DNA of 64,000 bases. Origin: a virus. Its lineage: Duplodnaviria; Caudoviricetes. How positions within the stretch are numbered: the stretch's first letter is position 1; each line of letters starts with the position of its first letter. Shown here piece after piece: positions 1 through 64,000 of the stretch. Where the stretch lies: the IMG/VR virus record IMGVR_UViG_2788500332_000006, positions 1 to 64,000 of that record; one strand, 5' to 3'. The translations under genes were made by a program, and so were the position numbers. The notes under the pieces were generated by a model. The model made no database searches, was not told where the DNA came from, and saw nothing but the letters and a program-made list of their open reading frames with translations.

Positions 1-639
1 ATGTGCAATCTCTACAGCCTAACCCGGGCGCCCGCCGCCATCCGCGCCATCGCCAAAGCCATGGTCGATCGCACCGGCAATTTGGAACCCTTGCCCTCTA
101 TCTTCCCTGACCAAATGGCTCCGGTTATTCGCGAAAGCTCAGATGGCCGCGAGATCCTGCGGATGCGCTGGGGAATGCCGGGGCCGGCCACTTACGGCGG
201 CGCGCCGATCACCAATATCCGCAACACCGACTCGAGCTGGTGGCGGCGCTGGCTTGGGCCGGAGAGCCGGTGCATCGTCCCTGCGTCGTCATTCTGCGAA
301 TACGCCGATACCAAGCCTCGCAAGACCCCGACGTGGTTCGCCCTCGATGACGAGCGCTCGCTGTTCTTCTTTGCCGGCCTGTGGACTTCGTGGACCGGGA
401 CTCGAGGTACCAAGGCCGAGCCGGTCACCGGCGAGCATCAGCTCTACGCCTTCCTAACCACCGACGCGAACGAGGTGGTAAAGCCGATCCATCCCAAGGC
501 CATGCCGGTGATCCTCACCAGCGCCGAAGAGGTCGAGGTCTGGCTGCGGGCACCATGGGCCGAGGCTAAGGCACTACAGCGCCCTCTGCCGAACGATGCC
601 CTCAAGATCGTCGCCAGCGGTAGCCGCGAAGATTCATAA
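1..639 (+). CDS. SOS response-associated peptidase (SRAP/YedK/HMCES family)
   Basis: N-terminal [35 protein letters not shown] motifs. Confidence 0.93.
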
Positions 640-682
640 CCAGCTTCTCCAAAGCTCAGCGCAAGCGCTGGAGCATCGGCAC

Positions 683-715
683 AAAAAAAGCCCCGCCCGG
701 GATCACCGGACGGGG
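683..715 (-). terminator. Intrinsic terminator ending the late/lysis operon
   Basis: GC-rich hairpin 691-715 followed by T7 on the minus strand. Confidence 0.8.
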
Positions 716-720
716 AGATG

Positions 721-1173
721 TCAGGGAAAGAAGTCGGTCGTCGTCACCCAGAAAGGATGGCAGTGGTGATAAAGGCGGGCGAAGGAATTCCGTTTCACGC
801 CGTCCGGCGGAAGGTTAATGATCCACGGGCCGGCGCGTTGAAGGCCGACGGGGCGGGTCGGGCCGGACGTGTCTTTCTCGTCCCGCAGCAGGATGATGGC
901 GACGCGCTCGAACGTCGTAGCCGGCGTCCCGGCATACCAGGAAATCCCCATGTACTCGCAGTTCCGCAGCTTGCGAAACGACGCCCGGACTTCGGTCCTC
1001 CCGTCCGCGGTTGGCCGAATGTCCTCAATCCAGAGCTTGGAGACCACTGGGAAATAGAGCGTTTCCAGGGCCGGACCGACGGCGAAAACGGTGAAAACCA
1101 TCCCGAAGAAAATGATGCTGGCGCAGCACATCTTGAGCATGGATACGCCGAACGCCTCGAGCCTACGGCGCAT
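721..1173 (-). CDS. Hypothetical membrane-anchored protein downstream of the lysis cassette
   Basis: ATG at 1173 overlaps the upstream gene end; N-terminal hydrophobic segment. Confidence 0.7.
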   Translation of the reverse strand: MRRRLEAFGVSMLKMCCASIIFFGMVFTVFAVGPALETLYFPVVSKLWIEDIRPTADGRTEVRASFRKLRNCEYMGISWYAGTPATTFERVAIILLRDEKDTSGPTRPVGLQRAGPWIINLPPDGVKRNSFARLYHHCHPFWVTTTDFFP

Positions 1174-1441
1174 GGAAGAACCCTCCGCGGAAGATGAAGT
1201 TCGTGACAAGGGCAATCGCCGATGTTCCGAAGGCTGTAAGAACCCACCATCCAAGGCGATTGATCGAATCGAGACGACCTTCGATCCCAGTAAGCCGTTT
1301 CTCGAGGTACTCATCTCGGACCTCCCGCTTGGCGGCCTCTGTCTCATAATCCGACATACGATCGGTGAGCGCCCCGATCGATTTGGCGTGACTGATGACG
1401 TCCCGCTCGATGAAATCCACGCGGTCTAGCGGCGGCGTCAT
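1163..1441 (-). CDS. Coiled-coil protein with C-terminal TM helix (XhlA/holin-like)
   Basis: Coiled coil then LGWWVLTAFGTSAIALVTNFIF; lysis context. Confidence 0.6.
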   Translation of the reverse strand: MTPPLDRVDFIERDVISHAKSIGALTDRMSDYETEAAKREVRDEYLEKRLTGIEGRLDSINRLGWWVLTAFGTSAIALVTNFIFRGGFFHAP

Positions 1442-1819
1442 CTATTTTCCCCCGGGGCTCTTGGCCTCATCCGCGCCAGCGGTGCCGGCCGGCGCTACGG
1501 ACAGGCCGGCCCTGACATCGTCATAGAAGGCGGCGCAATCTTGGGCGCGGCGATCCTCGTTGTCGGCGACGATCTCCCAGCGGCCTTGCACCGCCCGCCA
1601 TTTCTCACCGGGTTTCGGCACGACGCGGGGCATCTTGTCGCGGCAGCGAGCCGGCTGTTCCGGAAGCGAAACCCCAGCGTTCTGGCGGCCGATCTCACTT
1701 GATGCCGCTTCCAGCCTGGCCCCGAGATTTCCGCAGCCAGTCAAGATCGTCAGGAGAGACGCGACAGCCATCATCGCCAGTGTCGGCCGCGACGGCGGCC
1801 TCGTATTTTGCCCACGCAT
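1442..1819 (-). CDS. o-spanin (Rz1-like lipoprotein); start 1819 or 1774
   Basis: Lipobox LTGC, Pro-rich, overlaps the i-spanin 3' end in another frame. Confidence 0.75.
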   Translation of the reverse strand: MRGQNTRPPSRPTLAMMAVASLLTILTGCGNLGARLEAASSEIGRQNAGVSLPEQPARCRDKMPRVVPKPGEKWRAVQGRWEIVADNEDRRAQDCAAFYDDVRAGLSVAPAGTAGADEAKSPGGK

Positions 1820-2093
1820 CGTCCGCTTCCCTGTTGGCTGCCTCGGCCCGCGCCCGGTCGCTTGCTGCCGCCGCCTCGGCAATCTTGAACTGGCGCTTCA
1901 TCTCGTCCACCTGGCCTTGCAGCGCCAGCTTTTCCGACGCCGCCACGAAGCCCTCGCGCGCTGCCTTGGCCACCGCCGGATCGTCGATCCAGGCGTCGTA
2001 GAGGCCGAGCGCCGCGAAGGTGACGGCGGCGCCGGTGACGAGGCCGGCGATGGCGGCGGCCGTGGTGCCGATCTTGTCGAGCAGGCCGAACAT
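1695..2093 (-). CDS. i-spanin (Rz-like)
   Basis: N-terminal TM, Ala-rich coiled coil, C-terminal Cys; TGATG coupling to the endolysin. Confidence 0.75.
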   Translation of the reverse strand: MFGLLDKIGTTAAAIAGLVTGAAVTFAALGLYDAWIDDPAVAKAAREGFVAASEKLALQGQVDEMKRQFKIAEAAAASDRARAEAANREADDAWAKYEAAVAADTGDDGCRVSPDDLDWLRKSRGQAGSGIK

Positions 2094-2683
2094 CACGGCA
2101 CCCCCGAGGCGCAAAGTTCGCCCTCGCCGATACGCGCGGCGTCGCCCATGCCGCGCCGGCGGGCGAGACCGACCACCATGCGGCCGCCGGCCCGGTTGAA
2201 GGCGGTGGCGGCCACGCAGCTCTCCAGCCAGCGGCCGGCCCGGCCGAGCCGCGCCGCCGTCGAGCCGCAGGCGGCGCCGGCGCCGATATTCCAGGACAGC
2301 GAGTTCATCATCGCGCGCCAGCTCAGCGGCGCCTTACCCCAATTCGGGATGCAGGCCACGAGCTTGGCCCGATAGTCGCGCACGAGCCGCGTCGCCAGGC
2401 GCTTGTCGCAGCCGGCCGGCGTCTCCACCATGCCTGGCCGGACGTTGGCCGTATCGCCGTCGCAGATCGTATAGACCGGCGGTTTGGCGATCTTGTCGAG
2501 ATAGGCGGTCAGCGAGCGGCCCTCCCACGGCTTGACGAGCACCTGCACCGCCAGCGCTACGTCATCGGGCACAGGCTTTTCGCCGGGGAACAGCGCCACC
2601 GTGCCGCTGGCGCCGGCGGCGAGCACGATGGCGGCAATGGCCGCCTTGGCGCGCTTGCTGGGCGCGAGCTTAACGGTCGCCAT
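2093..2683 (-). CDS. SAR-type endolysin, GH24 lysozyme
   Basis: Gly/Ala-rich N-terminal anchor; EGRSLTAYLD...TICDGDT catalytic region; GLARRR; GGAGG RBS. Confidence 0.9.
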   Translation of the reverse strand: MATVKLAPSKRAKAAIAAIVLAAGASGTVALFPGEKPVPDDVALAVQVLVKPWEGRSLTAYLDKIAKPPVYTICDGDTANVRPGMVETPAGCDKRLATRLVRDYRAKLVACIPNWGKAPLSWRAMMNSLSWNIGAGAACGSTAARLGRAGRWLESCVAATAFNRAGGRMVVGLARRRGMGDAARIGEGELCASGVP

Positions 2684-2900
2684 CGTGCAAAACCTCCTGG
2701 AGGACGTAGCGGGCGACGAAGGCGGCAAAGACCACGCCGAAGGCCACGAAGGGGAACACATCAGCAGGGATGAGGCTGGAGCCGGCGAAGTACGGCAGCA
2801 CCGCCTCCGCCGCCGAGAGCAGCCCACCGATGATGAGGATGTGGGACGTCCACGAGTGCCTGAGCACTCGGCGGGCGTTGGGGACGAGACGGAAACTCAT
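2670..2900 (-). CDS. Holin (2 TM)
   Basis: 76 aa, two hydrophobic helices, directly upstream of the endolysin. Confidence 0.75.
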   Translation of the reverse strand: MSFRLVPNARRVLRHSWTSHILIIGGLLSAAEAVLPYFAGSSLIPADVFPFVAFGVVFAAFVARYVLQEVLHDGDR

Positions 2901-2918
2901 GAGATCGAGATCCTCATG

Positions 2919-2941
2919 AAAAAGCCCGCGCGAGGCGGGCT
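2919..2941 (-). terminator. Intrinsic terminator upstream of the holin
   Basis: AGCCCGC/GCGGGCT hairpin plus T5. Confidence 0.65.
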
Positions 2942-3152
2942 GGGATAGAAAACTACTGACTGATGTGGCACGATGTGCTGCACGGACTGCGAGGCGCCAA
3001 TGACACATTTCGCGACAAGTGGCGGTTACACTTTGAGTGGCATTTCGAGCCAACCCGGCAATGGCGATCGCTGCGTCACAGGGAACGCCGGCTGCACCTC
3101 AACCACATTTGGCGAGGGGGGCAACGGCGGGAGCGTGGCGTCGAAGGGGGCG

Positions 3153-3347
3153 ATGGTCAAAATCATTTCTCGCGAGCAGTTTGAAGAAAGGATGATCCGT
3201 GAGGAGCGGAAAATCCGCGAAGGGCAGCGTCATTTACACACCGGCTATCGCATCGAGGCGGTGGACGCTCCTGGTGTAAGCTTCGGCCAATCGGAGGCCT
3301 TTACGGCAGCCGTAGTTAGTTTCTTGGACGAAATCGCCGAAGAATGA
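3153..3347 (+). CDS. Small hypothetical moron opposite to the late operon
   Basis: 64 aa ORF with G-rich RBS filling an intergenic gap. Confidence 0.45.
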   Translation: MVKIISREQFEERMIREERKIREGQRHLHTGYRIEAVDAPGVSFGQSEAFTAAVVSFLDEIAEE

Positions 3348-3394
3348 GCGGGCTAAACGGGTGAAGGCTTAAGCGCTGGCGGTAACCAATCCGC

Positions 3395-3718
3395 CTATAT
3401 CAGCCACTCCCGCAAAGGCGGATGTGGCTCGACCACCTCGCCGCCGATCACCGGCGCCGAGGTGCCAACGCCCCACCAGAGCAGGTTGACGTGATAGCCG
3501 GGGAGCGCGGCCATGGGCGCGTTGCCCTCCGCGTCCGGCTCGCCGGTTTGCTCGTAGAGCATACCGATCATGTCGATATCGCAGCGGATGCCGTCGACGT
3601 CGACGAGCGGCGGCACGGTCTCGGCCGAGGTTTCCGGATCGATAGTAAGCCAGCCGGCGGCGCGGAGAGCGTCGAGAGCGGCGGCCTGGTCTGCAAACCG
3701 CAAGCGGATCGTCTGCAT
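3395..3718 (-). CDS. Hypothetical protein, probable head-fibre partner/chaperone
   Basis: TGATG-coupled to the head fibre gene; GYHVNL motif. Confidence 0.7.
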   Translation of the reverse strand: MQTIRLRFADQAAALDALRAAGWLTIDPETSAETVPPLVDVDGIRCDIDMIGMLYEQTGEPDAEGNAPMAALPGYHVNLLWWGVGTSAPVIGGEVVEPHPPLREWLI

Positions 3719-5037
3719 CACGCGCTCCATGCCTTGGCTTGAGCAACAACTGCGCTCGCGGCCGGCCTATCCGGGAGAGCCCATGCGACAAGCTCCCGAA
3801 GCCTGATGATCTGGCTAGCCGACAAGCCCGTGTTTTGGCCGATGAACATTGGCGACGTCGGGTAGGTAATCACCACGGAAGTCTCCGAATGGGTACCGCC
3901 GTTAGTGGCACCACGCCTGCCTGATGGCCCCCACCCGATGAGCGTCCCTACGTTGCCGGGAAGGACTGCCGTGCCCACCGTTATGGCAGCATTCGAGATG
4001 CCGTCCATTACGAGGTTTTCCGGCGTGACGCTGGAGGCGCGCAGGAAGGGTCTGTACGTGGAGCTTTCCAGCGAGCCGAGAAGGAACTGATTGCCCTTGA
4101 GCACCGGGATGGACGCCCTGTAGGCCCAGGCTGTGGCATCGCCGGCACCCGCCCAGAGCGGGACGATATCGGTTGGCCGTGTGATGATAGTGCCGGATGT
4201 CGGGACCGGCGAGGATGCGGCAGGAGCCTTTTCCCACTGCGGGAGGCTCACGCGGATCGTGAAGTCGATGGCAGTGCCTACCGACGAGAGGAAGACCAGC
4301 CTGGGGTGCGCAAAGGCGCAATCCGACCTAGCCATAGTGTACGTGTGCGAGAAGCGACGGGGGCTGCCAGACACGTTGCCTTTAATGTCGGCGCTGCGGG
4401 AACCGATAATTCCCGCTCCTGCGCTATCTCGCTCGTACAGTTCCAGGCGGACTTCTAGGCCAGCGAAAGAGCCACCGACAAGAGCCAGGAACAGCGACTC
4501 CGTAACGGTATCGCCTTGCACGGCGGCGATGCCCGCTGCCGTAGTTCCCTCGAAATACAGCGTCCAGGAGGACTCAGTGAGCACGCCCGCCATGCGGATG
4601 TCTACGCATGGGAAGCCTTTGTCGGTCACGCCGGCGGTTATTGTCCGAGTCAGGCCGCCGCCGTTGTAGGTATTCCAGTAGGTTGGAAACTGGCCCGGCG
4701 AGCCGGAGGCTGCGCCTGCATTCGTGCTGGTTCGGATGCCGGGGGTGGCCGCGCCCTCGAACAGCATTTCGCGGACGCCGTTCGACCAGTCATAGGCGAG
4801 CGTGTTGGCCGGAACGGTCTGTAGGCTGCCATCGGCCGCGATCACATACTTGATGCCGCCCTGGCGCGACACCAGTTCGTTGTCATTGGCCGACCGGCCG
4901 CCGAGCATCGACTTGCCCGAGGCCGGCGACAGGATAGCGAGCGGAGAAACGCCGTCGAGGCGGTGGGCAGCGCCGAGCCACCAGCCCGCCTTAGAACGCA
5001 CAGCAGCCTCGGCGAGGCCCAAACCAAGTCCGAGCAT
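3718..5037 (-). CDS. Head spike fibre protein (RcGTA Rcc01080-like N-terminus)
   Basis: Starts MLGLGLGL; follows spike base gene; EGAAT and QWE..SSPVPT..TRPTD fibre motifs. Confidence 0.75.
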   Translation of the reverse strand: MLGLGLGLAEAAVRSKAGWWLGAAHRLDGVSPLAILSPASGKSMLGGRSANDNELVSRQGGIKYVIAADGSLQTVPANTLAYDWSNGVREMLFEGAATPGIRTSTNAGAASGSPGQFPTYWNTYNGGGLTRTITAGVTDKGFPCVDIRMAGVLTESSWTLYFEGTTAAGIAAVQGDTVTESLFLALVGGSFAGLEVRLELYERDSAGAGIIGSRSADIKGNVSGSPRRFSHTYTMARSDCAFAHPRLVFLSSVGTAIDFTIRVSLPQWEKAPAASSPVPTSGTIITRPTDIVPLWAGAGDATAWAYRASIPVLKGNQFLLGSLESSTYRPFLRASSVTPENLVMDGISNAAITVGTAVLPGNVGTLIGWGPSGRRGATNGGTHSETSVVITYPTSPMFIGQNTGLSASQIIRLRELVAWALPDRPAASAVVAQAKAWSA

Positions 5038-5044
5038 GATCTCC

Positions 5045-5344
5045 TCACCACAACGCGACGATATTGGTCGCCGTCGTGCCGGTCGCGAGAACGCGAGCGA
5101 CGCGGACCGGCACCCAGCCACTGACTTGCTTCAGCGTCACGGTCGAGCCGCCGACGGTAGTGATCGCGAGATCGCCGGCCGTGCCGACATAAAGCGCGCG
5201 GCTCGCGACAGCGAGGTCGGTGTCGTCATCCGGCGTCACGGTGCCGGCAAAAGCGGCTGGAATATCGAGACCGCTAACCGGAGTGCCGGCCTCATCGAGG
5301 ACCACTGCACCAATCGAAAGAGCGGAGAAGGTAGAGCTGGGCAT
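5045..5344 (-). CDS. Head spike base protein (Rcc01079 family)
   Basis: VTPDDDTDL..RALYVGTAGDL...PVRVARVLATGTTATNIVALW signature. Confidence 0.85.
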   Translation of the reverse strand: MPSSTFSALSIGAVVLDEAGTPVSGLDIPAAFAGTVTPDDDTDLAVASRALYVGTAGDLAITTVGGSTVTLKQVSGWVPVRVARVLATGTTATNIVALW

Positions 5345-5356
5345 TCGGCGCTCCAA

Positions 5357-5689
5357 TCAGGATGAGGTTGGTTCGGTCGGAACGACCAGGAACATGCCGT
5401 AGATGGTTGACCCTTCGGCAACCGGCCTCAGAGCGAGCGTCGCAGGAGCGCCCTCGCCGTCATGGGTGGCGGAGAAGAGAATCTTCCCGACCAAGGCGGC
5501 CACCGCGTCGGCCTCGACGTTGGAGAGATCCTTGTCCGCCTTGGACGGGAGCATCTGTTCGGCGGCAGCAACCGCCGCAGCCACCGTCTGGGACGCGGCC
5601 TTGACGACACCGGCCGCCTTGACCGCGTCCTGAAGAACGCTTTTCGCGACTGTGAGTGCCGCCTGGCTGGCGGCATCATCGTAAGCCAT
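5357..5689 (-). CDS. Hypothetical virion protein
   Basis: GGAG RBS; Ala-rich helix; KADKDLSNV fibre-like motif. Confidence 0.6.
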   Translation of the reverse strand: MAYDDAASQAALTVAKSVLQDAVKAAGVVKAASQTVAAAVAAAEQMLPSKADKDLSNVEADAVAALVGKILFSATHDGEGAPATLALRPVAEGSTIYGMFLVVPTEPTSS

Positions 5690-5709
5690 CGGGGTTCTCC
5701 AGAGGTTGC

Positions 5710-5952
5710 TCAGGACCAGAGCGAGATCGTCGGGACCGGCGTATTGGTCGACGTGACCGCCGGGATGATCACCACCATGCCGGCCGGCAGGATCGGGCCG
5801 GCCTCGGCCAGCCCCGGGTTCGCCGCGAGGACCGCCTCGGTGTGGTTGGTATTCTCGCCGTAGTAGCCATAGGCGATGTCGTCGACGGTATCCCCGTCGA
5901 TGGTGGCATATCGAACCACGCCGTCCGAGCCGGTCACATAGCGGTAGTTCAT
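5710..5952 (-). CDS. Tail protein X (P2 GpX, LysM-like)
   Basis: GDTVDDIAY.YYG...VLAANPGLA..GPILPAG...LW. Confidence 0.92.
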   Translation of the reverse strand: MNYRYVTGSDGVVRYATIDGDTVDDIAYGYYGENTNHTEAVLAANPGLAEAGPILPAGMVVIIPAVTSTNTPVPTISLWS

Positions 5953-6953
5953 TCAGATGCTCCGGAGTCGGGCACGTCGCAGGAGAGCGACGTGGTGTAA
6001 GGGCCGGTCGCGGAGAAGGAGTGTGTGGCCGACTTGATGCGCCACTTCCCATCGACGTCAGCCCGGGCGCCCGAGACGACTGCAGTCGCCTCCGCGAGCG
6101 CGAACGGATCTCCGTCGATTCCGAAGGTTGCACTGGCCTGAGCCCGCCTCAGATCCGCGGCCTTGGCCTTGGCCGCGCGTTTGGCGACGGTCTCATTCTC
6201 GTAGGGCTCGCGGATGTTCCAGACCGGCCCGTCCAGGCCGGTCGTTTCGGACACCAACTTCTTCTCGTTCTTGCCTCGATCGTAGTGCGACGCGACGACG
6301 CTGGAGTAGGCTTTGTCGTCGCTCCACGTGACCGAATAGCTGATGAGGTTTCCCGGCCGGGTGACGGCGACTGAACCGAGCGAGTTTCCGCTCGCGCTTT
6401 GCCCGCCTCCCTTAGGCACGGCGACGAGCCGCTGATCCTTGATCGAAATGGTGGCGCCGAGCTTGTCGCAAAGCCTCAAGAGGAACTGAATCCCGTCCTC
6501 GTCGGCCATCGCCTCGTAGAGGTTTTCGATCTGCGCGATGGCGGCGTGGAGCGCCGGCTCGACCCCGACCATGCCGGCGATATGCCGGAGGATCGCGCCA
6601 TAGTTCGGAAAGTCGGCCGGCTTGAATGCGAGCGTCTGCCGCTGCTTTGCCAACGATTTCGCTGCGACTGATTGCGCCGAGACCTTGGCGCCCTGAGGCC
6701 AGCCGTCCAGGGTGACGGCATCGACGGAAAACCGCCCAAAGTCACGAAGCCGCCCCTTGTACCCCCCGATCACCTGCAAAATGGCTCCAGCCTTCGGCCT
6801 CTCCACTCGACCGTCCTTATCGTCGATGTCGATATCGACCCGGTCGGCAGTGAGGCCTTCGTTGTCCGTCACCGTCATGGTGGCGCCAAGGCCGAGCAGC
6901 TTGTCCGTGATGTCGACGCCGTTGGCCTTGATGTAAAAGACCGGGGTTTTCAT
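5949..6953 (-). CDS. Baseplate hub / late control D (P2 GpD)
   Basis: Size and position after GpU; P.FYIKANGVDIT, TDNEG..AD motifs. Confidence 0.88.
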   Translation of the reverse strand: MKTPVFYIKANGVDITDKLLGLGATMTVTDNEGLTADRVDIDIDDKDGRVERPKAGAILQVIGGYKGRLRDFGRFSVDAVTLDGWPQGAKVSAQSVAAKSLAKQRQTLAFKPADFPNYGAILRHIAGMVGVEPALHAAIAQIENLYEAMADEDGIQFLLRLCDKLGATISIKDQRLVAVPKGGGQSASGNSLGSVAVTRPGNLISYSVTWSDDKAYSSVVASHYDRGKNEKKLVSETTGLDGPVWNIREPYENETVAKRAAKAKAADLRRAQASATFGIDGDPFALAEATAVVSGARADVDGKWRIKSATHSFSATGPYTTSLSCDVPDSGASE

Positions 6954-7453
6954 CAGAAGCCGATCCCAATGGAAGCGGAAAGGCCGCTCGAGCTGATAGA
7001 GAGAGAAGCGCTGAAGTTGGCCGTCCCGAGCAAGGCGGCCGCGGCAATGCTGCGGGCCGCGCCCTCTTCATCCAGCATCAGGGTCAGCGTGGACGTCACG
7101 CACTGCGGCGATCCCGACGGGTCCAGCATCGTCTGTTCGTCGTCGATGCTCGTGGCTACCCATTTGCCGAAGATGTTCATGCCGGAGCCGTTGATATGCA
7201 CGAGCTGCAGAGACTCCTGGGCAATCACCGCCTGTCGAATGCCGGCTAGCTGCGTGAGCCCATTGCCGTTGAGGTGCTGCGGATAGAAGGTCGACGAGAG
7301 CGTGATTGTCTCGTCGCCCGGCCCGAGCCGATGCAGCTTGGGACGGGCGCCGATGACCGGCTGCGAACTAACCCGTGCCTGGATCGAGCGTCGTATCGTC
7401 TCGACCGAGTAATTCGGAACGGTGAACCGATACGGCCCCCAACCCATGAGCAT
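6953..7453 (-). CDS. Tail protein U (P2 GpU)
   Basis: MGWGPYRF, GPGDETITLS, G..FGKWV; after tape measure. Confidence 0.88.
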   Translation of the reverse strand: MLMGWGPYRFTVPNYSVETIRRSIQARVSSQPVIGARPKLHRLGPGDETITLSSTFYPQHLNGNGLTQLAGIRQAVIAQESLQLVHINGSGMNIFGKWVATSIDDEQTMLDPSGSPQCVTSTLTLMLDEEGAARSIAAAALLGTANFSASLSISSSGLSASIGIGF

Positions 7454-7464
7454 GGTAGTTCTCC

Positions 7465-10185
7465 TTACCGAAGCCCCCCGTACATGGTTTGCGAGGAGCG
7501 AGTGAGCAGGTGGTTCAACTGCCGGAGGATCGTCATCGCGTCCTCCTCCGTCGCCTTGCCGTGGAGGTGGAAGTGGTTGACCATCGAGACACCACCGAGC
7601 GAGCTGTTCGGCAGGATGGTTCCGCTCCGGCCGGGGACGAACGGTTCCGGCCCTCGCTCGCCGACGAGATAGGTCTTCCCGGCCTGCACAGGGCCGCCAG
7701 AGGCGCGCGGCCCGCCGAACGAGTTGCTGTTCGCCGGCGTGCCCACCGAGGCTCCTGCCCCGCCCAAGGCGTTTCGGAGGGCGTTCGCCTTGCCGAGCGC
7801 CGCGTCGATCGACGAGGAGTCGACTTGCGGGCGGATCTGGAGCTCGTTGAAGCTCCGGAGTCGGGCGTCGAGCGCGTCGAGCTGGCTCTGAAGCGGCTGG
7901 ATCAGGATGTCGGCCATCGCCGGCACCTTGGACTCGTTTCTGATCTTTTCGATCTGGGCCGCTATGTCATCGCGCTGCTGCCGGAGGTAGGCCGCCTCAT
8001 CGCTGTCGGCTGGCGTGTAATACTTGCCGCCGACGACCGCGCCGAGTTCGCGGGCACCCTTGCCGAGCTCGTTGCCGGCGATTGCGCCGGCGCCGGCCGC
8101 CCCGATCCAAGGAACGTACCGAGCGAACATGCCGAGGGCGCCGAGCGAGCCGAGAAGCCCTCCCGATCCACCGGACGTTGCCGCGGCGGCTCCGCCCGTC
8201 AATCGCCCGAACATGCCGTACATCGACCGCATTGCAGCGAAGCCGCCGAGAAGCGCGATGCCAGCGCCCATGGCCTCGATCAAGCGCCTGGTGCTCACAG
8301 ACAGCGCGTTGAATTCGTCGATGAGCGCGTTCGCGCTGTTGATCACCGGCCGGATCGCAACCTCCCAGTCCTGACCAATTGTTGTGAGCGCCGTTTCCAC
8401 GGTGCCGGTCAGCTTGGTGTAGTCGCCGTATAGGCCGGCGTTGGCGATGGTGCCGATTTTGTTCGCAGTCCCCGGCTCGACATGCGACATCATGTCGAGG
8501 AGCTTCTGGAATTGGTCCCACTTCTGCGCGAGGATCTGGGCGCGGGCACCCTGGCGCTCGGTGAAGAACGCGTTCAGCGCACCGGGATTCGGCTTGCTCG
8601 ACATCACGGCATTGAGCAGGCCGACCACGTCGACGCTCTGGGCCGAGTATTTCCAGAAGTCGTCGACCGCCTTGGAAAGAGCCTTCGCGTCCGCAGCGGC
8701 AACCTTGCCTTTCGAGCCGGCGAACAGCGGCGAGACGATATCGGACACCGCTGCGTTGAACTGGCCGGGATCCGAGGCGATCGGCATCTCGTTGCCATTC
8801 TCGTCGGTGAAGACGCCGTTTTCGAACAGGTCGGCGATGGCCTCTCGCATGTCGGCGGTGAGCCGCTTGCCGAACTTGGTCGAGATCGTGGTCTCGAGTC
8901 CCCTGACGCTCATCGCGTCCGGCATGGTGACATACTTGTTGTAGTCGATGCCCATGGACGCGAGGGCTGTCCGGCCCTTGCTCGTCGGCGCCACCAGCTT
9001 GGCGGCGGCCGTGCGCGCGAACACGCCGGCCTCGTCGCCGCGTAGGCCCGCCTGCCGGAGCACCATGCCGATCGCCGCCGCGTAGGTGTCGGGAAGACCG
9101 GCCGTCGTCGTCGCCGCGCCGCTATACTTCATGTATTGAGCGACGTCGTCATTGGTCATGCCGGAGTTCTTCGCCATCTTCACGAGGAAGTCGACGAAGG
9201 TCGTCACCGCCTGAGCGTCGGTGAGATTCACCCGCTTCGACAGGGCCGAGCCACGGATGGTTTCTGCCGCCTCATCCAACGACGTGCCCATGGCGAGCGC
9301 GTAGTCGGTGATCGGCCCCATCAGGTTGAGGATCTGGTCGGCGTTGCGAATGCCGGCCTGCAACACGAGGGTCTGCGCCCTGACGACGTCGACGTTCGAG
9401 AAGCGAGTGTCGCCGCCGATCTTCTTTGCTTGGGCATTCAGCCGGGAGATATCGGACTCGTTGAGGTCGGGCTGGCCGAGGGCGCGCTGGAAGGCCGTCG
9501 CCTCGTCAAAGTTCACCGCCTCGCTGAAGGCTCGCTGGGCTATGTTGCGTCCGGTGTTCGCGACATATCCACCGACGATCATGTCGACGGCATCGCCGGC
9601 GGGGGACCTATAGCCCCCATGGTCAGCCGGCGCCGCTGGCCGGCGCCCGCCCGGCACCGGCGTCGGTTTGCGAGCCTCCCTGTCGAGGCGACGCATCTGC
9701 CGGATGGTCTGGGCGATCTGGTTCCTGATCGCCTTCTGGGAAGCGCTGATCGCCTCGCGGCCATTGATGCCGTAGGTGCGCAGCGCCCTCTCGGCGGTGC
9801 GGACGGCCTGCCCCTGCTCCATGAAGGCTTTGCGCGTCTGCTGTAGAGCCGATCGCGCATTATCCAGGTCGCGCTTCATCTGCGCGGTTGGCTTGGTCGC
9901 CAACTTGAACGCCGCCTCCATGCGGGCAACGTTCGAGGTCGCGAGCTTGAACTCTTGCGAGAGTTCCTTCAGCCCGCGGCGGCTGTCGGTGAATGCCTTG
10001 ATGGCACTCGATTTGCTCTTGAGGGACTCGAGCTGCCGGACCAGCCTCTGGATTTCGGGCGCCTTGCTCTTGCCGAAGGACGCGAGCGCCTTCTCGATCG
10101 CCGACACCGTCTTGACGACGCCCTTGCCGGGCTTGCTGAAGGCGTCGATCAGCTGCAGGCGCAGCGTTGCAGTGCGCGAGGCCAT
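7465..10185 (-). CDS. Tail tape measure protein
   Basis: 906 aa Ala-rich helical; C-terminal RASGGPV..YLVGERGPE. Confidence 0.93.
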   Translation of the reverse strand: MASRTATLRLQLIDAFSKPGKGVVKTVSAIEKALASFGKSKAPEIQRLVRQLESLKSKSSAIKAFTDSRRGLKELSQEFKLATSNVARMEAAFKLATKPTAQMKRDLDNARSALQQTRKAFMEQGQAVRTAERALRTYGINGREAISASQKAIRNQIAQTIRQMRRLDREARKPTPVPGGRRPAAPADHGGYRSPAGDAVDMIVGGYVANTGRNIAQRAFSEAVNFDEATAFQRALGQPDLNESDISRLNAQAKKIGGDTRFSNVDVVRAQTLVLQAGIRNADQILNLMGPITDYALAMGTSLDEAAETIRGSALSKRVNLTDAQAVTTFVDFLVKMAKNSGMTNDDVAQYMKYSGAATTTAGLPDTYAAAIGMVLRQAGLRGDEAGVFARTAAAKLVAPTSKGRTALASMGIDYNKYVTMPDAMSVRGLETTISTKFGKRLTADMREAIADLFENGVFTDENGNEMPIASDPGQFNAAVSDIVSPLFAGSKGKVAAADAKALSKAVDDFWKYSAQSVDVVGLLNAVMSSKPNPGALNAFFTERQGARAQILAQKWDQFQKLLDMMSHVEPGTANKIGTIANAGLYGDYTKLTGTVETALTTIGQDWEVAIRPVINSANALIDEFNALSVSTRRLIEAMGAGIALLGGFAAMRSMYGMFGRLTGGAAAATSGGSGGLLGSLGALGMFARYVPWIGAAGAGAIAGNELGKGARELGAVVGGKYYTPADSDEAAYLRQQRDDIAAQIEKIRNESKVPAMADILIQPLQSQLDALDARLRSFNELQIRPQVDSSSIDAALGKANALRNALGGAGASVGTPANSNSFGGPRASGGPVQAGKTYLVGERGPEPFVPGRSGTILPNSSLGGVSMVNHFHLHGKATEEDAMTILRQLNHLLTRSSQTMYGGLR

Positions 10186-10192
10186 AAGTCAC

Positions 10193-10380
10193 CTACCAGT
10201 GTTGAGCTTCCTCCCAGAGGTCAGCAAGCTCCGGGAACGTCATGCCGAGGATGGTTTCGAAGCTGATGCCGCCGGCAGACGCCCCCATCACTTTGAAGGC
10301 GAGTTCCTTCCACCGGTCGATGGTCAGGGCGACGGGGAGCTCTCGTCCTCGGGTGCGGACGAAGACTCGCCGAAAAAACC
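10193..10380 (-). CDS. Frameshift extension of the tail chaperone (GpE'-like)
   Basis: -1 frame after GGTTTTTTC ends ILGMTFPELADLWEEA. Confidence 0.7.
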
Positions 10381-10740
10381 GTCTTGAGCCGCGTCGACCT
10401 TCAGGCCGTCCTTGGTGTCGAGGGCGTTGTAGACCACGGCCGGGACAGACACCCACGGCTGGTCGACATCATCGTCGGCTCCGAGGCCACGCTCCGCGAC
10501 CGCATCCGCGCAGTCCCGGAGATACTGCCGCCACTCCGCCAGTTGCGGACGCCGGATGACAACCTCCTTGTAGACGACGCCGTTGTAGGTCATCGGCCAG
10601 TCCAGCGGGACGGTTATCGACCGCGGCTTTCCGTTGTCGACGAACGCCGGCGGCGCGGGCCGGGCGGCTTCGGCCGCCTTCTTGGCCTCAATGGCTTCGA
10701 TCTCTTCGCGGCTGAGCGCCTTGGTCACATTGCCGGTCAT
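10324..10740 (-). CDS. Tail assembly chaperone (GpE-like)
   Basis: Between tube and tape measure; VPLDWP, IRRP, GFF slippery end. Confidence 0.85.
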   Translation of the reverse strand: MTGNVTKALSREEIEAIEAKKAAEAARPAPPAFVDNGKPRSITVPLDWPMTYNGVVYKEVVIRRPQLAEWRQYLRDCADAVAERGLGADDDVDQPWVSVPAVVYNALDTKDGLKVDAAQDGFFGESSSAPEDESSPSP

Positions 10741-10748
10741 GGCGCACC

Positions 10749-11258
10749 TCAATAGCCGAGAGCAGCGTTGACGCCGGCGAGCTGGTCAACGCCATAGACG
10801 ATGCGCTTGGGCGGCCAGGCCTGCAGCTCGTGGATCACCTCGCCGTCAGCCTCGTAGCGGAAGTAGCGCAGGTTGTTGATCTTCCAGTTGAAGCCGGACT
10901 TCTCGCCGCGGTTCCAGGAATCGCGGCTGTCGCCGTTCGCCGAACCTTCGACGACGACCACATGCGAGGCAATCGTTCCGTCGTCGTCGGACTGGACGGC
11001 GCCACGGAACTGGAAGCTCTCGCGGTTACCGGGACCCTGTGCGCACAGACGCTGGATTTTCACGTTGTGGCCGGCCTGCTTGACGGTGACCTCCATTGCC
11101 TCGATCGCCAGCATCGGCAGGTCGACGGCGAGATCCATACCGCCGCCGCGATAGGTCTGCGTCGTCGGGACCGGGATCGGCAGGGTGATTTCCTCGGTGT
11201 CGTAACCGAAGTCCTCACTGTTGATGTACATGGTGAAGCCCTGAAGGATATCGCGCAT
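10749..11258 (-). CDS. Major tail tube protein (P2 FII-like)
   Basis: YRGGGM, FRGAVQ, GVDQLA...ALG. Confidence 0.92.
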   Translation of the reverse strand: MRDILQGFTMYINSEDFGYDTEEITLPIPVPTTQTYRGGGMDLAVDLPMLAIEAMEVTVKQAGHNVKIQRLCAQGPGNRESFQFRGAVQSDDDGTIASHVVVVEGSANGDSRDSWNRGEKSGFNWKINNLRYFRYEADGEVIHELQAWPPKRIVYGVDQLAGVNAALGY

Positions 11259-11316
11259 CGGCGTCCTCTCCGTTGAAGGGGATCAAGCCCCGGCTCGGAA
11301 GCCGGGGCGAGGTCGA

Positions 11317-12783
11317 TTAGCTGCTGATGGCCGCGGAGGTCAGGCGCGCGATTTCCTTCACGGCATTGGCCGCGAGGGTGTCGTAGTAGCCAGTGTTGCG
11401 GCTGAAGACGAAGGTGATGTGCTCGATCGGAGCCGGCGCCTCGGCATCGTAGTTGATGTAGAGGTGGCCGTTGACCCAGGTCTCGGCGGTGTTGAGGTCG
11501 GGGTCGAGCCAGACACGGCCGCCGAGGGTCGCACCGAGCCCGGCCCACCGGCGGAGACCACGATTCACGGTCTCGGCGATGTCGACCAGGTTCTGAAGGC
11601 CGAAGGGCTTATCGATGTACGGCTCGCAGGCGAGCTCGACCGAGTCGATGATGGTGTCGTGGGCGCGGCGAACCGACCAGAACTGCTTGAGCGAGTCCGA
11701 CGACGGAACGCGGGAGCCCCAGAGCTTGAAGCCACCAGACGGCGAGCGGACGACACAGGCGACCTGGTTCTTGTTGAGCCGCTGCGATTCCACCGAGGCG
11801 TCGTTGATCGAATGCTCGATCGCCCGGCTGGTGCCGACGACGCCCTGCACGACGTGGTTCGAGGGCGAGACCCAGAACCCTTCGGTGTAGTCGACGTTCG
11901 CCTGAAGGCCGGCGATCCGCGCCTCCGGCGGCTGGTTAACGACCTCGCTGTCCTTGTAGACCTTCACCATCGGCTCAACGATGAGCATCCGGTCGGAGTC
12001 GTAGTCGTTGCGGTCGGCGATGGCGGCGGCGTAGGTCGTGGCCGGTGCCGCCTTGATCACGCCGGCTCGGAACTTCCTGGCAAGGATCAGCAGCTCGACG
12101 GCGACGGGGTTCGCCGCCGCGCCGATCGTGGCCGTGGCAGTGGCCTGCGTGGTCGCGCCGCCGCCGGTGAGCGTAACGGTCGCGGTCGTGAAGCCGACGC
12201 CCGGGTTGTCCACCTTGATCGCCGTGACCTTGCCGGTGCTGCTGTCGATGACCGCTGTCGCCTTGGCGCCATGACCGTCGCCGGTGATCGCCACATCCGG
12301 AACGGAGGTGTAGCCCACGCCCCCAGTGCCGCCGACGGCGATGGACGCAATCCCAGTCGACGGCCGCTGCGAAGTGAAGCCCGGCGCGATGAGCAGCTTC
12401 GGCTTCAGGTTCAGCGTGGTCGGCGCATCAAGGAGCGCGTACATGCCGGTGCGCGTCGCCTGGTCGCCGATGATGTTGCCCATCGTCTCCCAGACGTCCT
12501 CGCCCTCCTCGACGCGAACCAGAACGATGGTCTGCGACACCTTCGACGACTGGTCGAAAATGCCGTCGAGGGCGTCGTAAAGCGTGCCGGTGTGGCCGAG
12601 AGTCGTCCGGTCAGCACCGGAACCGAGCACGGCAATGGCGGTGTCGAGCGGCCAATCAGTTTCGTTGGCGTCCGGTGCAGTGCCGATCAAGGCGATCACG
12701 CCGGTGTCGATGGTGGTCGCAGCGCGAGGGCTGCTGTCCTCCTCGGTAGTCTCGATACCGTGAAGATAGATGTCGGTCGCCAT
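11317..12783 (-). CDS. Tail sheath protein (P2 FI-like)
   Basis: YLHGIE, IGTAP, P.LLIAPGF, GFWVSPSN, LWGSR, SVRR. Confidence 0.95.
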   Translation of the reverse strand: MATDIYLHGIETTEEDSSPRAATTIDTGVIALIGTAPDANETDWPLDTAIAVLGSGADRTTLGHTGTLYDALDGIFDQSSKVSQTIVLVRVEEGEDVWETMGNIIGDQATRTGMYALLDAPTTLNLKPKLLIAPGFTSQRPSTGIASIAVGGTGGVGYTSVPDVAITGDGHGAKATAVIDSSTGKVTAIKVDNPGVGFTTATVTLTGGGATTQATATATIGAAANPVAVELLILARKFRAGVIKAAPATTYAAAIADRNDYDSDRMLIVEPMVKVYKDSEVVNQPPEARIAGLQANVDYTEGFWVSPSNHVVQGVVGTSRAIEHSINDASVESQRLNKNQVACVVRSPSGGFKLWGSRVPSSDSLKQFWSVRRAHDTIIDSVELACEPYIDKPFGLQNLVDIAETVNRGLRRWAGLGATLGGRVWLDPDLNTAETWVNGHLYINYDAEAPAPIEHITFVFSRNTGYYDTLAANAVKEIARLTSAAISS

Positions 12784-12808
12784 GCCAAGGTTCTCCTGAG
12801 CGGGCATG

Positions 12809-12833
12809 AAAAAACCCGCCTCAGAGGGCGGGT
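12809..12833 (-). terminator. Intrinsic terminator between fibre genes and sheath
   Basis: ACCCGCC/GGCGGGT hairpin plus T-run. Confidence 0.7.
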
Positions 12834-12861
12834 CGGAACGGTCGGGAATGCTGGCGAGATT

Positions 12862-13416
12862 TCAGCCGGGCCAGCCGGTAATTTCGTCGATCGCCGCGAG
12901 CTCGACTTCATCGACAGCAGCGAGAGCTGCATCCTTCAGATTGCGGCGGCGTTGGATGATGGTGGCGTAGAAGTTGCCCACCGAGGCCGCCAGCGCCAGG
13001 CCGGCGGCAGGCGTGGCGAGCGGGATGCGGGTGTTCTCTACCGAAATCCATCCCTGCGAATATGAGTCCGGCCAAGAAATCGAGCCGGCGGCAGCGGCAA
13101 TCGCTGTCGACGCCATGGCGGTGAGATCGGCCCGGCTTCCGTCGTCAAGGGCGACATGCAGGCCGGAGTCGACCGGCGCGCCGGCGGAGAGCAGCGCATC
13201 GGCAGCGGCCGTGATGGCGGCGATCTTGGCGGCGCGAAGATCCTCAAGGGAGGGCTCCGGTTCAGCCGGCGCGGTCCAATTCGATCCGTCGAAGGTCCAG
13301 CCAATACCCGCTTCATCGGGGCCGAAAACAGCCCCGAACTCTGCGGGGTCGGCGTCATCCTCCAGGACGATGGCGTTCACCACGACACCCTCATGGATCA
13401 CATAAGCAGTCTTCAT
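12862..13416 (-). CDS. Tail fibre assembly protein (DUF4376-like)
   Basis: G.VVN.IV, IGW.FDG..W, LRAAKIAAI, C-terminal I.GWP; follows tail fibre. Confidence 0.75.
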   Translation of the reverse strand: MKTAYVIHEGVVVNAIVLEDDADPAEFGAVFGPDEAGIGWTFDGSNWTAPAEPEPSLEDLRAAKIAAITAAADALLSAGAPVDSGLHVALDDGSRADLTAMASTAIAAAAGSISWPDSYSQGWISVENTRIPLATPAAGLALAASVGNFYATIIQRRRNLKDAALAAVDEVELAAIDEITGWPG

Positions 13417-14891
13417 CAGCCGAACTCCACGATCACGGCGCGACCGACATAGCCGGGGAGCCCGGGGTTGCCACCAGTGCGCCCGTTGCCACCGTGGCCG
13501 GTATAGACGCCAAGCAGCACGTCTACGGCGATAGCACCAACGCCTTCGCCCGAGGAGTTGCCTTGGGTTCCCGAAGCACCATAGCGCCCATGCGTCATGG
13601 TGGGACCCGGAGTCCCACCAGCACCGCCACCACCAGTGCTACCTGATCCACCACCACCGCCACCGCCAGCTTCGTAGACAACAACGCCGTCTTTAACTAA
13701 CTGGGTAGCTCCACCGCTTCCGCCGCCGCCGCCATTCGGTCCAGCGTTGCCACCAGCACCGACGACCACGGAGTACGAGGAGCCATCAACGAGTTCATGC
13801 CAGCCCTCGGCATAGGCGCCAGCGCCACCACCACCACCGTGGTTGGAACCGGCAGCTCCTCCACCCCCACCGCCGCCCCCTTGGAACAGCATCTGGATGA
13901 CCTTGGTGCCGGCCGTGGGGGTATAGGCGCCCGAAGCCGTGAAGAGCCGGATGCCTCGAATCTTGAGACCCGCCGGGGGCGTGAGTGCCGCGACCGCTGC
14001 CGCAAGCTTTTCCGGGCTGATGGGCCCCTCTTTCGCCGATACACCGGCTAACCAGGTGTCTAGAGTAATCTGCCGGTATCCCCGATCCAGCACGCGCCAG
14101 CCGGCGTTGTAGCATCCCAGCTTCATCGACATGCCTGGAAGTAAGCCCACGTTGGCAACGGCTCCGCCGTCATCAATGGTCTCTTCCTGGGGGAGGACAG
14201 TCACCGTGGTGCTGCCGATGTTGTCCAGATAGAGGACGGCCTTACCGTCAAAAGCCGGAAGGGTTAGGTTGAATGGCGCCCCACCAGAGCAGCGAATGGT
14301 GAGACCGAAGTCGGCTGATGTCAGTGCCGTGGCGGCGGATACTGTACGGCTGTCACCAAGGTACTTTTTCTCGCCCTGCACGAAGGCCGTAGTGGCCAGG
14401 CTGGTGTCGTTATCCTTTACCCCCGGGGTTGGTGCGGTCGGGTTGTCCGTGAACGCCGGCGATGCGAGGGGGGCCTTGGCCGCAAGCGCAGGCATTATCT
14501 CGTCGCCGAGGGCAGCGATCGTTGCGTCCACATAAGCGATGTTGGCCTTGAGAGCGAGCGCTGCCGATAGTCCCGCCACGTTGGACATGTTGACGCCGCC
14601 GGACACGATAGTGGCAATGGCATCCTCGGCGGTTGCCACGTCGGCCTTGAGCTGGTTGATGACGCCAGTGAGCACGGCCAACTGAGGCTCGATATTGGCC
14701 TGGATCACCGCGAGTGCCTGACCGGTGCCTTCGTTGATCAGCTCTTCCCAGTCCGCCTTGACCGCCTCGAGCGCCCGGATGCGAGCGCCGATCGACAACA
14801 TCGCCGCGTCCCAGAACGCCTTGTTGAGGTAGGCGTCGAGCGGGGCGGCGTAGTCGTCGTCAGGCGACGGCAGCGATGCTGAGGACGACAT
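13416..14891 (-). CDS. Tail fibre protein with C-terminal glycine-rich domain
   Basis: KAPLASPAFT.NPTAPTP..DNDTSLATTAFVQ motif; GGGGGGG tracts. Confidence 0.88.
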   Translation of the reverse strand: MSSSASLPSPDDDYAAPLDAYLNKAFWDAAMLSIGARIRALEAVKADWEELINEGTGQALAVIQANIEPQLAVLTGVINQLKADVATAEDAIATIVSGGVNMSNVAGLSAALALKANIAYVDATIAALGDEIMPALAAKAPLASPAFTDNPTAPTPGVKDNDTSLATTAFVQGEKKYLGDSRTVSAATALTSADFGLTIRCSGGAPFNLTLPAFDGKAVLYLDNIGSTTVTVLPQEETIDDGGAVANVGLLPGMSMKLGCYNAGWRVLDRGYRQITLDTWLAGVSAKEGPISPEKLAAAVAALTPPAGLKIRGIRLFTASGAYTPTAGTKVIQMLFQGGGGGGGGAAGSNHGGGGGAGAYAEGWHELVDGSSYSVVVGAGGNAGPNGGGGGSGGATQLVKDGVVVYEAGGGGGGGSGSTGGGGAGGTPGPTMTHGRYGASGTQGNSSGEGVGAIAVDVLLGVYTGHGGNGRTGGNPGLPGYVGRAVIVEFG

Positions 14892-15057
14892 CGGGCGTCT
14901 CCGTGATCAGGGTTTTGAGGATGTCGCCGCGCAGCGTGATGTCGCCGCGCGGCCGGAGCTTGATGCCCGCCACCGTCACCGGCCGGGCGATCACGATCCG
15001 GTAGTCGGCTTCCGCGTCGATGGCGGCGGCGTCGATGGGGCTGGTCTGGTCGGTCAT
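14860..15057 (-). CDS. Small baseplate/tail-associated protein
   Basis: 65 aa with GAGG RBS in the tail operon. Confidence 0.7.
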   Translation of the reverse strand: MTDQTSPIDAAAIDAEADYRIVIARPVTVAGIKLRPRGDITLRGDILKTLITETPDVVLSIAAVA

Positions 15058-15072
15058 GTCACCCTCGGATGG

Positions 15073-17328
15073 TCACAACGCGTACATCGCGATGTTGTCG
15101 ATGAACGGCAGGTCGGTGACCTCGCTCGACGCCATGTCGAAGCGCGCCCGCGCCGAGGTGGTCGACGGCACGGTGAAGGTCGCCGAGATGGTCCGCTTCT
15201 TTTCGTTGATGAGGTCCGGCGTCACAATCGTGGCCGCCGGCGTGTAGACGGTGCTGCCGACCACAAGCTTGGGCGCGGCGGTGTGCTTGGCCCCGTCCCA
15301 CTGGTCGATCACCGTGTCGAGCTGGATCGACGTGGTGGAGACGCCGAAATCATGCTGGACGCTTACCGCCTGCATGTCGCCGCGCGGCCGGAAGGTCATC
15401 ACCCGAGCGTTGGCGTCCATCACGATGGCCGGCTGCAGATCCGTCGTACCGGTGAACACGGCCCGCAGACGGGTCAGCGCCGGCAGTCCGGCAAGCCAGG
15501 CTGTGTCGATGGCGGTGTCGACGGTCACCGGCAGCCACTCGTCGTTGTCGGCCGGCATGATCTCCCAGGTGAGCGCCGTGCCGCCCGGTGCCCAGCCGGC
15601 GTGCAGGATGCGGATGTCCGTCATCCCGTTCTCAAGGGTCGCCGACTGCATCTCCACCACCGTGCGGGTGGCCGAGAACTTGGCGCCGTAGAGCCGCATG
15701 GCGAAATCGGTCTCGGGGTCGCCCTGCGCCCACACACCGTCTGTGCAATAGAACAGGCTGCCCTGCGCGTACTTGTTGCCGGTAACCGTCTCCAGCGCGT
15801 GATTGCCGGTCGTGACCGTGAACCAGGCGTAGCGCTTGCCGCTCTCCAGCAAGGTCGGCGTTAGGTCGAACTTGGCCCAGCCGGTGGCAAGCTGCGCGGC
15901 GGTGAGCGTCGTAGACGCGATGACGCTGATGATCTTCGGCTGGCCAGAGCTGTCGCACTCGCAGATGAAGAGATGAACATCGCCGTCCGAGCCGACGCGT
16001 GTGAAGCTGAGGTCAAGCCCAGTCAGCACCATGGGCTGCGCGCACAGCCAGGTCTCGCCGTAGATAGAGCCGTTGACGCCCACTTCGTCCGTCACATAGT
16101 CCCAATAGGTCTCCTCGACAGTTCGGACCGTGACGTTTTGGAAAGAATAGCTCTTGTGGCCTTTCGTGCTCCCGGTGATCCCGGTGATCACGAAGGTCTC
16201 ACCGTCCTTCGTGAAGGTCGCCCCGACGGAGAGGTTGCCGAGGAAGGACCACCCGGAAGCGTTCTCGCACTTCGTGGTAGTGGCGCCGTACTCGGTCACG
16301 GTGCGCGACAGCGTCTTCTGAATCGCCGTCGTCACCGTGTGGGTGAGCTGAGAGATGTTCTTGCTGCCGCCGTCGCCTTCCACCTCGAGGCGAACGACTT
16401 CCTCCCACGCCGGCAGGATCAGGGTGCCGGAGGCGCGGATCGCGCTCGAGGATGCGTCGAGCAGGGCCATCTGCATGTCGCGCTGCGACGCCCAAGCAAA
16501 GCGGACGCCCTCGCGAATGCGAGCCAGCCAGGACGCGTTGGCCGTGTCCCACTCGTCGGTGAGCAGGCCGTTGTCGTACCAGTAGGCGCGCGCCTCGTCC
16601 GGCATGGCGATCTCGCGCCGGATCTGCGCAAGGTCGCGCTGCATCTGGCGGACCACCACAGGGTTCGGGATGTCGTTGAGCCGCGAGGCGATGTTGGAGA
16701 TGTCGGTCTCGATCGACGACACGCGCGCCACGGCGGCGTCCATCTCGTTTTCGACGACGGTGAGCCGACCTTCGACCTCGGCCAGCGTCTTGACCCGCGA
16801 CGCTTGCTCCATCTCGACGGCGACGATGCCGGTGGTCGAGAGCTCGACATAGGCGACGCAACACTCGGTGGAGGCGACCGTCGGCTTGACCGGCGTCGGC
16901 GAGCTGAGGCCTTGCTGGATCACCACCTCGACGCTGCGGATATTGGTCTTCGGCACCGTCTGCATGACGGTGTCGCCGGTGTCGGCGTCGGTCTCGATCT
17001 CCCGGCTTTCGGTCTCCGTCGTCTCGGTGCCGCGCAGCAGCAGGGCCACGTAGCGATGATCGCCGGTCACCAACGGCAAGTAGACTTGGAGGTTGACGAC
17101 GATTGGATCGTCGTTGCCATAAACCTTCTCGTCGACGAATAGGTAGCCCGGATTGAGCGTCACCTCGACGGCCGAGGACTGGGCGATCGAATAGCCAGCC
17201 CAGTGATGAGCGTAAGCGATGGAGCCGCCGACGATCGCCTCGCCGCCCTCGCGGGAATACTGGCTGATCGCGTCGAAATCTGCCGGCTCGGAGACTTCGG
17301 CTTCGGTGAATTCCACCGTCTTGAGCAT
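15073..17328 (-). CDS. Large baseplate/tail structural protein (DUF4815-like)
   Basis: 751 aa after the GpI-like gene; phage-like codon usage. Confidence 0.7.
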   Translation of the reverse strand: MLKTVEFTEAEVSEPADFDAISQYSREGGEAIVGGSIAYAHHWAGYSIAQSSAVEVTLNPGYLFVDEKVYGNDDPIVVNLQVYLPLVTGDHRYVALLLRGTETTETESREIETDADTGDTVMQTVPKTNIRSVEVVIQQGLSSPTPVKPTVASTECCVAYVELSTTGIVAVEMEQASRVKTLAEVEGRLTVVENEMDAAVARVSSIETDISNIASRLNDIPNPVVVRQMQRDLAQIRREIAMPDEARAYWYDNGLLTDEWDTANASWLARIREGVRFAWASQRDMQMALLDASSSAIRASGTLILPAWEEVVRLEVEGDGGSKNISQLTHTVTTAIQKTLSRTVTEYGATTTKCENASGWSFLGNLSVGATFTKDGETFVITGITGSTKGHKSYSFQNVTVRTVEETYWDYVTDEVGVNGSIYGETWLCAQPMVLTGLDLSFTRVGSDGDVHLFICECDSSGQPKIISVIASTTLTAAQLATGWAKFDLTPTLLESGKRYAWFTVTTGNHALETVTGNKYAQGSLFYCTDGVWAQGDPETDFAMRLYGAKFSATRTVVEMQSATLENGMTDIRILHAGWAPGGTALTWEIMPADNDEWLPVTVDTAIDTAWLAGLPALTRLRAVFTGTTDLQPAIVMDANARVMTFRPRGDMQAVSVQHDFGVSTTSIQLDTVIDQWDGAKHTAAPKLVVGSTVYTPAATIVTPDLINEKKRTISATFTVPSTTSARARFDMASSEVTDLPFIDNIAMYAL

Positions 17329-17340
17329 GGTGTTCCTCGA

Positions 17341-17976
17341 TCAGAGCTTGGTGCGGGAGATGTACGCGCCGAGCCGATAGGTGCCGTCGAGCGGCACGCC
17401 GTCGGAAAGGCGGATTTGGCGTGAATGACCGAAGTCGACGCGGATCTCGGTCTCCGGTGCCTTGGCGGCGCGCAAGGCGGCGAGGCACCGATTGAATGGC
17501 TCGCGACTCGGCGTCTTCAGGCGAGCGCGGCCGAGCACGCCGCGCCGCATGACGAGGGCGCGTGGCGGTTTCTGGGTGGCGACCCTGACAAGGTAGCGCG
17601 CCAGGAAAGGCGCATGCCCGATCGGCGTCCGACCGATGATCGCCCGCCCCATCACGAAACGCGCCGGATAGGCAACAGCATCGACGAGCGTGCCGTCGAC
17701 ATAGGTGAGGTAGCGCACGGCGCCATCGCGGACGCCGACCAGCCAGCAGTCGGTGAGCGAGGCCGAGATCACCTCGCGCTTGCGCGCCTCGCTCCAGTCC
17801 GAGAACCACAACCGAACGCCATCATGCACCGCAAGGAACGGCAGCAGGTCGGCCGGCGCGGTCGCCGGATCGAGCGCCTCGCGTAGCGGTACCGGCAGGG
17901 TGTCGGTCATCGCTTTGGCGAGGGCGATGTCGAAAGGAGCGGCCGAGGCCGGCAGTAGATCGGCGGCGGAGGTCAT
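17341..17976 (-). CDS. Baseplate wedge / tail protein I (P2 GpI)
   Basis: LLP..., DPATAPADLLPFLA...W..DWSEARKR. Confidence 0.88.
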   Translation of the reverse strand: MTSAADLLPASAAPFDIALAKAMTDTLPVPLREALDPATAPADLLPFLAVHDGVRLWFSDWSEARKREVISASLTDCWLVGVRDGAVRYLTYVDGTLVDAVAYPARFVMGRAIIGRTPIGHAPFLARYLVRVATQKPPRALVMRRGVLGRARLKTPSREPFNRCLAALRAAKAPETEIRVDFGHSRQIRLSDGVPLDGTYRLGAYISRTKL

Positions 17977-18881
17977 CCAGACACCTCCACGGTGAGCGAG
18001 ATCTGCCCCGGAACGGGGATGGCATAGGGATCGGCGGCGATGTCGGCCGCCGGCGCCGTCAGATCGACGCGGGTCACCGACGTGCCATAGGCGGCACCCT
18101 CCAGCGCGTTCACCGGCACTTCGGCACCGATGGTCATGCGCGCCGCGCCGGCGGCAAGGATGCGGGCGACGGCCTCGAGCCTCACGGCCTCGGCGTCGGG
18201 GCCGCTCGGCACCGTCACCCGGCCGACCATGTCGTAGACGTTGCGCGTCGCGCGCAGGACCGAGACGCTGGTCGCTTCCGGCTTGACGGAGGTCGACGTG
18301 CAGGCAGTGCGTACGGCCGCCAGTTCCTCGTCCGTCGCATCGCGGCCGTCGGGGCCGGCGATGACGATATCGACGTCTCCCTTGCGACCGTGTACAGATC
18401 GGCCGTTCACGCGGCCGGCCAGCATGGTCGGCCACGCGGTCATCGCCTCGTAGAGGTAGCGGTCGGTCGAGCCAGCGGCCGGCCGCGTGAAGGCCAGCAG
18501 ATAGCGTTGCAGGAGCCGAGCGTCGGTCTCCATCACCGCTTCGGTGGTGTCCGTGCCGGCGACGACGGTCAGGCGCTCGACGCCGATCCGCGCAACGATG
18601 TTGTCCAGGTCGTCGCCCGCGGCGAGCGGCGCCAGCACGGCGCGGATCACATCGTTGACGCGCTGGCGGTCGAGCAGGCGCAGATAGGTCCAGGCCTCGG
18701 AGACGATAGCGGCCGGGTCCGTCTCCAGGCCGCCAACGTTCCATTCGGGCAGAGTGGGGTCTTTGACTCGCTCGGTGGCCCAGGCCACGGCGAAGCGATC
18801 GAGAAACGCCGTCTGCAACGTCTCGTAGTCGAGCGTCTCGATGATGGTCGGCGGCGGCAGGCGAGAGGTATCGATTGCCAT
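17973..18881 (-). CDS. Baseplate assembly protein J
   Basis: ID.S.LPPP.IIE.LDYE, A.GDDLD, ETDARL..R, AGS...Y. Confidence 0.93.
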   Translation of the reverse strand: MAIDTSRLPPPTIIETLDYETLQTAFLDRFAVAWATERVKDPTLPEWNVGGLETDPAAIVSEAWTYLRLLDRQRVNDVIRAVLAPLAAGDDLDNIVARIGVERLTVVAGTDTTEAVMETDARLLQRYLLAFTRPAAGSTDRYLYEAMTAWPTMLAGRVNGRSVHGRKGDVDIVIAGPDGRDATDEELAAVRTACTSTSVKPEATSVSVLRATRNVYDMVGRVTVPSGPDAEAVRLEAVARILAAGAARMTIGAEVPVNALEGAAYGTSVTRVDLTAPAADIAADPYAIPVPGQISLTVEVSG

Positions 18882-18933
18882 TGTGGCTCAGGCCTCTATC
18901 CGTTTGGGAAGGTGACCAGAGAGCCGGGATGGC

Positions 18934-19338
18934 TTAGCTCGACGCGGCCTCTGCGATCGTGTAGGCGATTTGGGCGGCGGCTGGATTGCTGTAGTCGCCG
19001 AGGTGACCGTTCTCGAAGAACACCCCTGAGAGAAGAATGGTCACTTGCCCCGGCTCGCTCGCGTCCAGTTTGGTCCGGAGCAGAACGAACCCCGGTTCGC
19101 CATATTGATGGCCCTCGACTTCACGCGGCTCCAGCGCTTCGGCAATGCCGACGTAGATGTCGAGGATCGCCTCCTGGTTTTGCGGGCGGTCAACGAGCCG
19201 GGGCAGGACGCTGCCAAAGCCACGGCGTTGCGCCCGCTCCCGCAGTTCGGTGTTGAGGATGGTCTTGATGCTCTGCACGCAGTGCGGCCAGCCCATCAAC
19301 ACCTGCCCCGTCCTCGCGTCGACTCCGACGCGCGCCAT
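18934..19338 (-). CDS. Baseplate protein W / gp25 family
   Basis: GVDARTG, H..QSI..IL.T, RR.FGS.LP.LVD.P. Confidence 0.88.
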   Translation of the reverse strand: MARVGVDARTGQVLMGWPHCVQSIKTILNTELRERAQRRGFGSVLPRLVDRPQNQEAILDIYVGIAEALEPREVEGHQYGEPGFVLLRTKLDASEPGQVTILLSGVFFENGHLGDYSNPAAAQIAYTIAEAASS

Positions 19339-19520
19339 CAGGTGTCATCTTTCTTCGGCGCTGGCGACGCTTTGTCTTTTGCGGGCGGCGCGCTGGTGAT
19401 CTGTCCGGCGAGGAGCGGATACTTGGCACGGGCCTCCGACAGCGCGCCGATCTTGTCACCGACCTTGCGGTACTTGCCCTCGATGAAGCCTTCGGCGGCG
19501 GCGTAATAGATCGTGTCCAT
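19338..19520 (-). CDS. 60-aa hypothetical protein (paralogue of 21276-21458)
   Basis: Coupled to GpW; FIEG.YRK.G..I..LSEARA motif. Confidence 0.75.
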   Translation of the reverse strand: MDTIYYAAAEGFIEGKYRKVGDKIGALSEARAKYPLLAGQITSAPPAKDKASPAPKKDDT

Positions 19521-19529
19521 GCTCGGTCC

Positions 19530-20075
19530 TCAGTGCGGGGTTTTCGTGTCGTCCGTGCCAGTGACCACGCCACCGTGGACGTGGGTTGAATCGACGGGGA
19601 CACCGTTGTTGATGATTGAGCCGGTCGTCGTGATGTCGCCGTCGATCACCACGTTGGCCTTGATCCTGAAGGTCCCGGTCTCGATGTCGTAGGTCGTGGC
19701 GGTTCCGAAGATCTTGGTGCCGCCGATGATCCGACCGAACCCGTTCCCGTCGCTCGACGGGTGGGTTGCGTCATCGGTATATCCGCCCGGTAAGAGCACT
19801 GCCCTGCCGACGTTTCCACCGGGCGAGACCAGCAGCATGCGCTGCCCGGCCTTCGGAGGCTCCCAATCCAAGACGGTTCCGGCTTGGGTGACCCACGGCA
19901 CTTCCACGGATTCGAGCCCTTGAGCTTCGACGACGGCGACCTTCTTCTCCGTGTCCACCGAAAGAACACGAGCCTCCCGGACCAGATTGTTCTGCCCGAC
20001 CCTCAGGTCTTCGATGGTGCGCTCAAGAAGTTCGATGCGCTCAAGCAGGCCGGCGAACAACTGGGAGGCGCTCAT
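19530..20075 (-). CDS. Baseplate spike / assembly protein V
   Basis: PW..AG...W.PP..G....L.SPGG; C-terminal H.HGGV. Confidence 0.9.
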   Translation of the reverse strand: MSASQLFAGLLERIELLERTIEDLRVGQNNLVREARVLSVDTEKKVAVVEAQGLESVEVPWVTQAGTVLDWEPPKAGQRMLLVSPGGNVGRAVLLPGGYTDDATHPSSDGNGFGRIIGGTKIFGTATTYDIETGTFRIKANVVIDGDITTTGSIINNGVPVDSTHVHGGVVTGTDDTKTPH

Positions 20076-20857
20076 TGCTCGTCTCCGCTGTCGTCGAAGA
20101 TCCTGATGCCGCTCGGAAGCGGGCCAGACTGGCTGATGGGGCGGCCGAGAATGGAGGCAACCCGCGCCGGCCACCCGATGGACTGCATCAGGCGGGCGTT
20201 GTCGCTGAGGGCCGCCGGGGCGGTCATCATCGCCCGGATATCATCGACACGATCGGCGTAGTCCTGGAAGGACTCGAGCCTCGTGAGAAAGGCTTCGACC
20301 TGCGGAGGAATTTTCCCGGAGGCGAGGTCGCGAACCGCCTTAGTTTCCAGGGTGATCTGCCGGGCGGCGAGCCGCTGCCCGCCCTCCCAGGACGCGCCGC
20401 GGCGGCTCACCGCGCTTTCATAGGAGGGACAGAGGTAAGAGAATAGGTCGGACGCGACGTTGCCCGCCGCAAGCGCCCGGAACACCTGCGTCTCGAAGAT
20501 GTCAAGGGACGTCTCGAGTTCGGAGTCGGTGAGCGGATACCTCGCCTCGTAGATCGGCGGGGCACTCGCCGGCGCTCCTTTCGGCGGCTTCTGGCGCTGG
20601 AATTGAACGACGATCAGTTCGATGGTGACCGTCATCAACCGCTGCTTCATGGTACCGCCGGAATAGTTCCAGTGGTCCTTGTCGTAGTCGGTGTAGATCG
20701 CGCACATCGGGTAGACGATGTCTTCCTTCGAATCCTCGATCGGTTCGATCTTGGAGTCGTAGATGTGCTCCCCTGCCATCGTAGGATATGGGTCCTCGCC
20801 GAAGTTATTCAGCGCGCAGACACCCGCGAGGCGGGCCAACAGCCGGGTCATGCTCAT
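20072..20857 (-). CDS. Hypothetical neck/tail-terminator protein
   Basis: Position between head-tail joining gene and baseplate V. Confidence 0.6.
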   Translation of the reverse strand: MSMTRLLARLAGVCALNNFGEDPYPTMAGEHIYDSKIEPIEDSKEDIVYPMCAIYTDYDKDHWNYSGGTMKQRLMTVTIELIVVQFQRQKPPKGAPASAPPIYEARYPLTDSELETSLDIFETQVFRALAAGNVASDLFSYLCPSYESAVSRRGASWEGGQRLAARQITLETKAVRDLASGKIPPQVEAFLTRLESFQDYADRVDDIRAMMTAPAALSDNARLMQSIGWPARVASILGRPISQSGPLPSGIRIFDDSGDEQ

Positions 20858-21273
20858 GTCTGGGCTCCCTGCTGAAGCAACCGGAGAACGATGCGCGACA
20901 AGCCGTCGGGCTCCGAGCTGACGACGTCAAAATCGGGAAGGTCGTCGTTGTCGGGAAAGGAAACGACGTCCCCCTGCTTCGGAATCCATCCGGAGGAGAA
21001 ATACCGCCGGTCGACGGATATCTGCGGATCGCGGCCGACCTGATTGGTCCGGAGGTCGTTGCCCTCGCGGTAGCTCTTTCGAACGCCGAGCTGAAGGCCG
21101 AACTCCACCGACAGGGAGTCGAAAATACCGTAGCCGTCGACAGGTTCTCTGCCCGGGTCTTCGGACGGCCTTCCGTTCGGCGTCCGCGCCATTGGCGTCA
21201 GAATGAAGCGGATCTTGTTGACGCGGTCGACCGTCCGGCTCGCCAGGCGGTCCAGACGGTCGAACACGGACAT
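20854..21273 (-). CDS. Head-tail joining protein (gpFII-like)
   Basis: Position; P.QGD, EPDG C-terminal pattern. Confidence 0.65.
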   Translation of the reverse strand: MSVFDRLDRLASRTVDRVNKIRFILTPMARTPNGRPSEDPGREPVDGYGIFDSLSVEFGLQLGVRKSYREGNDLRTNQVGRDPQISVDRRYFSSGWIPKQGDVVSFPDNDDLPDFDVVSSEPDGLSRIVLRLLQQGAQT

Positions 21274-21275
21274 GA

Positions 21276-21458
21276 TCAGGCCTCCGACTTCTTGGCACGA
21301 GAGGTCTTTGCCGTCACTTCGGCCGACGCGTCGGGATCGATGATCTGTCCGACATCGAGGTAGATCTGGGCGCGCGCCTCGCTGAGGCGGATCGGCTCGC
21401 CCTTCTTGCGGTAGTCGCCCTCGATGAAGGTGTCGATCGCGATGGTGTAGGTCTTCAT
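21276..21458 (-). CDS. 60-aa hypothetical protein (paralogue of 19338-19520)
   Basis: GGAG RBS; FIEG.YRK.G..I.LSEARA motif. Confidence 0.75.
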   Translation of the reverse strand: MKTYTIAIDTFIEGDYRKKGEPIRLSEARAQIYLDVGQIIDPDASAEVTAKTSRAKKSEA

Positions 21459-21476
21459 GGCCTGCGCTCCCGCCGA

Positions 21477-21809
21477 TCAGAAGGAAGCGTTCAGGCGCAC
21501 GCGACCGACGCCACTCGGGTTGGCGGCCGCCGCAACGGCGATGCCGACCTTCGTGTTGTCCGTCGAGGTAACGGTCATGACCCCGGCGGCGGTAGCGTAA
21601 ATGGGGGCGCCCTCCGTCCAGGCCTCGGCCGAGTTCTTGGTCAACTCGAACACGCCGCCAGAGACGTCGAGGTCGAACTTCTCGCCCGCGTCGGCGCTGC
21701 CACAGGCGACGCCGAAAGCCGAGCCGATGAAGTAGAAGTTGCCGCCGATGACGCCGCCGACGGGCGCCGTAAGGGTGAGTGTCTTGCCCGGTTGAATGAA
21801 ATTCTTCAT
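21477..21809 (-). CDS. Capsid cement/decoration protein (DUF2190)
   Basis: MKNFIQPG.TLTLTAP, FGVA, GVFEL.K, VRLN. Confidence 0.9.
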   Translation of the reverse strand: MKNFIQPGKTLTLTAPVGGVIGGNFYFIGSAFGVACGSADAGEKFDLDVSGGVFELTKNSAEAWTEGAPIYATAAGVMTVTSTDNTKVGIAVAAAANPSGVGRVRLNASF

Positions 21810-21821
21810 GGGGATCTCCGC

Positions 21822-21851
21822 AAAAGAAAGGCGCCGGTGTTACCCGGCGCC
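21822..21851 (-). terminator. Terminator after the major capsid gene
   Basis: GGCGCCGG/CCGGCGCC hairpin plus TTTCTTTT. Confidence 0.7.
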
Positions 21852-21880
21852 GTTGATGTGCTGTGGTTCGCTGCGGCCGA

Positions 21881-24028
21881 TCAGTCGCCCGGGTTCTTCA
21901 CGCCGAAACGGTAGTCGGTCAGGCCAGCGCCGAAGTAGTGATCGATGCGGAACTCGATACCGTCGTAGTCGAAGCCGACGCGCTGCTCGCGACGCGGCGT
22001 CTCGTGGCCGGACAGCAGCGCATACTGCAGGCCGCGCCCCATCGTCGACACCTGGTCGGCGAACAGGAACCAAGCCTTCGCCGACAGCTTGTTGATGCGG
22101 GGCTCGTAGACCGGGACCAGCGACCGGATCGCCTGGGGGGTAATGTCCGCAACCTGCGTCGCGTTGAAGGCACCGGTGGTGATCCGCTGCGCGGTCATCT
22201 CGTAGGCGGTGCCGGTGAACAGGTACTTGGGCTCGATATCGATCAGCTCGTCGTCGATATCCGTCTGCTCACGGAACTTCAGCCGCGCGACCTCGAGATT
22301 CGCCACCGAGAGCGCCGTACCGGGGACGAGGTTCTTGTGGTTCGCGTGGAAGAGATCGACGTTGTCCTTCAGCTTCTTGTTCTTGATGATGACGCCCCAG
22401 GTGATGTCGCCCTCGAGCTTGGCGGCCTTGTGACCCCAGCCCTCGATCAGCTTCATGAAGGCGCCGAGCTTGTCGTTGATCAGGATCGCCTCGGTCAGGC
22501 CGAACACCTTGCCGTAGTGGCCGATGGTGAAGCCTTCCTTGCTCTCCTTCGCGGTGCCGCGCGTATACTCGCCGCTCTCGGTGATGTCTTCGAGATCAGG
22601 CGCGTTGCCGAGTTCGAGCACCGTCACCTCTTTCAGGTCGGGCACGATGTTACGGCTGGCGATGAGGCCGAAGGTATTCAGGTAGCCCTGATACCCGGCC
22701 AGAAGCCGCTGGTTGGCGACGTCCCCGAGGATGATCGGGAAGTCGGTCGTCGACTGCAGGGCGCGACGCAGAATCTCGAGGTTGTCGCCGCGGCCACTCA
22801 TGCCGTTCGCCATCAGGAGGTCGCGGGCGATCTCGACCGGGCTCATGTTGCGCCACTGGTTGGCACCGGGCTCGAGGTTCTCGACCATGCCGTTGCGGTG
22901 CATGATCGCGTTGGCGACGAGCTTGCGGGTAGTCTCCTGCGCGTCCATGCCGCCGGTCTCCACGTGGGGAAAGGTCTGCGCGCGGCCTTGCCGCTCGACC
23001 AACTTGTCGAACATGGCGGCGCGGAACGCGTCGACCGTGGTGCCACCGTCGACGGCCGTGTCGACCACCGTCTGCTCCAGGCCGGCCCGCTTGCCGAGCG
23101 AGCGGATTTCCGTCACGCGGGCAGTCTCGGCCCGGCGAGCCTCGTCGACGATCTTCTGCACGTCGGCGGTGGTGAGCGGCGCGGTATTGCCAACGGCAGC
23201 GCGACGCTGCTCCTCGTCCCGACGCGCATCCTCGGCAGCGCGGGTCTCGCGCTCCGCATCGGCGGCGGCACGGCTGGCGGCCTCGTCTTCCGCGTCGTAG
23301 ACCTTGATCAGGCGCTCGCGGAGCTGGTCGTCGCTCTCGTTGTCCTGGCGGGTCAGGCCTGCGCCGAGGGCAAGAGCATCGAGCTGGGTACCGTTGAAGG
23401 TCTTGGCGGCGTCACGCTTCTTCATGGGAAAATTCTCCTCGACCTTGGGCTCGTTCTCGACGGCGCCCCGGGTCACGATTTCAACTTCGTAGGCTTCTTG
23501 CGGCTCAGACCGCGAGTGCGCGCCGGCGTCGGCCGGGATGGGAACCGCGGACAGCTCCATCGGCTCCCAGTCGATCGCCCGGTAGGTAGGCATCTGCCCT
23601 TCCTCGCCGGTCGACTTTTCATACTTGTGGACCCGGTACCCGACAGAGATCGGGACGGGAATCTCGTCTTTGAGATCCTGAAAGATCTGCTCGCCGAGCG
23701 CGTTCCGCGAAAGCTTGACGGTGGCGGAAGCCTCGCCGTCTTCGATCCTGACGGACCCCCTGACCACCGCACCGAGGCGGGAGGCCATAGACCAGCCTTC
23801 GTGGGTGTCCAGAAAGGACATGCCGTTCTGAAACCGGCCGAGGCGGATGGCCTTCGGGTCCATGGAGAGCTCCTCCATGTACCAGCCGTCCTTGCCCCAA
23901 TCGTACCGCTTCACCTTCGCGCCGGTGGACCAGATCACCTCGACGGTGCGTTCAGCCTCGTTGAAGGTGCCGGCGCGGACCCTGACGGCACTACGGCCGA
24001 GATCCACCCGCATCTTTCGATTTGTCAT
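21881..24028 (-). CDS. Prohead protease / scaffold / major capsid fusion protein
   Basis: Protease motifs LDTH, ISVGY, WEP.ELSAVPIPAD; capsid STTDFP..L, GEY, INDKLGAF, DYRF..KNPG. Confidence 0.92.
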   Translation of the reverse strand: MTNRKMRVDLGRSAVRVRAGTFNEAERTVEVIWSTGAKVKRYDWGKDGWYMEELSMDPKAIRLGRFQNGMSFLDTHEGWSMASRLGAVVRGSVRIEDGEASATVKLSRNALGEQIFQDLKDEIPVPISVGYRVHKYEKSTGEEGQMPTYRAIDWEPMELSAVPIPADAGAHSRSEPQEAYEVEIVTRGAVENEPKVEENFPMKKRDAAKTFNGTQLDALALGAGLTRQDNESDDQLRERLIKVYDAEDEAASRAAADAERETRAAEDARRDEEQRRAAVGNTAPLTTADVQKIVDEARRAETARVTEIRSLGKRAGLEQTVVDTAVDGGTTVDAFRAAMFDKLVERQGRAQTFPHVETGGMDAQETTRKLVANAIMHRNGMVENLEPGANQWRNMSPVEIARDLLMANGMSGRGDNLEILRRALQSTTDFPIILGDVANQRLLAGYQGYLNTFGLIASRNIVPDLKEVTVLELGNAPDLEDITESGEYTRGTAKESKEGFTIGHYGKVFGLTEAILINDKLGAFMKLIEGWGHKAAKLEGDITWGVIIKNKKLKDNVDLFHANHKNLVPGTALSVANLEVARLKFREQTDIDDELIDIEPKYLFTGTAYEMTAQRITTGAFNATQVADITPQAIRSLVPVYEPRINKLSAKAWFLFADQVSTMGRGLQYALLSGHETPRREQRVGFDYDGIEFRIDHYFGAGLTDYRFGVKNPGD

Positions 24029-25553
24029 TGCTTGTCCCACCTTGCGATGTGGATTGACCTTGGAACTGGCCGTTCTTGGAGACGTGCGCGACGTCGTAGT
24101 CGAAGAGCAGCTTGACCTTCGACTTGGCGATCATGTCGAACCACTCGACGAACTCGTTGAAGACCGTCTGCGGTGCCCGGCCCGTCTTGGAGATCACTTC
24201 CTGCGGCGAGCGCTTGCCGATGCGCATTTCGAGCTCATCGGCCTGGGCATCTTCGTAGCGGCTGAGGGATTCAATTTCTGGCGGCGTCCACTCGACGCCG
24301 ACTTCCAGGTCCATCGGGATTTTGCCGGCCAACTTGGCAGCATCAATGAACCAATCCCACATGCGCTGAAGAGCCAGAGGGATCATGTAGTGCCACTGCA
24401 CATGCTCCACGAAGATCTTATAGGCGAGCAACCCCAACTTGCCGGAAGCAAAGTTGGCCTGGCTGAAATCGCCCGTCAGTAGCTCGTAGGGTATGCGCAA
24501 GCCGGCGGCGATCACCCGGTGCCGGACGCGGATGTAGGTCTCGATGCCGGCCGTCGCCGCCGGCGTGTTGAAGCGAATGTCCTTGCCGCCATGGGCGACC
24601 ACGAACATACCCGGCTCCATCCGCTGAACGGGATTGCCGTTGGGGTCTTTCAAGATCGGATCAGTGCCGCCCACAACCTGATTGTTCGGGTCGTAATCGG
24701 GTGTGCCGGGGATGACGACACCAACGAGGCAGGATTCCGCCTTCTTGCGCACGTTCTCCGCAAACTCGTAGTCAGCGAGATTGTACAGGTCAGTTGTCAC
24801 TGACGAGAGCCACGTCACCCCGTGGACCTGATTGTTATCCGCCTCGAAAAGATGGGCGATCTGATCGGCCGGGATGAATCCACTGTCCCGCACCGTTGCG
24901 GTCCAACCACCGGTATTCGACCCGGGCGCGTCGGGGAACATCCAATACCCCTTGCGCTGGTTAAGTGGACTGAATGCGACGCCCTGGACGGTCTTACCGC
25001 CAACATCAAATCCATTCTTGCTCCAGTCACACATCGTGGCTGAGAGGATCTCGACCTGGAGCGGAACGGGGAGACCGTCCGACAGCCGGCGATCACGGCG
25101 GCGAGCATAGACCTCACCGTCGCCAACCATCATCTTCGCCATCTTGTGGCAGCCACCGTAGAAGTCGAGGCCGTCCACGAAGGCGACTTTCGTCCACTTG
25201 TCGAATAGATCGTTGATGAGCTTTTCCGATTCCGCGTTGCCTGTCTTGGCGCGCGGAATGATGCCCGTCCCCACGATGTAATCGGCGTGTTTTGAATCCG
25301 CGTTCTTTGCCAATGGATTGTTGCGCAAAAGATCAGCGGCACGCGCACGCAAGGGGCGGCCATTCATCCCAATGACCCAGTTGGGATCAGCTTCATCGGC
25401 GGACCATCCGCCGCCGATGCGGCCAGTCGATGCTCCGTCGTAGGCAGCCCGTGCCTTTTCCTGCACCTCCATCATACGACGGTAGGCGAGGCGCTCTGCC
25501 CCAGCCCTCGGGCTGAAGAACCCGATGGTCCTGTCGAGAATGTTGCCTGCCAT
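23991..25553 (-). CDS. Portal protein, lambda family
   Basis: YDGAS, LRARA.DL.RNN, DGEV, YELLTGDFSQANFAS. Confidence 0.93.
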   Translation of the reverse strand: MAGNILDRTIGFFSPRAGAERLAYRRMMEVQEKARAAYDGASTGRIGGGWSADEADPNWVIGMNGRPLRARAADLLRNNPLAKNADSKHADYIVGTGIIPRAKTGNAESEKLINDLFDKWTKVAFVDGLDFYGGCHKMAKMMVGDGEVYARRRDRRLSDGLPVPLQVEILSATMCDWSKNGFDVGGKTVQGVAFSPLNQRKGYWMFPDAPGSNTGGWTATVRDSGFIPADQIAHLFEADNNQVHGVTWLSSVTTDLYNLADYEFAENVRKKAESCLVGVVIPGTPDYDPNNQVVGGTDPILKDPNGNPVQRMEPGMFVVAHGGKDIRFNTPAATAGIETYIRVRHRVIAAGLRIPYELLTGDFSQANFASGKLGLLAYKIFVEHVQWHYMIPLALQRMWDWFIDAAKLAGKIPMDLEVGVEWTPPEIESLSRYEDAQADELEMRIGKRSPQEVISKTGRAPQTVFNEFVEWFDMIAKSKVKLLFDYDVAHVSKNGQFQGQSTSQGGTSNDKSKDAGGSRP

Positions 25554-25780
25554 CAGAGCCCTTTCCCGAAGCTCGTGAAGATCACGCCCTGCTTCGTGGT
25601 TCGGCCTACGCCGAGACTGGACTCCAGGTCGGAGATGGTCTCCCGCATTTCCGCCGCCGACTGATAGGTCACGTCGCGGTCGCGGAATCGGACCCTGTAG
25701 ACGCCGCTGAACAGGGCCTCCTGCAGATCGCGCAGCAGATCCTGCTTCTCGGCGGCCGTCAGGCCAATGAGGTCGCTCAT
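25553..25780 (-). CDS. Head completion protein (lambda gpW-like)
   Basis: AL.SG...V.F.DR.VTY.S..EM; between TerL and portal. Confidence 0.85.
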   Translation of the reverse strand: MSDLIGLTAAEKQDLLRDLQEALFSGVYRVRFRDRDVTYQSAAEMRETISDLESSLGVGRTTKQGVIFTSFGKGL

Positions 25781-27840
25781 CACCAAATGCTCCCGCGGTT
25801 GTTGCCCCAGATGGAGCCCTGGTTTCCTCCCGGCGCCGAGCTACTCCCGCTAGACGGGCCTTGCGGCGCTGGTGGTGGAGGGGCGGCGGCTCGCTGGCGC
25901 TGCGGCGGCCCTTCGCGAAGACGGGATAGGCCGAGGAACGAAGCGATGGCAGCCTGCATCGCCTCGACGTCCAGGAAGTGGTTCTCCTTTGAGCGTTGAA
26001 CCCACCTCACCTTTCCGCCGGGGGCGACGATGCGCGCCTCGCTGACGATCTGCTTGCAGTAGTCGTCGGAGATATCCTCCGGCAGATACCAAGCACCCGC
26101 GGCTGCTTCCCACCTGATGCGCTGCTGCACCCACGACTTCCAGTGATCGGTGTCGAGGCGGATCAGCTCGAGCCCGTTCTTGATCTCCTTCCCGCCAATG
26201 ATCACGTCGATCTGGCTCGGAGTGATCGGCTTGCGGAGCGGAATCGACGATCCCTTGGTGGCTCGCACGTTGTGGAAGTGCTGCCTCGCGAACTCGTAGA
26301 CGCGGTGCTCCGGCACGAGAAACTTCTTGCCGGGGCGAAAGCCGGAGTCGACGAAGCACATCCTGATCGGCATGCCGTCGTAGGTGTCCGACACCATCTC
26401 GCCGAGAAGCCGCCAGACCTCTTTGCCCTCTGTCGCGCCGAAGACATCTTCGGCCTCAAGGAGCCAGGAGGTGCCGCCGGCACCCCACCCGCGTCGGCCG
26501 ACCACCAGCCTGTCCTGCTGGACGTCGACGGTCATGGTCTGGACGCGGACTCCGTCGGGCGTTTCACCAAACCGGTACGCGTCGACGCACTTCTTGACCT
26601 CGGCCCACGCCGGCACGTTGCCCGAGCCCGGCGCGTAGAGCTCGCCGAAACCGGCGTTCTTGACCGTCTGGACCTCGTTCTGGTCTCCCGACCGAACCGC
26701 CTCCACATAGCGGGCGGCACGCTCGCCCCATGTGACGAAGGGCGATGCGAGGCCGGAAATCCAGTAGCTCAACGTCCAACTATCAGGCGGAGTGCCGTGC
26801 TTCGTCCCGTCGGGGTCGATCTTCTGCCCGGGCGCGACAAAGTCTCCCTTGGAGTTCATCCACTCCTTGTTGGACATGTTGGTGCCCGGCCGGACCTCAT
26901 CTTCGTAGATGGCGGTCCCGCACCGCGGGCAGGCCAAATGCGCCGTGTTCTTCGCCATTGACGAGGTGGACGGAAGCTCCCGCCCGCTCTCGTCCTTGGG
27001 CTTGTCCCAGGCGAGACAGGTAAACCTCGGGACGAAATACTCTTCGCAGTGCGGACAGGGCCACGCCCAGTGGTAGCGCGTCCCCGACAGCCAGAGGCGC
27101 CAGATCGTCGACTTGACCTCTTCCGGGTCGGAGTCGGCCCAGAATTCCAGGCCGCTCTCCTGGTCGAGCTCCACCTCGGCCGGCCCGACGGATGGGGTCG
27201 ACGTGATCATGTGGACGAAATCCGGATAGCTGTCGCCACGGGCATCGACCAGCGTGATCGGACTGCCCTGGTTACGGACATTCGCCATCAGCTCGTCGGC
27301 TTCATCCGTGCAGGCGAGACCGAATGGATCGGACTTCAGTGCGCCGGAGCTGCCGCCGTGCGCCAGGCGGAGCGGCACGCCGTTGATCGTCTTGCGCGTC
27401 TTCTTCTGCCGGCTCGCCGGCGCGCACAGCCCGCGCAACGGCGTGTTGTCCATCAGGTCCTGGACGCGCGGCTCGAGCTGCTCCGTCAGGAACTGGCGCG
27501 ACGGGCCGACATAGATGATCGGCACCGCCGACGAGTACAGCCGCTCGGCGATCAGATCGAGGATGGACTCGGTCTTGCCGGACTGCGCCGACACCACCAC
27601 CACGATGCGCTTATGGGTGCGTGCGTGCGCCGCCATCACCGGTGCGATCATGTAGGGGGTCAGGTAGGGGTTTCTTGGCCCGGGGTGTCCGGAACTGTCA
27701 GGGTACTTTCGGTTCTTTGCCCACTCAGGCGGCGTCGTCCTCGGCCGTGGCTTCAGGATCTTCGCGACCCGTTTCAAGACGATTTCTCGCTTTGGCGAGA
27801 AGATCGCAGAGCCGGAGGCGCTCTTCGTCGAAGATGTCAT
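25780..27840 (-). CDS. Terminase large subunit (lambda GpA family); start approximate
   Basis: TPYM, SAQSGKT, DEAD, STP, CPHC/CPRC, VDVQ, NHFLD. Confidence 0.93.
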   Translation of the reverse strand: MTSSTKSASGSAIFSPKREIVLKRVAKILKPRPRTTPPEWAKNRKYPDSSGHPGPRNPYLTPYMIAPVMAAHARTHKRIVVVVSAQSGKTESILDLIAERLYSSAVPIIYVGPSRQFLTEQLEPRVQDLMDNTPLRGLCAPASRQKKTRKTINGVPLRLAHGGSSGALKSDPFGLACTDEADELMANVRNQGSPITLVDARGDSYPDFVHMITSTPSVGPAEVELDQESGLEFWADSDPEEVKSTIWRLWLSGTRYHWAWPCPHCEEYFVPRFTCLAWDKPKDESGRELPSTSSMAKNTAHLACPRCGTAIYEDEVRPGTNMSNKEWMNSKGDFVAPGQKIDPDGTKHGTPPDSWTLSYWISGLASPFVTWGERAARYVEAVRSGDQNEVQTVKNAGFGELYAPGSGNVPAWAEVKKCVDAYRFGETPDGVRVQTMTVDVQQDRLVVGRRGWGAGGTSWLLEAEDVFGATEGKEVWRLLGEMVSDTYDGMPIRMCFVDSGFRPGKKFLVPEHRVYEFARQHFHNVRATKGSSIPLRKPITPSQIDVIIGGKEIKNGLELIRLDTDHWKSWVQQRIRWEAAAGAWYLPEDISDDYCKQIVSEARIVAPGGKVRWVQRSKENHFLDVEAMQAAIASFLGLSRLREGPPQRQRAAAPPPPAPQGPSSGSSSAPGGNQGSIWGNNRGSIW

Positions 27841-28249
27841 CGAGACGCCGCCTCTCCCTCGGAACACTGGTGATACGCGCCGGCAGACCGTTGAGGCTGG
27901 AGACGTAAATGCCGGTCTGCTCGTCGAAGATGCCAAGCGCCTCATCGAGGTCGATCGCCGTCCGATCGCGCAGAGCGCGAGCTTGACGGATGTCGGCGAT
28001 CTTCTCCTCGCGGAGCTTGTCCATGCTGGTCGTGCCGGTCTTCTTCTCGGCCCCCTCCTTCAGGAAGGCGATGTAGGCCTGAACCGTCGAACTGAGCGGC
28101 CACTTGCCGCGAGCCAGCGGCACGAGTGTCCCGTCCTTGGCGAGAAGCTGGAGCCAGCGCTCAGTGATGCCGAGGTGACGTGCCATTGCCGTGGTCGACA
28201 CCAACAGATCGCTGACGTCGGTCAGCACCGGGATCGCCTTCCTCGCCAT
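27725..28249 (-). CDS. Terminase small subunit (Nu1-like wHTH)
   Basis: MARHLGITERWLQ.L.KDG...G.W.L..TVQAYI; overlaps TerL. Confidence 0.88.
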   Translation of the reverse strand: MARKAIPVLTDVSDLLVSTTAMARHLGITERWLQLLAKDGTLVPLARGKWPLSSTVQAYIAFLKEGAEKKTGTTSMDKLREEKIADIRQARALRDRTAIDLDEALGIFDEQTGIYVSSLNGLPARITSVPRERRRLDDIFDEERLRLCDLLAKARNRLETGREDPEATAEDDAA

Positions 28250-28947
28250 CACCACCTCGTCAGCTTGTCGATGCGCTTCAGCACCGCCCTCTCAAGGAGG
28301 ACCGGCCCGTTGAGGAAGAAGGCCTCCGCGGATTCGTCCTCCGGGATTTCCTTCATCAGCGACGGGCCGTAGAGCCGGCGGAGCTTGCCGTACTTGACAC
28401 CGGAAGACGCGAACTTGCCGTCGGCGCCGCGCGGCTGGTCGGGCTTGCGGCCGAAGGTCCAGAAGATCTTCGGCGCATGCGTTGAGGTACCTTCGCTCGG
28501 CGGCCGGAACGCGTAGAAGTCGCCGTTGGCCTCGAACGATCGCTTGAAGATGCGCGGCCGATTCCAGACGCCCGACTGGACGGTGCCCTTGTCGGTGTCG
28601 ATGCGGCCCTTGTTGAATTTCCTGGCGGTGCGGGTGCCGGCGCCAACCGATCGCAGGCCCTTGTACTTGTCCGCGTCCGTGCCGCCCTTCACGCCGAAGA
28701 TGTCGTACGCGAGCAACGCACGCCGCGGAATGCCACGCGTTCCGGCGACCACATAGCCCTGATAGTTGCCAGCCTTCAGCGCCATCTGCTTGGTGACGGC
28801 CTTCTGGACGATCGTCTTGGTCTTGCGGCCAGCGTCGACGACACCGTTGAAGAGTTCCGTCCGGCCGGACGAGGCGAACAGCCGTTCAAGGCTGCTCCGG
28901 GCGATCGAAACCACCTTCACGTCCTTGGAGACCGTGATGACGCGCAA
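28249..28947 (-). CDS. Basic hypothetical protein, possibly gpZ-like tail completion
   Basis: TTG start with GGAG RBS; L.RLYGPS..KE motif. Confidence 0.55.
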   Translation of the reverse strand: MRVITVSKDVKVVSIARSSLERLFASSGRTELFNGVVDAGRKTKTIVQKAVTKQMALKAGNYQGYVVAGTRGIPRRALLAYDIFGVKGGTDADKYKGLRSVGAGTRTARKFNKGRIDTDKGTVQSGVWNRPRIFKRSFEANGDFYAFRPPSEGTSTHAPKIFWTFGRKPDQPRGADGKFASSGVKYGKLRRLYGPSLMKEIPEDESAEAFFLNGPVLLERAVLKRIDKLTRW

Positions 28948-29060
28948 GTTTCATCTCCGATGTTGATGCCGGCCTTCCACCGGCTCGGTGCCCGGGCCGC
29001 GCTGCACCTCGGCGCGCTGCGGCTGCTGAACTTCCGGGGCTCGAGCACTTCCCCAGGAAT

Positions 29061-29354
29061 TCAGGTGTCGATGCCTTCGGGGTGCTCCGCCGTGTGGATC
29101 TTGAAGTTCTTGACGTCGCGATAGTCCCGGCCGAGCTCCAGCTCTGCGCAGCCCGACCTTGGCGTATCTCGCACGATGTCCATGGCCGCATCGAATGAGC
29201 CGAACACGCCGGAGATCCCCAGCTTGTCTTCATCGTCCAGGCGAACGACGATCCAGATCGATCCGCTTTCCATCGTCGTCGCTCCTATCCGCCAGTCGAG
29301 GCACAACGCCTGGAATTCAACCAATGGATGCTGTTTTGCCGCCTTTGGCGCCAT
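29061..29354 (-). CDS. Hypothetical protein between cos and terminase
   Basis: 97 aa ORF in late-operon orientation. Confidence 0.5.
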   Translation of the reverse strand: MAPKAAKQHPLVEFQALCLDWRIGATTMESGSIWIVVRLDDEDKLGISGVFGSFDAAMDIVRDTPRSGCAELELGRDYRDVKNFKIHTAEHPEGIDT

Positions 29355-29460
29355 ACGGGCGGCGTCGGCACAACCGCAAGGCAGTGATTTGCAGGCGGCT
29401 TCAAATGGCGCCCGTGTCGGCTTTCCAACGCGAATCCGAACCCTGAAATCGAAATGCTCG

Positions 29461-29521
29461 AAATCGCGAAAATCCTGCGCTGCCGCCGACCCGCGGCCGG
29501 TGCTGCACCTGCGAAGGACCC
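29461..29521 (-). other. Lambda-like cos site: cosQ GGGTCCT (29515-29521), predicted 12-nt cohesive end GGTCGGCGGCAG (29480-29491)
   Basis: Aligns by eye with lambda cosQ-23 bp-GGGCGGCGACCT-CGCGGGTTTTCGCTATTT; upstream of a lambda-type terminase. Confidence 0.75.
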
Positions 29522-30171
29522 TACCCGGGGGGAGGGGTGCATCAGACTGGTTTCATTGGCTTTTCTCGGTTCGTTGCAGCGCGTCGCCGGGATTGCGGCA
29601 TTGCAGCGCGCCGGGCGGGGTGGTCGGGCCGGCGGCGGGACGCGTGCCGATAGGGCGGATAGCCCCGCCTGGCGCTCACTGGCGCCCGGCCCTTGCCTCT
29701 CCCCCTCCGGGGCACGTTGGTGCGTGCTGCCTTGCCGCCGGTCATGCGAGGGCATAAGACGGGGCTCGGGCCGTTGCCGGCCGGCGTCTGGTGCGTGGCG
29801 ATGGACGGGGGAGGATCGGCGTACGTGTCGCCTCTGAAGGGCGGGGTGACTCGCGGCCGGCCACGTGTCAAGCGCCTATCTCACCCCCTGCCCGTTCGCT
29901 CTATCGGCGGCAGGCTTATACGATACGTAGTAACCACTCGGTCGCGTCGCTTCGAAATGCCGACGGAATTCCGTGCCCCAAAAAAGGTAGGGAATCAGCC
30001 AGCGACGTATTCATAAATCACTGACATTACACGATTTTTCATGACATTCCGGTTTGCGAGAAAGGCCAAAAAGGCAGGGCGAAGTTCGCTAGATGGACGA
30101 GGTTTGGAGATTTGAAAATCATTATATTTCAGATTGTTATCATTTTTCTGGCCGGAAAACGAAAAATCAGC

Positions 30172-30200
30172 TTGTGATTTGTACGCTATGTACAAATATT
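30172..30200 (+). promoter_or_regulatory. Rightward promoter (TTGTGA-17-AATATT) overlapped by operator TTTGTAC-N5-GTACAAA
   Basis: Perfect 7-bp inverted arms 30178-30196 matching the operators at the cI/cro switch. Confidence 0.75.
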
Positions 30201-30204
30201 AGAG

Positions 30205-30660
30205 CCAACGGGACGCGAGACGGACCGGGGCGGCGGAAACGCCGGGTTCATTGAAATCGGTGGATTTTGGTCGGATCAGGCCAGTGGTTACCGCGATGAT
30301 CGAAAGGTCAAGTCGGTGGATTGCAGGCAGTGATTCGGGCAGGGTCCGGACCGAATATAGGGCGACCAAGGCCAAGCGGCCGGCACGACAAAGCCGGCAG
30401 GGGCAGGCAAAGGGAAGGGTCTCATGCTGGCGAGCCCATAAAGGACCAGCATCATCGAGGGTCTAGGCCGAAAGGCGCGGGAACGTAGATGGCAGCACAT
30501 CAGATGCACGCTTAGACCCACAACCGAGACAGGCAAGGGCAAGCGACAATCGAAAACCAACTTTGGAATTCGACGGCTTGGATTGACCGAAGCGCCGACA
30601 GGCACGCGGCCGGTTCAAGCCAGACAGAAGGGCGCCGGGCGGCAACGCTCGGCGCCTTTC
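30205..30660 (+). ncRNA. Candidate large structured non-coding/leader RNA
   Basis: No convincing ORF; many nested helices with G-U pairs and GNRA loops; ends in a 15-bp hairpin. Confidence 0.6.
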
Positions 30661-30719
30661 ACATTCCAGCGCCAGCCGGCGGCATCCCTGCCGGCTCGCC
30701 TTGGAATGGAGCTGCAAGC

Positions 30720-30842
30720 ATGCACGAACCCCTTGGTTATCTCGCTTTCAACATGGCCGGCCTCGGCCTCATCGCGGTCATCGCGACCGACAACCCCGTC
30801 TCGGAAATCATCCGGGCGGCAATCGCTATCTACCTGATGTGA
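30720..30842 (+). CDS. 40-aa hydrophobic peptide
   Basis: GGAG RBS; MHEPLGYLAFNMAGLGLIAVIATDNPVSEIIRAAIAIYLM. Confidence 0.5.
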   Translation: MHEPLGYLAFNMAGLGLIAVIATDNPVSEIIRAAIAIYLM

Positions 30843-30851
30843 GGGAAAACC

Positions 30852-31052
30852 ATGACCACGGATCGCGCCACCGCTCTTGGCTACACCGAAGCCGTTACCG
30901 CCGAAAACGCCGCCTATGTGCTCACCCTGATGGTTCAGCCGGGCACCGACCTTGAAGGCCAGTTCAAGGCTTGGGACTGCGACGAACAGGAGTTCATCAT
31001 GGTCTCGGGCTGGTCATTCGACATCTACCCGACTGCCGACCTCGCCGCCTGA
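30852..31052 (+). CDS. Hypothetical acidic protein
   Basis: GAGGG RBS, phage-like codon usage. Confidence 0.8.
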   Translation: MTTDRATALGYTEAVTAENAAYVLTLMVQPGTDLEGQFKAWDCDEQEFIMVSGWSFDIYPTADLAA

Positions 31053-31184
31053 CCACGTGATAAGCGCAGCGCCTCGGGGCATCCGCTGGGTGCCTCGCAC
31101 GGTGCGCTTATGGGCCGCTAAACGGTCCACCAGCACCCGTTCCGCCGCCACGTCACGGCGGCTCTAGCAAGAGGGAAAATCACC

Positions 31185-31268
31185 ATGCGTTCATGGTCGA
31201 TTACCCTTCGCTGGAAGTGGAGAAGGGCCACGGTGCGGCTCACCGTGACCCTTTCGATACCCCTCTAG
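31185..31268 (+). CDS. 27-aa Trp/Arg-rich peptide
   Basis: GAGGGAAAATCACC-ATG context like its neighbours; MRSWSITLRWKWRRATVRLTVTLSIPL. Confidence 0.55.
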   Translation: MRSWSITLRWKWRRATVRLTVTLSIPL

Positions 31269-31380
31269 CGCAAGGGGGCTCCGGGCCGAAAGGCTCGGAG
31301 CTTCCCTCAAGCTAGGCGTCTTCGGGCCGACGTGCAAGGCCCGCCCCCCGGCAATCATGCCACCTATGGAGACCTTCATC

Positions 31381-31950
31381 ATGGCTGCTTTCCCGATCCT
31401 CACCGGTTCCGCCCTCAAGTCCGCCATCGCCGGCCGCGCCAAGGCCGCCGCCAGCTTCACCGAACGCGAGCATCAGCTCGCCGCGTCGTGCCTCATGCAC
31501 GTCGAGCAGCATTCGTGCCCGTCGCACCTCAATGCGCTCTATCAGGCCACGCCGACCAACTATCGCGCCGGCCTGGTGTCGTGGTCCGTCGCGTTCGGTC
31601 GCGTCACCTTCGACAAGGACACCGGCGCGTTCGCCTACGCCAAGGGCAAGAAGACGGACGTGGATGGCATGCTCGCCGTCGCGCCGGCCAACTTCGAGAA
31701 GCAGAGCAAGACCACCCGCACCGAGAAGGAATTCGACGTCGCCGCCTACCTCGCGAAGGTGGTCGACACCCTCACGAACAAGGACGCCGACCCGCGCATC
31801 CTGCAGGCTGTCAAGGGCGCCCTGAACCTCGCCAAGATGCCGGCGCCGGCCAAGAAGGCGGAGAAGGCGGAGAAGCCCGCCAAGCCGGCTGCCGCCAAGG
31901 CGCCGAAGGTCGCCGATCAGGCCTCGGCTTCCGACCTGTTCGCCGCCTGA
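31381..31950 (+). CDS. Conserved phage early hypothetical protein with Lys/Ala-rich tail
   Basis: GGAG RBS, strongly biased codons, terminator 31971-31998. Confidence 0.85.
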   Translation: MAAFPILTGSALKSAIAGRAKAAASFTEREHQLAASCLMHVEQHSCPSHLNALYQATPTNYRAGLVSWSVAFGRVTFDKDTGAFAYAKGKKTDVDGMLAVAPANFEKQSKTTRTEKEFDVAAYLAKVVDTLTNKDADPRILQAVKGALNLAKMPAPAKKAEKAEKPAKPAAAKAPKVADQASASDLFAA

Positions 31951-32080
31951 TCACCGCCCCACGCAATCCAGCCGCTCCGGTCCGCCGGGGCGGCTTTCGT
32001 GTGTCCATGCAAGGGCGAGCTGGACTCGCCTTTCCACGGCCGCACGGCCGAACCCGCAATCATGCGAACGAGGTGACCCC

Positions 32081-32338
32081 ATGCGCGCGCTCATCGCCGC
32101 CCTTCTCATCGCCGGCGCGTCGCCGGCGCTTGCCGACGGCCCGGCCTTCTGGCTGGTCGATACCATCCCCGGCGCGGCGCCGACCATCGCCGTCGTCGAT
32201 GACTTCGAAGACGCGACCGCCTGCTATCAGGCCGCGATGGTCCGCCACGGGCCGGGCTTCGCCACCTGCGTCGCCCTCGACGAGTTTGCCGAGGTTGCCC
32301 TCTCTCACGCTGTGCTCCGCACCATGGGTGAGGAATGA
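32081..32338 (+). CDS. Secreted Cys-pair protein
   Basis: Signal peptide ending ASPALA; C-x14-C. Confidence 0.75.
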   Translation: MRALIAALLIAGASPALADGPAFWLVDTIPGAAPTIAVVDDFEDATACYQAAMVRHGPGFATCVALDEFAEVALSHAVLRTMGEE

Positions 32339-32541
32339 CCACGAGCGAGCCCGAGATTTTCGCGGTCATCTGGTGCGACTTCATCCCGCTCCATTTGCCT
32401 TTCGGAAGTGCTCCCGAGGCGGTCGCCTTCGCCAAAGAGATGGCCGCCCGCGCCGTCGTGGCCGGCGTCAATCTGGTCGGCCTTCGCGCCGTCCGCCTGC
32501 CGGAAGGCTCCGACGTACTTGAGACCCTTTGGGAGCCCTGA
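32335..32541 (+). CDS. Hypothetical protein
   Basis: ATGA coupling, GAGG RBS. Confidence 0.7.
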   Translation: MTTSEPEIFAVIWCDFIPLHLPFGSAPEAVAFAKEMAARAVVAGVNLVGLRAVRLPEGSDVLETLWEP

Positions 32542-32630
32542 CTTCCAGCCTAGCCGCCTCCGCCCGCCGGCGGCGGCTATACGGGCAATCAACCCGGCAC
32601 CCCCGCAACCATGCACCAGAGGAAACCATC

Positions 32631-32867
32631 ATGTCCGCCCTCACCCGGGCGCGCTCCTACACCGTGGGAACGCCCAACTTCGTAAGCCAGCGCGCCGCGC
32701 TGCGCTACTTCGCCACGCAGGGCCACGTCGACCCTTGGTCGGCCTTTACCGACGCGCTCGCCTCGGGCGCGATCGAGATCGGGCGGCCGTCGCTCGCTGA
32801 CCCGCGCGCCGTCGATTGCTACCCCGGTCGGGATGGCCGGTATCGCGTCGTCTACCTCGAGGACTAA
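32631..32867 (+). CDS. Hypothetical protein
   Basis: GAGG RBS preceded by the repeated hairpin motif. Confidence 0.75.
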   Translation: MSALTRARSYTVGTPNFVSQRAALRYFATQGHVDPWSAFTDALASGAIEIGRPSLADPRAVDCYPGRDGRYRVVYLED

Positions 32868-33142
32868 TGGCAATGACCATCCGGCTCGAAATCGCCGTCG
32901 CCTACAACTGCCGCCCCAAGAAGGGCGAATCCCGGCACACCGACGGCCGGCTTCTCAAGACATCGATCATCTTCGGCGAGTCGCTGGATGAGCTGCTTGC
33001 CGAGGGCCGCGCCGGTCGTGAGGCTGCCGAAAAATTCGCCCCTGGCTACACGGAGGTCATTTCCGTCCGCGCCTACGACAAGGCTGCCTTTCACGCCGAT
33101 CCGTTCGGCTGCCCGGCTCTTTTCGAGGCCGCGACCCTGTGA
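32867..33142 (+). CDS. Hypothetical protein
   Basis: TAATG coupling. Confidence 0.7.
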   Translation: MAMTIRLEIAVAYNCRPKKGESRHTDGRLLKTSIIFGESLDELLAEGRAGREAAEKFAPGYTEVISVRAYDKAAFHADPFGCPALFEAATL

Positions 33143-33190
33143 CCTTGGGGCTGGCTTCGGCCCGCTGCTGGTGCATCAGAGGGAAACACC

Positions 33191-33520
33191 ATGACCAAGA
33201 TCAAGATCGTCTGCAGCAAGTGCGGCGGGGATACCATCCTCCGCGATGCCTACGCCTATTGGGACGTTGAGGCGCAAGAGTGGGCGCTGTCCAGCGTCTA
33301 CGATGCTTTCCTCTGTTCAAGCTGCGGCCACGACGCATGCGACGAGGTACCGGCCGACGATGATAACGAGGCCTTTAGCCCAGAACAGACCGCGCGTGAA
33401 TATGGCTGGCTGCCTGATCCGTCCAGCACAACGCCTGGCGCGGTCTACAAGCGCGACCATGGCGAGACGTTTACCGCCTCCAGTTGGGCAGAAGCATGCG
33501 GCCTCGAATGCATCCGCTGA
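33191..33520 (+). CDS. Zinc-ribbon protein
   Basis: CSKCG...DAYA.WD...Q.W...CSSC; GAGGG RBS. Confidence 0.75.
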   Translation: MTKIKIVCSKCGGDTILRDAYAYWDVEAQEWALSSVYDAFLCSSCGHDACDEVPADDDNEAFSPEQTAREYGWLPDPSSTTPGAVYKRDHGETFTASSWAEACGLECIR

Positions 33521-33570
33521 CACGGCGGCCGGCTTCGGCCGGCCCCCTTCACCGCGCCGGAGAGATTGGG

Positions 33571-33810
33571 ATGCCTAAGAAACAAATCAGCCAAGAAGCT
33601 GCGCAGCTGATGCTCTCCACCCTACAGCGCATCCACGCAGTAGCGGTGTCCTTCGCGAACGATCCAAAAATCGAAAACCGCTCAGTGTGGCAGGCCTGTG
33701 CTGCCGAGGCAGCCGACGCCATCCATGCGGCGAGAGCTACTACCACACAGCGCCACCACACCGCGCGCCGGAGAGTCCGACGCGCCGCCAAGGAGAATGA
33801 TGATGGGTGA
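33571..33810 (+). CDS. Hypothetical protein
   Basis: GGAG RBS. Confidence 0.6.
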   Translation: MPKKQISQEAAQLMLSTLQRIHAVAVSFANDPKIENRSVWQACAAEAADAIHAARATTTQRHHTARRRVRRAAKENDDG

Positions 33811-34021
33811 CGAAAAACGATACCAGATCGCCGTTGGTGATGAAATCTATCGAGATGTGGTTAGGGCGCCGGATCGAGAACCGGGCGATTTTCTAACGCG
33901 ATCCGAGGCCGCTCAGCGAATTGTTGATGAGATGAACGGGGTGATCGAGATCGCCCGCATCACCCGTCGTCGCGCCATGCGGATCCTACGCGCCGAGACC
34001 AAAAAGAACAGCATCGCCTGA
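33797..34021 (+). CDS. Hypothetical protein
   Basis: AGGAG RBS, overlaps previous gene. Confidence 0.65.
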   Translation: MMMGDEKRYQIAVGDEIYRDVVRAPDREPGDFLTRSEAAQRIVDEMNGVIEIARITRRRAMRILRAETKKNSIA

Positions 34022-34108
34022 TGCTCCGGCCCGCCGACCGATGAGGCCGGCGACCCCGAGCGCCAATGCTCGATCACCCCGCAATTATGCACCAAGGAGA
34101 CCACCCCG

Positions 34109-34462
34109 ATGCGCCTTCCAGCGCTCGCGGCTTCTGCCGCCTTTCTCGCCCTCGCCGCCACCGTGCCGGCCCACGCCGACAGCTTCACGCTCGCCACGAT
34201 CTACGAAGATGCGTTTTTTGAGGGCGCACCGCTGTCGATCGACAACGCGGCGGCGATCGTCGCCACGGGCATGCCGGAACGCGCCTGCGTCCAGGCATCC
34301 CGCCTCGCCAACACCTATGGCGGGTTCACCGCCTGCATCCCCGTGCCGGACGGCATGACGCCCGAGTGCGCCAGAGCCCAAGCGGCTCCGACCGACAGCA
34401 ACCTCGAGTCCTGCTACGGCCCGGCGCTGCTCGCCGGCATGCGCGACGAATCCGAGAGGTGA
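34109..34462 (+). CDS. Secreted Cys-rich protein
   Basis: Signal peptide ending PAHA; four Cys; AGGAG RBS. Confidence 0.78.
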   Translation: MRLPALAASAAFLALAATVPAHADSFTLATIYEDAFFEGAPLSIDNAAAIVATGMPERACVQASRLANTYGGFTACIPVPDGMTPECARAQAAPTDSNLESCYGPALLAGMRDESER

Positions 34463-34722
34463 TCTCCCCTCACGTCTGGTCGCGCATCAACAAAAAATGG
34501 ATCGGCCTGTCTGGAAGAAAAGACGCCGCGGTGCGCGACACCCCCGACCCTCGCGGCCTGTTCATCTGGTCCTACGGAAACATCGCCGGCGCCGAGACAA
34601 CTATTCAGCGCGCCAAGGATTGGGTGGAAGCCCTCGCGGAGCACGAGGACATCCCGCCCGTCGACCGCTGGATCGACCCTTCCCGGTATCTCCGAGAGAC
34701 CTACGGCAACCGGCCGCGCTGA
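34459..34722 (+). CDS. Hypothetical protein
   Basis: GTGA coupling. Confidence 0.6.
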   Translation: MISPHVWSRINKKWIGLSGRKDAAVRDTPDPRGLFIWSYGNIAGAETTIQRAKDWVEALAEHEDIPPVDRWIDPSRYLRETYGNRPR

Positions 34723-34831
34723 ACATGGCGACGGCAGCTGTTCCCTGCATACCCGTGCCTTCGCCCCAAGCCCGGCCGCCCTCCTCCCGGTGGCCGGGCT
34801 CCCCGCACTCATGCGAACATGGAGACCTTCA

Positions 34832-35209
34832 ATGACCAACCAGCAGGGCGACACCCCGCGCCTCATCCCCAATGCTGTTTACATCAGCCTCTTCCACGGC
34901 CGCGACACAGTCGAGGAGGAGATGGAGGATTGGGGATACCAAGGGCCGATCATCGGCCCGTTCCGCTATGTGCAGATCACCTACATGGGCGACATCAAGT
35001 TCGCCATGGAGAAGGACGCGTTCAAGGCCGCCTTCCCCGACATCTACCAGAGCTGGGTGAGCGCCGGCTACTGCAACGCCGCAGGCGATTACGACATCAG
35101 CACCGGCGTGACGTGGATCGAGCACAGCATTCAGCCCACCGACGGCCTGTTCCCTTGGAAAGGCAAGTTTTACGGCGACTTCTCCGTCATCTCGTCTCCG
35201 GAGCGCTGA
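34832..35209 (+). CDS. Hypothetical protein
   Basis: Y..LFHGR...EEM.DWG..GP.IGP motif; GGAG RBS. Confidence 0.8.
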   Translation: MTNQQGDTPRLIPNAVYISLFHGRDTVEEEMEDWGYQGPIIGPFRYVQITYMGDIKFAMEKDAFKAAFPDIYQSWVSAGYCNAAGDYDISTGVTWIEHSIQPTDGLFPWKGKFYGDFSVISSPER

Positions 35210-35211
35210 CC

Positions 35212-35493
35212 ATGACCGCCCAACATAGCAAAGGGCCGTGGAAGCATCGGCCTATCTGCTCATCAGAAGGCGAGCTCATCCGCGACGAGATCGTGAACGA
35301 AGATGGCGAGATCATCGTCGATGACGTGCGCCGGCCGGAAGACGCGCCGGTGATCGCCACCGCGCCGGAGATGCTGGAGGCGCTGAGGGCTCTCGTTGAT
35401 TACGGGATCAACCTCAGAGGGAAGAGTCGGAGCTACGCCATCCTCCTGATGCGTGGCTTCGATGCCATCGCCAAAGCGGAGGGGCACCAATGA
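35212..35493 (+). CDS. Phage 'HTPGPW...IAAAPEMLEAL' family protein
   Basis: HSKGPW and IATAPEMLEAL motifs. Confidence 0.75.
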   Translation: MTAQHSKGPWKHRPICSSEGELIRDEIVNEDGEIIVDDVRRPEDAPVIATAPEMLEALRALVDYGINLRGKSRSYAILLMRGFDAIAKAEGHQ

Positions 35494-35687
35494 CCCGAAA
35501 GCGCATCACCCTAGCCGTCACCGTCACCATTCCTGAATGGATGACGAAGCGGCTGGCCGGCCGCGAGGTGCGAACCCTCATAAACGAGCAATGCAACTGG
35601 CTGTCGGGCGGCCCCTACGGTGAGCAAGTCGACGAGACAACCGTTCGCGCAGTAGCCGTGAAGCCGATGAAGAAGGAAGGACGGTGA
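35490..35687 (+). CDS. Hypothetical protein
   Basis: ATGA coupling. Confidence 0.7.
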   Translation: MTRKRITLAVTVTIPEWMTKRLAGREVRTLINEQCNWLSGGPYGEQVDETTVRAVAVKPMKKEGR

Positions 35688-36097
35688 CCATGGACTACAC
35701 GGCAGCAGCGGCCCGCTACGCGGCATCCCCGCAGTCGGCCTGCCCGATCCCCCAGTATGTGGAAGCCGTCTGGCAGGAGACATGGGGCCATCTTCAGCCG
35801 AAGGTTTGTGAGGTCTATTCGGGCTTCGTATTGTTCGGGTTCGGCATCCATGGCGACCACCTGCTGATCGATTGGGACTTCAAGCTGCCTGACGGCACGG
35901 AGCTCGACGGCAGCCCATGGCTCTTCGAGGACATGAGCGATCAGGTGTCGGACTGGATCGATCAGAAGGGTCACCGCAGCGGCGGCATCTGGCAGTTCGA
36001 CGGCACGTTTGAGCGCTTGAAGAATGGCAAGAGCCGGTGGCGGGGCAAAGTTCGCCCGATGCGTGCTGTCTATCGCTTCAAGGGGAAGCGGCCATGA
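35684..36097 (+). CDS. Hypothetical protein
   Basis: Coupled ORF. Confidence 0.7.
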   Translation: MTMDYTAAAARYAASPQSACPIPQYVEAVWQETWGHLQPKVCEVYSGFVLFGFGIHGDHLLIDWDFKLPDGTELDGSPWLFEDMSDQVSDWIDQKGHRSGGIWQFDGTFERLKNGKSRWRGKVRPMRAVYRFKGKRP

Positions 36098-36273
36098 GCG
36101 CAACGAAGAAAGCCCGCTCCAAACGCAAGGTGAAGCGGGCCGGCGCCAAGGCGCTGAGGTCCGCCAATCCCCCGAACACTTACCCCCGGCGGGATGGCGC
36201 GACGGCGCCGGCCACAGACCCCGCCTTCGAAACCAAGGGAGCCGATCATGCAGATCTTCACCGCCATTCTTGA
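36094..36273 (+). CDS. Small basic hypothetical protein
   Basis: ATGA coupling. Confidence 0.45.
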   Translation: MSATKKARSKRKVKRAGAKALRSANPPNTYPRRDGATAPATDPAFETKGADHADLHRHS

Positions 36274-36730
36274 GAGCTGGACCGTTCCGGGCCAACACGT
36301 CCAGTCCTTCGTCAAGCGCGAGGCCGCCGAAGCGTGGCTACGCGAGCAGTTCGCCGAATATCTACTTTCAGACCTACAGGAAGAACTGGAAGACGAGGAT
36401 AGCGGGGTCAATGAAATCGACGAATGGTCTCCTGGTGCGGTGGAGCGCGTACTCAACGGCACCGGCAATATGGTCGACTATGAGGAGGTCATCGAGTCCG
36501 TCAACCTCACAAAGTCCTGGAGCGGCTCGCTCACTATCCTCGAAAGTGAACTCGACATCTCCGCTGAGATCGCGGCCGAACGCGAGCGCATTGCCGCCTG
36601 CCTCGACGAGGAGGCCGGCCTTATCCCATGCACCGAAGACGCCATGGTCACCCGGAGCGACGCCCGGCTCGTGCGGGCGGATTTCAGCTACGAGGAAGCC
36701 GATCGATTGGCGGAAGCGGAGGAGCATTGA
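36248..36730 (+). CDS. Acidic hypothetical protein
   Basis: GGGAG RBS; very Glu/Asp-rich. Confidence 0.75.
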   Translation: MQIFTAILESWTVPGQHVQSFVKREAAEAWLREQFAEYLLSDLQEELEDEDSGVNEIDEWSPGAVERVLNGTGNMVDYEEVIESVNLTKSWSGSLTILESELDISAEIAAERERIAACLDEEAGLIPCTEDAMVTRSDARLVRADFSYEEADRLAEAEEH

Positions 36731-36732
36731 CC

Positions 36733-36918
36733 ATGTCCGAGAAAGACCACGTCGACCGCGACGATCTGATGGAGCGCACACGGGCGGCCGTTGCCTTCTG
36801 CAACACGACAAATGATCCCGGCGCGGACATGGTGGCCTTCATGGCCATCTTCCATCCCGAGGTCTCGGAAGATCGGGTCAGGCGAATGGCCCAGGCAGCG
36901 CGGGAGAACAAGCGATGA
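36733..36918 (+). CDS. Hypothetical protein
   Basis: GGAG RBS. Confidence 0.65.
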   Translation: MSEKDHVDRDDLMERTRAAVAFCNTTNDPGADMVAFMAIFHPEVSEDRVRRMAQAARENKR

Positions 36919-37202
36919 CCCTCGACGAAAAGCGCCATCTGATCAAGAAGGCCTTCGATTATCGCTCGGGCGTCGATAGCTGCGGCAGCGTCTACATGGG
37001 CAGCATGGCGAAGGCCGAGCTGTTCCGCCGCCTCGGCGGCAGTTTCGTTCGCGACAGCCTCGATGCTCTCCTGACCAAGGCGGACGATGCTCATTTGAGC
37101 AGCGCCCTCGCCTACTGCTCCGAAATTCTCGCCTACGCCGAGAAGCACCCCGTTCAAATCTGCCCCTGCTGTGGGCAGATCATTCCGGGGAAGCCCTCAT
37201 GA
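36915..37202 (+). CDS. Hypothetical protein with C-terminal CPCCG
   Basis: ATGA coupling. Confidence 0.7.
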   Translation: MTLDEKRHLIKKAFDYRSGVDSCGSVYMGSMAKAELFRRLGGSFVRDSLDALLTKADDAHLSSALAYCSEILAYAEKHPVQICPCCGQIIPGKPS

Positions 37203-37414
37203 CCACGTTCACGATCTTCCAGACCGCCGAGACCCGCGAACGCTACACGGTCAACGCGGAGAGCTTCGAGGAAGCACTTCGCCTGCATTTCGACGGCTGC
37301 TCGACGTTCAAGGGAAACGAGACTCTGTCAACCGAAGATATCCAACTCGTCAACCTGGAGACCGGTGAGAGCAAGAGGGAGACCGACATCACCATCAGCG
37401 AAGAGGACGCCTGA
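37199..37414 (+). CDS. Hypothetical protein
   Basis: ATGA coupling; Y.V.AES.EEA motif. Confidence 0.7.
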   Translation: MTTFTIFQTAETRERYTVNAESFEEALRLHFDGCSTFKGNETLSTEDIQLVNLETGESKRETDITISEEDA

Positions 37415-37416
37415 TC

Positions 37417-37632
37417 ATGCCTAGCTGGATCATCCGCCTGTCCAACTGGTTCGCCGGCTGGCGCTACGATATCGACGGCTGGCTTGTTCGCGCCCGGCGC
37501 AATGCCGATCCGGACTGGGAAACCGTCCTTTCCCACCGCTCTGATCTCGGCTTTGTCGAGGAAGCCTGCATCGCCGTGCGCACGCCGGAAATCGCCTATG
37601 AGATCGACCGCGGGCGCCTGCCCCCGGCCTGA
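37417..37632 (+). CDS. Hypothetical protein
   Basis: GAGG RBS. Confidence 0.6.
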   Translation: MPSWIIRLSNWFAGWRYDIDGWLVRARRNADPDWETVLSHRSDLGFVEEACIAVRTPEIAYEIDRGRLPPA

Positions 37633-37916
37633 CGCGACACCCTGCCCGCCCGCTGGACGGGCAGTAGCCGCTTCAGGAGAGGCGGGCCGCACCCCCCAAC
37701 ATCCATCCCCCACAGAGACTGAGGCGAGCCCATCGGGAGCGCGGCGGCGGCGCACAACGTGTGTCTGCATCGTAGGGCACTGCGTGTCTCTGCAACACAG
37801 GAGAAAGCCATGGGCCGGGCCTGAAAGCCGGCGCCAATACCATCGGCGGGATTCAGCCGTAACCGCCCGCCCACGCAAACGGGGACGGCAACCACCCCTC
37901 GACCAAGGACACCAGC

Positions 37917-38303
37917 ATGAACAAGAAATCTCCGGCGCAGGCCGATATCACCATCGGGCAGAACATCCGCCGTACTCGCCTGCTCAAGGGAATGTCCCAG
38001 GAAGCGCTTGGCGAAGCGGTCGGCATCACCTTCCAGCAGATCCAGAAATACGAGAAGGGCACCAACCGGATAGGCGGCTCGCGCATGGTTCAGATCGCCC
38101 AGGCCTTGGGCGTCTCGGTGATCGAGCTTTACGACGGCGCCGAACTCGGCAGTTCCCCGGCGGGCGCCAGCAACGCATCGGCCATCACCGCACAGAACCG
38201 GCAGGAGGTCGAGTTGCTGTCGGCGTTTCGCCGCCTCAACCCGGCCGTCCGCTCCAAGGTGCTCGGCTTGGCCGCGCAAGTGGCTGAGACGGCCGCTGCC
38301 TGA
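37917..38303 (+). CDS. XRE-family HTH regulator (alphaproteobacterial PraR/PhrR-like)
   Basis: D..IG..IR..R...GMSQE.LG..VGITFQQIQKYEKGTNRI. Confidence 0.92.
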   Translation: MNKKSPAQADITIGQNIRRTRLLKGMSQEALGEAVGITFQQIQKYEKGTNRIGGSRMVQIAQALGVSVIELYDGAELGSSPAGASNASAITAQNRQEVELLSAFRRLNPAVRSKVLGLAAQVAETAAA

Positions 38304-38432
38304 CCACGATCGGACGGCCGCCTGCCCCTCCGCTGGCGGGAGAAAGTCGAGATCGCGGCGCGCATTGCTTGCCTTCTCTCCACGCAACCCACCGTGTAGG
38401 CTAATGGTCCCGCACCTCATCAAAGGATAGAC

Positions 38433-38582
38433 ATGCAGATCCGGCCACTGCTGTTGTTCGTGGCAATCATCGAACTCATCGCAGCCCTCATCCTTCACCG
38501 CATGGGGCTTGCCTACGTCGAGCTGATCATCGGCGCCGCGATCACATTCATTCTGGCGGAATTGATGCGCCCGACCCGGTAG
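38433..38582 (+). CDS. 49-aa two-TM membrane peptide
   Basis: AAGGA RBS; two hydrophobic stretches. Confidence 0.55.
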   Translation: MQIRPLLLFVAIIELIAALILHRMGLAYVELIIGAAITFILAELMRPTR

Positions 38583-38653
38583 TCGAGTGGCCCGCTACGG
38601 CGGGCCTCTCACTTTCCACCCCCCGCAATTATGCACCCATGGAGAGCAAAATC

Positions 38654-39559
38654 ATGAATGCCCTCACCCCGATTCTGTCCGCCTCCTCCACCCTCGCCAC
38701 CCGCGCGATGATCGTCTCCTTGCGCATCTCGCAATGGTCCGGCCGGCGGCTCGACCGCGAGGTCACCAAGGAGGTGAACGACCAGCACGGTGCCGCCTCG
38801 GACGCCGGCCGCTACAACAAGCTGCTGCTGCCGAAGGAAGCCCTCGAGGATATCGAGCGGATCGTCAGCGAAACCCGCAACGAATTCCTCAAGCGCACGC
38901 TGCCGTGGATGCAGGACGGTAGCCGCATTATGGCCGCCGACGCCTACCTCTCCCATATGGCCTGGCTCCGATCGCAGTCGGCAAAGTTCGACGCGGCCGT
39001 CGACCAGTTCATTGCCCAGTATCCCGGCTATGTCGCTGCCGCCGCTGCTCGCCTCAATGGCATGTTCAAGGCGGCTGACTATCCCGAGGCGGAAGAGCTG
39101 CGCGCCAAGTTTGCGATGGAGTGCAAGGTTCTCCCGGTCCCGACCTCGGACGACTTCCGTGTCGCCATCTCCGACGCACAGGCCGAGCGCATCCGCTCCG
39201 ATATCGAACAGCAGGTCGGCGAGGCGACGCGCGCCGCCGTGCGCAACATCTTCGAGCGCATCGCCGAACTGGCGGAGCGCATGGTCAACCGCCTCAACGC
39301 CTACAAGCCCGCCACCAAGCCCGGCGAGCGGTCGGAAGGTGTCTTCCGGGACTCGCTGGTCGAGAACGTCCGCGACTTGATTGCCGTGCTGCCTGCGCTC
39401 GACATCACCGGCGATCCGCGCCTCGCCGACCTGGCGGAGCGGATGAAGGTGCTCGCCGAGCACGATGCCAGCGTGCTCCGCGAAGACGCCGGCAAGCGCC
39501 GCGACGTTGCCAACGAGGCGCAGGCCATCCTCGACCAGATCGGCGATTTCCTTGCGTGA
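38654..39559 (+). CDS. DUF3150-like phage protein
   Basis: AM.VSL.IS.WSGRRLD, AGRYNK.LL, TLPW...G.R, YP...EL..KF, FRDSLVEN. Confidence 0.75.
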   Translation: MNALTPILSASSTLATRAMIVSLRISQWSGRRLDREVTKEVNDQHGAASDAGRYNKLLLPKEALEDIERIVSETRNEFLKRTLPWMQDGSRIMAADAYLSHMAWLRSQSAKFDAAVDQFIAQYPGYVAAAAARLNGMFKAADYPEAEELRAKFAMECKVLPVPTSDDFRVAISDAQAERIRSDIEQQVGEATRAAVRNIFERIAELAERMVNRLNAYKPATKPGERSEGVFRDSLVENVRDLIAVLPALDITGDPRLADLAERMKVLAEHDASVLREDAGKRRDVANEAQAILDQIGDFLA

Positions 39560-39572
39560 AGGAGGCGGGCCG

Positions 39573-39983
39573 GTGGCAACGCCGCCCCGAACCACCGTGG
39601 CAACGTTCCTCCTCATCCCCGTCATCGGGGAGATACAGCCCTACTACGCCCCGCTGCTCGGCGTGGCGTTCAACTCCATCTCGCAGGCGATCACCCGGTT
39701 CTTCGACGAGCCGTTCGAGCATGTGTTTGTCCTCTATGGCGGGCACCCGCGCGACATGTTCGTCGGCGAGACGTCGTCCATCAACGGGCGGCATATCCGC
39801 AATGTCAGGGCCACCGACATCTACCGCGCCAACTTTGTGCATTCCCAATACCATCACGTCTCTTGGATGCCCGGCGAAATTCTGATGCCAGACTTCAGAT
39901 ACACCAGGCGGGAAATCCTTGAATCCGCGCCGGCGATCTGTGGCCCTGCCGTGCTGTTTCCCGATACCATCGTTTGGCGCTAA
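39573..39983 (+). CDS. Hypothetical protein (DUF3846-like)
   Basis: AGGAGG RBS with GTG start; DMFV.E, N.RAT.IY, I.GPAV. Confidence 0.6.
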   Translation: MATPPRTTVATFLLIPVIGEIQPYYAPLLGVAFNSISQAITRFFDEPFEHVFVLYGGHPRDMFVGETSSINGRHIRNVRATDIYRANFVHSQYHHVSWMPGEILMPDFRYTRREILESAPAICGPAVLFPDTIVWR

Positions 39984-40025
39984 CCCGCCTCACCCCCGCA
40001 AGTATGCGAACCATGGAGATCCATC

Positions 40026-41012
40026 ATGAACCTGCAGACCGCAGCGCAGGCGCTCAACGCCTTTCTCGACGCCGACATCCCCGTCATGATGTGGGGCCCG
40101 CCCGGTGTCGGCAAGTCGTCCATCGGCAGGGACATCGTGGCCGAACGGAACTGGGGTCTGGTCGACTTCCGCGCCTCCACCCGCGATCCGGTCGCCCTCA
40201 TGGGCCTGCCCGACCTCACCGCCGACACCACCAAGTGGAAGGTTCCCGACGAGTTCCCGCAGCCCGACCGCGACGGTGCCGAAGGCATCCTGTTCCTCGA
40301 CGAGATCAACGCCGCCGCGCCCTCGATGCAGGCCGCCATGTTCGGGCTGGTGCTCGATCGCCGCGTTGGCGATTACCAGCTCCCGCCGGGCTGGCGCGTC
40401 GTGGCCGCCGGCAACCGCCAGTCCGACCGTGCCGCCGCGCAGCGCATGCCGTCGGCGCTCGCAAACCGGTTCGCGCACATCGATGTCGACCCGGATGTCG
40501 ACACTACCGTTCACCACTTCAACAAGATCGGAGTCGACCCGATCGTCGTCGCCTTCCTGCGCTGGCGGCCGGCCCTGTTGCTCGACATGAAGAATGATCA
40601 GCTCCGCGCGTTCCCGACGCCGCGGGCGTGGGAGCAGGTCGGCAAGGTCGTCCAGCAGCCGTCTCCGCTGCGGCTGGCTCTCATTGCCGGCGTCGTCGGC
40701 GACGGCGCCGCCGCCGAGCTCGAGGGCTTCATCCGCGTCTACCAAGGACTGCCGTCGCTCGATCTGGTGCTGAGCAATCCGAGCGGCGCCAAGGTGCCCG
40801 AGGACTCGTCGGCGCGCTTCGCCATAAGCTCGGGCCTCGCCCGCAAGGTGACCGACAAGACCATCGGCAACGCCATGATCTACATGCAGCGCCTGCCCCG
40901 AGAGTTCGAGATCCTGTTCATGACGGACGCCGTTCGGCGCGACAGCAAGCTCTCGCACACGCAGGCCTTCGTCGACTGGACGGTTCGGAATCAGGACGTG
41001 GTGTTCGGATGA
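40026..41012 (+). CDS. MoxR-like AAA+ ATPase
   Basis: Walker A GPPGVGKS, Walker B ILFLDE, AAGN, ALANRF, FPTPR.W. Confidence 0.93.
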   Translation: MNLQTAAQALNAFLDADIPVMMWGPPGVGKSSIGRDIVAERNWGLVDFRASTRDPVALMGLPDLTADTTKWKVPDEFPQPDRDGAEGILFLDEINAAAPSMQAAMFGLVLDRRVGDYQLPPGWRVVAAGNRQSDRAAAQRMPSALANRFAHIDVDPDVDTTVHHFNKIGVDPIVVAFLRWRPALLLDMKNDQLRAFPTPRAWEQVGKVVQQPSPLRLALIAGVVGDGAAAELEGFIRVYQGLPSLDLVLSNPSGAKVPEDSSARFAISSGLARKVTDKTIGNAMIYMQRLPREFEILFMTDAVRRDSKLSHTQAFVDWTVRNQDVVFG

Positions 41013-41356
41013 GCGTCGCCATCGTTTGGATCGCCGGCCCGATCGGTTACGCAAAGACGCTTGTCGAGGGCGGCCAGTCATTCCGCTGGTCCTTCATCGC
41101 CGGCGACGGCCTCGGCTGTATCCGGCGGTACACCCTGGCATTCGAGACGAAGACCCGGGAGTTCCGGGTCATCGCGCCAGATCGCAACGGCTGGGAGCAG
41201 GCGCATGCCGACCTGCTAACCAACCTGTATCGGCCGATCTCCATCCTCCGGTCCGACCTGCCGAAAGGGAAGATCCTCGACGCCCTGCGCGGGATGCTCA
41301 CCGATCGCGACCTTTCGATAGTGTCCGCGGCCTCCCTCCTGAGAGCAGCATCATGA
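41009..41356 (+). CDS. Tandem paralogue 1 (unknown function)
   Basis: ATGA-coupled to the ATPase; shares motifs with the next four genes. Confidence 0.8.
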   Translation: MSVAIVWIAGPIGYAKTLVEGGQSFRWSFIAGDGLGCIRRYTLAFETKTREFRVIAPDRNGWEQAHADLLTNLYRPISILRSDLPKGKILDALRGMLTDRDLSIVSAASLLRAAS

Positions 41357-41688
41357 GACAAGTCATCGATATCGACCGGCGCGGATCATACCGAGGCTAT
41401 TCGGCTCTCAACTTCGTCTTCGTCGTCACTTTCATCAACGGAGATTCCGCTGAATACGCGCTCCTTTACGATGCTGAGGAGCGAAATTTCCGTGCGGAAA
41501 AACAGGGCCACCGTCCCAAAGATCGAATCCGCTTGGCATGGTTGAAACGCCAGGGGAAGCAGCCCTTCACGATCAAGGTTCGGTTGGCAGACCACCTCAA
41601 GACCCTCCTGACTCGAGAGGAGATGGCAGCATGCGCGGCGATGTCTCTGGAGGGGCCAAAAAGGAATTCAAGATGGCCGAGATTCTGA
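41353..41688 (+). CDS. Tandem paralogue 2
   Basis: ATGA coupling; shared motifs. Confidence 0.8.
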   Translation: MRQVIDIDRRGSYRGYSALNFVFVVTFINGDSAEYALLYDAEERNFRAEKQGHRPKDRIRLAWLKRQGKQPFTIKVRLADHLKTLLTREEMAACAAMSLEGPKRNSRWPRF

Positions 41689-41984
41689 AAATCGAAGGGC
41701 CGGTCAGCCGCGAGGATGAATGGGGCTCGACCATCTTCGAGTTCCACGTCACCTACGAAAGCGGGCGTGTCCTCCGGTGGCTGCTGGAGTTCAGCCACAA
41801 CAATCGGACGTTCTCAACCCGGCCAGCCGGTTCACCCGATCTCCCATCGGTCTTCCCCAAGATGCTGCTCGCCTTGGGCTATCGACCGATAGATATCCGG
41901 TCCGGCGGTCTTCGCAACCACTTGCGCAGCATGCTTTCCCCCGAGGACATCGCCATTTGCGCGCAGGCCTCGCTCAGGAGGTGA
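41673..41984 (+). CDS. Tandem paralogue 3
   Basis: AAGGA RBS; shared motifs. Confidence 0.8.
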   Translation: MAEILKIEGPVSREDEWGSTIFEFHVTYESGRVLRWLLEFSHNNRTFSTRPAGSPDLPSVFPKMLLALGYRPIDIRSGGLRNHLRSMLSPEDIAICAQASLRR

Positions 41985-41987
41985 ACC

Positions 41988-42329
41988 ATGCCGAGGATCA
42001 AAGCCGTCTGGGGGCCGAGAAAAACGGAGGAAGGTCGCGCCCGGATCACTTGGTGGTTCTCCGGCATGAAAGAGGATGGAGAACTTTGCGAGTGGAAGCT
42101 GGTCTACTTCGCCGACACCCGCCGGTTCACCTGTCGCCGCGTCATGTCCATGGTCGCAAAGGAACGGGCTGGAAAACTTGAGAGAAAGGATCTCTTCCGG
42201 ATTCCGTCGGCCAACGGCGATGCGATCGAAGAGGGCTTCGTCACCGATATCCTGAAGAAGCGTCTCACCCCGGAGCATTTGGCCAAATGCGCCAAACTCT
42301 CCCTGACTTATGGGAGGGCACATGGCTGA
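41988..42329 (+). CDS. Tandem paralogue 4
   Basis: AGGAGGT RBS; shared motifs. Confidence 0.8.
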   Translation: MPRIKAVWGPRKTEEGRARITWWFSGMKEDGELCEWKLVYFADTRRFTCRRVMSMVAKERAGKLERKDLFRIPSANGDAIEEGFVTDILKKRLTPEHLAKCAKLSLTYGRAHG

Positions 42330-42687
42330 CTTCCGCAAAGTGCTGGGGCCGTTCGGCCGGGAGGTCGTGAAGGTCGGCGACGTGCGCATCACGTGGGGCT
42401 TCATCGGCATCCTCGCCGACTATGAGACGGCCCACTGGACGCTGACCTATCAGGCGGAGCATCGAAACTTCTATGTCCGCAGGAGTGAACAAGTGTCTCT
42501 ACGCGTGCGCGACGAAAGTGGCCTGATCCACTATCGCGCGGCCGGCCTCCCTATCCACCTGGACATGTTCATCAAGAGCGACAACCGCATTGTCGCGAGC
42601 GGGACCATCACCAACGTGCTCCGCTCCCGGCTCTCGCCGGAAGACATCGCGCTCTGCGCCCGACTTTCCATGAAGGGAACATCATGA
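42322..42687 (+). CDS. Tandem paralogue 5
   Basis: GGAGG RBS; shared motifs; coupled to the peptidase-vWA gene. Confidence 0.8.
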   Translation: MADFRKVLGPFGREVVKVGDVRITWGFIGILADYETAHWTLTYQAEHRNFYVRRSEQVSLRVRDESGLIHYRAAGLPIHLDMFIKSDNRIVASGTITNVLRSRLSPEDIALCARLSMKGTS

Positions 42688-43847
42688 TGATCGCCGAGGA
42701 CAAGATACTCGCCGCCCGCACGGCTCTCATGTGGGACCACCCGTTCTTCGGGGCACTCGCTGTCCGGCTCACCACCATCGACGCGACCGATGACCCGCGC
42801 ATCGACACGATGGCAACCGACGGCCGTAACCTGTTCTTCGACCGGAAGTTCGTCGACGGGTTGAAGAAGCCGGAGCTGGTGTTCGTGCTGGCCCACGAGG
42901 TCATGCACAACGCGCTCGAGCACCACATCCGCCGGCAGACACGCGATCCACGGCGCTGGAACAAGGCATGCGACTACGCCATCAATGGCGAGCTCGCCGA
43001 TACCAAGATCGGGACCATGCCGAAGGGCGGCCTCATCGATCCCGCCTACACCGGCCTCTCGGCGGAAGAAATCTATCGCCTTCTGCCGGAAGAGAATGGC
43101 GGCGGCGCGGATGGTGGGCAAGGCGGACAGGACCCGGGCGGGTGCGGCGCCGTGCTCGACGCGGCGCCGGCGCATGATGAGGCCGCCCTCGCAGAGGCCC
43201 GCGCGGAGATGCAGACGGCCGTCAGGCAGGCGGCGAACATAGCCAAGGCCGCCAATGCCGGCAGCCTGCCGGCGGGCATCCAGCGCCTCGTGGACGAGCT
43301 TCTGAAGCCGAAGGTGGACTGGCGGTCGGTGCTGCGCCGCTTCGTCGACGAGTCCACCACACGCGACTTCGCCTGGTCCCGGCCTAACCGCCGGCTGGTG
43401 CCGCATGGGGTGATCACCCCCGGCACAGTCTCCATCGGCGTCTCGCATATCGTGATCGCCGTCGACACCTCCGGCTCGATCGACGCCGAGATCCTCCGCG
43501 CCTTCGCTGCCGAGATCAACGGCGCCTTCTGCGAGGGCGCGGTGGACCGCATCACCGTGATCTATGCCGACGCCGCGGTTCAGCATGTCGAGGAGTTCGA
43601 GACCGGCGACGAGCTCATGCTCCATCCGGCCGGCGGCGGCGGCACCGCCTTCTCCGATACCTTCCGCAGGATCGAGCGGGACTATCCCGGCGCCCGCGCC
43701 TGCATCTATCTGACCGACCTCTTCGTCAGCGACTTCGGCCGGGAGCCATCCATGCCCGTCTTGTGGGGCGTCTACGGCGACCCGCGCGCCTTCGACCACC
43801 TCGCCGCCACTGTGCCGTTCGGAGAGCCGATCAGCATCGCTCCCTGA
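42684..43847 (+). CDS. Zinc metallopeptidase-like + vWA protein (DUF2201 family)
   Basis: PFFG, TMATDG, HEVMH, N.ACDYAIN, VDWR..L, MIDAS DTSGS, GGGGT, LTD. Confidence 0.92.
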   Translation: MMIAEDKILAARTALMWDHPFFGALAVRLTTIDATDDPRIDTMATDGRNLFFDRKFVDGLKKPELVFVLAHEVMHNALEHHIRRQTRDPRRWNKACDYAINGELADTKIGTMPKGGLIDPAYTGLSAEEIYRLLPEENGGGADGGQGGQDPGGCGAVLDAAPAHDEAALAEARAEMQTAVRQAANIAKAANAGSLPAGIQRLVDELLKPKVDWRSVLRRFVDESTTRDFAWSRPNRRLVPHGVITPGTVSIGVSHIVIAVDTSGSIDAEILRAFAAEINGAFCEGAVDRITVIYADAAVQHVEEFETGDELMLHPAGGGGTAFSDTFRRIERDYPGARACIYLTDLFVSDFGREPSMPVLWGVYGDPRAFDHLAATVPFGEPISIAP

Positions 43848-43889
43848 CCACACCACCAATCGCCGCTCATGGCACCAAGGAGACCTCAC

Positions 43890-44285
43890 ATGTCCGCGAT
43901 CCTGACCAAGCTGGAATTCGACGCCTTTCTCGAAGAGAACCGGCAGGCACCTTCCCTCGAAATCGCCGAACCGACCTGGCGCGAGGCCGGCCCCGATCAC
44001 GCCCCGCGCGCCAAGCTCAAAGGCATCTGGACTATCGGCGGTCTGAGCCTGCACGTGGTGGCTCTTGAATGCCGGCTCGTGGCCCCGAGCGACTTCGATG
44101 AGGAAACCGGCGATGCCAAAACGCTGCCTTGGGACGCCCCGGGCGGCCTGATCGATTTCGCCCTCGGCGTTGAGGGCTTCGACATCGGAGAGCTCTGGTC
44201 CGCCCATGGCATGGAGGGCCACGCCGAGACCGCCATCATCGACGGCCGGCATTACCTGATCTTCGCCTCGCCCTTCTGCACCTAA
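43890..44285 (+). CDS. Hypothetical protein
   Basis: AGGAG RBS with hairpin motif. Confidence 0.8.
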   Translation: MSAILTKLEFDAFLEENRQAPSLEIAEPTWREAGPDHAPRAKLKGIWTIGGLSLHVVALECRLVAPSDFDEETGDAKTLPWDAPGGLIDFALGVEGFDIGELWSAHGMEGHAETAIIDGRHYLIFASPFCT

Positions 44286-44349
44286 CGCCATCTTCACGGC
44301 CACGACGTTCCGCCCTATCCTCCGGCCGACAACTTGGCTGGAGAGCAAC

Positions 44350-44697
44350 ATGTTCAAGCGTTCACTCTTCCTTGGCATAGCGCTGGCGATGACAGTGGGA
44401 TCGTCGGTCGCAGCTGATGATCCAGTTTTCGAGTTTGACTGGCTGGCGATATTCCGAACCGCCAACAAGTTTTGCGTTGGACAGAACTTCTCGGCAGAAG
44501 GCATCGACTTGCGCATGAAGCAGATTGGTAGGCGCCTCGGCTGGTCCCCGCAAAAACTCGCCGACGAAACTCTGTCTCGTGAGATCACCACTGAGATTGA
44601 CTTGCGCGTTAGTCAAACAGCCTTTTGCAACACTGCGAGAATGGGACGTCGGCAATACGGTGACGACTATCTCCGAAGAGTAGGCGTCATCTACTGA
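44350..44697 (+). CDS. Secreted hypothetical protein (lower GC)
   Basis: Signal peptide, two Cys, GGAG RBS. Confidence 0.75.
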   Translation: MFKRSLFLGIALAMTVGSSVAADDPVFEFDWLAIFRTANKFCVGQNFSAEGIDLRMKQIGRRLGWSPQKLADETLSREITTEIDLRVSQTAFCNTARMGRRQYGDDYLRRVGVIY

Positions 44698-44810
44698 ACC
44701 AAGAGCGATCGGCGTGATCTTCCCATTTCCCTAGCAGCACAACATCTCCAGGCCGGGCCACGCAGCCCGGCCTTTTCTTTTCCCCCAATCATGGGCTCAT
44801 GGAGACCGCG

Positions 44811-45008
44811 ATGCACAAGCACATCGTCGAGGTGAGGCTGCGCCTTGCCGTCTATGCCAACTCCATCGGTCAAGCTGTCGACCAGGCTTCCAGACACATC
44901 AAAGTCCGTTCCAGCGCCACCGTCCATCGGGATGGCGATGTGCAGATCGTTGCCTGGGAACCCCAGGGAGGTTCCGGCACGCAAACAACCGACAGGGGGC
45001 AGGCATGA
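44811..45008 (+). CDS. Hypothetical protein
   Basis: GGAG RBS with hairpin motif. Confidence 0.6.
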   Translation: MHKHIVEVRLRLAVYANSIGQAVDQASRHIKVRSSATVHRDGDVQIVAWEPQGGSGTQTTDRGQA

Positions 45009-45502
45009 GATTCACGAGGAAGCAGCGCTACGGCCCCTACGAGGACACGTCGCGCAAGCGGGCGGCTCTCGCCAGGAAGCAAAGGCTCGAGCGCGAAAGG
45101 CTGCCGCTGCTGGCCGAGATGATCGCCGAGCAGCAGCCCGATGCGGACACCGTGATGGCGGAGCGGGCGGTGAAGTGGACCATTTGGGAGCAGGAGACAC
45201 GTGACAGAAGGGCCGCGAACTGGCGACGCGCCCGCGCCCAGCTATTCGCCTATGGAGACAACATCCGGCGAACGCTCACCCGCCTGTGGAACTCCGCACC
45301 GTACCCGGCCACGCCGGAATACCTGCTCGACATGCTCCACCAGTTCGACCGCGGCAACCTCGACCCTGATAACCCGCCCTGGGTTTACCGAGGCCCCGGC
45401 CTGAAGACCGTCGACTTCACCGACATAGTCAACCGAGCGCGCGCCCGCCAAGGGCTGCCGCCTCTCGACGCCCCCGCCACTCATGGCACCAATGGAGACT
45501 GA
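45005..45502 (+). CDS. Conserved phage/plasmid hypothetical protein
   Basis: TSRKRAA..RKQR.ER..LPL.A..IAE.QP, WRRAR, YP..P.YLLDML. Confidence 0.75.
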   Translation: MRFTRKQRYGPYEDTSRKRAALARKQRLERERLPLLAEMIAEQQPDADTVMAERAVKWTIWEQETRDRRAANWRRARAQLFAYGDNIRRTLTRLWNSAPYPATPEYLLDMLHQFDRGNLDPDNPPWVYRGPGLKTVDFTDIVNRARARQGLPPLDAPATHGTNGD

Positions 45503-45503
45503 C

Positions 45504-47048
45504 GTGAACGCCCTTGTCCCACGCCCTTCCATCGAACAGATCGTCTCCTTCCGAGACCAGGCGATCTCCCGGTACGAGCAGGCATTCGAGAAGATCGCCG
45601 AGGCTGACGCCGCGGTTCGCGAGGCTGGCGCCTTATGGGAAGCCGCATCTCCGGGAAAGTCCGGCGAATGGTCGAGTTCGACCGACGAGATCAAGAACTT
45701 CCTCAACGCAGTCCGGCTGCCCGACCGCGATCAATATCTGCGCACGGCACGACGTCTGATCGACGTGACGGTCTGGGCGCACGTCATCGACATCGCCGGC
45801 ATCGAACCGCTGATGGACAGTCAGGCGAAGCAGGAACTGCGTGACCAGATGCGCTATATCCCCGAGCGCGTCGACCGCCACGGTGAGCTCATCAATCAGG
45901 ACGAAATCGACAAGACGCTGCCGCCGGTCACCGTTGACAATGTCATGGCGACGCTTGAGCGCTTCCGTGCCGACGCCGAACTGATCTTCCGCCGCGGCAT
46001 CGTCAATGCCTTCACCAAGCTGGACCGCCGCTTCAGATCGCACGACGGTTTCAAGATCGGTTCGCGCGTCATCGTGAACTACCTCATCCGCGACGGCCAC
46101 ATCTACAGCTCAAGCTCCCGCGCGGACATGCTCACCGATATTGAGCGCACCTTTCTCGTACTCGACGGGAAAACGGAGCGCGCCAAGTATGGCCGCATCG
46201 TCGACGAGCTCGATCGAGCGAACCCGTCGTCCTACTTCAATCGGCAGGCCTTCGAGGTGGAGAGCGACTATTTCAAGATCCGGTGCTTCAAAAACGGCAA
46301 CGCGCACCTCTGGATGACGAGAAAGGATCTGGTGAAGAAGGTGAACTTGATCCTCGCCGACCACTACGGCGAGGTTATCGGCGACGGCATGACGAAGGAG
46401 GACGATCCTCTTTCCCCTGACAAGGCGAAGACGACGCCGGCCCGCTACTTCGGCTTCTTCCCGACGCCGAAGGCAGCCGCCGACGAACTGCTGTCGGGCG
46501 CTCGGCTCCTTCGCTCGGCCGACCAGCCGCCACTGCGCGTTCTCGAACCGTCGGCCGGCACCGGCAACCTGGCGCGGCGCTGCTTCTGCCACCTGGAGGA
46601 CTACCCGGAGTACCATCGCCAGCGCTACGGTAGCGAGTACCGCTACGACAACAAGGTCGACTGCATCGAGATCCAGCCCCACCTCGCAATGCAGCTCGAA
46701 GCCGAGGGCATCTACAACCGGGTCACCTGCGGCGACTTCCTGCAGATGCGCCCCGATCCGGCCAACCTCTATGACGTCGTGGTGATGAACCCGCCGTTCG
46801 ACCGGGAGCGCGACATCGACCACGTCGTCCATGCGCTCCAGTTTCTGAAGCCCGACGGCTATCTGACGGCCATCATGTCGGCCGGCACAGAGTTTCGCGA
46901 GACCAGGAAGGCCATTGCCTTCCGCGAGATGATGGAGAAGATGCACGCCAAGTGGTCCGACCTGCCGGCCGGCTCGTTCGCCGAGGTCGGGACCTATGTC
47001 AACACCTGCATCGTCCGCGTCTACAAGGACGGGAGGCGCACCTATTGA
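45504..47048 (+). CDS. DUF4942-domain SAM-dependent DNA amino-methyltransferase
   Basis: FKNGNAHLW; FFPTP, VLEPSAGTG, MNPPF, LPAGSF; GTG start after GGAG. Confidence 0.88.
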   Translation: MNALVPRPSIEQIVSFRDQAISRYEQAFEKIAEADAAVREAGALWEAASPGKSGEWSSSTDEIKNFLNAVRLPDRDQYLRTARRLIDVTVWAHVIDIAGIEPLMDSQAKQELRDQMRYIPERVDRHGELINQDEIDKTLPPVTVDNVMATLERFRADAELIFRRGIVNAFTKLDRRFRSHDGFKIGSRVIVNYLIRDGHIYSSSSRADMLTDIERTFLVLDGKTERAKYGRIVDELDRANPSSYFNRQAFEVESDYFKIRCFKNGNAHLWMTRKDLVKKVNLILADHYGEVIGDGMTKEDDPLSPDKAKTTPARYFGFFPTPKAAADELLSGARLLRSADQPPLRVLEPSAGTGNLARRCFCHLEDYPEYHRQRYGSEYRYDNKVDCIEIQPHLAMQLEAEGIYNRVTCGDFLQMRPDPANLYDVVVMNPPFDRERDIDHVVHALQFLKPDGYLTAIMSAGTEFRETRKAIAFREMMEKMHAKWSDLPAGSFAEVGTYVNTCIVRVYKDGRRTY

Positions 47049-47061
47049 AAGGACAGAGAGC

Positions 47062-47511
47062 ATGGCCACCAAGCCCGCCTCCCGCCGCATCTGCAAGGCC
47101 ATCCCGTACAAGGGGAAATACTTGGCCCAGTTCGCGCTCCCTGGGCTCGAACCCGACTATGTTCGGGCTGGCGAAGCGGCCGTGCGTTTCAACACCGAAA
47201 ATGGTGCAGAAATAGCGGCGCTTAAGGCGTTCGCGAGGCTCTACGATTCTCGCACCGTCGACACCAGAAAAGCCGGTGGATACCGCCGCCTCACGGGCGC
47301 CAAGCTAGCCGTTCTGCTCAACGACATCGACATCACCCCAACCTATTTTGCCGAGATCGCGGGCGTGCCGCAGAGCCGCGTCATGAAATGGCTGGATGGT
47401 GAGCAGGATATCCCGCACTCAATTCATGTGCTGGCCCGCCTGCTGGCGATGTCGACGATCAACTTTGAGCACGCCGAAAGGATCACGATGGAATGTCAAA
47501 GCGAGACCTGA
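47062..47511 (+). CDS. Hypothetical protein with C-terminal HTH
   Basis: FAEIAGVPQSRVMKWLDGEQDIP. Confidence 0.7.
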   Translation: MATKPASRRICKAIPYKGKYLAQFALPGLEPDYVRAGEAAVRFNTENGAEIAALKAFARLYDSRTVDTRKAGGYRRLTGAKLAVLLNDIDITPTYFAEIAGVPQSRVMKWLDGEQDIPHSIHVLARLLAMSTINFEHAERITMECQSET

Positions 47512-47774
47512 CCACCACCGACTTCCGCGCCTGGCTTCAATCTATGGGCCTGTCGCGCAGTGCTACTGGCGTCGGTGCCGGCCTGATCGGGATTACCGGC
47601 CGCACCCGGGCCAGCGAGACGGCCACCGGCAAGCGCGAGCTCACCCTGACGGAGCGCCTTGCCATGTCGGCCGTCCGCGCCGGCCTCAATCCCTGGCAAC
47701 CCGAATACGAGACCGAACTGGCGGAGCGCTTTGGCGAGCCTCCCGCCATTTCTCGTGACTCCACCGCTGCATGA
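47493..47774 (+). CDS. Small HTH-like protein
   Basis: T..DFRAW...MGLS...LIG...G.REL..T.RLAM.A. Confidence 0.65.
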   Translation: MSKRDLTTTDFRAWLQSMGLSRSATGVGAGLIGITGRTRASETATGKRELTLTERLAMSAVRAGLNPWQPEYETELAERFGEPPAISRDSTAA

Positions 47775-48309
47775 CCGATTCCTCGGGGATGTAGTGGAGC
47801 GCCGCGCCGGCGTGGTCAATCGCGCACTGCAGGATCTTGATCCTGTAGTCGAGATCGCCCGGCGCGGCCGGGTGCCACGAATCCCAGCATATCGCGTGCT
47901 CGAGAACGTCGGCCATATAGGGCTTCGGCATGGCGGCCCGCACCCTGCCGACCATGCGCAAGCAATCGAGCTGGTAGCCGGTGATGTCGCTCGATGGGGC
48001 GCCACCGCCGCCGGCGTCCCCGACGGTCGGCGACTTCATGCCACGGACCTGGGCGCCCTCGAACAGATCCCGCAGCCGTAGCGCCACGTGGAATCGCGCG
48101 CCAGAGGTCCCAATTGGGTCGACGCTGGAGACGATCCGGCCGGTCGCCACCAACTGCTCGATGAGCCCCGCGTCCTTGCTGACGATGCCGATCTTTACTC
48201 CGGACATGACGAACATGCCGCGGCCATCGGCCATCGGCTCCGGTGCCGGCTCGGCCTCGCCCTCCTTCATCTTCTTGAGCTTGTCCAGGATGTGCTGACC
48301 GGTCGCCAT
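47686..48309 (-). CDS. Putative late-gene regulator (Q-position protein)
   Basis: Last gene of the replication operon; A.RLRDLFE..., GGGG linker. Confidence 0.5.
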   Translation of the reverse strand: MATGQHILDKLKKMKEGEAEPAPEPMADGRGMFVMSGVKIGIVSKDAGLIEQLVATGRIVSSVDPIGTSGARFHVALRLRDLFEGAQVRGMKSPTVGDAGGGGAPSSDITGYQLDCLRMVGRVRAAMPKPYMADVLEHAICWDSWHPAAPGDLDYRIKILQCAIDHAGAALHYIPEESVMQRWSHEKWREARQSAPPVRSRIRVARD

Positions 48310-48614
48310 TACCTTGCTCCCTTCCGCTGCGCGCGGCGCAGTTCGAGGAATTTCCCCTGCACCCGATCCAGGATGCCGCCGTCGAGTGGCTTGCCGTCCT
48401 CGAAGCGAACCGACCAAAGCTCGTCGAGCTTGTCCCTGCGCTCCTTGTCGGACATGGCCGATCGATTCCGGTAGGGCGACCTGGAGATGATGCCGGCGAC
48501 CTGCTTCTTTCCGAGACCGGCAACCAGCCCTACCGCCCGCTCGCTCATGCCGATCAGCCAGAGCACCCAGACGACGTAGACGGTGGCGTCCTTATGCCTG
48601 TCGATCTTGACCAA
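48309..48614 (-). CDS. Hypothetical protein (possible HTH)
   Basis: TTG start, coupled ORF. Confidence 0.6.
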   Translation of the reverse strand: MVKIDRHKDATVYVVWVLWLIGMSERAVGLVAGLGKKQVAGIISRSPYRNRSAMSDKERRDKLDELWSVRFEDGKPLDGGILDRVQGKFLELRRAQRKGAR

Positions 48615-48933
48615 CCCGCACCGCCTTTCGCTTCGTGATGACGGTGATCTGCCGGCGCCGCGGCTCGACCGTCTTGATCTTGAACGCAGCATTGGCTGCT
48701 GCAGCGGTTTCTCCTGCCACTTCACCGGAACGCTCCAGATGTCCGTTGATCCAAGCCGTCAGTCCGTCCGTCGCCGCCCTGAGAGCTTCCAGCTCGGTCG
48801 GGTAGACGTGCGGAGCCCCGCCCTTCCCCGTAATCGGTTTCGCGCTCGCGTCCTTGGCGGTGCGCACCATGGCGTGGTAGCCGCCATAAACCGGGGCCGC
48901 GAATGCCTTGAAGCAGTTGAGCTCGGCCATCAT
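48592..48933 (-). CDS. Hypothetical protein
   Basis: Coupled to the helicase gene. Confidence 0.7.
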   Translation of the reverse strand: MMAELNCFKAFAAPVYGGYHAMVRTAKDASAKPITGKGGAPHVYPTELEALRAATDGLTAWINGHLERSGEVAGETAAAANAAFKIKTVEPRRRQITVITKRKAVRVGQDRQA

Positions 48934-50345
48934 GCAAACTCCCGGCCTTCGTCGAGCAAATCAAATCTATCCTGATGCGTTATGAGATCGGAGAACCGTG
49001 TCGTTTTCCCCTCCCAATGGAATATCCTACGATCGCGCGATGCACCAAACCTGTCCTTGAGCTTGTACACTTCAATTCTCCCGGCGCTCTGGCTGCACTG
49101 ACTCTCCCAATCCAGCTTGGCCTTACTTTGGTTCGTCCTCGGAGGATTCCGCATCAGCCAGTCGTGCCGATTGAAGTTCGCCAGCATGACGTCGGCATGT
49201 TCTTCTAGGCTGCCGCCGTAGAAGTCCTCCATCTCCGGCTCAGGAACCTCTTTCTGGCGGGCTGATTTCGTGAACTGGCAAAGCGCGATGACGACGCAGT
49301 CGAGATCCTTGGCGAGGGTCTTGAGATCGCGTGCGTTCTCGTAGGCGCGCTCGACCGGGTCTATCCGCGTCTTGCTCGGCCGCTCGATGAGCTTCAGGTG
49401 GTCAACCACCAGCAGCCGGAGGCCGTGCTTTCGCTTGTGCGCAATGGCCCGGCTCCTGATCTGCTGCATGGTCACCTTCGCCTGATGGACGATGCGCAGA
49501 CGGCGCGACGCGAACGATTCCGACGCCTGCGCCATGCGGGCATACTGGTCTTCCGTCATGCCGCGCATGATGTCGCGTGCCGAAACGCCGGTGTCGCTGG
49601 CGATCGAGCGCGCCACGAGGCTGGTATTGTCCATCTCCAGCTCGAACAGCGACGCCGGCTCTTCCTCGCTGGTGAACAGCAGTTGCTGCATGGCGACCGC
49701 CGTCTTCGCAGCGCCGGGTCCGCCGCCCCACAGGACCAGCGAACTCGGCGCGAAGAAGCCGACCATCTCTTCCAGGCCCGACAGGCATGGGCGCAGCGCG
49801 ATCCCCTTCTTGGCCGACGGAGAGGACTTCTTCAGGATCTGCTTGATGGTCTCGGAAACCGTCGACTCGTATTCGATAGCCGCCGACCGGGAGATGTCGG
49901 CGATCCGCTCGCCGGCCCGATCGACGATGGCCTGAGCGTCGAGCCTCGGGTCCTTCACGCTCTTGATCATGCCCTCGGCGAGCGCCAGCACGCGCCGGCG
50001 TGTCGCCGCGTCGCGCAGATCGTAGGCATAGTCGGCGAGCGGGATTGAATCCTCCTTGCTGGCATAGTGCAGGAGCCCGGAGATATAGGCGTCAGGGTCT
50101 TGACCGTCCTTCAGGGCGCCGAGCCGGCCGGAGACCAAAGGGACGCGGATTGCGCGACCGTCCGACGCCAGCTCGGTCATCACCGCGAAGATCTTCTGGT
50201 GATCGTCGGAGCCGAAGCAGTCGATCGACAGGACGTCGCTGACGCTCCAGTAGTTTTCCTCGTTGAGCAGGATGGCGCCGAGCACCAGCCGCTCGATCGC
50301 CACGTTGCCGATCCCCTCAGTCGAGGTAGACGACGCTGCGTCCAT
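48930..50345 (-). CDS. dnaB: Replicative DNA helicase, DnaB family
   Basis: E..VLGAIL, GGPGAAKT, F.LEM, VVDHL, LK.LAKDL..VVIAL.Q, LEEHADV, K.RFG. Confidence 0.93.
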   Translation of the reverse strand: MDAASSTSTEGIGNVAIERLVLGAILLNEENYWSVSDVLSIDCFGSDDHQKIFAVMTELASDGRAIRVPLVSGRLGALKDGQDPDAYISGLLHYASKEDSIPLADYAYDLRDAATRRRVLALAEGMIKSVKDPRLDAQAIVDRAGERIADISRSAAIEYESTVSETIKQILKKSSPSAKKGIALRPCLSGLEEMVGFFAPSSLVLWGGGPGAAKTAVAMQQLLFTSEEEPASLFELEMDNTSLVARSIASDTGVSARDIMRGMTEDQYARMAQASESFASRRLRIVHQAKVTMQQIRSRAIAHKRKHGLRLLVVDHLKLIERPSKTRIDPVERAYENARDLKTLAKDLDCVVIALCQFTKSARQKEVPEPEMEDFYGGSLEEHADVMLANFNRHDWLMRNPPRTNQSKAKLDWESQCSQSAGRIEVYKLKDRFGASRDRRIFHWEGKTTRFSDLITHQDRFDLLDEGREFA

Positions 50346-51429
50346 TTCTCATGTCCTTCTTTCTGGTCTGCCAAACGTCGAGCCAGTCGTCTGGCTCAGG
50401 AGACGGAACGATCACGCACTCGACGCCCTCCTTGAGGGCGCGCTCCTGCAGGAGGTCGGCGGCGCGGATGCCGGGCGGCAGGTCGGCGCGGTTGGTTAGC
50501 TTGTTGAGGCGGTGACGGTCGCCGTCGGCGTAGATCTCGAGGCGGCGCACGCCCTTTGGAATCTGGAAGCCGATCATTCCGGAGGTCGACAGCGTCGCCC
50601 AGACGGGGACGCGGCAGCCGGTCAGCAACAGGACGCCGATCGACGTCTCGACGCCCTCGGCAAGCCGGAGAACTTCGCCGATCGGCGCAAGGCGCACCGC
50701 GCCGCCGGCGGCAGGGCCCAGACCGAGCTTGATCTTCTTCCCGTCCTTGTCGAGCAGGTTCGTCCCGTCCGGCCGAAGAAAAATCCGCCAGACAGCGATG
50801 AGCTTCCGGTCCGGTGCCTGCACACCACAGACCAGGGCGGGATGGAACTCGCCGCGTCGCAGCTCGACGCGTGGATTGAACCGCAGGCTGGGAGGCCATG
50901 GCCGGCCATCCGGAAAGTCGGAAAGCTCGATGTCGCGCCCCTTGAGGTGAACCTCGGCGAGCGTCCCGGCGATCGGCACCGACGCATGCCAGACCGCATG
51001 TGCCGTCTCCGCCTTCTCGGCGGTCTCGATCTCCGCCTGACGCTGCCGCTCGGCGGCACGGCGCTTCGATGCCTCCTGCGACTTGGCCCAAGCCCTCTTC
51101 TCTTCCGGCGTCAGCTCGCGGCCCCGGAGTTCAAGGTAGCGCTCCTTGGCAATCTGGACGGCCTCGCCATGTGACTTGCAGCCGAAGGCCAGCTCGATGA
51201 GATGGATGAGGTTGCCGCCACCCTTCGTGTTGCCTGCCTGCCCCTGCCAGAAGCCAACCATCCCGACGCGCGGCCCTGCAATATGGACCGAGCACTTCCC
51301 GTGGCAGTCGCCCCGCCAATAGTTCTTGTCCCTGCGGCCATCCGGGATGCAGTCCTCGGCGATCTGGGACGCGTGGTCGTTCAGCCGCTCGACGATCTCT
51401 TCGTAGGGGATCTTCTCGTGGACGGTCAT
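50317..51429 (-). CDS. Phage primase-like TOPRIM protein
   Basis: HPALV, GGAVRL, AEGVET, I.ADGD, DW.DV. Confidence 0.85.
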   Translation of the reverse strand: MTVHEKIPYEEIVERLNDHASQIAEDCIPDGRRDKNYWRGDCHGKCSVHIAGPRVGMVGFWQGQAGNTKGGGNLIHLIELAFGCKSHGEAVQIAKERYLELRGRELTPEEKRAWAKSQEASKRRAAERQRQAEIETAEKAETAHAVWHASVPIAGTLAEVHLKGRDIELSDFPDGRPWPPSLRFNPRVELRRGEFHPALVCGVQAPDRKLIAVWRIFLRPDGTNLLDKDGKKIKLGLGPAAGGAVRLAPIGEVLRLAEGVETSIGVLLLTGCRVPVWATLSTSGMIGFQIPKGVRRLEIYADGDRHRLNKLTNRADLPPGIRAADLLQERALKEGVECVIVPSPEPDDWLDVWQTRKKDMRNGRSVVYLD

Positions 51430-52313
51430 TATTCCGCCGCCCTCCAGAATATTTCGAGCTGCTCGCGCTCGGCGTCGAGCGCCCCCCGGCAAGCCTGATT
51501 GAGCCATAGAACCTCGGTGCGCGGCCGGGCGCCGTCGGCATAGGTGTCGAGCTCGAGGCGGTGCCAGCCGGCAAGCGTGTCGTCATAGAGCGGGTGGGAA
51601 TAGCCGGAGAGCACCACCATCCCCGACAGGCCGCGCAGCACATCGAGCAGCACCGCATGATCCTCGTCGGTCATCTCATGGGCATACATCCGCCAGCCGA
51701 GATCGTATTTGTTGCCTTGGACGCGCGTGGCAAGGACGTAGGGCGGGTCCACGTAGTGCAGCGTCTCCGGCCTGTCATGCTGGCGCATGACCTCAATGGC
51801 AGGCCTGCACTCGATCACCACGCCCGCCAGCCGCTCGATCAGCGCATCCATGGCGTCGGGGTAATGCGCCCAATCCAGCGCCGGCGTAGTGCCCGACCGG
51901 GAGCTATTGGCGCGAAAGCCCGTGCTCCGGTGCCCCTTGGCCGCCGAGGCATGGGCATTGCTGCCGAAGCCCATGAATGAGCGGATGACGAGGCGGCGGG
52001 CGCGCTCGATTGGATCGTCGGTCGGCTCGTAGGCCTCGCGAAACTCCTGCCGCGCGAAGGGTGTCAGCCGTAGGAGGTCCTGCAAGCGCCGCGCCGACGG
52101 TTCGTCGCGCAGCACGCGGAACAAGGTCACGACCTCGCCGTCGAGATCATTGTAAACCTCGCCATAGGCGCGCGGCTTGCGGATGAGCACCGATGCGGCG
52201 CCGCCGAACGGCTCGACATAGGTCCGATGCGCCGGGAAATGGCTGATGATCCAGGGGGCGAGACGCCACTTGCCGCCATGCCAGCGGAGAACGGGGCGCG
52301 TTGGGCGGTTCAC
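51429..52313 (-). CDS. Dam-like N6-adenine DNA methyltransferase
   Basis: WHGGKW, YVEPFGGAASV, NDLD, YVDPPY, LSGY. Confidence 0.93.
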   Translation of the reverse strand: MNRPTRPVLRWHGGKWRLAPWIISHFPAHRTYVEPFGGAASVLIRKPRAYGEVYNDLDGEVVTLFRVLRDEPSARRLQDLLRLTPFARQEFREAYEPTDDPIERARRLVIRSFMGFGSNAHASAAKGHRSTGFRANSSRSGTTPALDWAHYPDAMDALIERLAGVVIECRPAIEVMRQHDRPETLHYVDPPYVLATRVQGNKYDLGWRMYAHEMTDEDHAVLLDVLRGLSGMVVLSGYSHPLYDDTLAGWHRLELDTYADGARPRTEVLWLNQACRGALDAEREQLEIFWRAAE

Positions 52314-54184
52314 TCTGTCGCCTCGATTCTCTGTGGGGTATCGACCGACAGGGCAACGGTCAGAGGCTGCACCCAGATTGGATCGCTCGACAGCATGAAG
52401 GTCTCGCCGGCCCAGGCGAGCAGCAACGTGCGCCCCATGACACCGGCCACCGCAGCGGCGGCATCCGGCGGCACGGCGTTGCCAATCCGCTCGCGCCAGG
52501 CACTGTCTGACGTTCCGTCCATCTCGAAGCCGAACCACTCGTCCGGATCGAACAGGCTTTGCAGGGCGGCGAGCTCCAGCGTCGTGAACGGCCGGTGCCA
52601 AGTCCCATCGAGCGCACGGATGACGGCGACGAGCTTGTCATTCTCGGCCGGCAGGCCGGCGCCCGGGCCGCCCTGCAAAAGCTCGCCGGGCATGTCCCGG
52701 GGATCAGCGACGCTCCAGGGGCCGTTGTTGTTCTTGGCGAAGGCCGGCACCGCGCCGCTGTGACGGCCCCAGGGCACGACGCCGTAGTGACCCTGCGTCG
52801 AATAGCCGTCCCGGTGCTCGCCGTTGAGCGCCTTCGGCCGAGGATCGGCCACCGCGAAGGCGCCCTGGCCGGTCGTGCTGGCGCCGATGACGCTGCCGGA
52901 CGGCTCGCCAAAGGCCACCACCTTGTACTTGCCGCTGCCCTCGCGGCCGGCCGGAGCCCTTGGGTCGGCCACGCAAAGCCCGCCGCCGCTTGGGTGCGTG
53001 CCGCCGGTCACCGTCTTCCCGGTATCGCCCCAGTCGTGCACATGCAGGATGTTGTGGTGGGTGGCGGGACCGAAGCCCGTCCTCGGGTCGGCTACGGCAA
53101 AGCCGCCCTGCCCGGGCGACTTGACGTTGATGACGGCACCCATCGTCTCGCCCCAGCCACGAACGCCATACTGCCCGTATTCGCCAGCGCCGGCGGGCGC
53201 GCGGGGATCGGCGACGCTGAAGGCCCCGTTGGTCGGGCCGTTTCTGCTGGCGATCACGCCGGAGCTGTCTTCCCACCGGTTCACGCCAAGCACGCCGGCG
53301 CGCCATTGCTCGTCCGGAGCGATGCCGAAGTCCGCCAGCACGCCGCCCTCGACCTTGAGCTTGTTGAGCGAGCGCCAGTCCGAGCCGGCCTCGACGAAGG
53401 CGAGACGGACCCACGTCTTCCAGTGCAGCGCCGGCATCCGGTGCATCGGGCCGGCCCGATCGTCGCCAGGCATCGGCAGCCGATCGAGGATTTCGCCGAC
53501 ACCGCGCAGCCGCCGCTTCGGCGGTTCGTACAGGAACGGCGGCACCTTCTCGCGATGCCGCGCCACCATCAGGAAGCGCTTGCGGCTCTGGCCCAGCCCA
53601 CCGAGTTCGCCGCAGTCGTGCGTCGTCTCCGCATAGGCATAGCCGTAGTCTTCAAAGAGAGCCTGGATCGCTCGCAGCAGCGGTCGGCCACGATTGGCGA
53701 TGCGCGGCACGTTCTCGAAGAGGAAGAATTCGGCCGGGTCATCCTTGTTGGATTCTAGCGCCAGCCAGACCGCCCGAAGCGTCAGGCCGTTCAGCGCCTG
53801 ATACTTCGCCGAGGCCGAGGCCTTTTCGGACAGCAAGCCGGAGAAGCCCTTGCACGGCGCCGACACGAACCAGATGTGCGGCCGCTCGTAGCCCATGGCG
53901 GCCCGGATGTCGTCCGGCGTCGCCTCGCGCCAGCCGGGCGGCGGCTCGTGGCCGTGGAACGCCCGATACTGTTCCAGCGACATCAGGTCGAGTAGCGTCC
54001 CCTTGACGCCGGCGAACCGCTCGAAGTCCCGGACACCGGCTGGGTCGACGTCGACGCCGCCGATGTTGCGGAACTTGGCGACCAGGTTTCCGACCCGCGC
54101 ATTGCCCTTGCGGAAGCCCTTGGCACCAAAGCCAGAGCCGCAGCAAAGATGTCCGACGCGGACTTCTTTGACGATATCGTTCAC
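52310..54184 (-). CDS. C5-cytosine DNA methyltransferase with internal VADPR repeats
   Basis: CGSGFG, SAPCKGFS, FENVP, QSRKR, IGNAVPP. Confidence 0.92.
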   Translation of the reverse strand: MNDIVKEVRVGHLCCGSGFGAKGFRKGNARVGNLVAKFRNIGGVDVDPAGVRDFERFAGVKGTLLDLMSLEQYRAFHGHEPPPGWREATPDDIRAAMGYERPHIWFVSAPCKGFSGLLSEKASASAKYQALNGLTLRAVWLALESNKDDPAEFFLFENVPRIANRGRPLLRAIQALFEDYGYAYAETTHDCGELGGLGQSRKRFLMVARHREKVPPFLYEPPKRRLRGVGEILDRLPMPGDDRAGPMHRMPALHWKTWVRLAFVEAGSDWRSLNKLKVEGGVLADFGIAPDEQWRAGVLGVNRWEDSSGVIASRNGPTNGAFSVADPRAPAGAGEYGQYGVRGWGETMGAVINVKSPGQGGFAVADPRTGFGPATHHNILHVHDWGDTGKTVTGGTHPSGGGLCVADPRAPAGREGSGKYKVVAFGEPSGSVIGASTTGQGAFAVADPRPKALNGEHRDGYSTQGHYGVVPWGRHSGAVPAFAKNNNGPWSVADPRDMPGELLQGGPGAGLPAENDKLVAVIRALDGTWHRPFTTLELAALQSLFDPDEWFGFEMDGTSDSAWRERIGNAVPPDAAAAVAGVMGRTLLLAWAGETFMLSSDPIWVQPLTVALSVDTPQRIEATE

Positions 54185-54762
54185 AGAAATGAGTCCTGCT
54201 GGTAGGAGCGCCCCTTGTCGAAAGCGTAGGAGGGCTCGTGCATGATCCGGAGCGCGTCGAGCATGCAGAGCGCTTCGGCTTCGTCCTCGGTGTTGTAGGA
54301 CCAGCCGTTTCGGTCGCAGTAGGCTTTGGCCTGCTGCTTCAGCCACTTGGACTTTTCTGGCTGCTTGGTAAGGTCCTTCGGCGCGCGGGTCTTGCCGTGC
54401 GTCTTCGACCTCCAGGTGGAGATGGCGAGCAGTTCCGGCTCCCGGAGCCCCATGACATGGCAGATGGTCTGCGCGTGCGTCGGCCAGCCGGAAGAGAACA
54501 TGACCTGCTGCGCGTCGATCGCCGGTTTTCCCGGCTCACCGTGGTCGACGATGGTCATAAGCTCGATTCCGACCAGCGGGTCAGGCAGGCTGTTGAGCAC
54601 CCGTCGGAAATAGGAGCTGAACTCGGCATAGGCGGCGCCGGCCGGCTGCTGCGTGAACTTCCACGTGCCATGCCGTAGGTTGCCGCCGCCGGCGAGGCAG
54701 TAGGCGAAGCCCATTGTCCTGCCTGGGTCGAAGACGAAGTAGGAGCCGGGGGCGGAGCTCAT
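54181..54762 (-). CDS. RuvC-like (RNase H fold) nuclease/resolvase
   Basis: FDPG..MGFA, GIE, W.SK, DEAEAL. Confidence 0.7.
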   Translation of the reverse strand: MSSAPGSYFVFDPGRTMGFAYCLAGGGNLRHGTWKFTQQPAGAAYAEFSSYFRRVLNSLPDPLVGIELMTIVDHGEPGKPAIDAQQVMFSSGWPTHAQTICHVMGLREPELLAISTWRSKTHGKTRAPKDLTKQPEKSKWLKQQAKAYCDRNGWSYNTEDEAEALCMLDALRIMHEPSYAFDKGRSYQQDSFL

Positions 54763-55340
54763 GCTGGCACCCCAGCTTGAAACTTTTCCAGCTCATTCCC
54801 GAAGGAGTGCCAACCGCTGCGCCGCTCCCGCGCAAAGACGTCACATCGGCGCGCTTGCGGCATAACCTTATCGCAGAGAGCGTAAAACTCGTCTGGCTTG
54901 CGGCTATGTTCCCTTGCCAAGCCGTCGAAAATAGTCTGCGGAACATAGGACTGCTTCGGATTGCCAAGCGTGGCGACAACAACCGCTTCGCCAGTTGTCC
55001 GAACCCGATAGCCGGTTCCCATCCTGACCCTGCCGGTGGCGGTCACCTTCCTCCAGACCAGCACGGACTTATAAGTGAAGCCCCAAGCTTTCACGCAGCG
55101 GATAGCCAAGTCGAGCTGGGGTGCCGTTGCCCAACAATAGAGAAGGCAATTCATTGACGCCAATTGCCCTACTGGAAGAGCAGTGACCTGGGCATCAGTC
55201 ATGAGGTCGTACTTGGAAAGAGCTGACTTCTTCGCCCCCTCCGCGCTGTAGAGATCGAATCCCCATGGGGGATCAATTACGATCAACTCGTAGAAAAGCG
55301 GGATTAGCGGTGCAAAGAACCACTCCGCCATGACGGACAC
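54759..55340 (-). CDS. MT-A70 family methyltransferase
   Basis: IDPPW, L..WAT, AWGF.YK, MGTGY, REHSRKPDEFY. Confidence 0.92.
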   Translation of the reverse strand: MSVMAEWFFAPLIPLFYELIVIDPPWGFDLYSAEGAKKSALSKYDLMTDAQVTALPVGQLASMNCLLYCWATAPQLDLAIRCVKAWGFTYKSVLVWRKVTATGRVRMGTGYRVRTTGEAVVVATLGNPKQSYVPQTIFDGLAREHSRKPDEFYALCDKVMPQARRCDVFARERRSGWHSFGNELEKFQAGVPA

Positions 55341-55387
55341 CGAACCTTGGAATTGACGATGAGGGAGGCGCCCGCCAGTGGCGAGCG

Positions 55388-55789
55388 CTAGATCCTGTCG
55401 ATGCCGAGGGCTTTCGCGAGGCCGCGTTCCATCTTCTGGAGCGCCTTGTTGATCCTGAGATCCATGTTGATGAACCTGAACAGAAGCGGCTCACCAACCT
55501 CCGGAAACCGGACCATCCGCACGAACTGCTTGTAGGACATGGAGCCCTTGGCAACGTTGCACCGCTCACAGGCGGCGACGATGTTCTTCCGCTGGTTCGA
55601 CCCGCCCAGCGCCCGAGGATCGACGTGGTCTCGCGTGACCGTGTGGATGGTCAGTTTGGTCCGGCAGTAGTGGCACCGGCCGTGCTCCTTGCGGAGCGCA
55701 TCTTCCCTGTCCGCACGGTCGAACGCTCGATCCAGCTTGCGCTGCTGGTGCGGGGTCAGGCCGAAGCGGTCTCCCCTTCGGCGCCCCAT
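55388..55789 (-). CDS. HNH endonuclease
   Basis: CHYC...TRDHVDP..LGGSN..NIVAACERCN..KG. Confidence 0.9.
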   Translation of the reverse strand: MGRRRGDRFGLTPHQQRKLDRAFDRADREDALRKEHGRCHYCRTKLTIHTVTRDHVDPRALGGSNQRKNIVAACERCNVAKGSMSYKQFVRMVRFPEVGEPLLFRFINMDLRINKALQKMERGLAKALGIDRI

Positions 55790-55792
55790 GGA

Positions 55793-56131
55793 TCACGCGG
55801 TCGGAAGCGGCGAGGCCTTCGAGAGGATGTCGTTGAGGTCGCCGAGCGTATCGAGGATGACGATGCGCACAGGGCTACACGCCTTCAGCGGCTCACCCAC
55901 AAACGCCGCCTCGCCGACATAGGCCGCGGCGGCGTCCGACGGTTGCTCTCCAGCGGCCCGGATCGCGCTCTCTCCCCACCAGGCCTCGGTCTGCCGGCCG
56001 TCACCGGCACGATAGCGCACGAGGTAATTATTCTCCGTGGTGGTGTACTCGGCACGGCCGATGACCTCGCCGGTCTCAGGACTGTGGGTCAAGGCCACAA
56101 TGGCGCCGAGCTTGAACTTGAAATTGCTCAT
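55793..56131 (-). CDS. Hypothetical phage protein
   Basis: FKF.LG..V...S.E.G.VIGRAEY...N.YL.RY.A.DGR..E.WW.E; GGAG RBS. Confidence 0.75.
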   Translation of the reverse strand: MSNFKFKLGAIVALTHSPETGEVIGRAEYTTTENNYLVRYRAGDGRQTEAWWGESAIRAAGEQPSDAAAAYVGEAAFVGEPLKACSPVRIVILDTLGDLNDILSKASPLPTA

Positions 56132-56180
56132 GATTGTCTCCGTTGGTCGCATGCTTGCGGGTGTTCGCCGATGTCGGCGG

Positions 56181-56660
56181 TCAGTTGCCGGCGCCTTCCA
56201 TGGCGCTCGACAATTCCTTGTTCACGAAGGCCGTGCCCTCGTTGTAGCCCTCCTGCCAGCGCTGGAACTGCGAGGAGCCCGGCTGGTAGGGGTTCACGTT
56301 CTGCTTCCGCAGGCTGCCGGCGGCCTTGCCCTGCTCGAAAGCCTTGTCGTCCTGAGGCGCGCGATCGTCGATAAGCTCGAGCTGGCGGCCGAGCGCGTGA
56401 CCGAACAGCTTGGCGATGCGGATCTTCCGCTCGAACTCGGCGATGACCTTGCCGGAGTCCTTGTCCTCAAGCGACAGCGCGAACTCGACGTCCTTCTTGG
56501 TCCAGCCGAGATCCTTGAGACGCTTGTAGGTCGCGCCCATGTCGCCCTTGGTGCCGGCCATGGTCGACGTCAGCTCTTTGATCTCGGTGAACCCGCGGAG
56601 GAACTGCTGGTCCTCGTAGATCTCCTGCTCAGTCTTTTCGTTGTGATCCCTGCCCATCAT
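56181..56660 (-). CDS. Hypothetical protein: GapR-like N-terminus, RMF-like C-terminal motif
   Basis: G.NHN-type start, YKRLK..G; AF.QG.AAG....NPY......W.EGY. Confidence 0.55.
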   Translation of the reverse strand: MMGRDHNEKTEQEIYEDQQFLRGFTEIKELTSTMAGTKGDMGATYKRLKDLGWTKKDVEFALSLEDKDSGKVIAEFERKIRIAKLFGHALGRQLELIDDRAPQDDKAFEQGKAAGSLRKQNVNPYQPGSSQFQRWQEGYNEGTAFVNKELSSAMEGAGN

Positions 56661-56829
56661 CGCCATCCCTCTTTTCGTCAGCCGCTTCGGCCATCTGCGC
56701 AACGAGGTTCGAAACTGTCTGCCGGCTGACCCCGAATGATCGGGCGATATCGGCGTGGCTCATTCTCTCGTCCAACATGGACCGAAGCCGCTTTAGCTGT
56801 GACCCAGACCACTCAATCTTCGCCGTCAT
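56629..56829 (-). CDS. Small HTH protein (GcrA N-terminus-like)
   Basis: W....L..LR.M....MS..DIA..FGVSR.TV. Confidence 0.7.
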   Translation of the reverse strand: MTAKIEWSGSQLKRLRSMLDERMSHADIARSFGVSRQTVSNLVAQMAEAADEKRDGDDGQGSQRKD

Positions 56830-56919
56830 TCGGTGAAGCCTTACAGTAGAGACGCCGTGAACCGACAGTCTCCAGAACGTAACGTGTAGGGAGTTGTCAA
56901 CATGACCAAAGAAAAACCG

Positions 56920-57180
56920 TTACGAGGCGGTCTCAAGACACGCCTTCGCCAGCCATTCCAGAGAAATGCCTCGAACTCGCTTCTTGCGCGATGCCGCAAC
57001 TACAGCAGGCCAATGCTCCATCGGGATACACCCGCGCTCCCGCCATTTCCTGGCGGTTTGGTATTTGACGCCAACCGCTCGGGCGAATTCGGCCACAGCT
57101 CCCCACAAGCCGTCAGGCCCCCAAGCCCACCTGTCGATGAGTTCGGGAATGGAGGTAGGACATGATTGCTTCGCGCTCAT
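56920..57180 (-). CDS. Cro-like repressor
   Basis: FARAVGVKYQTARKWRERGCIP.EHW; divergent from cI. Confidence 0.8.
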   Translation of the reverse strand: MSAKQSCPTSIPELIDRWAWGPDGLWGAVAEFARAVGVKYQTARKWRERGCIPMEHWPAVVAASRKKRVRGISLEWLAKACLETAS

Positions 57181-57187
57181 GCGCCAG

Positions 57188-57241
57188 TTTGTACACTGCG
57201 TATAAATCCGCCGCAACCCCTCTTCCTACGCCGCGTACTAA
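57188..57241. promoter_or_regulatory. OR-like region with two operators and divergent cro/cI promoters
   Basis: TTTGTAC-ACTGC-GTATAAA (57188-57206) and TTCCTAC-GCCGC-GTACTAA (57223-57241). Confidence 0.75.
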
Positions 57242-57263
57242 ATATTTGATCCATAATCGGCGT

Positions 57264-57899
57264 ATGAAAAATGTTATCGACGAGAGAACCCGTCTCGAGC
57301 GGGCGCGCCGCCTCAAGGAGGCGCGGATCAAGGCCTATGGCGATAATCTCAGCGAGATGTACCGGCAGGTCCGATTGCCGGTAACCCAGAGCGCTTATAC
57401 CCATCACGAGAGCGGTCGGCGCGCCTATGACTACGACCTGGCGCTCGCTTACGCGGATCTCTTTGGAGTGACCGCCGAGCACCTTTACAACGGGCCTGAC
57501 GCAACGAACGGACATGGGATTCAGATCCCCGTCGTATCCATGGTCACCGCCGGCATGCTGCAATTCCGCGAAGGCGTCGAAAAGAAGGACGTCATCCGGA
57601 CCATAACCCTCAGTGGACTCCCCGACGGGGAATGGATCGGGCTGATCGTCGACGGCGATTCCATGAATCGGATCGCGCCGCCTAACTCCATCATCGCGGT
57701 GAACAGACGCGACAAGACGCTGCTGAATGACAAATTCTACGTCTTCGTCAATAGCTTAAGCGAATCCACGTTCAAAAAGTTTAGAAAAAGCCCGCCCCGG
57801 ATGACGCCCTACTCGACGAATCCTGACCATATGTCGATTCCTATGTCGGACGATATGCAGGTCTTCGGGCGAGTCAAAGTCGTCATCACAGAACTCTAG
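57264..57899 (+). CDS. cI: CI-like repressor (HTH + S24 peptidase)
   Basis: RLKEAR..., Y..HESG.R, FGV..E.L; V.GDSM and FKK catalytic motifs; AG cleavage site. Confidence 0.9.
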   Translation: MKNVIDERTRLERARRLKEARIKAYGDNLSEMYRQVRLPVTQSAYTHHESGRRAYDYDLALAYADLFGVTAEHLYNGPDATNGHGIQIPVVSMVTAGMLQFREGVEKKDVIRTITLSGLPDGEWIGLIVDGDSMNRIAPPNSIIAVNRRDKTLLNDKFYVFVNSLSESTFKKFRKSPPRMTPYSTNPDHMSIPMSDDMQVFGRVKVVITEL

Positions 57900-58220
57900 G
57901 ATTCAGAGAGGGAATCCTTCCTCATGCTCGGTGGTGAGCCCTGAGCCCGGACATAGGAGGACTAAGCCCTGTGCCCGAGAGCATCCAGGGTTAGCCCCTA
58001 TGCCGGATGACATGCTCGGCGGAGCCGCCCGTCACCCATCCCCGACGTTCGACACCAGCGACGTCAGTTGTCCGCACTTTTTCGTCGCCTCTGGCAAGGC
58101 CACGGCAGGAACCCCTTCGGACTTTCGGAGTGGGGCTTCTATCTTCCTGCGCCCGATGGTATAGAAAAGACCTCTGCAAAGAGGTGAGAGCGCCACCGTC
58201 TCTACCGACCGCTCTCTTCC

Positions 58221-58250
58221 AAAGCCCCAGGTTCCCGCCTGGGGCTTTTC
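58221..58250. terminator. Bidirectional intrinsic terminator-like hairpin
   Basis: AAAGCCCCAGG/CCTGGGGCTTTT. Confidence 0.7.
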
Positions 58251-58277
58251 GCTTCTACGCCCTCCGTCGATCGCCCG

Positions 58278-58330
58278 TCAATACGCAGTGTACGAATCCG
58301 CTTGACGCTGATTTGTACACAGCGTACTAA
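58278..58330 (+). promoter_or_regulatory. OL/PL-like promoter (TTGACG-17-TACTAA) with two operators
   Basis: TCAATAC-GCAGT-GTACGAA (58278-58296) and TTTGTAC-ACAGC-GTACTAA (58312-58330). Confidence 0.8.
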
Positions 58331-58349
58331 TCGCGTCACGGAGGCACCG

Positions 58350-58517
58350 ATGACCGCTTCGACCCGCACCACCAAGCAGGAAGCGACATCGCAGAACCAA
58401 ACCCGCGAAGCGCTCGACGCTTGGCGGCGAGGTGACCGCCTCTCTGACGAACAGCAGGACGCCGTGACGTGGGCCTTGTGCTCATGTCTTGCCCGCGCCC
58501 TCGGCTATCAGACCTGA
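58350..58517 (+). CDS. Small hypothetical protein, first gene of the PL-like operon
   Basis: GGAGG RBS. Confidence 0.7.
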   Translation: MTASTRTTKQEATSQNQTREALDAWRRGDRLSDEQQDAVTWALCSCLARALGYQT

Positions 58518-58550
58518 ACCAACCAGAGGGCGGCCTTTGGCCGTGCAGCC

Positions 58551-59858
58551 ATGCACATCGTCCGGCTCAATGCCGAGAACATCAAACGTTTGTCCGCAGT
58601 GGAGATCGCCCCCAACGGCAATCTCGTCGAGATCACCGGCAAGAACGGCCAAGGCAAGACCTCCGTGCTCGACGCCATTTATTGGGCGCTGGCCGGCACC
58701 AAGCCGATCCAGGGCAAGCCCGTGCGCGACGGCGCCGACACCGGCTCAGTGACGCTCGACCTTGGCGAATACGTCGTGACCCGCAAATTCCGGGTTCGCG
58801 ACGACGGCGAGTACACGACGTCGCTCACCGTCGCCAACAAGGACGGCGCCAAGTACAGCGACCCGCAGAAGCTGCTCAACGCCCTGGTTGGCGATCTCAC
58901 TTTCGACCCCCTGGACTTCTCGCGGATGAAGCCGCTCGACCAGGTCATCGCGTTGCGCGCTCTGGTGCCCGACTACGATTTCGTGGAAGCCGATCGCCTC
59001 AGCTTGAAGGACTTCAATGCCCGAACGGAAGTTAACCGCGATATCCGCGACCTTCAGGCCCGCGTCGAAGCGATCATCGTTCCGGACGGCACCCCCGACG
59101 AGCGCGTCGACCTCGCGGCGCTGATGGAGGAGCTGCAGAAGGATCTCGAGGCCAACGAGGCGGCCCGCCGCCATGCCGAGAAGGTCAATTCACACACGGC
59201 GGCCATCGCCACTCTCGAGGAAGAGATCCAGCGCGGACGATCCGATATCGCCCGCTTGCAGGCGGAAATCGCCAACATCGAGAAAAATATCGCCGCACGG
59301 GAGCTCGGCATCGAGGAACACCGCGATCTTATCGACGACCTCGGCTTGGCTCCGGCTCAGATCGACACCGCCGACGTGCGCCAGAGGATCGCCGAATCCG
59401 AGACGATCAATCGGAACGTCGAACTGAAGAAGCAGCGGCGGAAGCTGAACGCCGAGCTTCGCGACAAGACCGAGGAAAGCGCCAACCTGACCGGCAGCAT
59501 CGCCGTCCGCAAGGCCGCGGCCGCCAAAGCGGTGCGCGACGCGGATCTCCCGGTGGAGGGGCTGGAGCTCACCGAGGATGGCGTTCTGCTCAACGGCGTG
59601 CCGTTCGATCAGGCCAGCGATGCCGAACAGCTCCGCGTCTCGATCGCCGTCGCCGGCGCCATGAACCCGCGCCTTCGCGTCATCCGCGTGCGCGACGGCT
59701 CGCTTCTGGACGACGACTCCATGGCCGCCCTCGCCAGCTATGCCGAGGCCAACGGGCTCCAGGTGTGGGTCGAGACGGTCCAGTCCGGCCGGGAGGCCGC
59801 CATCGTCATCGAAGACGGGCACGTCGCCAAGCGAGAGGAGGCAGGCTCAGATGCTTGA
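58551..59858 (+). CDS. SMC/Rad50-like coiled-coil ABC ATPase
   Basis: ENIKRL, GKNGQGKTSVLDAI, long coiled coil, ASDAEQ signature, RDGSLLD, QVW.E.V. Confidence 0.88.
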   Translation: MHIVRLNAENIKRLSAVEIAPNGNLVEITGKNGQGKTSVLDAIYWALAGTKPIQGKPVRDGADTGSVTLDLGEYVVTRKFRVRDDGEYTTSLTVANKDGAKYSDPQKLLNALVGDLTFDPLDFSRMKPLDQVIALRALVPDYDFVEADRLSLKDFNARTEVNRDIRDLQARVEAIIVPDGTPDERVDLAALMEELQKDLEANEAARRHAEKVNSHTAAIATLEEEIQRGRSDIARLQAEIANIEKNIAARELGIEEHRDLIDDLGLAPAQIDTADVRQRIAESETINRNVELKKQRRKLNAELRDKTEESANLTGSIAVRKAAAAKAVRDADLPVEGLELTEDGVLLNGVPFDQASDAEQLRVSIAVAGAMNPRLRVIRVRDGSLLDDDSMAALASYAEANGLQVWVETVQSGREAAIVIEDGHVAKREEAGSDA

Positions 59859-60765
59859 GGCGTTCATCACCCGCAACTTCTCCGGCTCGTCCCTCGAAAT
59901 CATCGATCACGCCAACCGGATCATCGCCGACTACCAGCGCCAGGGCTTCTCGCTCACGCTCCGCCAGCTCTACTACCAGTTTGTGAGCCGCGACCTTATC
60001 GCGAACAAGCTGAGAGAATACAAGCGCCTCGGCTCCATCATCAACGATGGTCGCCTCGCCGGCCTGATCGATTGGGAAGCGATCGAGGACAGGACGCGGA
60101 ATGTCCGCAAGCCCAACGTCTGGGAGAACCCCTCCGAGATCATCGACGCGATTGCCGAGCAATACAAAGAGGACCTTTGGGCGGACCAGCAATATAGGCC
60201 GGAGGTCTGGATCGAGAAGGACGCCCTGATCGGCGTCATAGAACCGGTCTGCAAGAGGTTCCGCGTTCCCTACTTCGCCTGCCGTGGCTACTCGTCTCAG
60301 TCTGAACAGTATGCCGCCGGCTGTCGGTTCCGCGATCTCTTGAACAACGGGGCGACGCCTATCGTCCTGCACCTCGGCGACCACGACCCGAGCGGCATCG
60401 ACATGACGCGCGATAACGAGGATCGCCTCACTCTGTTTGCTGGCGAGAGCGTCGAGGTCCGCAGGCTGGCCCTGAATTGGGAGCAGATCCAGGCGCACTC
60501 GCCGCCTCCGAACCCGGCCAAGGAAACCGACAGCAGATCCGGCAACTACATCGAGCAGTTTGGTGGCTCGTCTTGGGAACTTGATGCGCTCGAGCCGAAG
60601 ATTATCGACCGGATCATCTCCGAAGAGCTTGAGGGGCTGATCGATCAGGAGGCCTGGGAAGAGGCCAAACGGCGAGAATCCGAGGCCAAGGAAGTTCTCG
60701 GCGATATCTCGACCAGCTTCGACGACGTTGTTTCTTTCCTGCGCGGACACGAGGAAACCGAATAA
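59851..60765 (+). CDS. Topo VI-A/Spo11/JetD-like TOPRIM protein
   Basis: TLRQLYYQ winged helix, VWIEKDAL, RGYSS, LGDHDPSG, WELDAL. Confidence 0.82.
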   Translation: MLEAFITRNFSGSSLEIIDHANRIIADYQRQGFSLTLRQLYYQFVSRDLIANKLREYKRLGSIINDGRLAGLIDWEAIEDRTRNVRKPNVWENPSEIIDAIAEQYKEDLWADQQYRPEVWIEKDALIGVIEPVCKRFRVPYFACRGYSSQSEQYAAGCRFRDLLNNGATPIVLHLGDHDPSGIDMTRDNEDRLTLFAGESVEVRRLALNWEQIQAHSPPPNPAKETDSRSGNYIEQFGGSSWELDALEPKIIDRIISEELEGLIDQEAWEEAKRRESEAKEVLGDISTSFDDVVSFLRGHEETE

Positions 60766-61898
60766 TGGGCGGTCTGTACGACACATTCCAACCAGACGAA
60801 CGCGGCGTCTATCACCTACCGGATGGCATCTACTTCAACCTTCCTGAAGCCATCTATCATGCCGATGACGCGCTCGGCTCGACCTCGATCATCGAGATCG
60901 CCAGCAAGCCTTGCCTCTGGCAATACAATCGCCTTCGCCCGCGCAAGGAGATGGAGGCGGAATACCTGGTCTGGGGGCGCGCGTGGCATTGCCGCCTCCT
61001 CGAGGGGAAGGATGCCTTCAATTCCCGCTATGCCCGCCCGCCGAGGCCGGAGGACTTCCCCGGCTGCCTCGTGACGGCCGACGACGTGAAGGACTTCCTC
61101 CGCCAGAACGGGCAGAGGCTTACTGGCGCGAAAGCCGAACTCGTCGCCCGCGCCAAGGCCTGCGACGATTGCCCGCCGATCTTCGATGACCTGCTTGCGG
61201 CCTGGAGAGTCGAGCACCCCGACTATGTCGAGCTCACCCCGCGTCAGGTGCAGGAGATCGAGGACGCCGTCTCGAACATGCAGCGCGATCCGACGCTGGC
61301 AGCCGTCATGCAGGCCGGCGCGCTGATCGACGGCGCGGCCGAGCTTTCGATCTTCTACACGGAGAGCGGCATTCGCCGGAAGGCACGCTTCGACTACGGG
61401 CTCGGTCCCGCCGGCGCCCGCACCAAGAGCCTCGTCATCGACCTCAAGAGCTTCACGACCTTCAAGGGCGGCAGCGACGAGGAGGCGGCCATCTCGAAGC
61501 TCTACGAGCGCGCCTACGACGTGCAGTCGGCTTGGTATCTTCGGGCGTTCCGCGCCGCCAGACGACTCCTTGCCGAGGGGCTGGTCTTCGGTGACGTGCC
61601 TCGGAGCGGCTATATCGAAAACCTCCTCGGAGCCGAGGCTGTCGACTGGGTCTGGGTCATGATCCGTCGCGACGCCGGCATGATCCCGGTGGTGGCTTCC
61701 GTTGGGGGCGACGACCAGCTTTTCGAGCACGCCGACCGCATCATCGACGACACCCTCGACGTCTACCGGTCCTATGTCGACCAGTTCGGCCTCGACCAGC
61801 TCTGGACGCCACCGCCGAAGGTCCCGCTCCGGCTCAACGCTTCCATGTTCCCCACCTACAACCGAGGCCTTTCCTATGAGCAGCCCGCAGCCCGCTAA
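60765..61898 (+). CDS. RecE/exonuclease VIII-like PD-(D/E)XK nuclease
   Basis: YHAD..LGST, G.AWH..LLE, E.S, KARFD, DLKS, Y.VQ.A.Y. Confidence 0.88.
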   Translation: MGGLYDTFQPDERGVYHLPDGIYFNLPEAIYHADDALGSTSIIEIASKPCLWQYNRLRPRKEMEAEYLVWGRAWHCRLLEGKDAFNSRYARPPRPEDFPGCLVTADDVKDFLRQNGQRLTGAKAELVARAKACDDCPPIFDDLLAAWRVEHPDYVELTPRQVQEIEDAVSNMQRDPTLAAVMQAGALIDGAAELSIFYTESGIRRKARFDYGLGPAGARTKSLVIDLKSFTTFKGGSDEEAAISKLYERAYDVQSAWYLRAFRAARRLLAEGLVFGDVPRSGYIENLLGAEAVDWVWVMIRRDAGMIPVVASVGGDDQLFEHADRIIDDTLDVYRSYVDQFGLDQLWTPPPKVPLRLNASMFPTYNRGLSYEQPAAR

Positions 61899-63111
61899 CG
61901 CCGTCGCCATCCTCGACGAGATCCGCGGCGATATCGCCCCTCTTCTCGCCGAGAACGGGCAGTCCTTCGACCGGCTGCTCTCGACCTTCAAGATCGCGGT
62001 TCAGCAGGAACCGAAGATCCTGCAATGCACGCCCGGCAGCCTACGTCGCGAGATCTCCAAGTGCGCCGCCGACGGGCTCGTCCCCGACGCCAAGGAAGCC
62101 GTCATCCTCTACTACTACGACAAGGAGGAGAAGGCTTTCATCGCCAACTACCAGCCGATGGTTTACGGCATCATCAAGCGGATGCGCGAACTGGGCTCGG
62201 TGTTCAACATCATCTGCGAGCTCGTCTGCCAGGGCGATACCTTCTCGTTCAATGCCGCCGACCCCGATAGCCTGTCGCACTTCTGGGATGTCTTCTCGGA
62301 GTCTCCGCGCGGCGCGACGCGTGCCGCCTACGTCATTTTCCGCGACAACCAGAAGCGGGTGATGCATCGCGAGATCATGACGCTTGCCGAGTTGCAATCG
62401 GTTCGAGATGCATCGAAGGCGCCCAACAGCCCGGCCTGGAAGAACTTCGAGGGTGAGATGTACCAGAAGGCGGTGTTGCGCCGCGGATCAAAGTACATCT
62501 CCATCAACAATGACAAGATCCGCTCCATGATCGAACGCATGGACGACATGTTCGATTTCCGCCAGCCGGCCCAAGTCGAGCGCGTCGACCCGTTTGCCGG
62601 TGGCGCGGCGCTGGAAGGTCGCAGGGAGCCGGCGCAGGCAATCGAGCACCAGCCGACCCAGCCGATCGAGATGGCCGCCACGGATCGCCAGGATGACCGG
62701 GCGCCGGTCTCCGCCGGCAAGGAGGACCAGCCGGCGTCGAAGGCCGGCCAGGAATCGGTCAAGCGCCCAAAGTACCTGGAGGAGGCTCCCGCCGTTCCGG
62801 ACGTGATGACGATCGATGCCGACGAGACGGCCGCCGTCGCCGAATCCTTCGGCAAGGTGCTGGCGATCGCCAATGAGCCTGGCTGCTCGGTCGAAGAGCG
62901 GCGAGGCATCCTTAAGGTGATCACCCCCGAGAAAAAGGCGAACACGCCGGAGCATCTTCACGAGGCCCTGCGCGTCGTCATCGCCATGGTCGACTGGTGC
63001 CTGCAGCGGGAAGCTCGTGAGATGCCGTGGGCATCCGATCACATGGCCTTCGCCCAGAAGCTGGCCGCCAAGCTCGACGTCGAGCGCCTCAACGTCGGCA
63101 AGTACCAGTGA
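61876..63111 (+). CDS. recT: RecT-family single-strand annealing protein with long C-terminal extension
   Basis: CTP.SL, A.DGL.PD..EA, YQPM..G, S.PAW....EM..KAVLRR. Confidence 0.9.
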   Translation: MSSPQPANAVAILDEIRGDIAPLLAENGQSFDRLLSTFKIAVQQEPKILQCTPGSLRREISKCAADGLVPDAKEAVILYYYDKEEKAFIANYQPMVYGIIKRMRELGSVFNIICELVCQGDTFSFNAADPDSLSHFWDVFSESPRGATRAAYVIFRDNQKRVMHREIMTLAELQSVRDASKAPNSPAWKNFEGEMYQKAVLRRGSKYISINNDKIRSMIERMDDMFDFRQPAQVERVDPFAGGAALEGRREPAQAIEHQPTQPIEMAATDRQDDRAPVSAGKEDQPASKAGQESVKRPKYLEEAPAVPDVMTIDADETAAVAESFGKVLAIANEPGCSVEERRGILKVITPEKKANTPEHLHEALRVVIAMVDWCLQREAREMPWASDHMAFAQKLAAKLDVERLNVGKYQ

Positions 63112-63119
63112 GGTCCGCC

Positions 63120-63848
63120 ATGAAAATCAGGGTCATCGACTTCGAAACGACCGGGACCGACAAGGATCTGAAGGCCGGCAAGAAGGTGGAGATCTGCGAG
63201 CTCGGCTACACCGAGGTCGACGTGGAGACGCGCTACGTCTCCATGCCCATTTGGCACTACGTCGATCCCGGCATATCGATCCCGCCGGAGGCGCGGGCCA
63301 TTCACCACATCTCCGACGCTGACGTGGCGGGCGCCATGTCGCCGGCGGAGGCTCGCACCCTGCTGATGTCCGGGATGGACCCGGGCGACCTGTTCGCCGC
63401 CCACCGTGCCTCCTTCGAACAGACGTTCTTCCCCGGCGGGACGCACGAGTGGATCTGCACCTACGTTGCGGCCAAGCACCTCTACGACGACCTGCCGGGC
63501 TATTCCAACCAGGCGCTCCGCTACATCCTCGGCATCGACCAAGGATTCGAGTGGCCGGTGCTCGCCATGCCGCCGCATCGGGCCGGTCCCGACTCCTACG
63601 TCACGGCCGGCATCATCCGCCACATGCTGATCGAGAACTCGACGCGCGATCTCACGACGCTGACGAGGCTCCCAATCCTGCAGAAGCGCGTTCCCTTCGG
63701 CAAGTACGAGGGGCAGCTCTGGGCCGACATGGATGCCGGCTACCTCGAATGGATCTTGAAGAAGGACTTCGACGACGAGGTCATGAATACCGCCCGCCAC
63801 TATCTCCGGCAGCGGCGCCAGGAAGCCACCCCATATCCCTTCGCTTAG
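63120..63848 (+). CDS. DEDDh 3'-5' exonuclease (exonuclease X-like) with C-terminal PFGKY domain
   Basis: DFETTG, AIHHI, AH.A.FE, ICT, HRAGPD, PFGKYEG. Confidence 0.9.
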   Translation: MKIRVIDFETTGTDKDLKAGKKVEICELGYTEVDVETRYVSMPIWHYVDPGISIPPEARAIHHISDADVAGAMSPAEARTLLMSGMDPGDLFAAHRASFEQTFFPGGTHEWICTYVAAKHLYDDLPGYSNQALRYILGIDQGFEWPVLAMPPHRAGPDSYVTAGIIRHMLIENSTRDLTTLTRLPILQKRVPFGKYEGQLWADMDAGYLEWILKKDFDDEVMNTARHYLRQRRQEATPYPFA

Positions 63849-63857
63849 GAGGACGAC

Positions 63858-64000
63858 ATGCAAATCCTGAAGAGGGGCGATATCGTCCTGCTGCCGGCGA
63901 AAGTCACAGGCTTTTCGACTGATGGCGAGGAGATCAACGTAGAGGTTGTTTCGGATTTGACGCGCATTTATGGCGTCCCCGTCGATTCTGTGACCGTCGT
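63858..64000 (+). CDS. Hypothetical protein, truncated by window end
   Basis: AGGAGG RBS; open to the end of the window. Confidence 0.6.
   Translation, partial: MQILKRGDIVLLPAKVTGFSTDGEEINVEVVSDLTRIYGVPVDSVTV

Follow-up and report, generated by a model that had tools for sequence, protein, structure and literature searches.

What is the element of about 455 nt that lies between the packaging genes and the early genes of this provirus, and what might it do for the phage? The DNA analysed here (the window) comprises the initial 64 kb of an IMG/VR provirus record of 96,978 bases. To the left of the element, the − strand carries lambda-type packaging and head genes; to its right, a run of small genes starts on the + strand (Table 1). 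The initial annotation had proposed that the interval encodes a large structured RNA, acting either on its own or in cis as an anti-termination element resembling HK022 put. Our analysis upholds a conserved structured RNA and strengthens the anti-termination idea, in that a host-type boxA follows a hairpin; the put-like form does not hold.

The nearest named relatives of the terminase lie in prophages on Pseudochrobactrum and Methylobacterium plasmids, at ~50% identity, which weakly suggests a host among the Hyphomicrobiales. These prophages have a co-linear layout and contain neither the divergent island nor the leader. The cos-proximal 232-aa protein had no match among cultured phages, and the leader DNA had none in INPHARED phages or PLSDB plasmids. 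A phrog_1448-family gene lies 3′ of the leader in all lineages, including those without the 3′ core described below; its protein had no match in Pfam, among PDB sequences or by fold, and in the Atlas it matched unnamed phage clusters only. A proposed cos site is located ~700 bp to the left of the RNA. In lambda, the DNA end that is packaged last enters first; if the proposed cos site and this entry rule both hold, transcription of the incoming DNA would begin with the leader RNA.

Table 1. Features of the leader RNA and its surroundings, in window coordinates.
Feature	Position	Strand	Details
terS	27725–28255	−	gpA-type terL, lambda-family portal and protease–capsid fusion genes also in this block
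Gene of 232-aa protein	28249–28947		cos-proximal; no assigned function
Second gene	29061–29354		next to the 232-aa gene; no assigned function
Predicted early promoter	30172–30202	+	TTGTGA, 17 nt, AATATT
Operator palindrome	30178–30196		TTTGTAC-GCTAT-GTACAAA in promoter spacer; perfect palindrome
Predicted RNA 5′ end and first small hairpin	30207–30230	+	start placed from the −10 position
Small GC hairpin	30231–30244	+	GAAA loop; directly 5′ of boxA (rrn boxB position); MFE
boxA-like element	30245–30257	+	GGTTCATTGAAAT; family consensus GGTTCTTTGAAAA
Domain I, long irregular hairpin	30257–30353	+	MFE and alifold
Domain I apical hairpin	30297–30310		UGAUC-GAAA-GGUCA
Domain I invariant block	30316–30323		GUGGAUUG
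Conserved junction	30357–30371	+	AUAGGGCGACCAAGG; nhmmer alignment blocks
Hairpin Hy	30379–30398	+	GCCGGC/GCCGGC; conserved loop ACGACAAA
H-type pseudoknot	30418–30452	+	
PK1			C30421–C30423 with G30432–G30434, plus flanking G-C pairs
PK2			A30424–G30430 (PK1 loop) with C30446–U30452
Helix GGGUCUAGG/CUUAGACCC	30459–30519	+	encloses GAAA-loop hairpin 30467–30476 and GAUG/CAUC hairpin 30488–30501
Most conserved core	30517–30549	+	CCCACAACCGAGACAGGCAAGGGCAAGCGACAA
Subfamily-specific hairpin	30550–30573	+	UCGAA..UUCGA
Subfamily-specific stem	30575–30621	+	11 bp, three G-U pairs
Terminator-like hairpin	30627–30665	+	15 bp, GCAA loop, then UUUCACAUU
Last hairpin, SD and start codon	30662–30722	+	CAUUCCA..UGGAAUG; SD GGAG (30708–30711); ATG 30720 of 40-aa peptide gene
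Small-gene run	from 30720	+	30720 (40 aa), 30852 (66 aa), 31357/31381 (phrog_1448 family)

Positions 30207–30663 (+) hold a conserved, structured non-coding RNA that represents a new family and heads a repressor-controlled early operon. As the annotation had stated, the interval contains no credible open reading frame: a GC3 frame test found no coding frame between 29355 and 30719, and indels of 1–2 nt in relatives break every open reading frame (relative to the window, −1 at 30240, +1 after 30348 and −1 at 30399 in L003; +1 after 30348, +2 after 30508 and −1 at 30600 in L013), so coding is excluded. The folding is specific to one strand, which agrees with the annotation's remark that the G-U pairs and GNRA loops work only on the + strand. 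For 30205–30660, the + strand has an MFE of −198 kcal/mol and a z of −6.48, and none of 100 dinucleotide-shuffled controls folded as well; its reverse complement has a z of −1.23. The RNA consists of 35.5% G, 25.8% A, 25.8% C and 13% U, whereas the coding strand downstream is C-rich.

Conservation follows the same boundaries. The leader is present in two IMG/VR relatives, L002 (identical to NCBI LUYP01000036, L013) and L003, and near-identical copies occur in several Logan assemblies; part of assembly GCA_900095415.1 has the same sequence as the window. Between L003 and the window, the promoter region shows ~55% identity, and identity then rises sharply at ~30206 to ~94%, which is maintained through to the ATG at 30720 and exceeds that of the neighbouring proteins. 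The predicted start of the RNA, AACGG..CGC, recurs in L029. The 166 pairs of an MFE structure computed from the window alone were scored in L002 and L003, with the outcome that 290 cells were as in the window, 20 had a change on one side and six on both sides with pairing kept, and 16 were broken. Random reassignment of partners yielded a mean of 0.6 double changes (maximum 8 in 2,000 shuffles), compared with the six observed. Columns that are paired vary in 11% of cases in these two relatives, versus 20% for unpaired columns.

More distant relatives were collected through the 232-aa cos-proximal protein, used as a single sequence and then as an alignment. A three-sequence nhmmer profile of the leader found homologues at the syntenic place and strand in L029, L032, L033 and L034 (E 5e-5 to 3e-3); L030 shares leader motifs, and a boxA-based pattern scan added L066 (nhmmer E 1e-59). 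In each member, the leader adjoins the 232-aa gene, is preceded by a promoter that contains a palindromic operator, and finishes with one or two terminator hairpins. The shared blocks are, in order, the boxA-like element, GUGGAUUG, GGGCRACC, a hairpin with an AYGACAAA loop, GGGAAGG, the pseudoknot, GCAUC and a near-invariant CAACCGAnACAGGC. Sixty-four columns are invariant in nine lineages, and the helices between the shared blocks vary in sequence. Additional GNRA-capped hairpins, amounting to 100–190 nt, are present in L030, L034 and L066. The leaders of L025–L028 keep boxA and terminators and lack the 3′ core, which occurs in about nine lineages. Candidate homologues in L009, L035, L040 and L064 were rejected as chance or partial matches, and exact-pattern scans of genome and metagenome contigs returned chance matches only (L010, L011, L041–L058).

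The family is uncatalogued. No Rfam 15 family reached its gathering score in the window, the search that the annotation had suggested; a permissive search of 29900–31000 returned only a terminator look-alike (E 0.02) and chance matches, six relatives gave nothing at E ≤ 0.5, and no riboswitch or T-box family matched even at E 0.5–10. A full-text search of the literature found no description of such an RNA. A covariance model (R1) built from six distant members only, comprising 85 positions with Hy plus PK1, was run against 214 kb. It matched the window at 30372–30462 (+; E 0.004), L002 (E 0.008) and L003 (E 0.039), and did not match L025, L027 or L028. The window carries the features by which the family is defined, namely the Hy hairpin with its AYGACAAA loop, the pseudoknot and CAACCGAnACAGGC (core motif at 30521–30534), downstream of boxA and beside the 232-aa gene.

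Covariation among homologues, named in the annotation as a check, was found in the Hy hairpin and the H-type pseudoknot. Two of the outcomes by which the annotation would be refuted, a lack of covariation and folding no better than in shuffled controls, therefore did not arise. Across Hy, PK1 and PK2, 95% of cells hold standard pairs, compared with 21–38% when the partners are slid, and both sides change in eight of the 16 pairs; none of 500 shuffles reached any of these measures. The pseudoknot counts come from the distant members only, the window rows being gaps in those columns, and one spurious 21-nt row contributes to the PK1 counts. When all lineages are aligned with MAFFT, the pseudoknot region falls out of register, and the covariance-model alignment leaves PK1 and the 5′ strand of PK2 of the window as an insertion, so the register of the pseudoknot across subfamilies is partly manual. 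For helices specific to the window, most of the weight comes from three closely related lineages of the approximately nine known.

These comparisons revise the secondary structure. The annotation had listed eleven helices, of which seven to eight are supported by or consistent with the relatives and three are contradicted by substitutions in them. The small hairpin GGCG-GAAA-CGCC forms in the MFE structure, and every lineage has a hairpin of differing sequence and loop in its place. In Domain I, compensatory changes occur at 30258:30353, 30268:30341 (U-A to C-G) and 30284:30324; the apical hairpin UGAUC-GAAA-GGUCA covaries across lineages by manual reading of the sequences, and its loop becomes GUGA in L003, which retains the GNRA form. 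Two of the contradicted helices fall in this region: TTGGTCG/CGACCAA acquires C·A mismatches in both relatives through T30268C and T30271C, and ATTCGG/CCGAAT is broken in both. Their bases pair instead within the long hairpin at 30257–30353. Further 3′, the GGC at 30361–30363 of the junction is invariant in nine lineages, and GCCGGC/GCCGGC (Hy) shows strong covariation, with compensatory changes at five of its six pairs and 94% of cells paired.

The third contradicted helix, GTCTC/GAGAC, gives way to a local pairing, because C30421U in L003 is matched by G30434A. This compensation supports a local hairpin in which the 5′ strand of AUGCUGG/CCAGCAU forms the loop, and therefore a predicted H-type pseudoknot, which is absent from the annotation's helix list. 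In PK1, the distant members alternate between CGUGC/GUACG and CGCGC/GUGCG. AUGCUGG/CCAGCAU itself (PK2) gains support from U30428-A30448, which becomes C-G in both L002 and L003; with the register set manually, its variants are AUGCUGG/CCAGCAU, AUGCCGG/CCGGCAU, GCAAG/CUUGC(U) and ACAGG/CCUGU.

Downstream of the pseudoknot, the helix at 30459–30519 has duplex z scores of −3.6 to −6.2 in subfamily I, and A30489-U30500 within it becomes G-C in L002; its outer part, which the annotation had listed as GGGTCTAGG/CTTAGACCC, is invariant in L002 and L003, hence only consistent with them, and is not clearly kept in distant members. Within the core, ACCGA (30523–30527) and ACAGGC (30529–30534) are invariant in nine lineages. 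The two hairpins at 30550–30621 show only wobble-compatible changes in L002 and L003, so the 11-bp GGCTTGGATTG/CGGTTCAAGCC stem, with one-sided G-U-compatible substitutions, is consistent with the annotation. The terminal 15-bp GCAA hairpin is backed by a compensatory change (G30637-C30650 to A-U in L003) and weakly resembles the ctRNA_p42d terminator (E 0.02).

The annotation had also noted a boxA-like string after the GAAA hairpin, and this string proves to be real. It is present in all 13 leaders examined, the core-less ones included, and is the sole block common to all of them, in differing flanks. In each, ~40 nt separate it from the predicted start, and the small GC hairpin immediately precedes it. 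The variants include GGTTCATTGAAAT in the window, GGATCTTTGAAAT in L002 and GGTTATTTGACAG in L034. Membership was judged by a match to the boxA of the host clade, the ~8 nt recognised by NusB–NusE. To this end, rrn leaders were taken from alphaproteobacterial replicons in PLSDB with a 16S 5′ probe, boxA lying 190–240 nt upstream of the probe start. The elements recovered were GTTATTTGACAA in Agrobacterium, GTTTTTTGACAA in Ensifer, GATCTTTGACAA in Methylobacterium and GTTCTTTGACAA in Nitratireductor, summarised for these four Hyphomicrobiales as G(T/A)T(C/A/T)TTTGACAA, which the family element matches. The phage and rrn elements differ at essentially one position, for which the consensus published for gamma-proteobacteria, GYTCTTTAANA (PMC5725501), has N; a further source on boxA for the host-clade comparison was PMC3177189. 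In Bacillus subtilis rrn leaders, a small hairpin likewise precedes boxA, AUGAUCUUUGAAA (PMC13753749).

The family consensus thus agrees with the host-clade boxA, and the window copy, GTTCATTGAAA, has one extra deviation, an A where the consensus has U (TTCATTGA). The weight that we place on boxA comes from its positional conservation across relatives and not from its frequency in the window, where the 9-mer has three matches compared with 4.8 expected, not above chance. The element is unpaired in the centroid structure and partly paired at long range in the MFE structure. Its sequestration by 30455–30467, suggested by alifold, was rejected as inconsistent across lineages (duplex z +0.8 to −3.3).

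A predicted operator-bearing promoter does stand directly 5′ of the RNA, as the annotation had it, with the palindrome placed between TTGTGA and AATATT; a scan with a strict promoter consensus missed it. GTAC-N5-GTAC occurs only once more in the 64-kb window (0.06 expected), at 58315, in the promoter spacer beside the gene of an S24-peptidase cI-type repressor (57267–57899). The promoter there, at 58300, has no leader RNA and runs directly into a gene. The promoter and operator layout of the leader recurs in L003, L028 and L029, and relatives keep an operator-like palindrome in the spacer. One or two terminator-like hairpins separate the leader from the first open reading frame in every lineage, with better U-tracts in distant members. 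In the window, the first frame encodes a hydrophobic 40-aa peptide with 90–93% identity in L002 and L003. The + strand of the island has one clear intrinsic terminator, at 44750–44773. The genes downstream of the leader show no promoter of their own, so some read-through is needed.

The position of boxA at the head of the early operon suggests that the leader helps polymerase to read through terminators. We propose that the ~455-nt RNA is a cis-acting, Nus-factor (boxA) anti-termination leader, controlled by the cI-type repressor and not put-like, a proposal in which we place about even confidence. In a lysogen, the prophage's own cI-type repressor would silence the early operon at the operator in the promoter spacer. 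The leader RNA would be the first product of the operon; as boxA emerges from RNA polymerase, host NusB–NusE would bind it and nucleate an rrn-type Nus complex. Polymerase bearing this complex would resist Rho on the long untranslated leader and would be aided past the leader terminator or terminators, and past that at 44750, into the ~17-kb small-gene island. The compact, G-rich, C-poor fold may itself be a poor Rho substrate. The leader family has two modules: a 5′ module of small hairpin, host-type boxA and long hairpin, found in all 13 leaders, and a 3′ module of junction, AYGACAAA-loop hairpin, H-type pseudoknot and near-invariant CAACCGAnACAGGC core, found in about nine lineages. Complexes of the rrn type are best known for their action against Rho and have a modest effect on intrinsic terminators. 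The second early promoter, which lacks a leader, counts against the boxA reading.

This proposed leader resembles the rrn leader anti-terminator (boxB hairpin, boxA and boxC, acted on by NusA/B/E/G and SuhB) in its promoter-proximal small hairpin followed by a host-clade boxA, and in producing a long, untranslated, structured transcript that needs to escape Rho. It differs in being phage-borne and under repressor control and in continuing with ~400 nt of its own pseudoknotted RNA, intrinsic terminators and protein genes; the Hyphomicrobiales rrn leaders compared show no similarity to it beyond boxA. With the lambda nutL and nutR sites and N, it shares a boxA site just downstream of a repressor-controlled early promoter, before terminators and a long operon. 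However, the order of hairpin then boxA is that of rrn, not of lambda nut: the hairpin of the phage leader lies 5′ of boxA, and its loops vary (GAAA, ACAA, UCU, GUU, ACUU), so there is no specific N-type boxB. Neither a conserved-loop boxB 3′ of boxA nor a nearby N, the marks of a lambda-type nut site, was found. Consistent with the annotation's failure to recognise an N gene, Pfam and PHROGs searches gave no N-like match among the downstream proteins scanned, those of 66, 197, 85 and 112 aa.

HK022 put is an RNA of ~70 nt with two hairpins and no boxA that follows both early promoters. Like put, the phage leader is a structured cis RNA right after an early promoter that may allow terminators to be bypassed without a phage protein. 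Unlike put, it is ~455 nt long, has a boxA and follows only one of two operator-controlled promoters; measured by size, boxA and number of promoters against put as known from description, it does not belong to that class.

The boxA mechanism leaves the large 3′ core unexplained, because the leaders of L025–L028 keep boxA and terminators without it; the core must add something else. Candidates are put-like help in anti-termination, binding or sensing of a factor, and a separate product released at the terminator. One tentative view, which we hold to be doubtful though worth stating, is that the core represents a new class of large phage RNA that is functional in its own right, and that boxA merely gets it transcribed. 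It might act directly on RNA polymerase as a giant put-like RNA, or it might sequester proteins or work as a catalyst, being made before any other product upon infection or induction. We think it rather unlikely that the whole element is a stand-alone, trans-acting early RNA, most transcripts ending at 30627–30665 to release a stable product of ~455 nt whose core binds a host or phage protein or RNA, for example in takeover or counter-defence, with boxA only shielding it from Rho, as for rRNA. The compensatory change in the terminator-like hairpin that ends the element, and the tandem, stronger terminators of distant members, would fit such a release, yet terminators between the leader and the first frame in every lineage are compatible with cis and stand-alone action alike. 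Conserved single-stranded blocks between variable helices and the lineage-specific insertions of 100–190 nt (L030, L034, L066) are typical of large functional RNAs, and a separate function is suggested by the related leaders that dispense with the core but retain boxA. Against release in trans, the downstream genes have no evident promoter and need some read-through, and no complementary target of at least 15 nt occurs elsewhere in the 64-kb window (best E 0.1). The GOLLD and ROOL RNAs are similarly several hundred nucleotides long and prophage-borne, with many GNRA hairpins and pseudoknots; the phage leader departs from them in its fixed position at the head of an operon with boxA and terminators, its lack of an Rfam match and its much narrower known distribution. 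The P4 CI and P1/P7 c4 immunity RNAs likewise derive from leaders of phage early operons. They pair with repeated target sites in the same transcript, whereas the window holds no such complementarity beyond chance and the sole c4-a1b1 match is on the wrong strand (E 5.2); an antisense or immunity RNA was accordingly rejected. A CsrA sponge was also rejected (~13 GGA motifs by hand count compared with ~15 expected from composition, no enrichment).

A sensor-type attenuator, whether riboswitch-like or protein-responsive, in which a ligand or protein bound by the core sets terminator formation and so times expression of the island, appears quite improbable. The order of promoter, pseudoknotted core, terminator or terminators and genes holds in all core-bearing lineages, and near-invariant unpaired nucleotides are what a sensor might display; however, in the window the core and the terminator are 80–110 nt apart, with lineage-specific hairpins in between, no conserved alternative pairing between the two was found, the duplex of boxA with the downstream block is inconsistent (z +0.8 to −3.3), and riboswitch and T-box families are absent from the Rfam matches at E 0.5–10. 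One string, GUGGUUACCGCG, looks like a T-box but is neither conserved nor supported by Rfam. Least probable by far is a DNA-level feature near cos, such as a packaging or replication site, or a GC-rich spacer that folds by chance. The proposed cos site lies ~700 bp away, but the folding is strand-specific and dependent on G-U pairs, RNA pairs are kept by compensatory changes, conservation starts at the predicted transcription start and not at cos, and the homologues hold their position and orientation relative to the promoter.

To our knowledge, boxA-dependent anti-termination in phages is known essentially from the lambdoid N–nut systems of enterobacteria. Here, a group of prophages whose hosts are probably Hyphomicrobiales seems to rely on a boxA of the host rrn type with no N that can be recognised, coupled to a large pseudoknotted RNA that shows covariation and is found in no database. 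We infer that the leader is an rrn-like, N-independent variant of the lambda strategy. If confirmed, it would add to N–nut and put a third way of coping with long early operons. New structured RNAs longer than 300 nt are rare, and this one would have a cis phenotype that can be tested. It would also give a handle on the switching of a 17-kb block of ~40 early genes without assigned function, which are likely to serve takeover or counter-defence.

Several features of the leader RNA and its surroundings were compared with related phages and with bacterial rrn leaders (coordinates are collected in the table below). In each of the four Hyphomicrobiales rrn leaders examined (Agrobacterium, Ensifer, Methylobacterium and Nitratireductor), boxA extends into a longer conserved stretch that reads TTTGACAA(T/G)TGAATA. 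In the last three genera this stretch leads on to ..GAGAAAGAGAA(G/A)C (3/3); the Agrobacterium leader was compared as far as ..GAAAGAGAA. About 27 nt further downstream, the Methylobacterium and Nitratireductor leaders carry GCGUGGRCGGC. In the phage leaders, GUGUGG / GGUGGAUU is located 60–75 nt 3′ of boxA, and it might stand in a boxC-like relation to the rrn element.

Three of the distant core-bearing members of the leader family (L030, L034 and L066) contain inserted domains of 100–190 nt, each with several GNRA-capped hairpins, which lie 3′ of the pseudoknot and 5′ of the conserved core. The same pattern of a constant core and a variable peripheral domain is found in large functional RNAs.

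Upstream of the leader, a 53-nt block is 92% identical in the close relative L003, where the sequence on either side has diverged; it was not found in more distant relatives. The block might serve to bind a protein, or it might belong to a divergent (perhaps late) promoter. Further copies of the TTTGTAC-N5-GTAC operator, full or half, flank the cI-type S24 repressor gene. The ~350-nt region 3′ of this gene (57898–58249) showed no similarity when compared with the leader family.

Feature coordinates in the window and in distant members of the leader family (L030, L034, L066)
Feature	Locus	Coordinates	Strand	Remarks
Inserted domain	L030	3290-3480	-	
Inserted domain	L034	3620-3790	-	
Inserted domain	L066	90-310	-	
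53-nt block (CCGTGCCCCAAAAAAGGTAGGGAATCAGCC...)	window	29971-30023		~180-240 bp upstream of leader RNA start
40-aa hydrophobic peptide gene	window	30720-30842		directly 3′ of leader RNA
phrog_1448-family gene	window	31381-31950		homologues in L025-L034
Start-codon mini-hairpin motif	window	31350, 32055, 32605, 34081, 34804, 38625, 39997, 43862, 44784, 45476		
Operator copies, full or half	window	57183-57215, 58278-58330		flanking S24 repressor gene

The 40-aa peptide gene is restricted to the window's subfamily; its product shares 90–93% identity with the L002 and L003 versions, the substitutions being conservative, and has one protein cluster in a collection of 5.8 billion sequences. The phrog_1448-family gene is the sole gene found after the leader in every lineage. 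Its start is probably the ATG at 31381 rather than 31357.

At the window positions given in the table, start codons are preceded by a motif consisting of a C-run, a 3–4-bp mini-hairpin with an AWYCA-type loop and then ACC..AUGGAGA. In the distant relatives L029, L032 and L034, the motif lies immediately 5′ of the phrog_1448 start, the first gene after the leader, with the mini-hairpins GCCG-CUUA-UGGC, GCCA-AUUA-UGGC and CGCA-AUUA-UGCG. As judged from these sequences, this placement indicates that the motif is conserved across phages, with covarying stems.

The phrog_1448-family protein has no Pfam family, and its AF2 model (pLDDT 73), mainly helical with a small β-hairpin, gave no significant match in a PDB fold comparison. 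A Lys/Ala/Pro-rich tail precedes a C-terminal Ala-Ala in all nine aligned homologues. Because this end resembles an ssrA-like ClpXP degron, the protein may be a short-lived early regulator.

What the first reader, a model, noticed from the sequence alone, without database searches (positions are those of the whole stretch)
31350..45487. Ten covarying tetraloop mini-hairpins placed just before Shine-Dalgarno sites across the accessory island
Seen, usually after a C-run and a few nt before GGAG/GAGG: GGCA-ATCA-TGCC (31350), CGCA-ATCA-TGCG (32055), GCA-ACCA-TGC (32605), GCA-ATTA-TGC (34081), CGCA-CTCA-TGCG (34804), GCA-ATTA-TGC (38625), CGCA-AGTA-TGCG (39997), GCCG-CTCA-TGGC (43862, G-U pair), CCCA-ATCA-TGGG (44784), GCCA-CTCA-TGGC (45476). 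The stems change compensatorily while the loop stays MNYA. The invariant ATG lies 19-24 nt before the true start and is in frame in only some cases. I found no conserved -35. Established: ANYA-loop hairpins are the RNA operators of MS2-type coat proteins. Inference: a post-transcriptional regulon (translational operator or processing/stability signal), or a hairpin-type promoter. The repeats might also mark gene-cassette boundaries that aid shuffling.
Basis: partly seen in the sequence, partly recalled or inferred. Interest (0 to 1): 0.78.

Follow-up and report, generated by a model that had tools for sequence, protein, structure and literature searches.

The report
Covarying mini-hairpin heading phage early-gene cassettes
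A family of temperate phages of Rhizobiales-type bacteria puts the same tiny, base-pair-covarying hairpin five bases in front of the ribosome-binding site of 10-17 early genes per genome; it is a real, apparently undescribed control element, most likely read in the messenger RNA by an unidentified phage factor.

Summary
Observation confirmed and extended. All ten sites are real. A weight-matrix scan of the 96,978-bp record gives 13 clean copies: the ten, plus 56148-56159 (-) and two beyond the window (66446, 71576). All are co-oriented with a gene.

Consensus: mmCCC-SSCA-AYYA-TGSS-Ammaa, then the SD 5.3+/-1.5 nt later and the start codon.

The 4-bp stem covaries, both among 76 sites and between orthologous sites of related phages. 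C3-G10, A8, T9 and the two preceding C never change. The flanks are A/C-only.

Five syntenic IMG/VR relatives (52-62% GC) carry about 9-17 copies each, almost all on one strand in one island of about 15 kb. In four host genomes every strong hit lies in one contig neighbourhood, mostly within 10-20 kb, with a few weaker hits up to about 25 kb further. No copy precedes late genes.

There is no -35, Rfam family, phage RNA polymerase, sigma, NusG or levivirus coat.

Best reading (about 0.45): an RNA hairpin built into the translation-initiation region of cassette-head genes, acting as operator for an unidentified phage factor. Rivals: unusual promoter (many sites follow strong hairpins or terminators, like T4 PeSLs), nut/ops-like site, processing or stability signal. 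The MS2 analogy fails membership. Closest analogue: the unexplained SAS/ESAS motifs of Cluster K mycobacteriophages. Another first-stage reader noted the same motif on this genome.

The parts
31350..31361 (+). 12-mer hairpin GGCAATCATGCC. SD GGAG starts 6 nt later. It heads gene 31381-31950, a conserved phrog_1448 protein with a K/A/P-rich tail.
32055..32066 (+). 12-mer hairpin CGCAATCATGCG. It heads genes 32081-32338 and 32335-32541.
32604..32615 (+). 12-mer CGCAACCATGCA (pair 1/12 is C.A). It heads 32631-32867. A degenerate look-alike, CGGGCAATCAACCCG, lies just upstream at 32582-32596.
34080..34091 (+). 12-mer CGCAATTATGCA. It heads 34109-34462, which has a signal-peptide-like N-terminus.
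34804..34815 (+). 12-mer CGCACTCATGCG. It heads 34832-35209 and a run of about 12 tightly packed genes.
38624..38635 (+). 12-mer CGCAATTATGCA. It heads the conserved 301-aa DUF3150-like gene 38654-39559.
39997..40008 (+). 12-mer CGCAAGTATGCG. It heads the MoxR-like AAA+ gene 40026-41012 and the block up to the vWA-metallopeptidase gene 42684-43847.
43862..43873 (+). 12-mer GCCGCTCATGGC (stem swapped to GC/GC; pair 4/9 is G.T). It lies 15 nt after the stop of 42684-43847 and heads 43890-44285.
44784..44795 (+). 12-mer CCCAATCATGGG, directly behind a canonical intrinsic terminator. It heads 44811-45008.
45476..45487 (+). 12-mer GCCACTCATGGC, embedded in the 3' end of gene 45005-45502. It heads the conserved 514-aa methyltransferase-like gene 45504-47048 (GTG start).
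56148..56159 (-). It is in the leftward early (replication) operon and heads gene 55793-56131.
44750..44773 (+). Canonical intrinsic terminator (9-bp G+C stem, then TTTCTTTT) ending 10 nt before the 44784 copy. The same terminator-motif junction recurs in relatives G002, G003 and G005.
30150..30200 (+). Sigma-70-like early promoter (TTGTGA ... TATTAG) overlapped by the palindrome TTGTACGCTATGTACAA (30179-30195). It is the presumed operator-controlled start of island transcription. The first genes behind it lack the motif.

Best explanation
The element is a cis-acting RNA hairpin that forms part of the translation-initiation region of the first gene of each early or accessory cassette. The mRNA carries, in order: a 5' flank rich in A and C that ends in CC; a 4-bp stem whose two outer pairs need only to pair; a loop and two inner pairs of fixed sequence (C-A / A-Y-Y-A / U-G); an A/C-rich linker of about 5 nt; a strong SD; and the start codon. 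I infer that a sequence- and structure-specific factor, most likely encoded by the phage, binds the hairpin with its CC and A flanks. Bound right at the 5' edge of the ribosome-binding site, it would set translation of the whole set of 10-17 cassette-head genes together. The most likely direction is shut-off of early proteins, as T4 RegA does, or as ThrRS does by steric exclusion at its own operator. Control of mRNA stability is a possible variant.

Shown: the motif itself, its covariation, its spacing, its distribution and its restriction to the phage family. Inferred: that it acts as RNA, that a protein reads it, and the direction of control.
For: 1. Covariation indicates base pairing rather than recognition of a DNA palindrome. 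Pair 2/11 is G-C 60, C-G 14, U-A 2 with no mismatch. Pair 1/12 is C-G 37, G-C 18, U-A 4. Orthologous sites in front of the same gene in six phages swap stems, for example CGCA/TGCA, CTCA/TGAG and GCCA/TGGC before the DUF3150-like gene. The loop is asymmetric (A5 and A8 are not complementary), which does not fit a homodimer site.
2. Inner pairs, loop and flanks are base-specific: C3, A8, T9, G10 and C-1 are invariant. This is the usual pattern for hairpins bound by proteins.
3. Spacing to the SD is as tight as SD-to-start spacing: 5.3+/-1.5 nt against 10.9+/-1.4 nt, n=66. A promoter or a nut site would not need this.
4. Both flanks are A/C-only on the sense strand. G counts are 0, 0, 0 at -3..-1 and 0, 2, 0 at +13..+15, of 79 sites. 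A and C cannot pair with each other, so this keeps an mRNA single-stranded. In partition-function folds of 112-nt native contexts the central pairs form with P of about 0.72 and the flanks are 75-85% unpaired.
5. All copies are co-oriented with the downstream gene.
6. The motif marks genes that need their own ribosome entry: 9/16 genes with a gap against 1/21 packed genes.
7. It is not a host signal. In four host genomes of 4.3-5.6 Mb every hit >=22.8 bits lies in one contig neighbourhood, mostly within 10-20 kb, with a few weaker hits up to about 25 kb further. This points to a phage-encoded reader or a self-contained RNA function.
8. Sites with C at position 5 or G at position 4 are conserved orthologues. 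That argues against a sigma-70-type -10 element, which needs A at -11.
Against: - No reader protein was identified.
- No expression or 5'-end data could be obtained.
- The isolated hairpin is only marginally stable, about -3 kcal/mol.
- There are no G.U pairs at the two covarying positions (0 of 135 paired cells), while C.A occurs in 17 of 76 sites at pair 1/12. This is not the classic RNA signature. The A at position 12 can also be read as the first base of the A/C-rich 3' tail.
- 65% of sites lie 2-21 nt behind a strong hairpin, and several lie behind textbook terminators. The element would then be present only in read-through transcripts. The same layout is that of composite terminator/promoter cassettes (T4 PeSLs, PMC4122927).
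- At least one good copy, in a Hoeflea prophage, sits about 68 nt before its SD.
Confidence: 0.45

Rival explanations
1. The element is a phage-specific promoter, a -10-proximal element with no -35, placed behind the terminator-like hairpin of the preceding cassette. Each cassette would then be its own transcription unit. Host RNA polymerase redirected by an unrecognised phage factor would read it, and the stem symmetry would reflect a structure in the melted non-template or template strand.
For: - 65% of sites follow a strong hairpin (dG <= -10 kcal/mol) ending 2-21 nt upstream, against 28% of random windows (p=3e-7).
- Canonical terminators abut the motif at window 44750-44773 and at orthologous junctions in G002, G003 and G005.
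- The layout is the same as the terminator/promoter PeSL cassettes of T4-like hyperplastic regions (PMC4122927).
- AATCAT is the only A+T patch in a 64% G+C context and has A and T where -11 and -7 would fall.
- One copy has a 68-nt leader.
- The first genes of the operons, which have ordinary promoters, lack the motif.
Against: - No RNA polymerase, sigma-70 r2 or convincing r4 domain was found in six-frame searches or in about 70 proteins scanned.
- Nothing is conserved upstream.
- Conserved variants have C where -11 A would be.
- Covariation has no precedent in promoters of multisubunit polymerases.
- A 12-bp palindrome is too short to extrude from duplex DNA (general knowledge).
- The predicted start would fall on or 1-2 nt before the SD, and the tight SD spacing has no rationale for a promoter.
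- Strong copies are absent from host chromosomes outside the prophage neighbourhood.
Confidence: 0.22
2. The element is a loading site for a processive antitermination or elongation factor. It would be read either as an RNA hairpin (lambda N/boxB-like nut site) or as a 12-nt hairpin in the exposed non-template strand of a paused polymerase (ops/RfaH-like). Re-arming the polymerase at every cassette would let it pass the many internal terminator-like hairpins.
For: - The island is a 17.5-kb operon behind one operator-controlled promoter and contains many strong hairpins and at least one textbook terminator.
- The element is 12 nt long, strictly co-oriented with transcription, and is a small hairpin with sequence-specific loop and flanks. 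From my own knowledge, this is the same size and logic as ops.
- Small N-like proteins evolve too fast for family libraries to detect.
Against: - No NusG/RfaH-like domain was found in the record.
- With 13 copies instead of one or two per operon, the copy number does not fit.
- The fixed 5-nt distance to the SD and the association with genes needing their own ribosome entry are unexplained.
- The loop is not GNRA-like, and there is no boxA-like partner beyond CC.
Confidence: 0.12
3. The element is an RNA processing or stability signal. The polycistronic early RNA would be cut in the A/C-rich linker between the strong 3' hairpin of one cassette and the mini-hairpin of the next. That would leave each cassette mRNA with a protective 3' hairpin and a 5' hairpin next to its SD.
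For: - The architecture is strong hairpin, short A/C linker, mini-hairpin, SD.
- Several upstream hairpins carry RNA-type UUCG or GNRA loops.
- Analogy from my own knowledge: RNase III sites between phage T7 early genes.
Against: - A purely structural 5' cap would not need an invariant loop and invariant inner pairs.
- No nuclease candidate was found beyond a generic HNH gene.
- C-rich linkers are not typical RNase E sites (general knowledge).
- Where the upstream gene ends 15-22 nt before the motif there is no 3' hairpin.
Confidence: 0.12
4. The element is a duplex-DNA site for a phage DNA-binding protein, acting as a roadblock like the stoperators of mycobacteriophage L5, or it is merely a recombination hot spot for cassette shuffling with no regulatory role.
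For: - There are many co-oriented intergenic copies, as with stoperators (general knowledge).
- The motif marks boundaries between conserved and variable cassettes, and 32 of 74 motif-led genes are singletons among six phages.
- Recombination at repeated boundaries is plausible as a by-product.
Against: - Covarying outer pairs and an asymmetric centre do not fit a dimer site.
- The motif differs from the repressor palindrome at 30179.
- The fixed SD spacing and the strand-specific A/C flanks are unexplained.
- Shuffling alone would not hold five positions invariant in relatives spanning 52-62% G+C plus this 64% record.
Confidence: 0.06

Closest known systems
Start-associated sequences (SAS) and extended SAS of Cluster K mycobacteriophages (Pope et al. 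2011, PMC3203893)
   Same: - A phage-cluster-specific short motif placed immediately before the start of 11-19 genes per genome.
- One orientation only.
- Restricted to the non-structural half of the genome.
- Kept before the same gene families across related phages.
- Essentially absent from the host genome.
- Function still unknown, with translation initiation suspected.
   Different: - The SAS contains the SD itself and is not a hairpin.
- The ESAS inverted repeats are 17 bp and, according to the authors, do not covary, so they proposed DNA binding.
- Here the element is separate from the SD, is 12 nt long and shows clear compensatory changes.
- Host phylum and sequence are unrelated.
PeSL composite terminator/promoter cassettes of T4-like phages (Arbiol et al. 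2010, PMC2839356; Comeau et al. 2014, PMC4122927)
   Same: A repeated small regulatory module at the boundaries of small, variable early genes in a hyperplastic region. A stem-loop is followed by the signal that heads the next gene. Such modules are likely to favour cassette shuffling.
   Different: The PeSL promoter is an ordinary sigma-70 early promoter. Here there is no -35/-10 consensus, the conserved part is itself a covarying mini-hairpin, and it is locked to the SD.
Translational operator hairpins: MS2 coat/replicase operator, T4 gp43 operator, E. coli thrS operator; and the T4 RegA regulon (my own knowledge)
   Same: A small hairpin with a sequence-specific loop at or next to the ribosome-binding site. 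The loop fits ANYA, as in the MS2 operator. Many early messages are controlled together, as by RegA.
   Different: MS2 needs a bulged purine and overlaps the start codon. The gp43 and thrS operators are single autoregulatory sites. RegA sites are not hairpins. No homologue of any of these proteins was found.
N4 virion-RNA-polymerase hairpin promoters, lambda nut (boxA/boxB) and the ops/RfaH element (my own knowledge)
   Same: Nucleic-acid hairpins read by the transcription machinery. They are orientation-specific and lie in early regions. ops is also 12 nt long.
   Different: The N4 promoter has a 5-7-bp stem, a 3-nt loop, three copies and needs a polymerase of about 3,500 aa. nut has a GNRA-like pentaloop plus boxA and two copies. 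ops has one copy per operon and needs a NusG paralogue. None of these features or proteins is present here.

Membership tests
MS2-type coat-protein RNA operator | 4-nt loop of form ANYA | tested here: met
   The loop, positions 5-8, is A (70/79; C 8), N, Y (77/79), A (79/79).
MS2-type coat-protein RNA operator | Unpaired (bulged) purine two pairs below the loop, in a stem of about 7 bp | tested here: not met
   The stem is 4 contiguous pairs with no bulge in any of 76 sites.
MS2-type coat-protein RNA operator | Operator includes the start codon of the regulated gene; a levivirus coat protein is present | tested here: not met
   The hairpin ends 12-22 nt before the start codon. A six-frame search for Levi_coat PF01819 in the record found nothing at E<=1. 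That search's control rang in only one genome, so this is weak on its own.
N4-type hairpin promoter | 5-7-bp stem with 3-nt loop, purine at the centre | tested here: not met
   4-bp stem and 4-nt loop in all sites.
N4-type hairpin promoter | Giant virion RNA polymerase gene in the genome | tested here: not met
   The longest ORF seen in the window is 906 aa and in the record 1228 aa. PF00940 found nothing, but its control also rang nowhere, so that search is uninformative.
lambda-type nut site | boxB hairpin with GNRA-like pentaloop plus boxA upstream; one site per early operon | tested here: not met
   The loop is AYYA with 4 nt. The only conserved upstream bases are CC. There are 13 copies.
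ops / RfaH recruitment element | NusG paralogue encoded or available; single copy in the operon leader | tested here: not met
   No NusG N-terminal domain in the record at E<=1, with the control ringing in 11 of 14 genomes. The island has 10 copies. Host NusG paralogues were not examined.
Sigma-70-family promoter | -35 and -10 hexamers at 16-18 bp, with A at -11 and T at -7 | tested here: not met
   There is no conservation from -60 to -9. The consensus scan finds no + strand promoter at the sites. Conserved variants have C at the would-be -11.
SAS/ESAS of Cluster K mycobacteriophages | 13-bp GGGATAGGAGCCC containing the SD, 3-7 bp before the start codon | tested here: not met
   The sequence is different and the element lies upstream of the SD. 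It resembles SAS in behaviour, not in sequence.
Any Rfam family | Match at the gathering score | tested here: not met
   No family matched in the 64-kb window at gathering score. Only two unrelated sub-threshold hits appeared in 30100-35000 at E<=1.

The most novel reading that the evidence does not exclude
The hairpin is a structure-specific transcription signal for the host multisubunit RNA polymerase. It would be a promoter or polymerase-loading site read as a 12-nt hairpin in a melted strand with the help of a small unknown phage protein. That would be a hairpin promoter class working without an N4-type virion polymerase, reiterated before every early cassette.
Probability: 0.15. Interest if true: 0.85.

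Novelty: new variant of a known kind. Interest (0 to 1): 0.62.

Why it matters
Phage early 'accessory' islands hold most of the unknown takeover and anti-defence genes, and how they are switched on and off together is largely unknown outside T4, T7 and lambda. This is a compact, statistically solid, family-wide signal heading 10-17 such cassettes per genome. It offers a handle for three things:

- finding the regulator, for example by pull-down with a 23-nt RNA or DNA;
- defining the early regulon of a widespread group of Rhizobiales prophages;
- testing whether start-associated motifs, unexplained since 2011 in mycobacteriophages, are a general phage strategy.

The minimal hairpin with A/C-only flanks could also serve as a small orthogonal control part. 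The covariance model built here can annotate the element in metagenomes.

Tried and rejected
- Upstream mini-ORF from the invariant ATG: rejected. The frame and the stop position differ from site to site (in frame at 31350 and 34804, a 4-codon ORF at 32055, long overlaps at 32604 and 34080).
- Pairing of the motif with 16S rRNA as a translational enhancer: no complementarity beyond 7 nt with G.U to the 16S of Brucella pecoris, which is chance level.
- Host regulon or host sigma promoter: rejected. Strong hits in four host genomes lie only in one contig neighbourhood each. Only the best 150 first-look candidates per genome were scored.
- Rfam: nothing.
- Literature search for the core string found only primers. 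Searches for a description in Rhizobiales phages found nothing relevant.
- Aurantimonas phage AmM-1 is the nearest cultured relative by a tail protein. It lacks the motif.
- Looking for a reader: Pfam, PHROGs and NCBIfam scans of about 70 proteins, and six-frame searches for NusG, sigma r2, sigma r4_2, phage RNA polymerase and Levi_coat, gave no polymerase, sigma, NusG or known RNA-binding family.
- The ESM Atlas gave only unnamed viral clusters for the two best candidates.
- AlphaFold models of the phrog_1448 protein (pLDDT 73.5) and the DUF3150-like protein (pLDDT 76.9) found no convincing fold match. Foldseek gave E>0.3, VIA gave Z<=5.3, and a profile search against PDB sequences returned only designed repeats.
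- Homology between the two structured early leaders: none.
- Strand of pairing from wobble statistics: inconclusive. C.A at pair 1/12 would be T.G on the template strand, but G.T at pair 4/9 points the other way.

Full report
**What the window is**

The window is the first 64 kb of a 96,978-bp provirus record with 64% G+C.

- Bases 1-29 kb (minus strand) encode a myovirus-type virion: tape measure, sheath, portal, head-protease fusion and large terminase.
- Bases 30.2-47.8 kb (plus strand) are an island of about 38 mostly unknown small genes. It starts behind a sigma-70-like promoter that overlaps the palindrome TTGTACGCTATGTACAA at 30179.
- Bases 47.7-56.7 kb (minus strand) hold replication genes: DnaB-type helicase, primase and methyltransferases.
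- A LexA/S24-type repressor gene lies at 57162-57899.
- Bases 58.5-73.1 kb (plus strand) hold recombination genes and end with an integrase.
- Bases 73-97 kb look like a second prophage (tail protein, endolysin). They share a 1.4-kb block at 86% identity with 1499-2888.
- The nearest cultured relative, by a tail-region protein, is Aurantimonas phage AmM-1 at 43% identity.

**Checking the observation**

All ten sites are present. Aligned on the 12-mer they read S-S-C-R-M-N-Y-A-T-G-S-S. A C-run precedes them, and an A/C-rich linker, GGAG-type SD and start codon follow.

A weight matrix over positions -8 to +16, scanned over both strands of the whole record, gives 13 sites scoring 16.9-29.1. The next best hit scores 12.1. 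The three extra sites are 56148-56159 (minus strand), 66446 and 71576.

Every site is co-oriented with a gene whose start codon lies 26-31 nt after the first base of the 12-mer. None lies in the virion operon or in the second prophage. The probability that all 13 fall in 29-73 kb by chance is 3e-5.

**The motif defines a phage family**

An exact-pattern scan of IMG/VR returned 25 loci. Many of them carry 4-13 further copies each.

I fetched five whole relatives, G001-G005 (33-78 kb, 52-62% G+C). They are syntenic with this phage in the virion genes and in the island core: the phrog_1448 gene, the DUF3150-like gene, MoxR ATPase, vWA-metallopeptidase and the methyltransferase-like gene.

A covariance model of the element (R1) finds 10-17 matches at E<=1 in each relative. 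Nearly all are on one strand within one stretch of about 15 kb. A stricter weight-matrix filter that also requires pairing keeps 9-15 per relative.

A scan of one genome per prokaryote species returned mostly chance single hits. Multi-copy loci appeared only in Hyphomicrobiales: Hoeflea, Ancylobacter, Peteryoungia and Brucella (formerly Ochrobactrum) pecoris. In these four genomes every hit of 22.8 bits or more lies in one contig neighbourhood, mostly within 10-20 kb. A few weaker hits lie up to about 25 kb further, and the rest of each chromosome gives only noise-level scores. AmM-1 has no copy.

**Anatomy, from 79 pooled sites**

- Nothing is conserved from -60 to -9, so there is no -35.
- Positions -5 to -1 are A/C only, and -2 and -1 are C (90% and 100%).
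- C3, A8, T9 and G10 are invariant. A4 is 91% (otherwise G) and A5 is 89%.
- Position 6 is mostly T. Position 7 is C or T.
- Positions +13 to +17 are again A/C-rich with almost no G.
- The SD anchor lies 5.3+/-1.5 nt after the 12-mer. The start codon lies 10.9+/-1.4 nt after the anchor (n=66).

**Pairing**

On 76 distinct sites, 94.4% of cells in the four proposed pairs are standard pairs, against 77.5+/-1.4% after shuffling. 38 cells show changes on both sides, against 8.4+/-2.4. No shuffle in 500 reaches either value, and sliding the partner by 1-3 columns destroys the signal.

- Pair 2/11: G-C 60, C-G 14, U-A 2, never mismatched.
- Pair 1/12: C-G 37, G-C 18, U-A 4, C.A 17.
- Pair 3/10: always C-G.
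- Pair 4/9: A-U 70, G.U 6.

These are not just frozen paralogues. In front of the same gene family, different phages have different but paired stems. Before the DUF3150-like gene they are CGCA/TGCA, CTCA/TGAG, GCCA/TGGC, GCCG/TGGC and CGCA/TGCG. Before the phrog_1448 gene they are GGCA/TGCC and CGCA/TGCG.

**Context**

In the island, 9 of 16 genes with at least 20 nt of upstream spacer carry the motif. Only 1 of 21 overlapping or abutting genes does (Fisher p=7e-4). So it heads cassettes.

65% of sites in six genomes lie 2-21 nt behind a hairpin of dG <= -10 kcal/mol, against 28% of random windows (p=3e-7). A few of these are textbook terminators with U tracts, for example window 44750-44773 and its orthologues. 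Where the upstream gene ends 15-22 nt before the motif (43862, 56159, 66446), or overlaps it (45476), there is no such hairpin.

**How it most likely works**

Covariation with an asymmetric loop argues for a folded single strand, not a duplex site for a dimer.

Five things place the functional form in the mRNA, as part of the ribosome-binding region:
- the strict co-orientation;
- the A/C-only flanks on the sense strand, a composition that cannot self-pair;
- the predicted formation of the hairpin in native context (P about 0.72, flanks unpaired);
- the spacing to the SD, which is as tight as the SD-to-start spacing;
- the association with genes that need independent ribosome entry.

The inner pairs, loop and flanking CC and A are invariant while the outer pairs merely pair. 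That is the signature of a hairpin read by a specific partner.

Strong copies are absent from host chromosomes outside the prophage neighbourhood, and the loop does not pair with 16S rRNA. The partner is therefore probably phage-encoded.

A factor bound 5 nt upstream of the SD would be placed to exclude, or possibly to recruit, the 30S subunit on 10-17 messages at once. That would be a post-transcriptional early regulon. I put this at about 0.45. The motif, covariation, spacing and distribution are shown. The RNA level, the protein reader and the sign of the effect are inferred.

**Rivals**

A promoter (about 0.22) is suggested by the hairpin/terminator-then-motif layout. This resembles the composite terminator/promoter PeSLs of T4-like phages (PMC4122927). 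One copy with a 68-nt leader also fits. Against it:
- I found no phage polymerase or sigma (and the family scans).
- There is no upstream element.
- Conserved variants lack the would-be -11 A.
- A promoter gives no reason for the locked SD distance.

The other rivals are a nut- or ops-like polymerase-modifying site (about 0.12), a processing or stability signal (about 0.12) and a duplex-DNA or recombination-only role (about 0.06). Their arguments are set out in the rival explanations.

**Comparison with known systems**

The MS2 analogy holds only for the ANYA-like loop. The bulged purine, the overlap with the start codon and a coat protein are all missing. N4 hairpin promoters, lambda nut and ops each fail defining features (see membership test).

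The closest behavioural analogue is the SAS/ESAS system of Cluster K mycobacteriophages. That system has 11-19 copies per genome, one orientation, sits directly before starts of non-structural genes, is conserved by gene family and is absent from the host. Its function is still unknown (PMC3203893). There, however, the motif contains the SD, and the associated inverted repeats do not covary.

I found no Rfam family and no publication describing the present element. My literature search covered only the open-access library.

**Reader candidates**

The genes that keep the motif in all relatives are 31381-31950, 38654-39559, the MoxR gene, and 45504-47048.

- 31381-31950 (phrog_1448): four invariant His/Ser positions and a Lys/Ala/Pro-rich tail.
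- 38654-39559 (DUF3150-like): 53-68% identical among relatives.

Models of the first two reached pLDDT 73-77 but matched no known fold convincingly.

**Verdict**

The element is real, non-random, covarying and specific to a phage family. It sits at the head of early cassettes. It is most likely an RNA operator hairpin in the translation-initiation region, and the mechanism is unproven. It is a new variant of the 'start-associated motif / operator regulon' kind. Another first-stage reader of this scan noted the same leader motif on this genome (e1-5842521).

Noticed in passing
window 56181-56660 (-): This is the first sizeable gene of the leftward early operon and is conserved in relatives at 39-71%. 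It has a sub-threshold match of its C-terminal residues 105-143 to the ribosome modulation factor family (PF04957, E=9e-4, 19.6 bits against a cut-off of 27.9). An RMF/CrpP-like domain in a phage early protein next to a translation-linked motif may be worth a look.
   Followed up: partly
window 1499-2888 versus record 73371-74760; window 12869-13429 versus record 75342-75908: The record holds two prophage-like regions that share diverged blocks: 1.39 kb at 86% identity and 0.57 kb at 76%. The integrase gene at record 71789-73147 separates the two regions. The motif occurs only in the first region.
   Followed up: partly
window 40026-41012: The best phage homologues of the island's MoxR-like ATPase, at 31-36% identity, include several N4-like podoviruses (Vibrio VBP47, Erwinia phiEaP8, Pseudomonas Zuri). 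Other top hits are cyanophages, Burkholderia and Acinetobacter phages of about 75 kb, Thermus phage phiFa and Bacillus phage G. No close relative of this myovirus is among them.
   Followed up: no
window 30200-30720 and 57898-58350: Both rightward early transcripts begin with 350-500 nt lacking a credible ORF. Other first-stage readers noted the same. The two leaders are not similar to each other. Only the second is conserved at the DNA level, and only in one relative (G005, 71% over 352 nt). No Rfam match reached the gathering score.
   Followed up: partly
window 32582-32596: A degenerate look-alike of the motif, CGGGCAATCAACCCG (GGG/CCC stem, CAATCAA loop), lies 8 nt upstream of the true copy at 32604.
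   Followed up: no
window 57160-57172: The start of the repressor gene (ACATGATTGCTTCG) contains the reverse complement of the motif core, GCAATCATG. A 9-nt match is about what chance gives in this record, so it is probably nothing.
   Followed up: no
window 33191-34021: Three island genes with a visibly lower third-position G+C lack the motif, although they have 48-52-nt upstream gaps. One of them has a zinc-ribbon-like CxxC pair. They look like a more recent insertion into the island.
   Followed up: no
window 54181-54762 (-): This 193-aa protein is 71-80% identical in three relatives (23% in a fourth, G001) yet has no Pfam or PHROG hit. Its N-terminus (FVFDPGRTMGFAY) looks like a RuvC-type resolvase motif, judged by eye only.
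   Followed up: no
L052 (Hoeflea sp. contig PANK01000015.1), about 2687 on the reverse strand: One high-scoring copy (25 bits) sits about 68 nt, not about 5 nt, before its SD, with a structured insert in between. It is a natural 'spacing mutant' that could be informative in experiments.
   Followed up: partly

Follow-up and report, generated by a model that had tools for sequence, protein, structure and literature searches.

A prophage-borne array of small paralogous proteins as candidate partners of a MoxR-like ATPase and a metallopeptidase-vWA protein

Five small genes, designated p1 to p5, are arranged in tandem between a gene for a MoxR-like AAA+ ATPase and a gene for a metallopeptidase-vWA protein in a 64,000-nucleotide stretch of viral DNA (IMG/VR record IMGVR_UViG_2788500332_000006; hereafter referred to as the window). 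Sequence comparison identifies them as true paralogues, with similarity far above chance, and as members of a real family of small, basic proteins of the alpha/beta type that had not been annotated before. As the arrangement recurs in related phages, the five genes are taken to be real and probably to work with the flanking ATPase-protease machine.

The element encoding this array is a myovirus-like provirus of a temperate phage, as shown by the presence of terminase, portal, capsid, sheath and tail genes and by its listing as an IMG/VR provirus, which bears out its earlier assignment to a phage. The hosts of array-bearing phages are Hyphomicrobiales. The module is located in the early/accessory region of the phage, away from the structural genes, and the 17 kb around the array form an island of small unknown genes together with an orphan DUF4942 methyltransferase.

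The array is part of a longer run of genes on the + strand. A conserved DUF3150-like gene (306 aa; 38639..39559), the first of a three-gene core module, precedes the ATPase gene in the same orientation in 35 of 42 distinct loci; the protein of the window matches Pfam DUF3150 weakly (E 0.0048), and 19 of its 35 orthologues match this family, with a best E of 3.5e-8. Between this gene and the ATPase gene lies a 136-aa gene with no assigned function (39573..39983, +), which has homologues in many related loci, matches nothing in Pfam or PHROG and is unrelated to the five-gene family (hhalign probability 0.2%). The spacing between the DUF3150-like and ATPase genes likewise varies, from 19 to 2988 bp. 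Downstream, two small genes of 138 and 115 aa (43869..44697, +) close the operon, both of which proved unrelated to the family upon comparison. The second of these encodes a protein with a signal-peptide-like N-terminus, and relatives carry an unrelated gene in its place (23-24% identity). A terminator-like hairpin (44750..44773, +), consisting of a 9-bp stem with eight GC pairs followed by a T-rich tail, probably marks where the operon ends, an assignment based on its position and stem quality only, as shuffled sequence contains no fewer such sites than this region.

Both flanking genes encode what the first-pass annotation had claimed, with one adjustment of name. The ATPase (328 aa; 40026..41012, +) matches Pfam AAA_5 (29.0 bits, cutoff 22) and phrog_1297 (E 4e-86), and its Walker A (G27, G29, K30, S31) and Walker B (D92, E93) residues are invariant in an alignment of 38 sequences. 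Its closest solved sequences are the midasin AAA domains (E 1e-13), together with CbbQ. Although AAA_5 is above its cutoff, AAA_3, the MoxR family proper, is not (15 vs 27 bits), and on these profile scores 'MoxR-like' is the accurate term. The metallopeptidase-vWA protein (387 aa; 42684..43847, +) matches DUF2201_N (E 8e-48), DUF2201 (E 7e-20) and phrog_1314 (E 4e-96). In 39 sequences, the HExxH residues H71, E72 and H75 are conserved in at least 90%, while H80 and the MIDAS residues D261, S263, S265, T321 and D345 are invariant.

The coordinates and peptide blocks previously given for the five genes were all found to be correct. All are encoded on the + strand: p1 (115 aa, pI 9.6; 41009..41356), representing the subtype at the first array position; p2 (111 aa, pI 10.2; 41353..41688), a lineage-specific duplicate and sister of p3; p3 (103 aa, pI 8.0; 41673..41984); p4 (113 aa, pI 9.8; 41988..42329), which is nearest to the family consensus; and p5 (121 aa, pI 9.6; 42322..42687), whose subtype is found most widely. 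From the ATPase gene through p1-p5 to the vWA gene, start and stop codons overlap by 4, 4, 16, 8 and 4 nt, with one 3-nt gap, and clear Shine-Dalgarno-like sequences precede p3, p4, p5 and the vWA gene. These overlaps fit production of the proteins in fixed proportions.

The claim that these are five diverged paralogues was substantiated by several lines of evidence. All ten pairwise BLASTP comparisons returned E values from 5e-3 down to 5e-17, the alignments covering 80-114 residues in most cases. An HMM built from 100 outside family members, each no more than 40% identical to any of p1-p5, matched all five proteins with E values of 5e-11 to 3e-29 (calculated for a nominal one million database sequences), the match spanning the full length in four and residues 16 to 104 in p2. 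An AF2 model of p4 showed a single fold (pLDDT 76, pTM 0.66), predicted to comprise four antiparallel strands, one helix and two C-terminal helices, with a poorly modelled loop at residues 70-78 (pLDDT <50). Orthologue pairs of the five genes from three related prophages exhibited dN/dS values of 0.04-0.38, showing that the genes are coding. The paralogues also diverge more quickly than their neighbours on either side (57-93% vs 88-96% identity), their dN exceeding that of the ATPase 1.2- to 13-fold.

Clustering at 50% identity divides the family into about 110 clusters. No match was obtained in Pfam, PHROG, NCBIfam or PADLOC, a structural search yielded nothing significant, and no description of the family was found, in agreement with the novelty initially suggested. 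The top-scoring structures, SpoVG (Z 5.2) and Pur-alpha (Z 4.7), bind nucleic acids, but both scores are within the noise. In 131 family members, the layout recognized at the outset, i.e. two conserved blocks separated by a variable middle, is maintained, the linker between the blocks ranging from 27 to 67 residues with a median of 40. Column entropy averages 3.24 bits for the middle, as against 2.63 for the beta core and 2.08 for the C-terminal helices. The N-terminal GP reported for four of the five proteins occurs in p1, p3, p4 and p5 and in the majority of the family. The conserved S/T-P-E-D/E motif resembles an ordinary helix N-cap, and may thus be structural rather than a docking site.

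Linkage of the family to the ATPase/vWA module was assessed irrespective of genomic context. Twelve members were picked from an exhaustive HMM search, and each of the 12 adjoins the gene for an AAA_5 ATPase, that for a DUF2201 protein or both (for one of them, gene sizes were the sole criterion). Across three complete host genomes of 5-7 Mb, all matches to the family fall within that single locus, and the family was not found in cultured phages or in plasmids. In the ATPase tree, array-bearing loci form one clade (support 0.80). As anticipated by the genomic check set beforehand, homologues are situated between the AAA and DUF2201 genes in variable copy number (one to six copies in 26 of the 28 loci of this clade), and the array is kept even where ATPase identity to the protein of the window drops to ~53%. 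Outside the clade, no locus carries a family copy, and the two genes adjoin, in most cases overlapping or lying a few bases apart (0-8 in outgroup prophages). Weaker family copies are also present outside the interval in 13 of the 28 array-clade loci, at distances of 0.4-3.6 kb on the upstream side of the ATPase gene or 0-2 kb past the vWA gene; location between the two genes is thus not a requirement.

Phylogenetic analysis separated the array members into differentiated subtypes. The p1-type clade contains 12-14 members, drawn from 12-14 loci and invariably occupying the first array position (support 0.77-0.93), the p4-type clade 16-19 members from 15-18 loci (weak support of ~0.55) and the p5-type clade 23 members, one per locus (support 0.83); a p2/p3 clade holds seven members from four loci (support 0.89). 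The p1-, p4- and p5-types occur about once per locus in conserved positions, while minimal arrays (L016 and L019-L021) consist of one p4-type and one p5-type gene. This differentiation suggests, on phylogenetic grounds, that the subtypes are non-redundant subunits. In one related locus (L010), a fusion joins p3 to the initial 21 residues of a p2-like gene, leaving four copies rather than five. In the same locus, the middle of p5 has been swapped at the DNA level, though the adjoining vWA gene is 96% identical, representing a replacement between near-identical phages.

The family entered, probably once, the junction of normally adjacent or overlapping ATPase and vWA genes, within a phage module of three genes in the order DUF3150-like, ATPase, DUF2201. 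Duplication and differentiation into at least three old subtypes (p1-, p4- and p5-type) followed, p2 and p3 arising from a later duplication inside the window's own lineage. Of the interpretation given in the first-pass annotation, the phage setting, the single family and the genomic linkage were upheld; in its further, putative steps, the conserved helix would dock on the ATPase or the vWA protein, the variable part would select targets, and host defence proteins may be among these. The old orthologous subtypes with conserved positions show that the copies are not a pool of freely swapped, interchangeable cassettes.

The preferred reading, to which we assign a probability of roughly 0.35, is that p1-p5 are accessory subunits of the ATPase/peptidase machine, with a putative role as adaptors. 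The five proteins would be made together with the ATPase and the vWA-peptidase from one translationally coupled message; their common scaffold, i.e. the four-strand sheet and C-terminal helices, would bind the machine or other paralogues, and the variable middle of each subtype would engage a different partner, so that a different protein is remodelled or cut. In favour of this reading count the linkage and its retention in one ATPase clade, the overlapping genes, the differentiated subtypes with a conserved scaffold and a variable middle, the swapped p5 middle, the charge difference between the basic array proteins (pI 8.0-10.2) and the acidic ATPase (pI 5.6) and vWA protein (pI 5.1), and the precedent of MoxR-vWA systems with a third component and tandem small genes (see below). 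Against it count the phages in which the pair occurs without the family, the family copies outside the interval and the permissive nature of the junction. In addition, neither the ATPase nor the vWA protein carries an insertion or fixed residue set peculiar to array-bearing loci, and no fused forms were detected among 1.84 billion representative proteins. As the family is restricted to a single phage clade whose members all possess the module, the two may also occur together for historical reasons only.

A possible, though somewhat unlikely, alternative is that p1-p5 are independent accessory genes, for example with nucleic-acid-binding, host-takeover or anti-defence functions, which expanded in tandem within a recombination-permissive early-operon junction, act on their own and use the operon for no more than their expression. 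The junction is indeed permissive, since unrelated genes occupy it elsewhere: Thermus phage phiFa has a gene for RNase H there, loci L036 and L041 have others, and in L025 a reverse-strand cassette replaces the array and leaves the ATPase-peptidase pair intact. The variability of the DUF3150-like/ATPase junction, the family copies elsewhere in the operon, the absence of co-adapted features in the ATPase and vWA proteins and the surrounding island of small unknown genes point in the same direction, as do the rapid divergence of p1-p5 relative to their neighbours, typical of accessory genes, and their basic character, combined with nucleic-acid binders as the noise-range best structures. Conversely, small accessory genes that act independently tend to turn up in several contexts, whereas this family was not found in cultured phages or plasmids. 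Nor was it encountered away from the module, either in the 12 look-ups or in the three host genomes. Retention at one junction across such ATPase divergence and the conserved order of orthologous subtypes likewise argue against independence.

It is more doubtful that p1-p5 are clients of the machine rather than adaptors, either pro-proteins that would be unfolded or presented by the ATPase and cut by the HExxH peptidase within an exposed variable middle, or proteins assembled by the machine into a complex. Most characterized MoxR-vWA systems encode their target in the same operon, as is the case for CbbQ/CbbO with Rubisco, NorQ/NorD and CoxD/CoxE. The translational coupling of the genes, the conserved HExxH of the partner protein and the length-variable middle, poorly modelled at residues 70-78 of p4 and hence a potentially accessible cleavage site, are consistent with such a role. 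However, the pair works without p1-p5 in most phages and must then have other targets: it is present without the family in N4, jumbo phages and all outgroup prophages, and remains intact in locus L038, where only 80 bp separate the ATPase and vWA genes. Moreover, the variable region of the 131 members shows no conserved motif resembling a cleavage site, and clients restricted to one clade would call for a separate explanation. Least probable is a hetero-oligomer of paralogues (of the paired PUR-repeat or Whirly type) as the functional unit, serving as a peptidase regulator or inhibitor or as a separate structure: differentiated subtypes present about once per locus, minimal arrays of two different subtypes, a single four-strand sheet with helices where PUR/Whirly sheets pair with a second copy (a weak similarity) and the multimeric state proposed for tandem DUF397 small genes (Kaur et al. 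2020, PMC7159879) would suit it, but copy numbers from one to six argue against a fixed stoichiometric complex and the structural similarity lies within the noise range.

The flanking genes correspond to the gp24/gp25 pair of coliphage N4 (PHROG 1297 and 1314), also present in group 2.2 jumbo phages: N4 gp24 matches the ATPase profile (E 2e-56), while gp25, with HELWH and DTSGS motifs, matches the vWA profile (E 1e-46), and a DUF2201 homologue is found in 552 phage records. In N4 the two genes are neighbours, whereas here five genes of the new family lie between them and a DUF3150-like gene precedes them. For the phage pair, a role in virion assembly with proteolytic processing has been put forward as a proposal only (Iyer et al. 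2021, PMC7824862); the module described here, in contrast, resides among early/accessory rather than structural genes. Another virus-encoded MoxR-vWA pair, described as a chaperone acting on viral proteins, is known from Acidianus two-tailed virus (cited by Iyer et al. 2021, PMC7824862). It differs in being archaeal and in having neither a peptidase domain nor a small-gene array.

A parallel in organization is offered by the MoxR-vWA 'ternary' conflict systems, in which a third component (VMAP), MoxR and vWA are encoded in that order, in some cases with small DUF397 genes in tandem alongside (Kaur et al. 2020, PMC7159879). The order of third component, MoxR-like ATPase and vWA is shared with the module studied here, as is the faster divergence of accessory parts relative to the ATPase, and the attached tandem copies of a small domain constitute a precedent for the array. 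The systems differ in that the third component is DUF3150-like rather than VMAP, the small genes are not DUF397, the vWA protein bears an N-terminal metallopeptidase instead of C-terminal effector domains, and the module is phage-borne rather than located on the chromosome of a multicellular bacterium.

At the level of principle, ClpS, SspB and MecA are small AAA+ adaptors, and the UBL domains of Rsa4 and Ytm1 dock on the MIDAS of midasin/Rea1, whose AAA domains are among the closest solved sequences to the ATPase. The working principle, in which a small protein combining a conserved docking element with a variable cargo part guides an AAA+ motor to its substrates, is the one the first-pass annotation had proposed for p1-p5; no sequence or fold similarity of the family to any of these adaptors was detected, and none of them is known to form a tandem array of diverged paralogues. 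The new family represents an addition to a known, poorly understood phage ATPase/DUF2201 module.

Five consecutive small genes, designated here as p1 through to p5 (41009-41356, 41353-41688, 41673-41984, 41988-42329 and 42322-42687), are located on the plus strand between an AAA_5 ATPase gene (40026-41012), which directly precedes p1, and a DUF2201_N/DUF2201 metallopeptidase-vWA gene (42684-43847), which directly follows p5, both on the same strand. All junctions from the ATPase gene through to the vWA gene consist of overlaps of 4, 8 or 16 nt, or of a 3-nt gap. Upstream of the ATPase gene, the plus strand carries a DUF3150-like gene (38639-39559) followed by a gene encoding a 136-aa protein, and downstream of the vWA gene it carries two small genes and then a terminator-like hairpin (44750-44773). 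This operon is part of a run of mostly small genes extending along the plus strand from ~31 to 47.8 kb. The provirus record in IMG/VR comprises 96,978 bp with an estimated completeness of 96 %, and the window has a GC content of ~64 %. A GpA-type large terminase, a lambda-type portal, a capsid protein, a tail sheath, a tape-measure-like protein and baseplate proteins are encoded on the minus strand, and a DnaB helicase, a DUF7146-Toprim primase, a C5 methylase and RecT are also encoded in the window; the element is therefore a temperate phage with a contractile tail.

The five small proteins were shown to be true paralogues, as proposed in the first-pass annotation, since all ten pairwise BLASTP comparisons were significant (E 5e-3 to 5e-17) and since an HMM built from 100 outside family members, none of which exceeds 40 % identity to any of p1-p5, matched all five (E 5e-11 to 3e-29), covering the whole length of four of them and residues 16-104 of p2. 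The peptide blocks, gene sizes and GP motif reported in that annotation were likewise correct when checked against the sequence. The dN/dS values of p1-p5 orthologues from three close relatives range from 0.04 to 0.38, which indicates that these genes are under purifying selection. Conserved positions in the family are mostly hydrophobic core residues, together with one arginine, and the most variable part is a middle linker of 27-67 residues. The p1-p5 proteins are basic (pI 8.0-10.2), in contrast to the acidic ATPase and vWA protein.

When 1.84 billion representative proteins were searched exhaustively with HMMER, 125 matches were obtained at E <1e-3, of which ~110 are proteins of 90-150 aa aligned over their full length, and no fused forms of the family were found among the proteins searched. 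Three long matches aligning in multiple stretches (P0082, P0102 and P0124) were examined as candidate fusions and proved to be TPR, HYR or otherwise unrelated repeat proteins, and hence spurious. Neither DUF397 nor any other Pfam family was matched consistently in a Pfam scan of 131 family members, p1-p5 had no matches in PHROG, NCBIfam or PADLOC, and a sequence-profile search of the PDB with the family yielded only a chance match (E 0.61). As in the first-pass annotation, to which no such array was known, no description was found in the literature, and the family and its link with the ATPase-peptidase pair appear to be undescribed.

The ATPase, previously annotated as a MoxR AAA+ ATPase, passes the gathering cutoff of Pfam AAA_5 (29.0 bits versus 22) and has intact Walker A (GPPGVGKS; GxxGxGK[ST]) and Walker B (LFLDE; hhhhDE) motifs, with G27, G29, K30, S31, D92 and E93 being invariant across 38 sequences. 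Its score against AAA_3, the MoxR family proper, is below the cutoff (15 bits versus 27), and its closest solved sequence relatives are midasin AAA domains and CbbQ; the AAA+ assignment is therefore retained, with 'MoxR-like' as the apt term. The vWA protein scores above the Pfam cutoffs for both DUF2201_N and DUF2201 (163.8 and 71.8 bits, respectively) and matches phrog_1314 (E 4e-96). It is composed of an N-terminal peptidase, in which H71, E72 and H75 of the HExxH zinc site are at least 90 % conserved, and a C-terminal vWA domain (residues 256-385) with a complete MIDAS (DxSxS...T...D), of which D261, S263, S265, T321 and D345 are invariant across 39 sequences. The presence of both domains and the retention of both sites bear out its earlier identification as an HExxH peptidase-vWA protein. 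Insertions or fixed residues specific to array-bearing loci were sought in the ATPase and the vWA protein, and nothing meaningful was found.

In 35 of 42 distinct loci, the ATPase gene is preceded on its own strand by a DUF3150-like gene (~300 aa), and the conserved core thus consists of three genes. The DUF3150-like and ATPase genes are 19 to 2988 bp apart across loci; given three constant genes and changing gaps, the locus is best described as a three-gene module with two variable junctions. The gap behind the DUF3150-like gene (38639-39559 in the window) often holds homologues of the 136-aa gene among the related loci compared (L007-L058). A Pfam scan of 35 DUF3150-like orthologues returned DUF3150 and two chance matches only, the presence of the VMAP-C model in the library being unconfirmed.

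To relate the family to its genomic surroundings, 12 members were taken from the exhaustive HMM search irrespective of context. All 12 adjoin an AAA_5 ATPase gene, a DUF2201 gene or both, one of them as judged from gene sizes only. Furthermore, 25 viral and 18 genomic loci were retrieved with an ATPase profile and scanned with local HMMs. Hosts given in the records belong to the Hyphomicrobiales, namely Brucella/Ochrobactrum, Pseudochrobactrum, Ensifer, Rhizobium, Peteryoungia, Mesorhizobium, Hoeflea, Roseibium, Ancylobacter, Devosia and Aurantimonas. In the ATPase tree, array-bearing loci fall into a single clade (support 0.80), in which 26 of 28 loci carry the array and one to six family copies are located between the ATPase and vWA genes. 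The arrangement put forward for checking in the first-pass annotation, with homologues in variable copy number between AAA and DUF2201 genes, was thus recovered both in the individual look-ups and across the clade. Ten loci outside the clade contain no family copies; in eight of these, the ATPase and vWA genes overlap by 1-4 nt or are 5-8 nt apart, and in one a 771-bp gap without a family copy separates them. This distribution is most simply explained by one insertion into a pair of ancestrally overlapping genes, after which the family was retained.

In three whole host genomes, all family matches were located inside this one locus. No matches in cultured phages or plasmids were obtained by tblastn with p5 against 50,697 phage records or with p4 against 72,556 plasmids, and among 401 sampled genomes of the host's order (12 candidates scored per genome) the family was found in the seed genome only. 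The family has a single origin, is retained and is co-translated with the pair.

A tree of 96 family copies revealed subtypes that are each represented by about one copy per locus. The p1-type clade (12-14 members, support 0.77-0.93) consists entirely of genes directly following the ATPase gene, the p5-type clade (support 0.83) comprises 23 members from 23 loci that are mostly last in the array, and the p4-type clade, which is only weakly supported, comprises 16-19 members. Such once-per-locus subtypes in a roughly conserved order are indicative of an old set of differentiated members rather than a fast-turning pool. The p2/p3 clade (support 0.89) is limited to the four closest relatives of the window, which points to a recent duplication. 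Between close relatives, the paralogues are 57-93 % identical, compared with 94-95 % for the ATPase and 88-96 % for the vWA protein.

Comparison with L010, one of the related loci, revealed two further changes. A 126-aa gene (L010:3065-3445) consists of a complete p3 preceded by ~21 residues from the N-terminus of a p2-like gene, which looks like a deletion between adjacent paralogues that reduced five copies to four. In p5 (42322-42687 in the window, L010:3783-4166), ~75 nt in the middle of the gene are wholly different DNA, with insertions of 3 and 12 nt, whereas identity amounts to 95-96 % in the flanks and in the adjoining vWA gene. A compensated frameshift was rejected as the cause, as the DNA itself differs, and no retroelement was seen near the variable patch; the p5 middle in L010 is a local replacement or a hypervariable patch.

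Coupling to the ATPase-vWA interval is not strict. Weaker family copies occur outside it in 13 of the 28 array-clade loci, either upstream of the ATPase gene, at a distance of 0.4-3.6 kb, or downstream of the vWA gene, at a distance of 0-2 kb. Divergent copies outside the interval were observed at L019:5603-5950, L031:3148-3480 and L030:8859-9275, as well as downstream of the vWA gene in L056 and L058, as part of the same operon and in the same orientation (E 5e-5 to 3e-14). In the close relative L025 (6987-8012), two reverse-strand genes take the place of the array, one encoding a multi-pass membrane protein (191 aa) and the other a secreted protein with a signal peptide (107 aa); with the array swapped for an unrelated cassette and the ATPase and vWA-peptidase genes intact, the ATPase-vWA junction behaves as a cassette-exchange site. 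In L038 the ATPase-vWA gap is only 80 bp, and in Thermus phage phiFa this junction is occupied by an RNase H gene together with two small genes. These exchanges are consistent with the array proteins being independent accessory genes at a permissive junction, in which case they would constitute an ordinary new small-protein family; this explanation is considered nearly as probable as the adaptor reading given below.

Two genes near the 3' end of the operon were also noted. The product of a 115-aa gene (44350-44697) just 5' of the terminator-like hairpin starts with a sequence resembling a Sec-type signal peptide, and the slot of this gene is occupied by an unrelated gene in close relatives (23-24 % identity); it is probably a moron-type secreted protein. 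A 521-aa protein (45483-47048) represents a fusion of DUF4942 (E 3e-44) and an N6-adenine-type methyltransferase region, with 'mad2' as its top PADLOC match (E 7e-16); as no restriction partner was seen, it is likely to be an orphan, protective methylase. The 136-, 138-, 115- and 165-aa neighbour genes were ruled out as distant array-family members (hhalign probability at most 0.2 %).

A structure prediction with AF2, performed for p4 only with the family alignment (pLDDT 76, pTM 0.66), consists of four antiparallel strands and a helix, together with a loop that is poorly modelled and two helices at the C-terminus. No clear match to this model was obtained with Foldseek against the PDB (best E 0.087), in BFVD (best E 0.029) or in a wide VIA-align search, in which SpoVG ranked first (Z 5.2; 72 residues, rmsd 3.8) and Pur-alpha scored Z 4.7 (45 residues, rmsd 1.7), both below the best Z of 7-8 typical for models without a clear Foldseek match; the folds considered here were the nucleic-acid-binding sheet-plus-helix folds of the PUR, Whirly and SpoVG-like kinds. 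A search of the ESM Atlas gave a best TM of 0.48 by shape and no usable match by features. ClpS-, SspB- and MecA-type adaptors were absent from the PDB matches of the profile search, Foldseek and VIA-align, lists in which such a fold may have gone undetected.

We infer that the array proteins work with the ATPase/vWA-peptidase machine. They may be accessory subunits that act as specificity adaptors, a reading to which a probability of roughly 0.35 is assigned and with which the differentiated subtypes and the variable middle linker are consistent. Alternatively, the array proteins may be clients of the machine, which is regarded as unlikely; if they bind the machine, they would mark either its recognition subunits or its clients and render the function of the whole module testable. 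A self-assembling hetero-oligomer of the differentiated members is very improbable for arrays that vary in copy number. If the array proteins are specificity adaptors, the temperate phage may possess an ATP-driven unfoldase with a vWA-tethered zinc protease, the target range of which would be set by diverged adaptor paralogues; this set would expand and contract as paralogues are duplicated, are deleted or have their variable middle replaced, and each adaptor would recruit the machine to a host protein of its own, for instance a defence protein. This full scenario, rather improbable as a whole, would represent a modular protein-level counterpart of programmable recognition systems.

The ATPase and metallopeptidase-vWA pair is found in hundreds of phages (552 phage records), including N4-like and jumbo phages, and the Hyphomicrobiales prophage clade offers a natural handle on it, i.e. 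an accessory family of variable copy number that is co-translated with the pair and was not encountered away from it. Related arrays are present in culturable strains usable for genetics, namely Brucella (Ochrobactrum) tritici LMG 18957, Pseudochrobactrum asaccharolyticum DSM 25619, Peteryoungia aggregata DSM 1111 and Rhizobium sp. CF080.

With regard to known systems, gp24 and gp25 of phage N4 are homologues of the ATPase and the vWA protein (E 2e-56 and 1e-46, respectively). The corresponding pair of jumbo phages has been interpreted as a chaperone and co-chaperone, for which a role in virion assembly with proteolytic processing was proposed (Iyer et al. 2021, PMC7824862), and neither an experimental study of the ATPase-peptidase pair nor a functional study of DUF2201, DUF3150 or N4-like vWFA was found in the literature. 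MoxR-vWA ternary systems have been described in which a third component is followed by MoxR and vWA, some with tandem small DUF397 genes (Kaur et al. 2020, PMC7159879). The module in the window, with its DUF3150-like, ATPase and vWA genes, resembles the gene order of VMAP-type ternary conflict systems. However, those systems have variable effector domains fused C-terminally to the vWA domain, whereas the window protein has an N-terminal peptidase and a C-terminal vWA domain, and the array family, unlike the small genes of VMAP systems, lacks a DUF397 match in its 131 scanned members. The general scheme of a MoxR-like ATPase with a vWA partner and extra components is already known.
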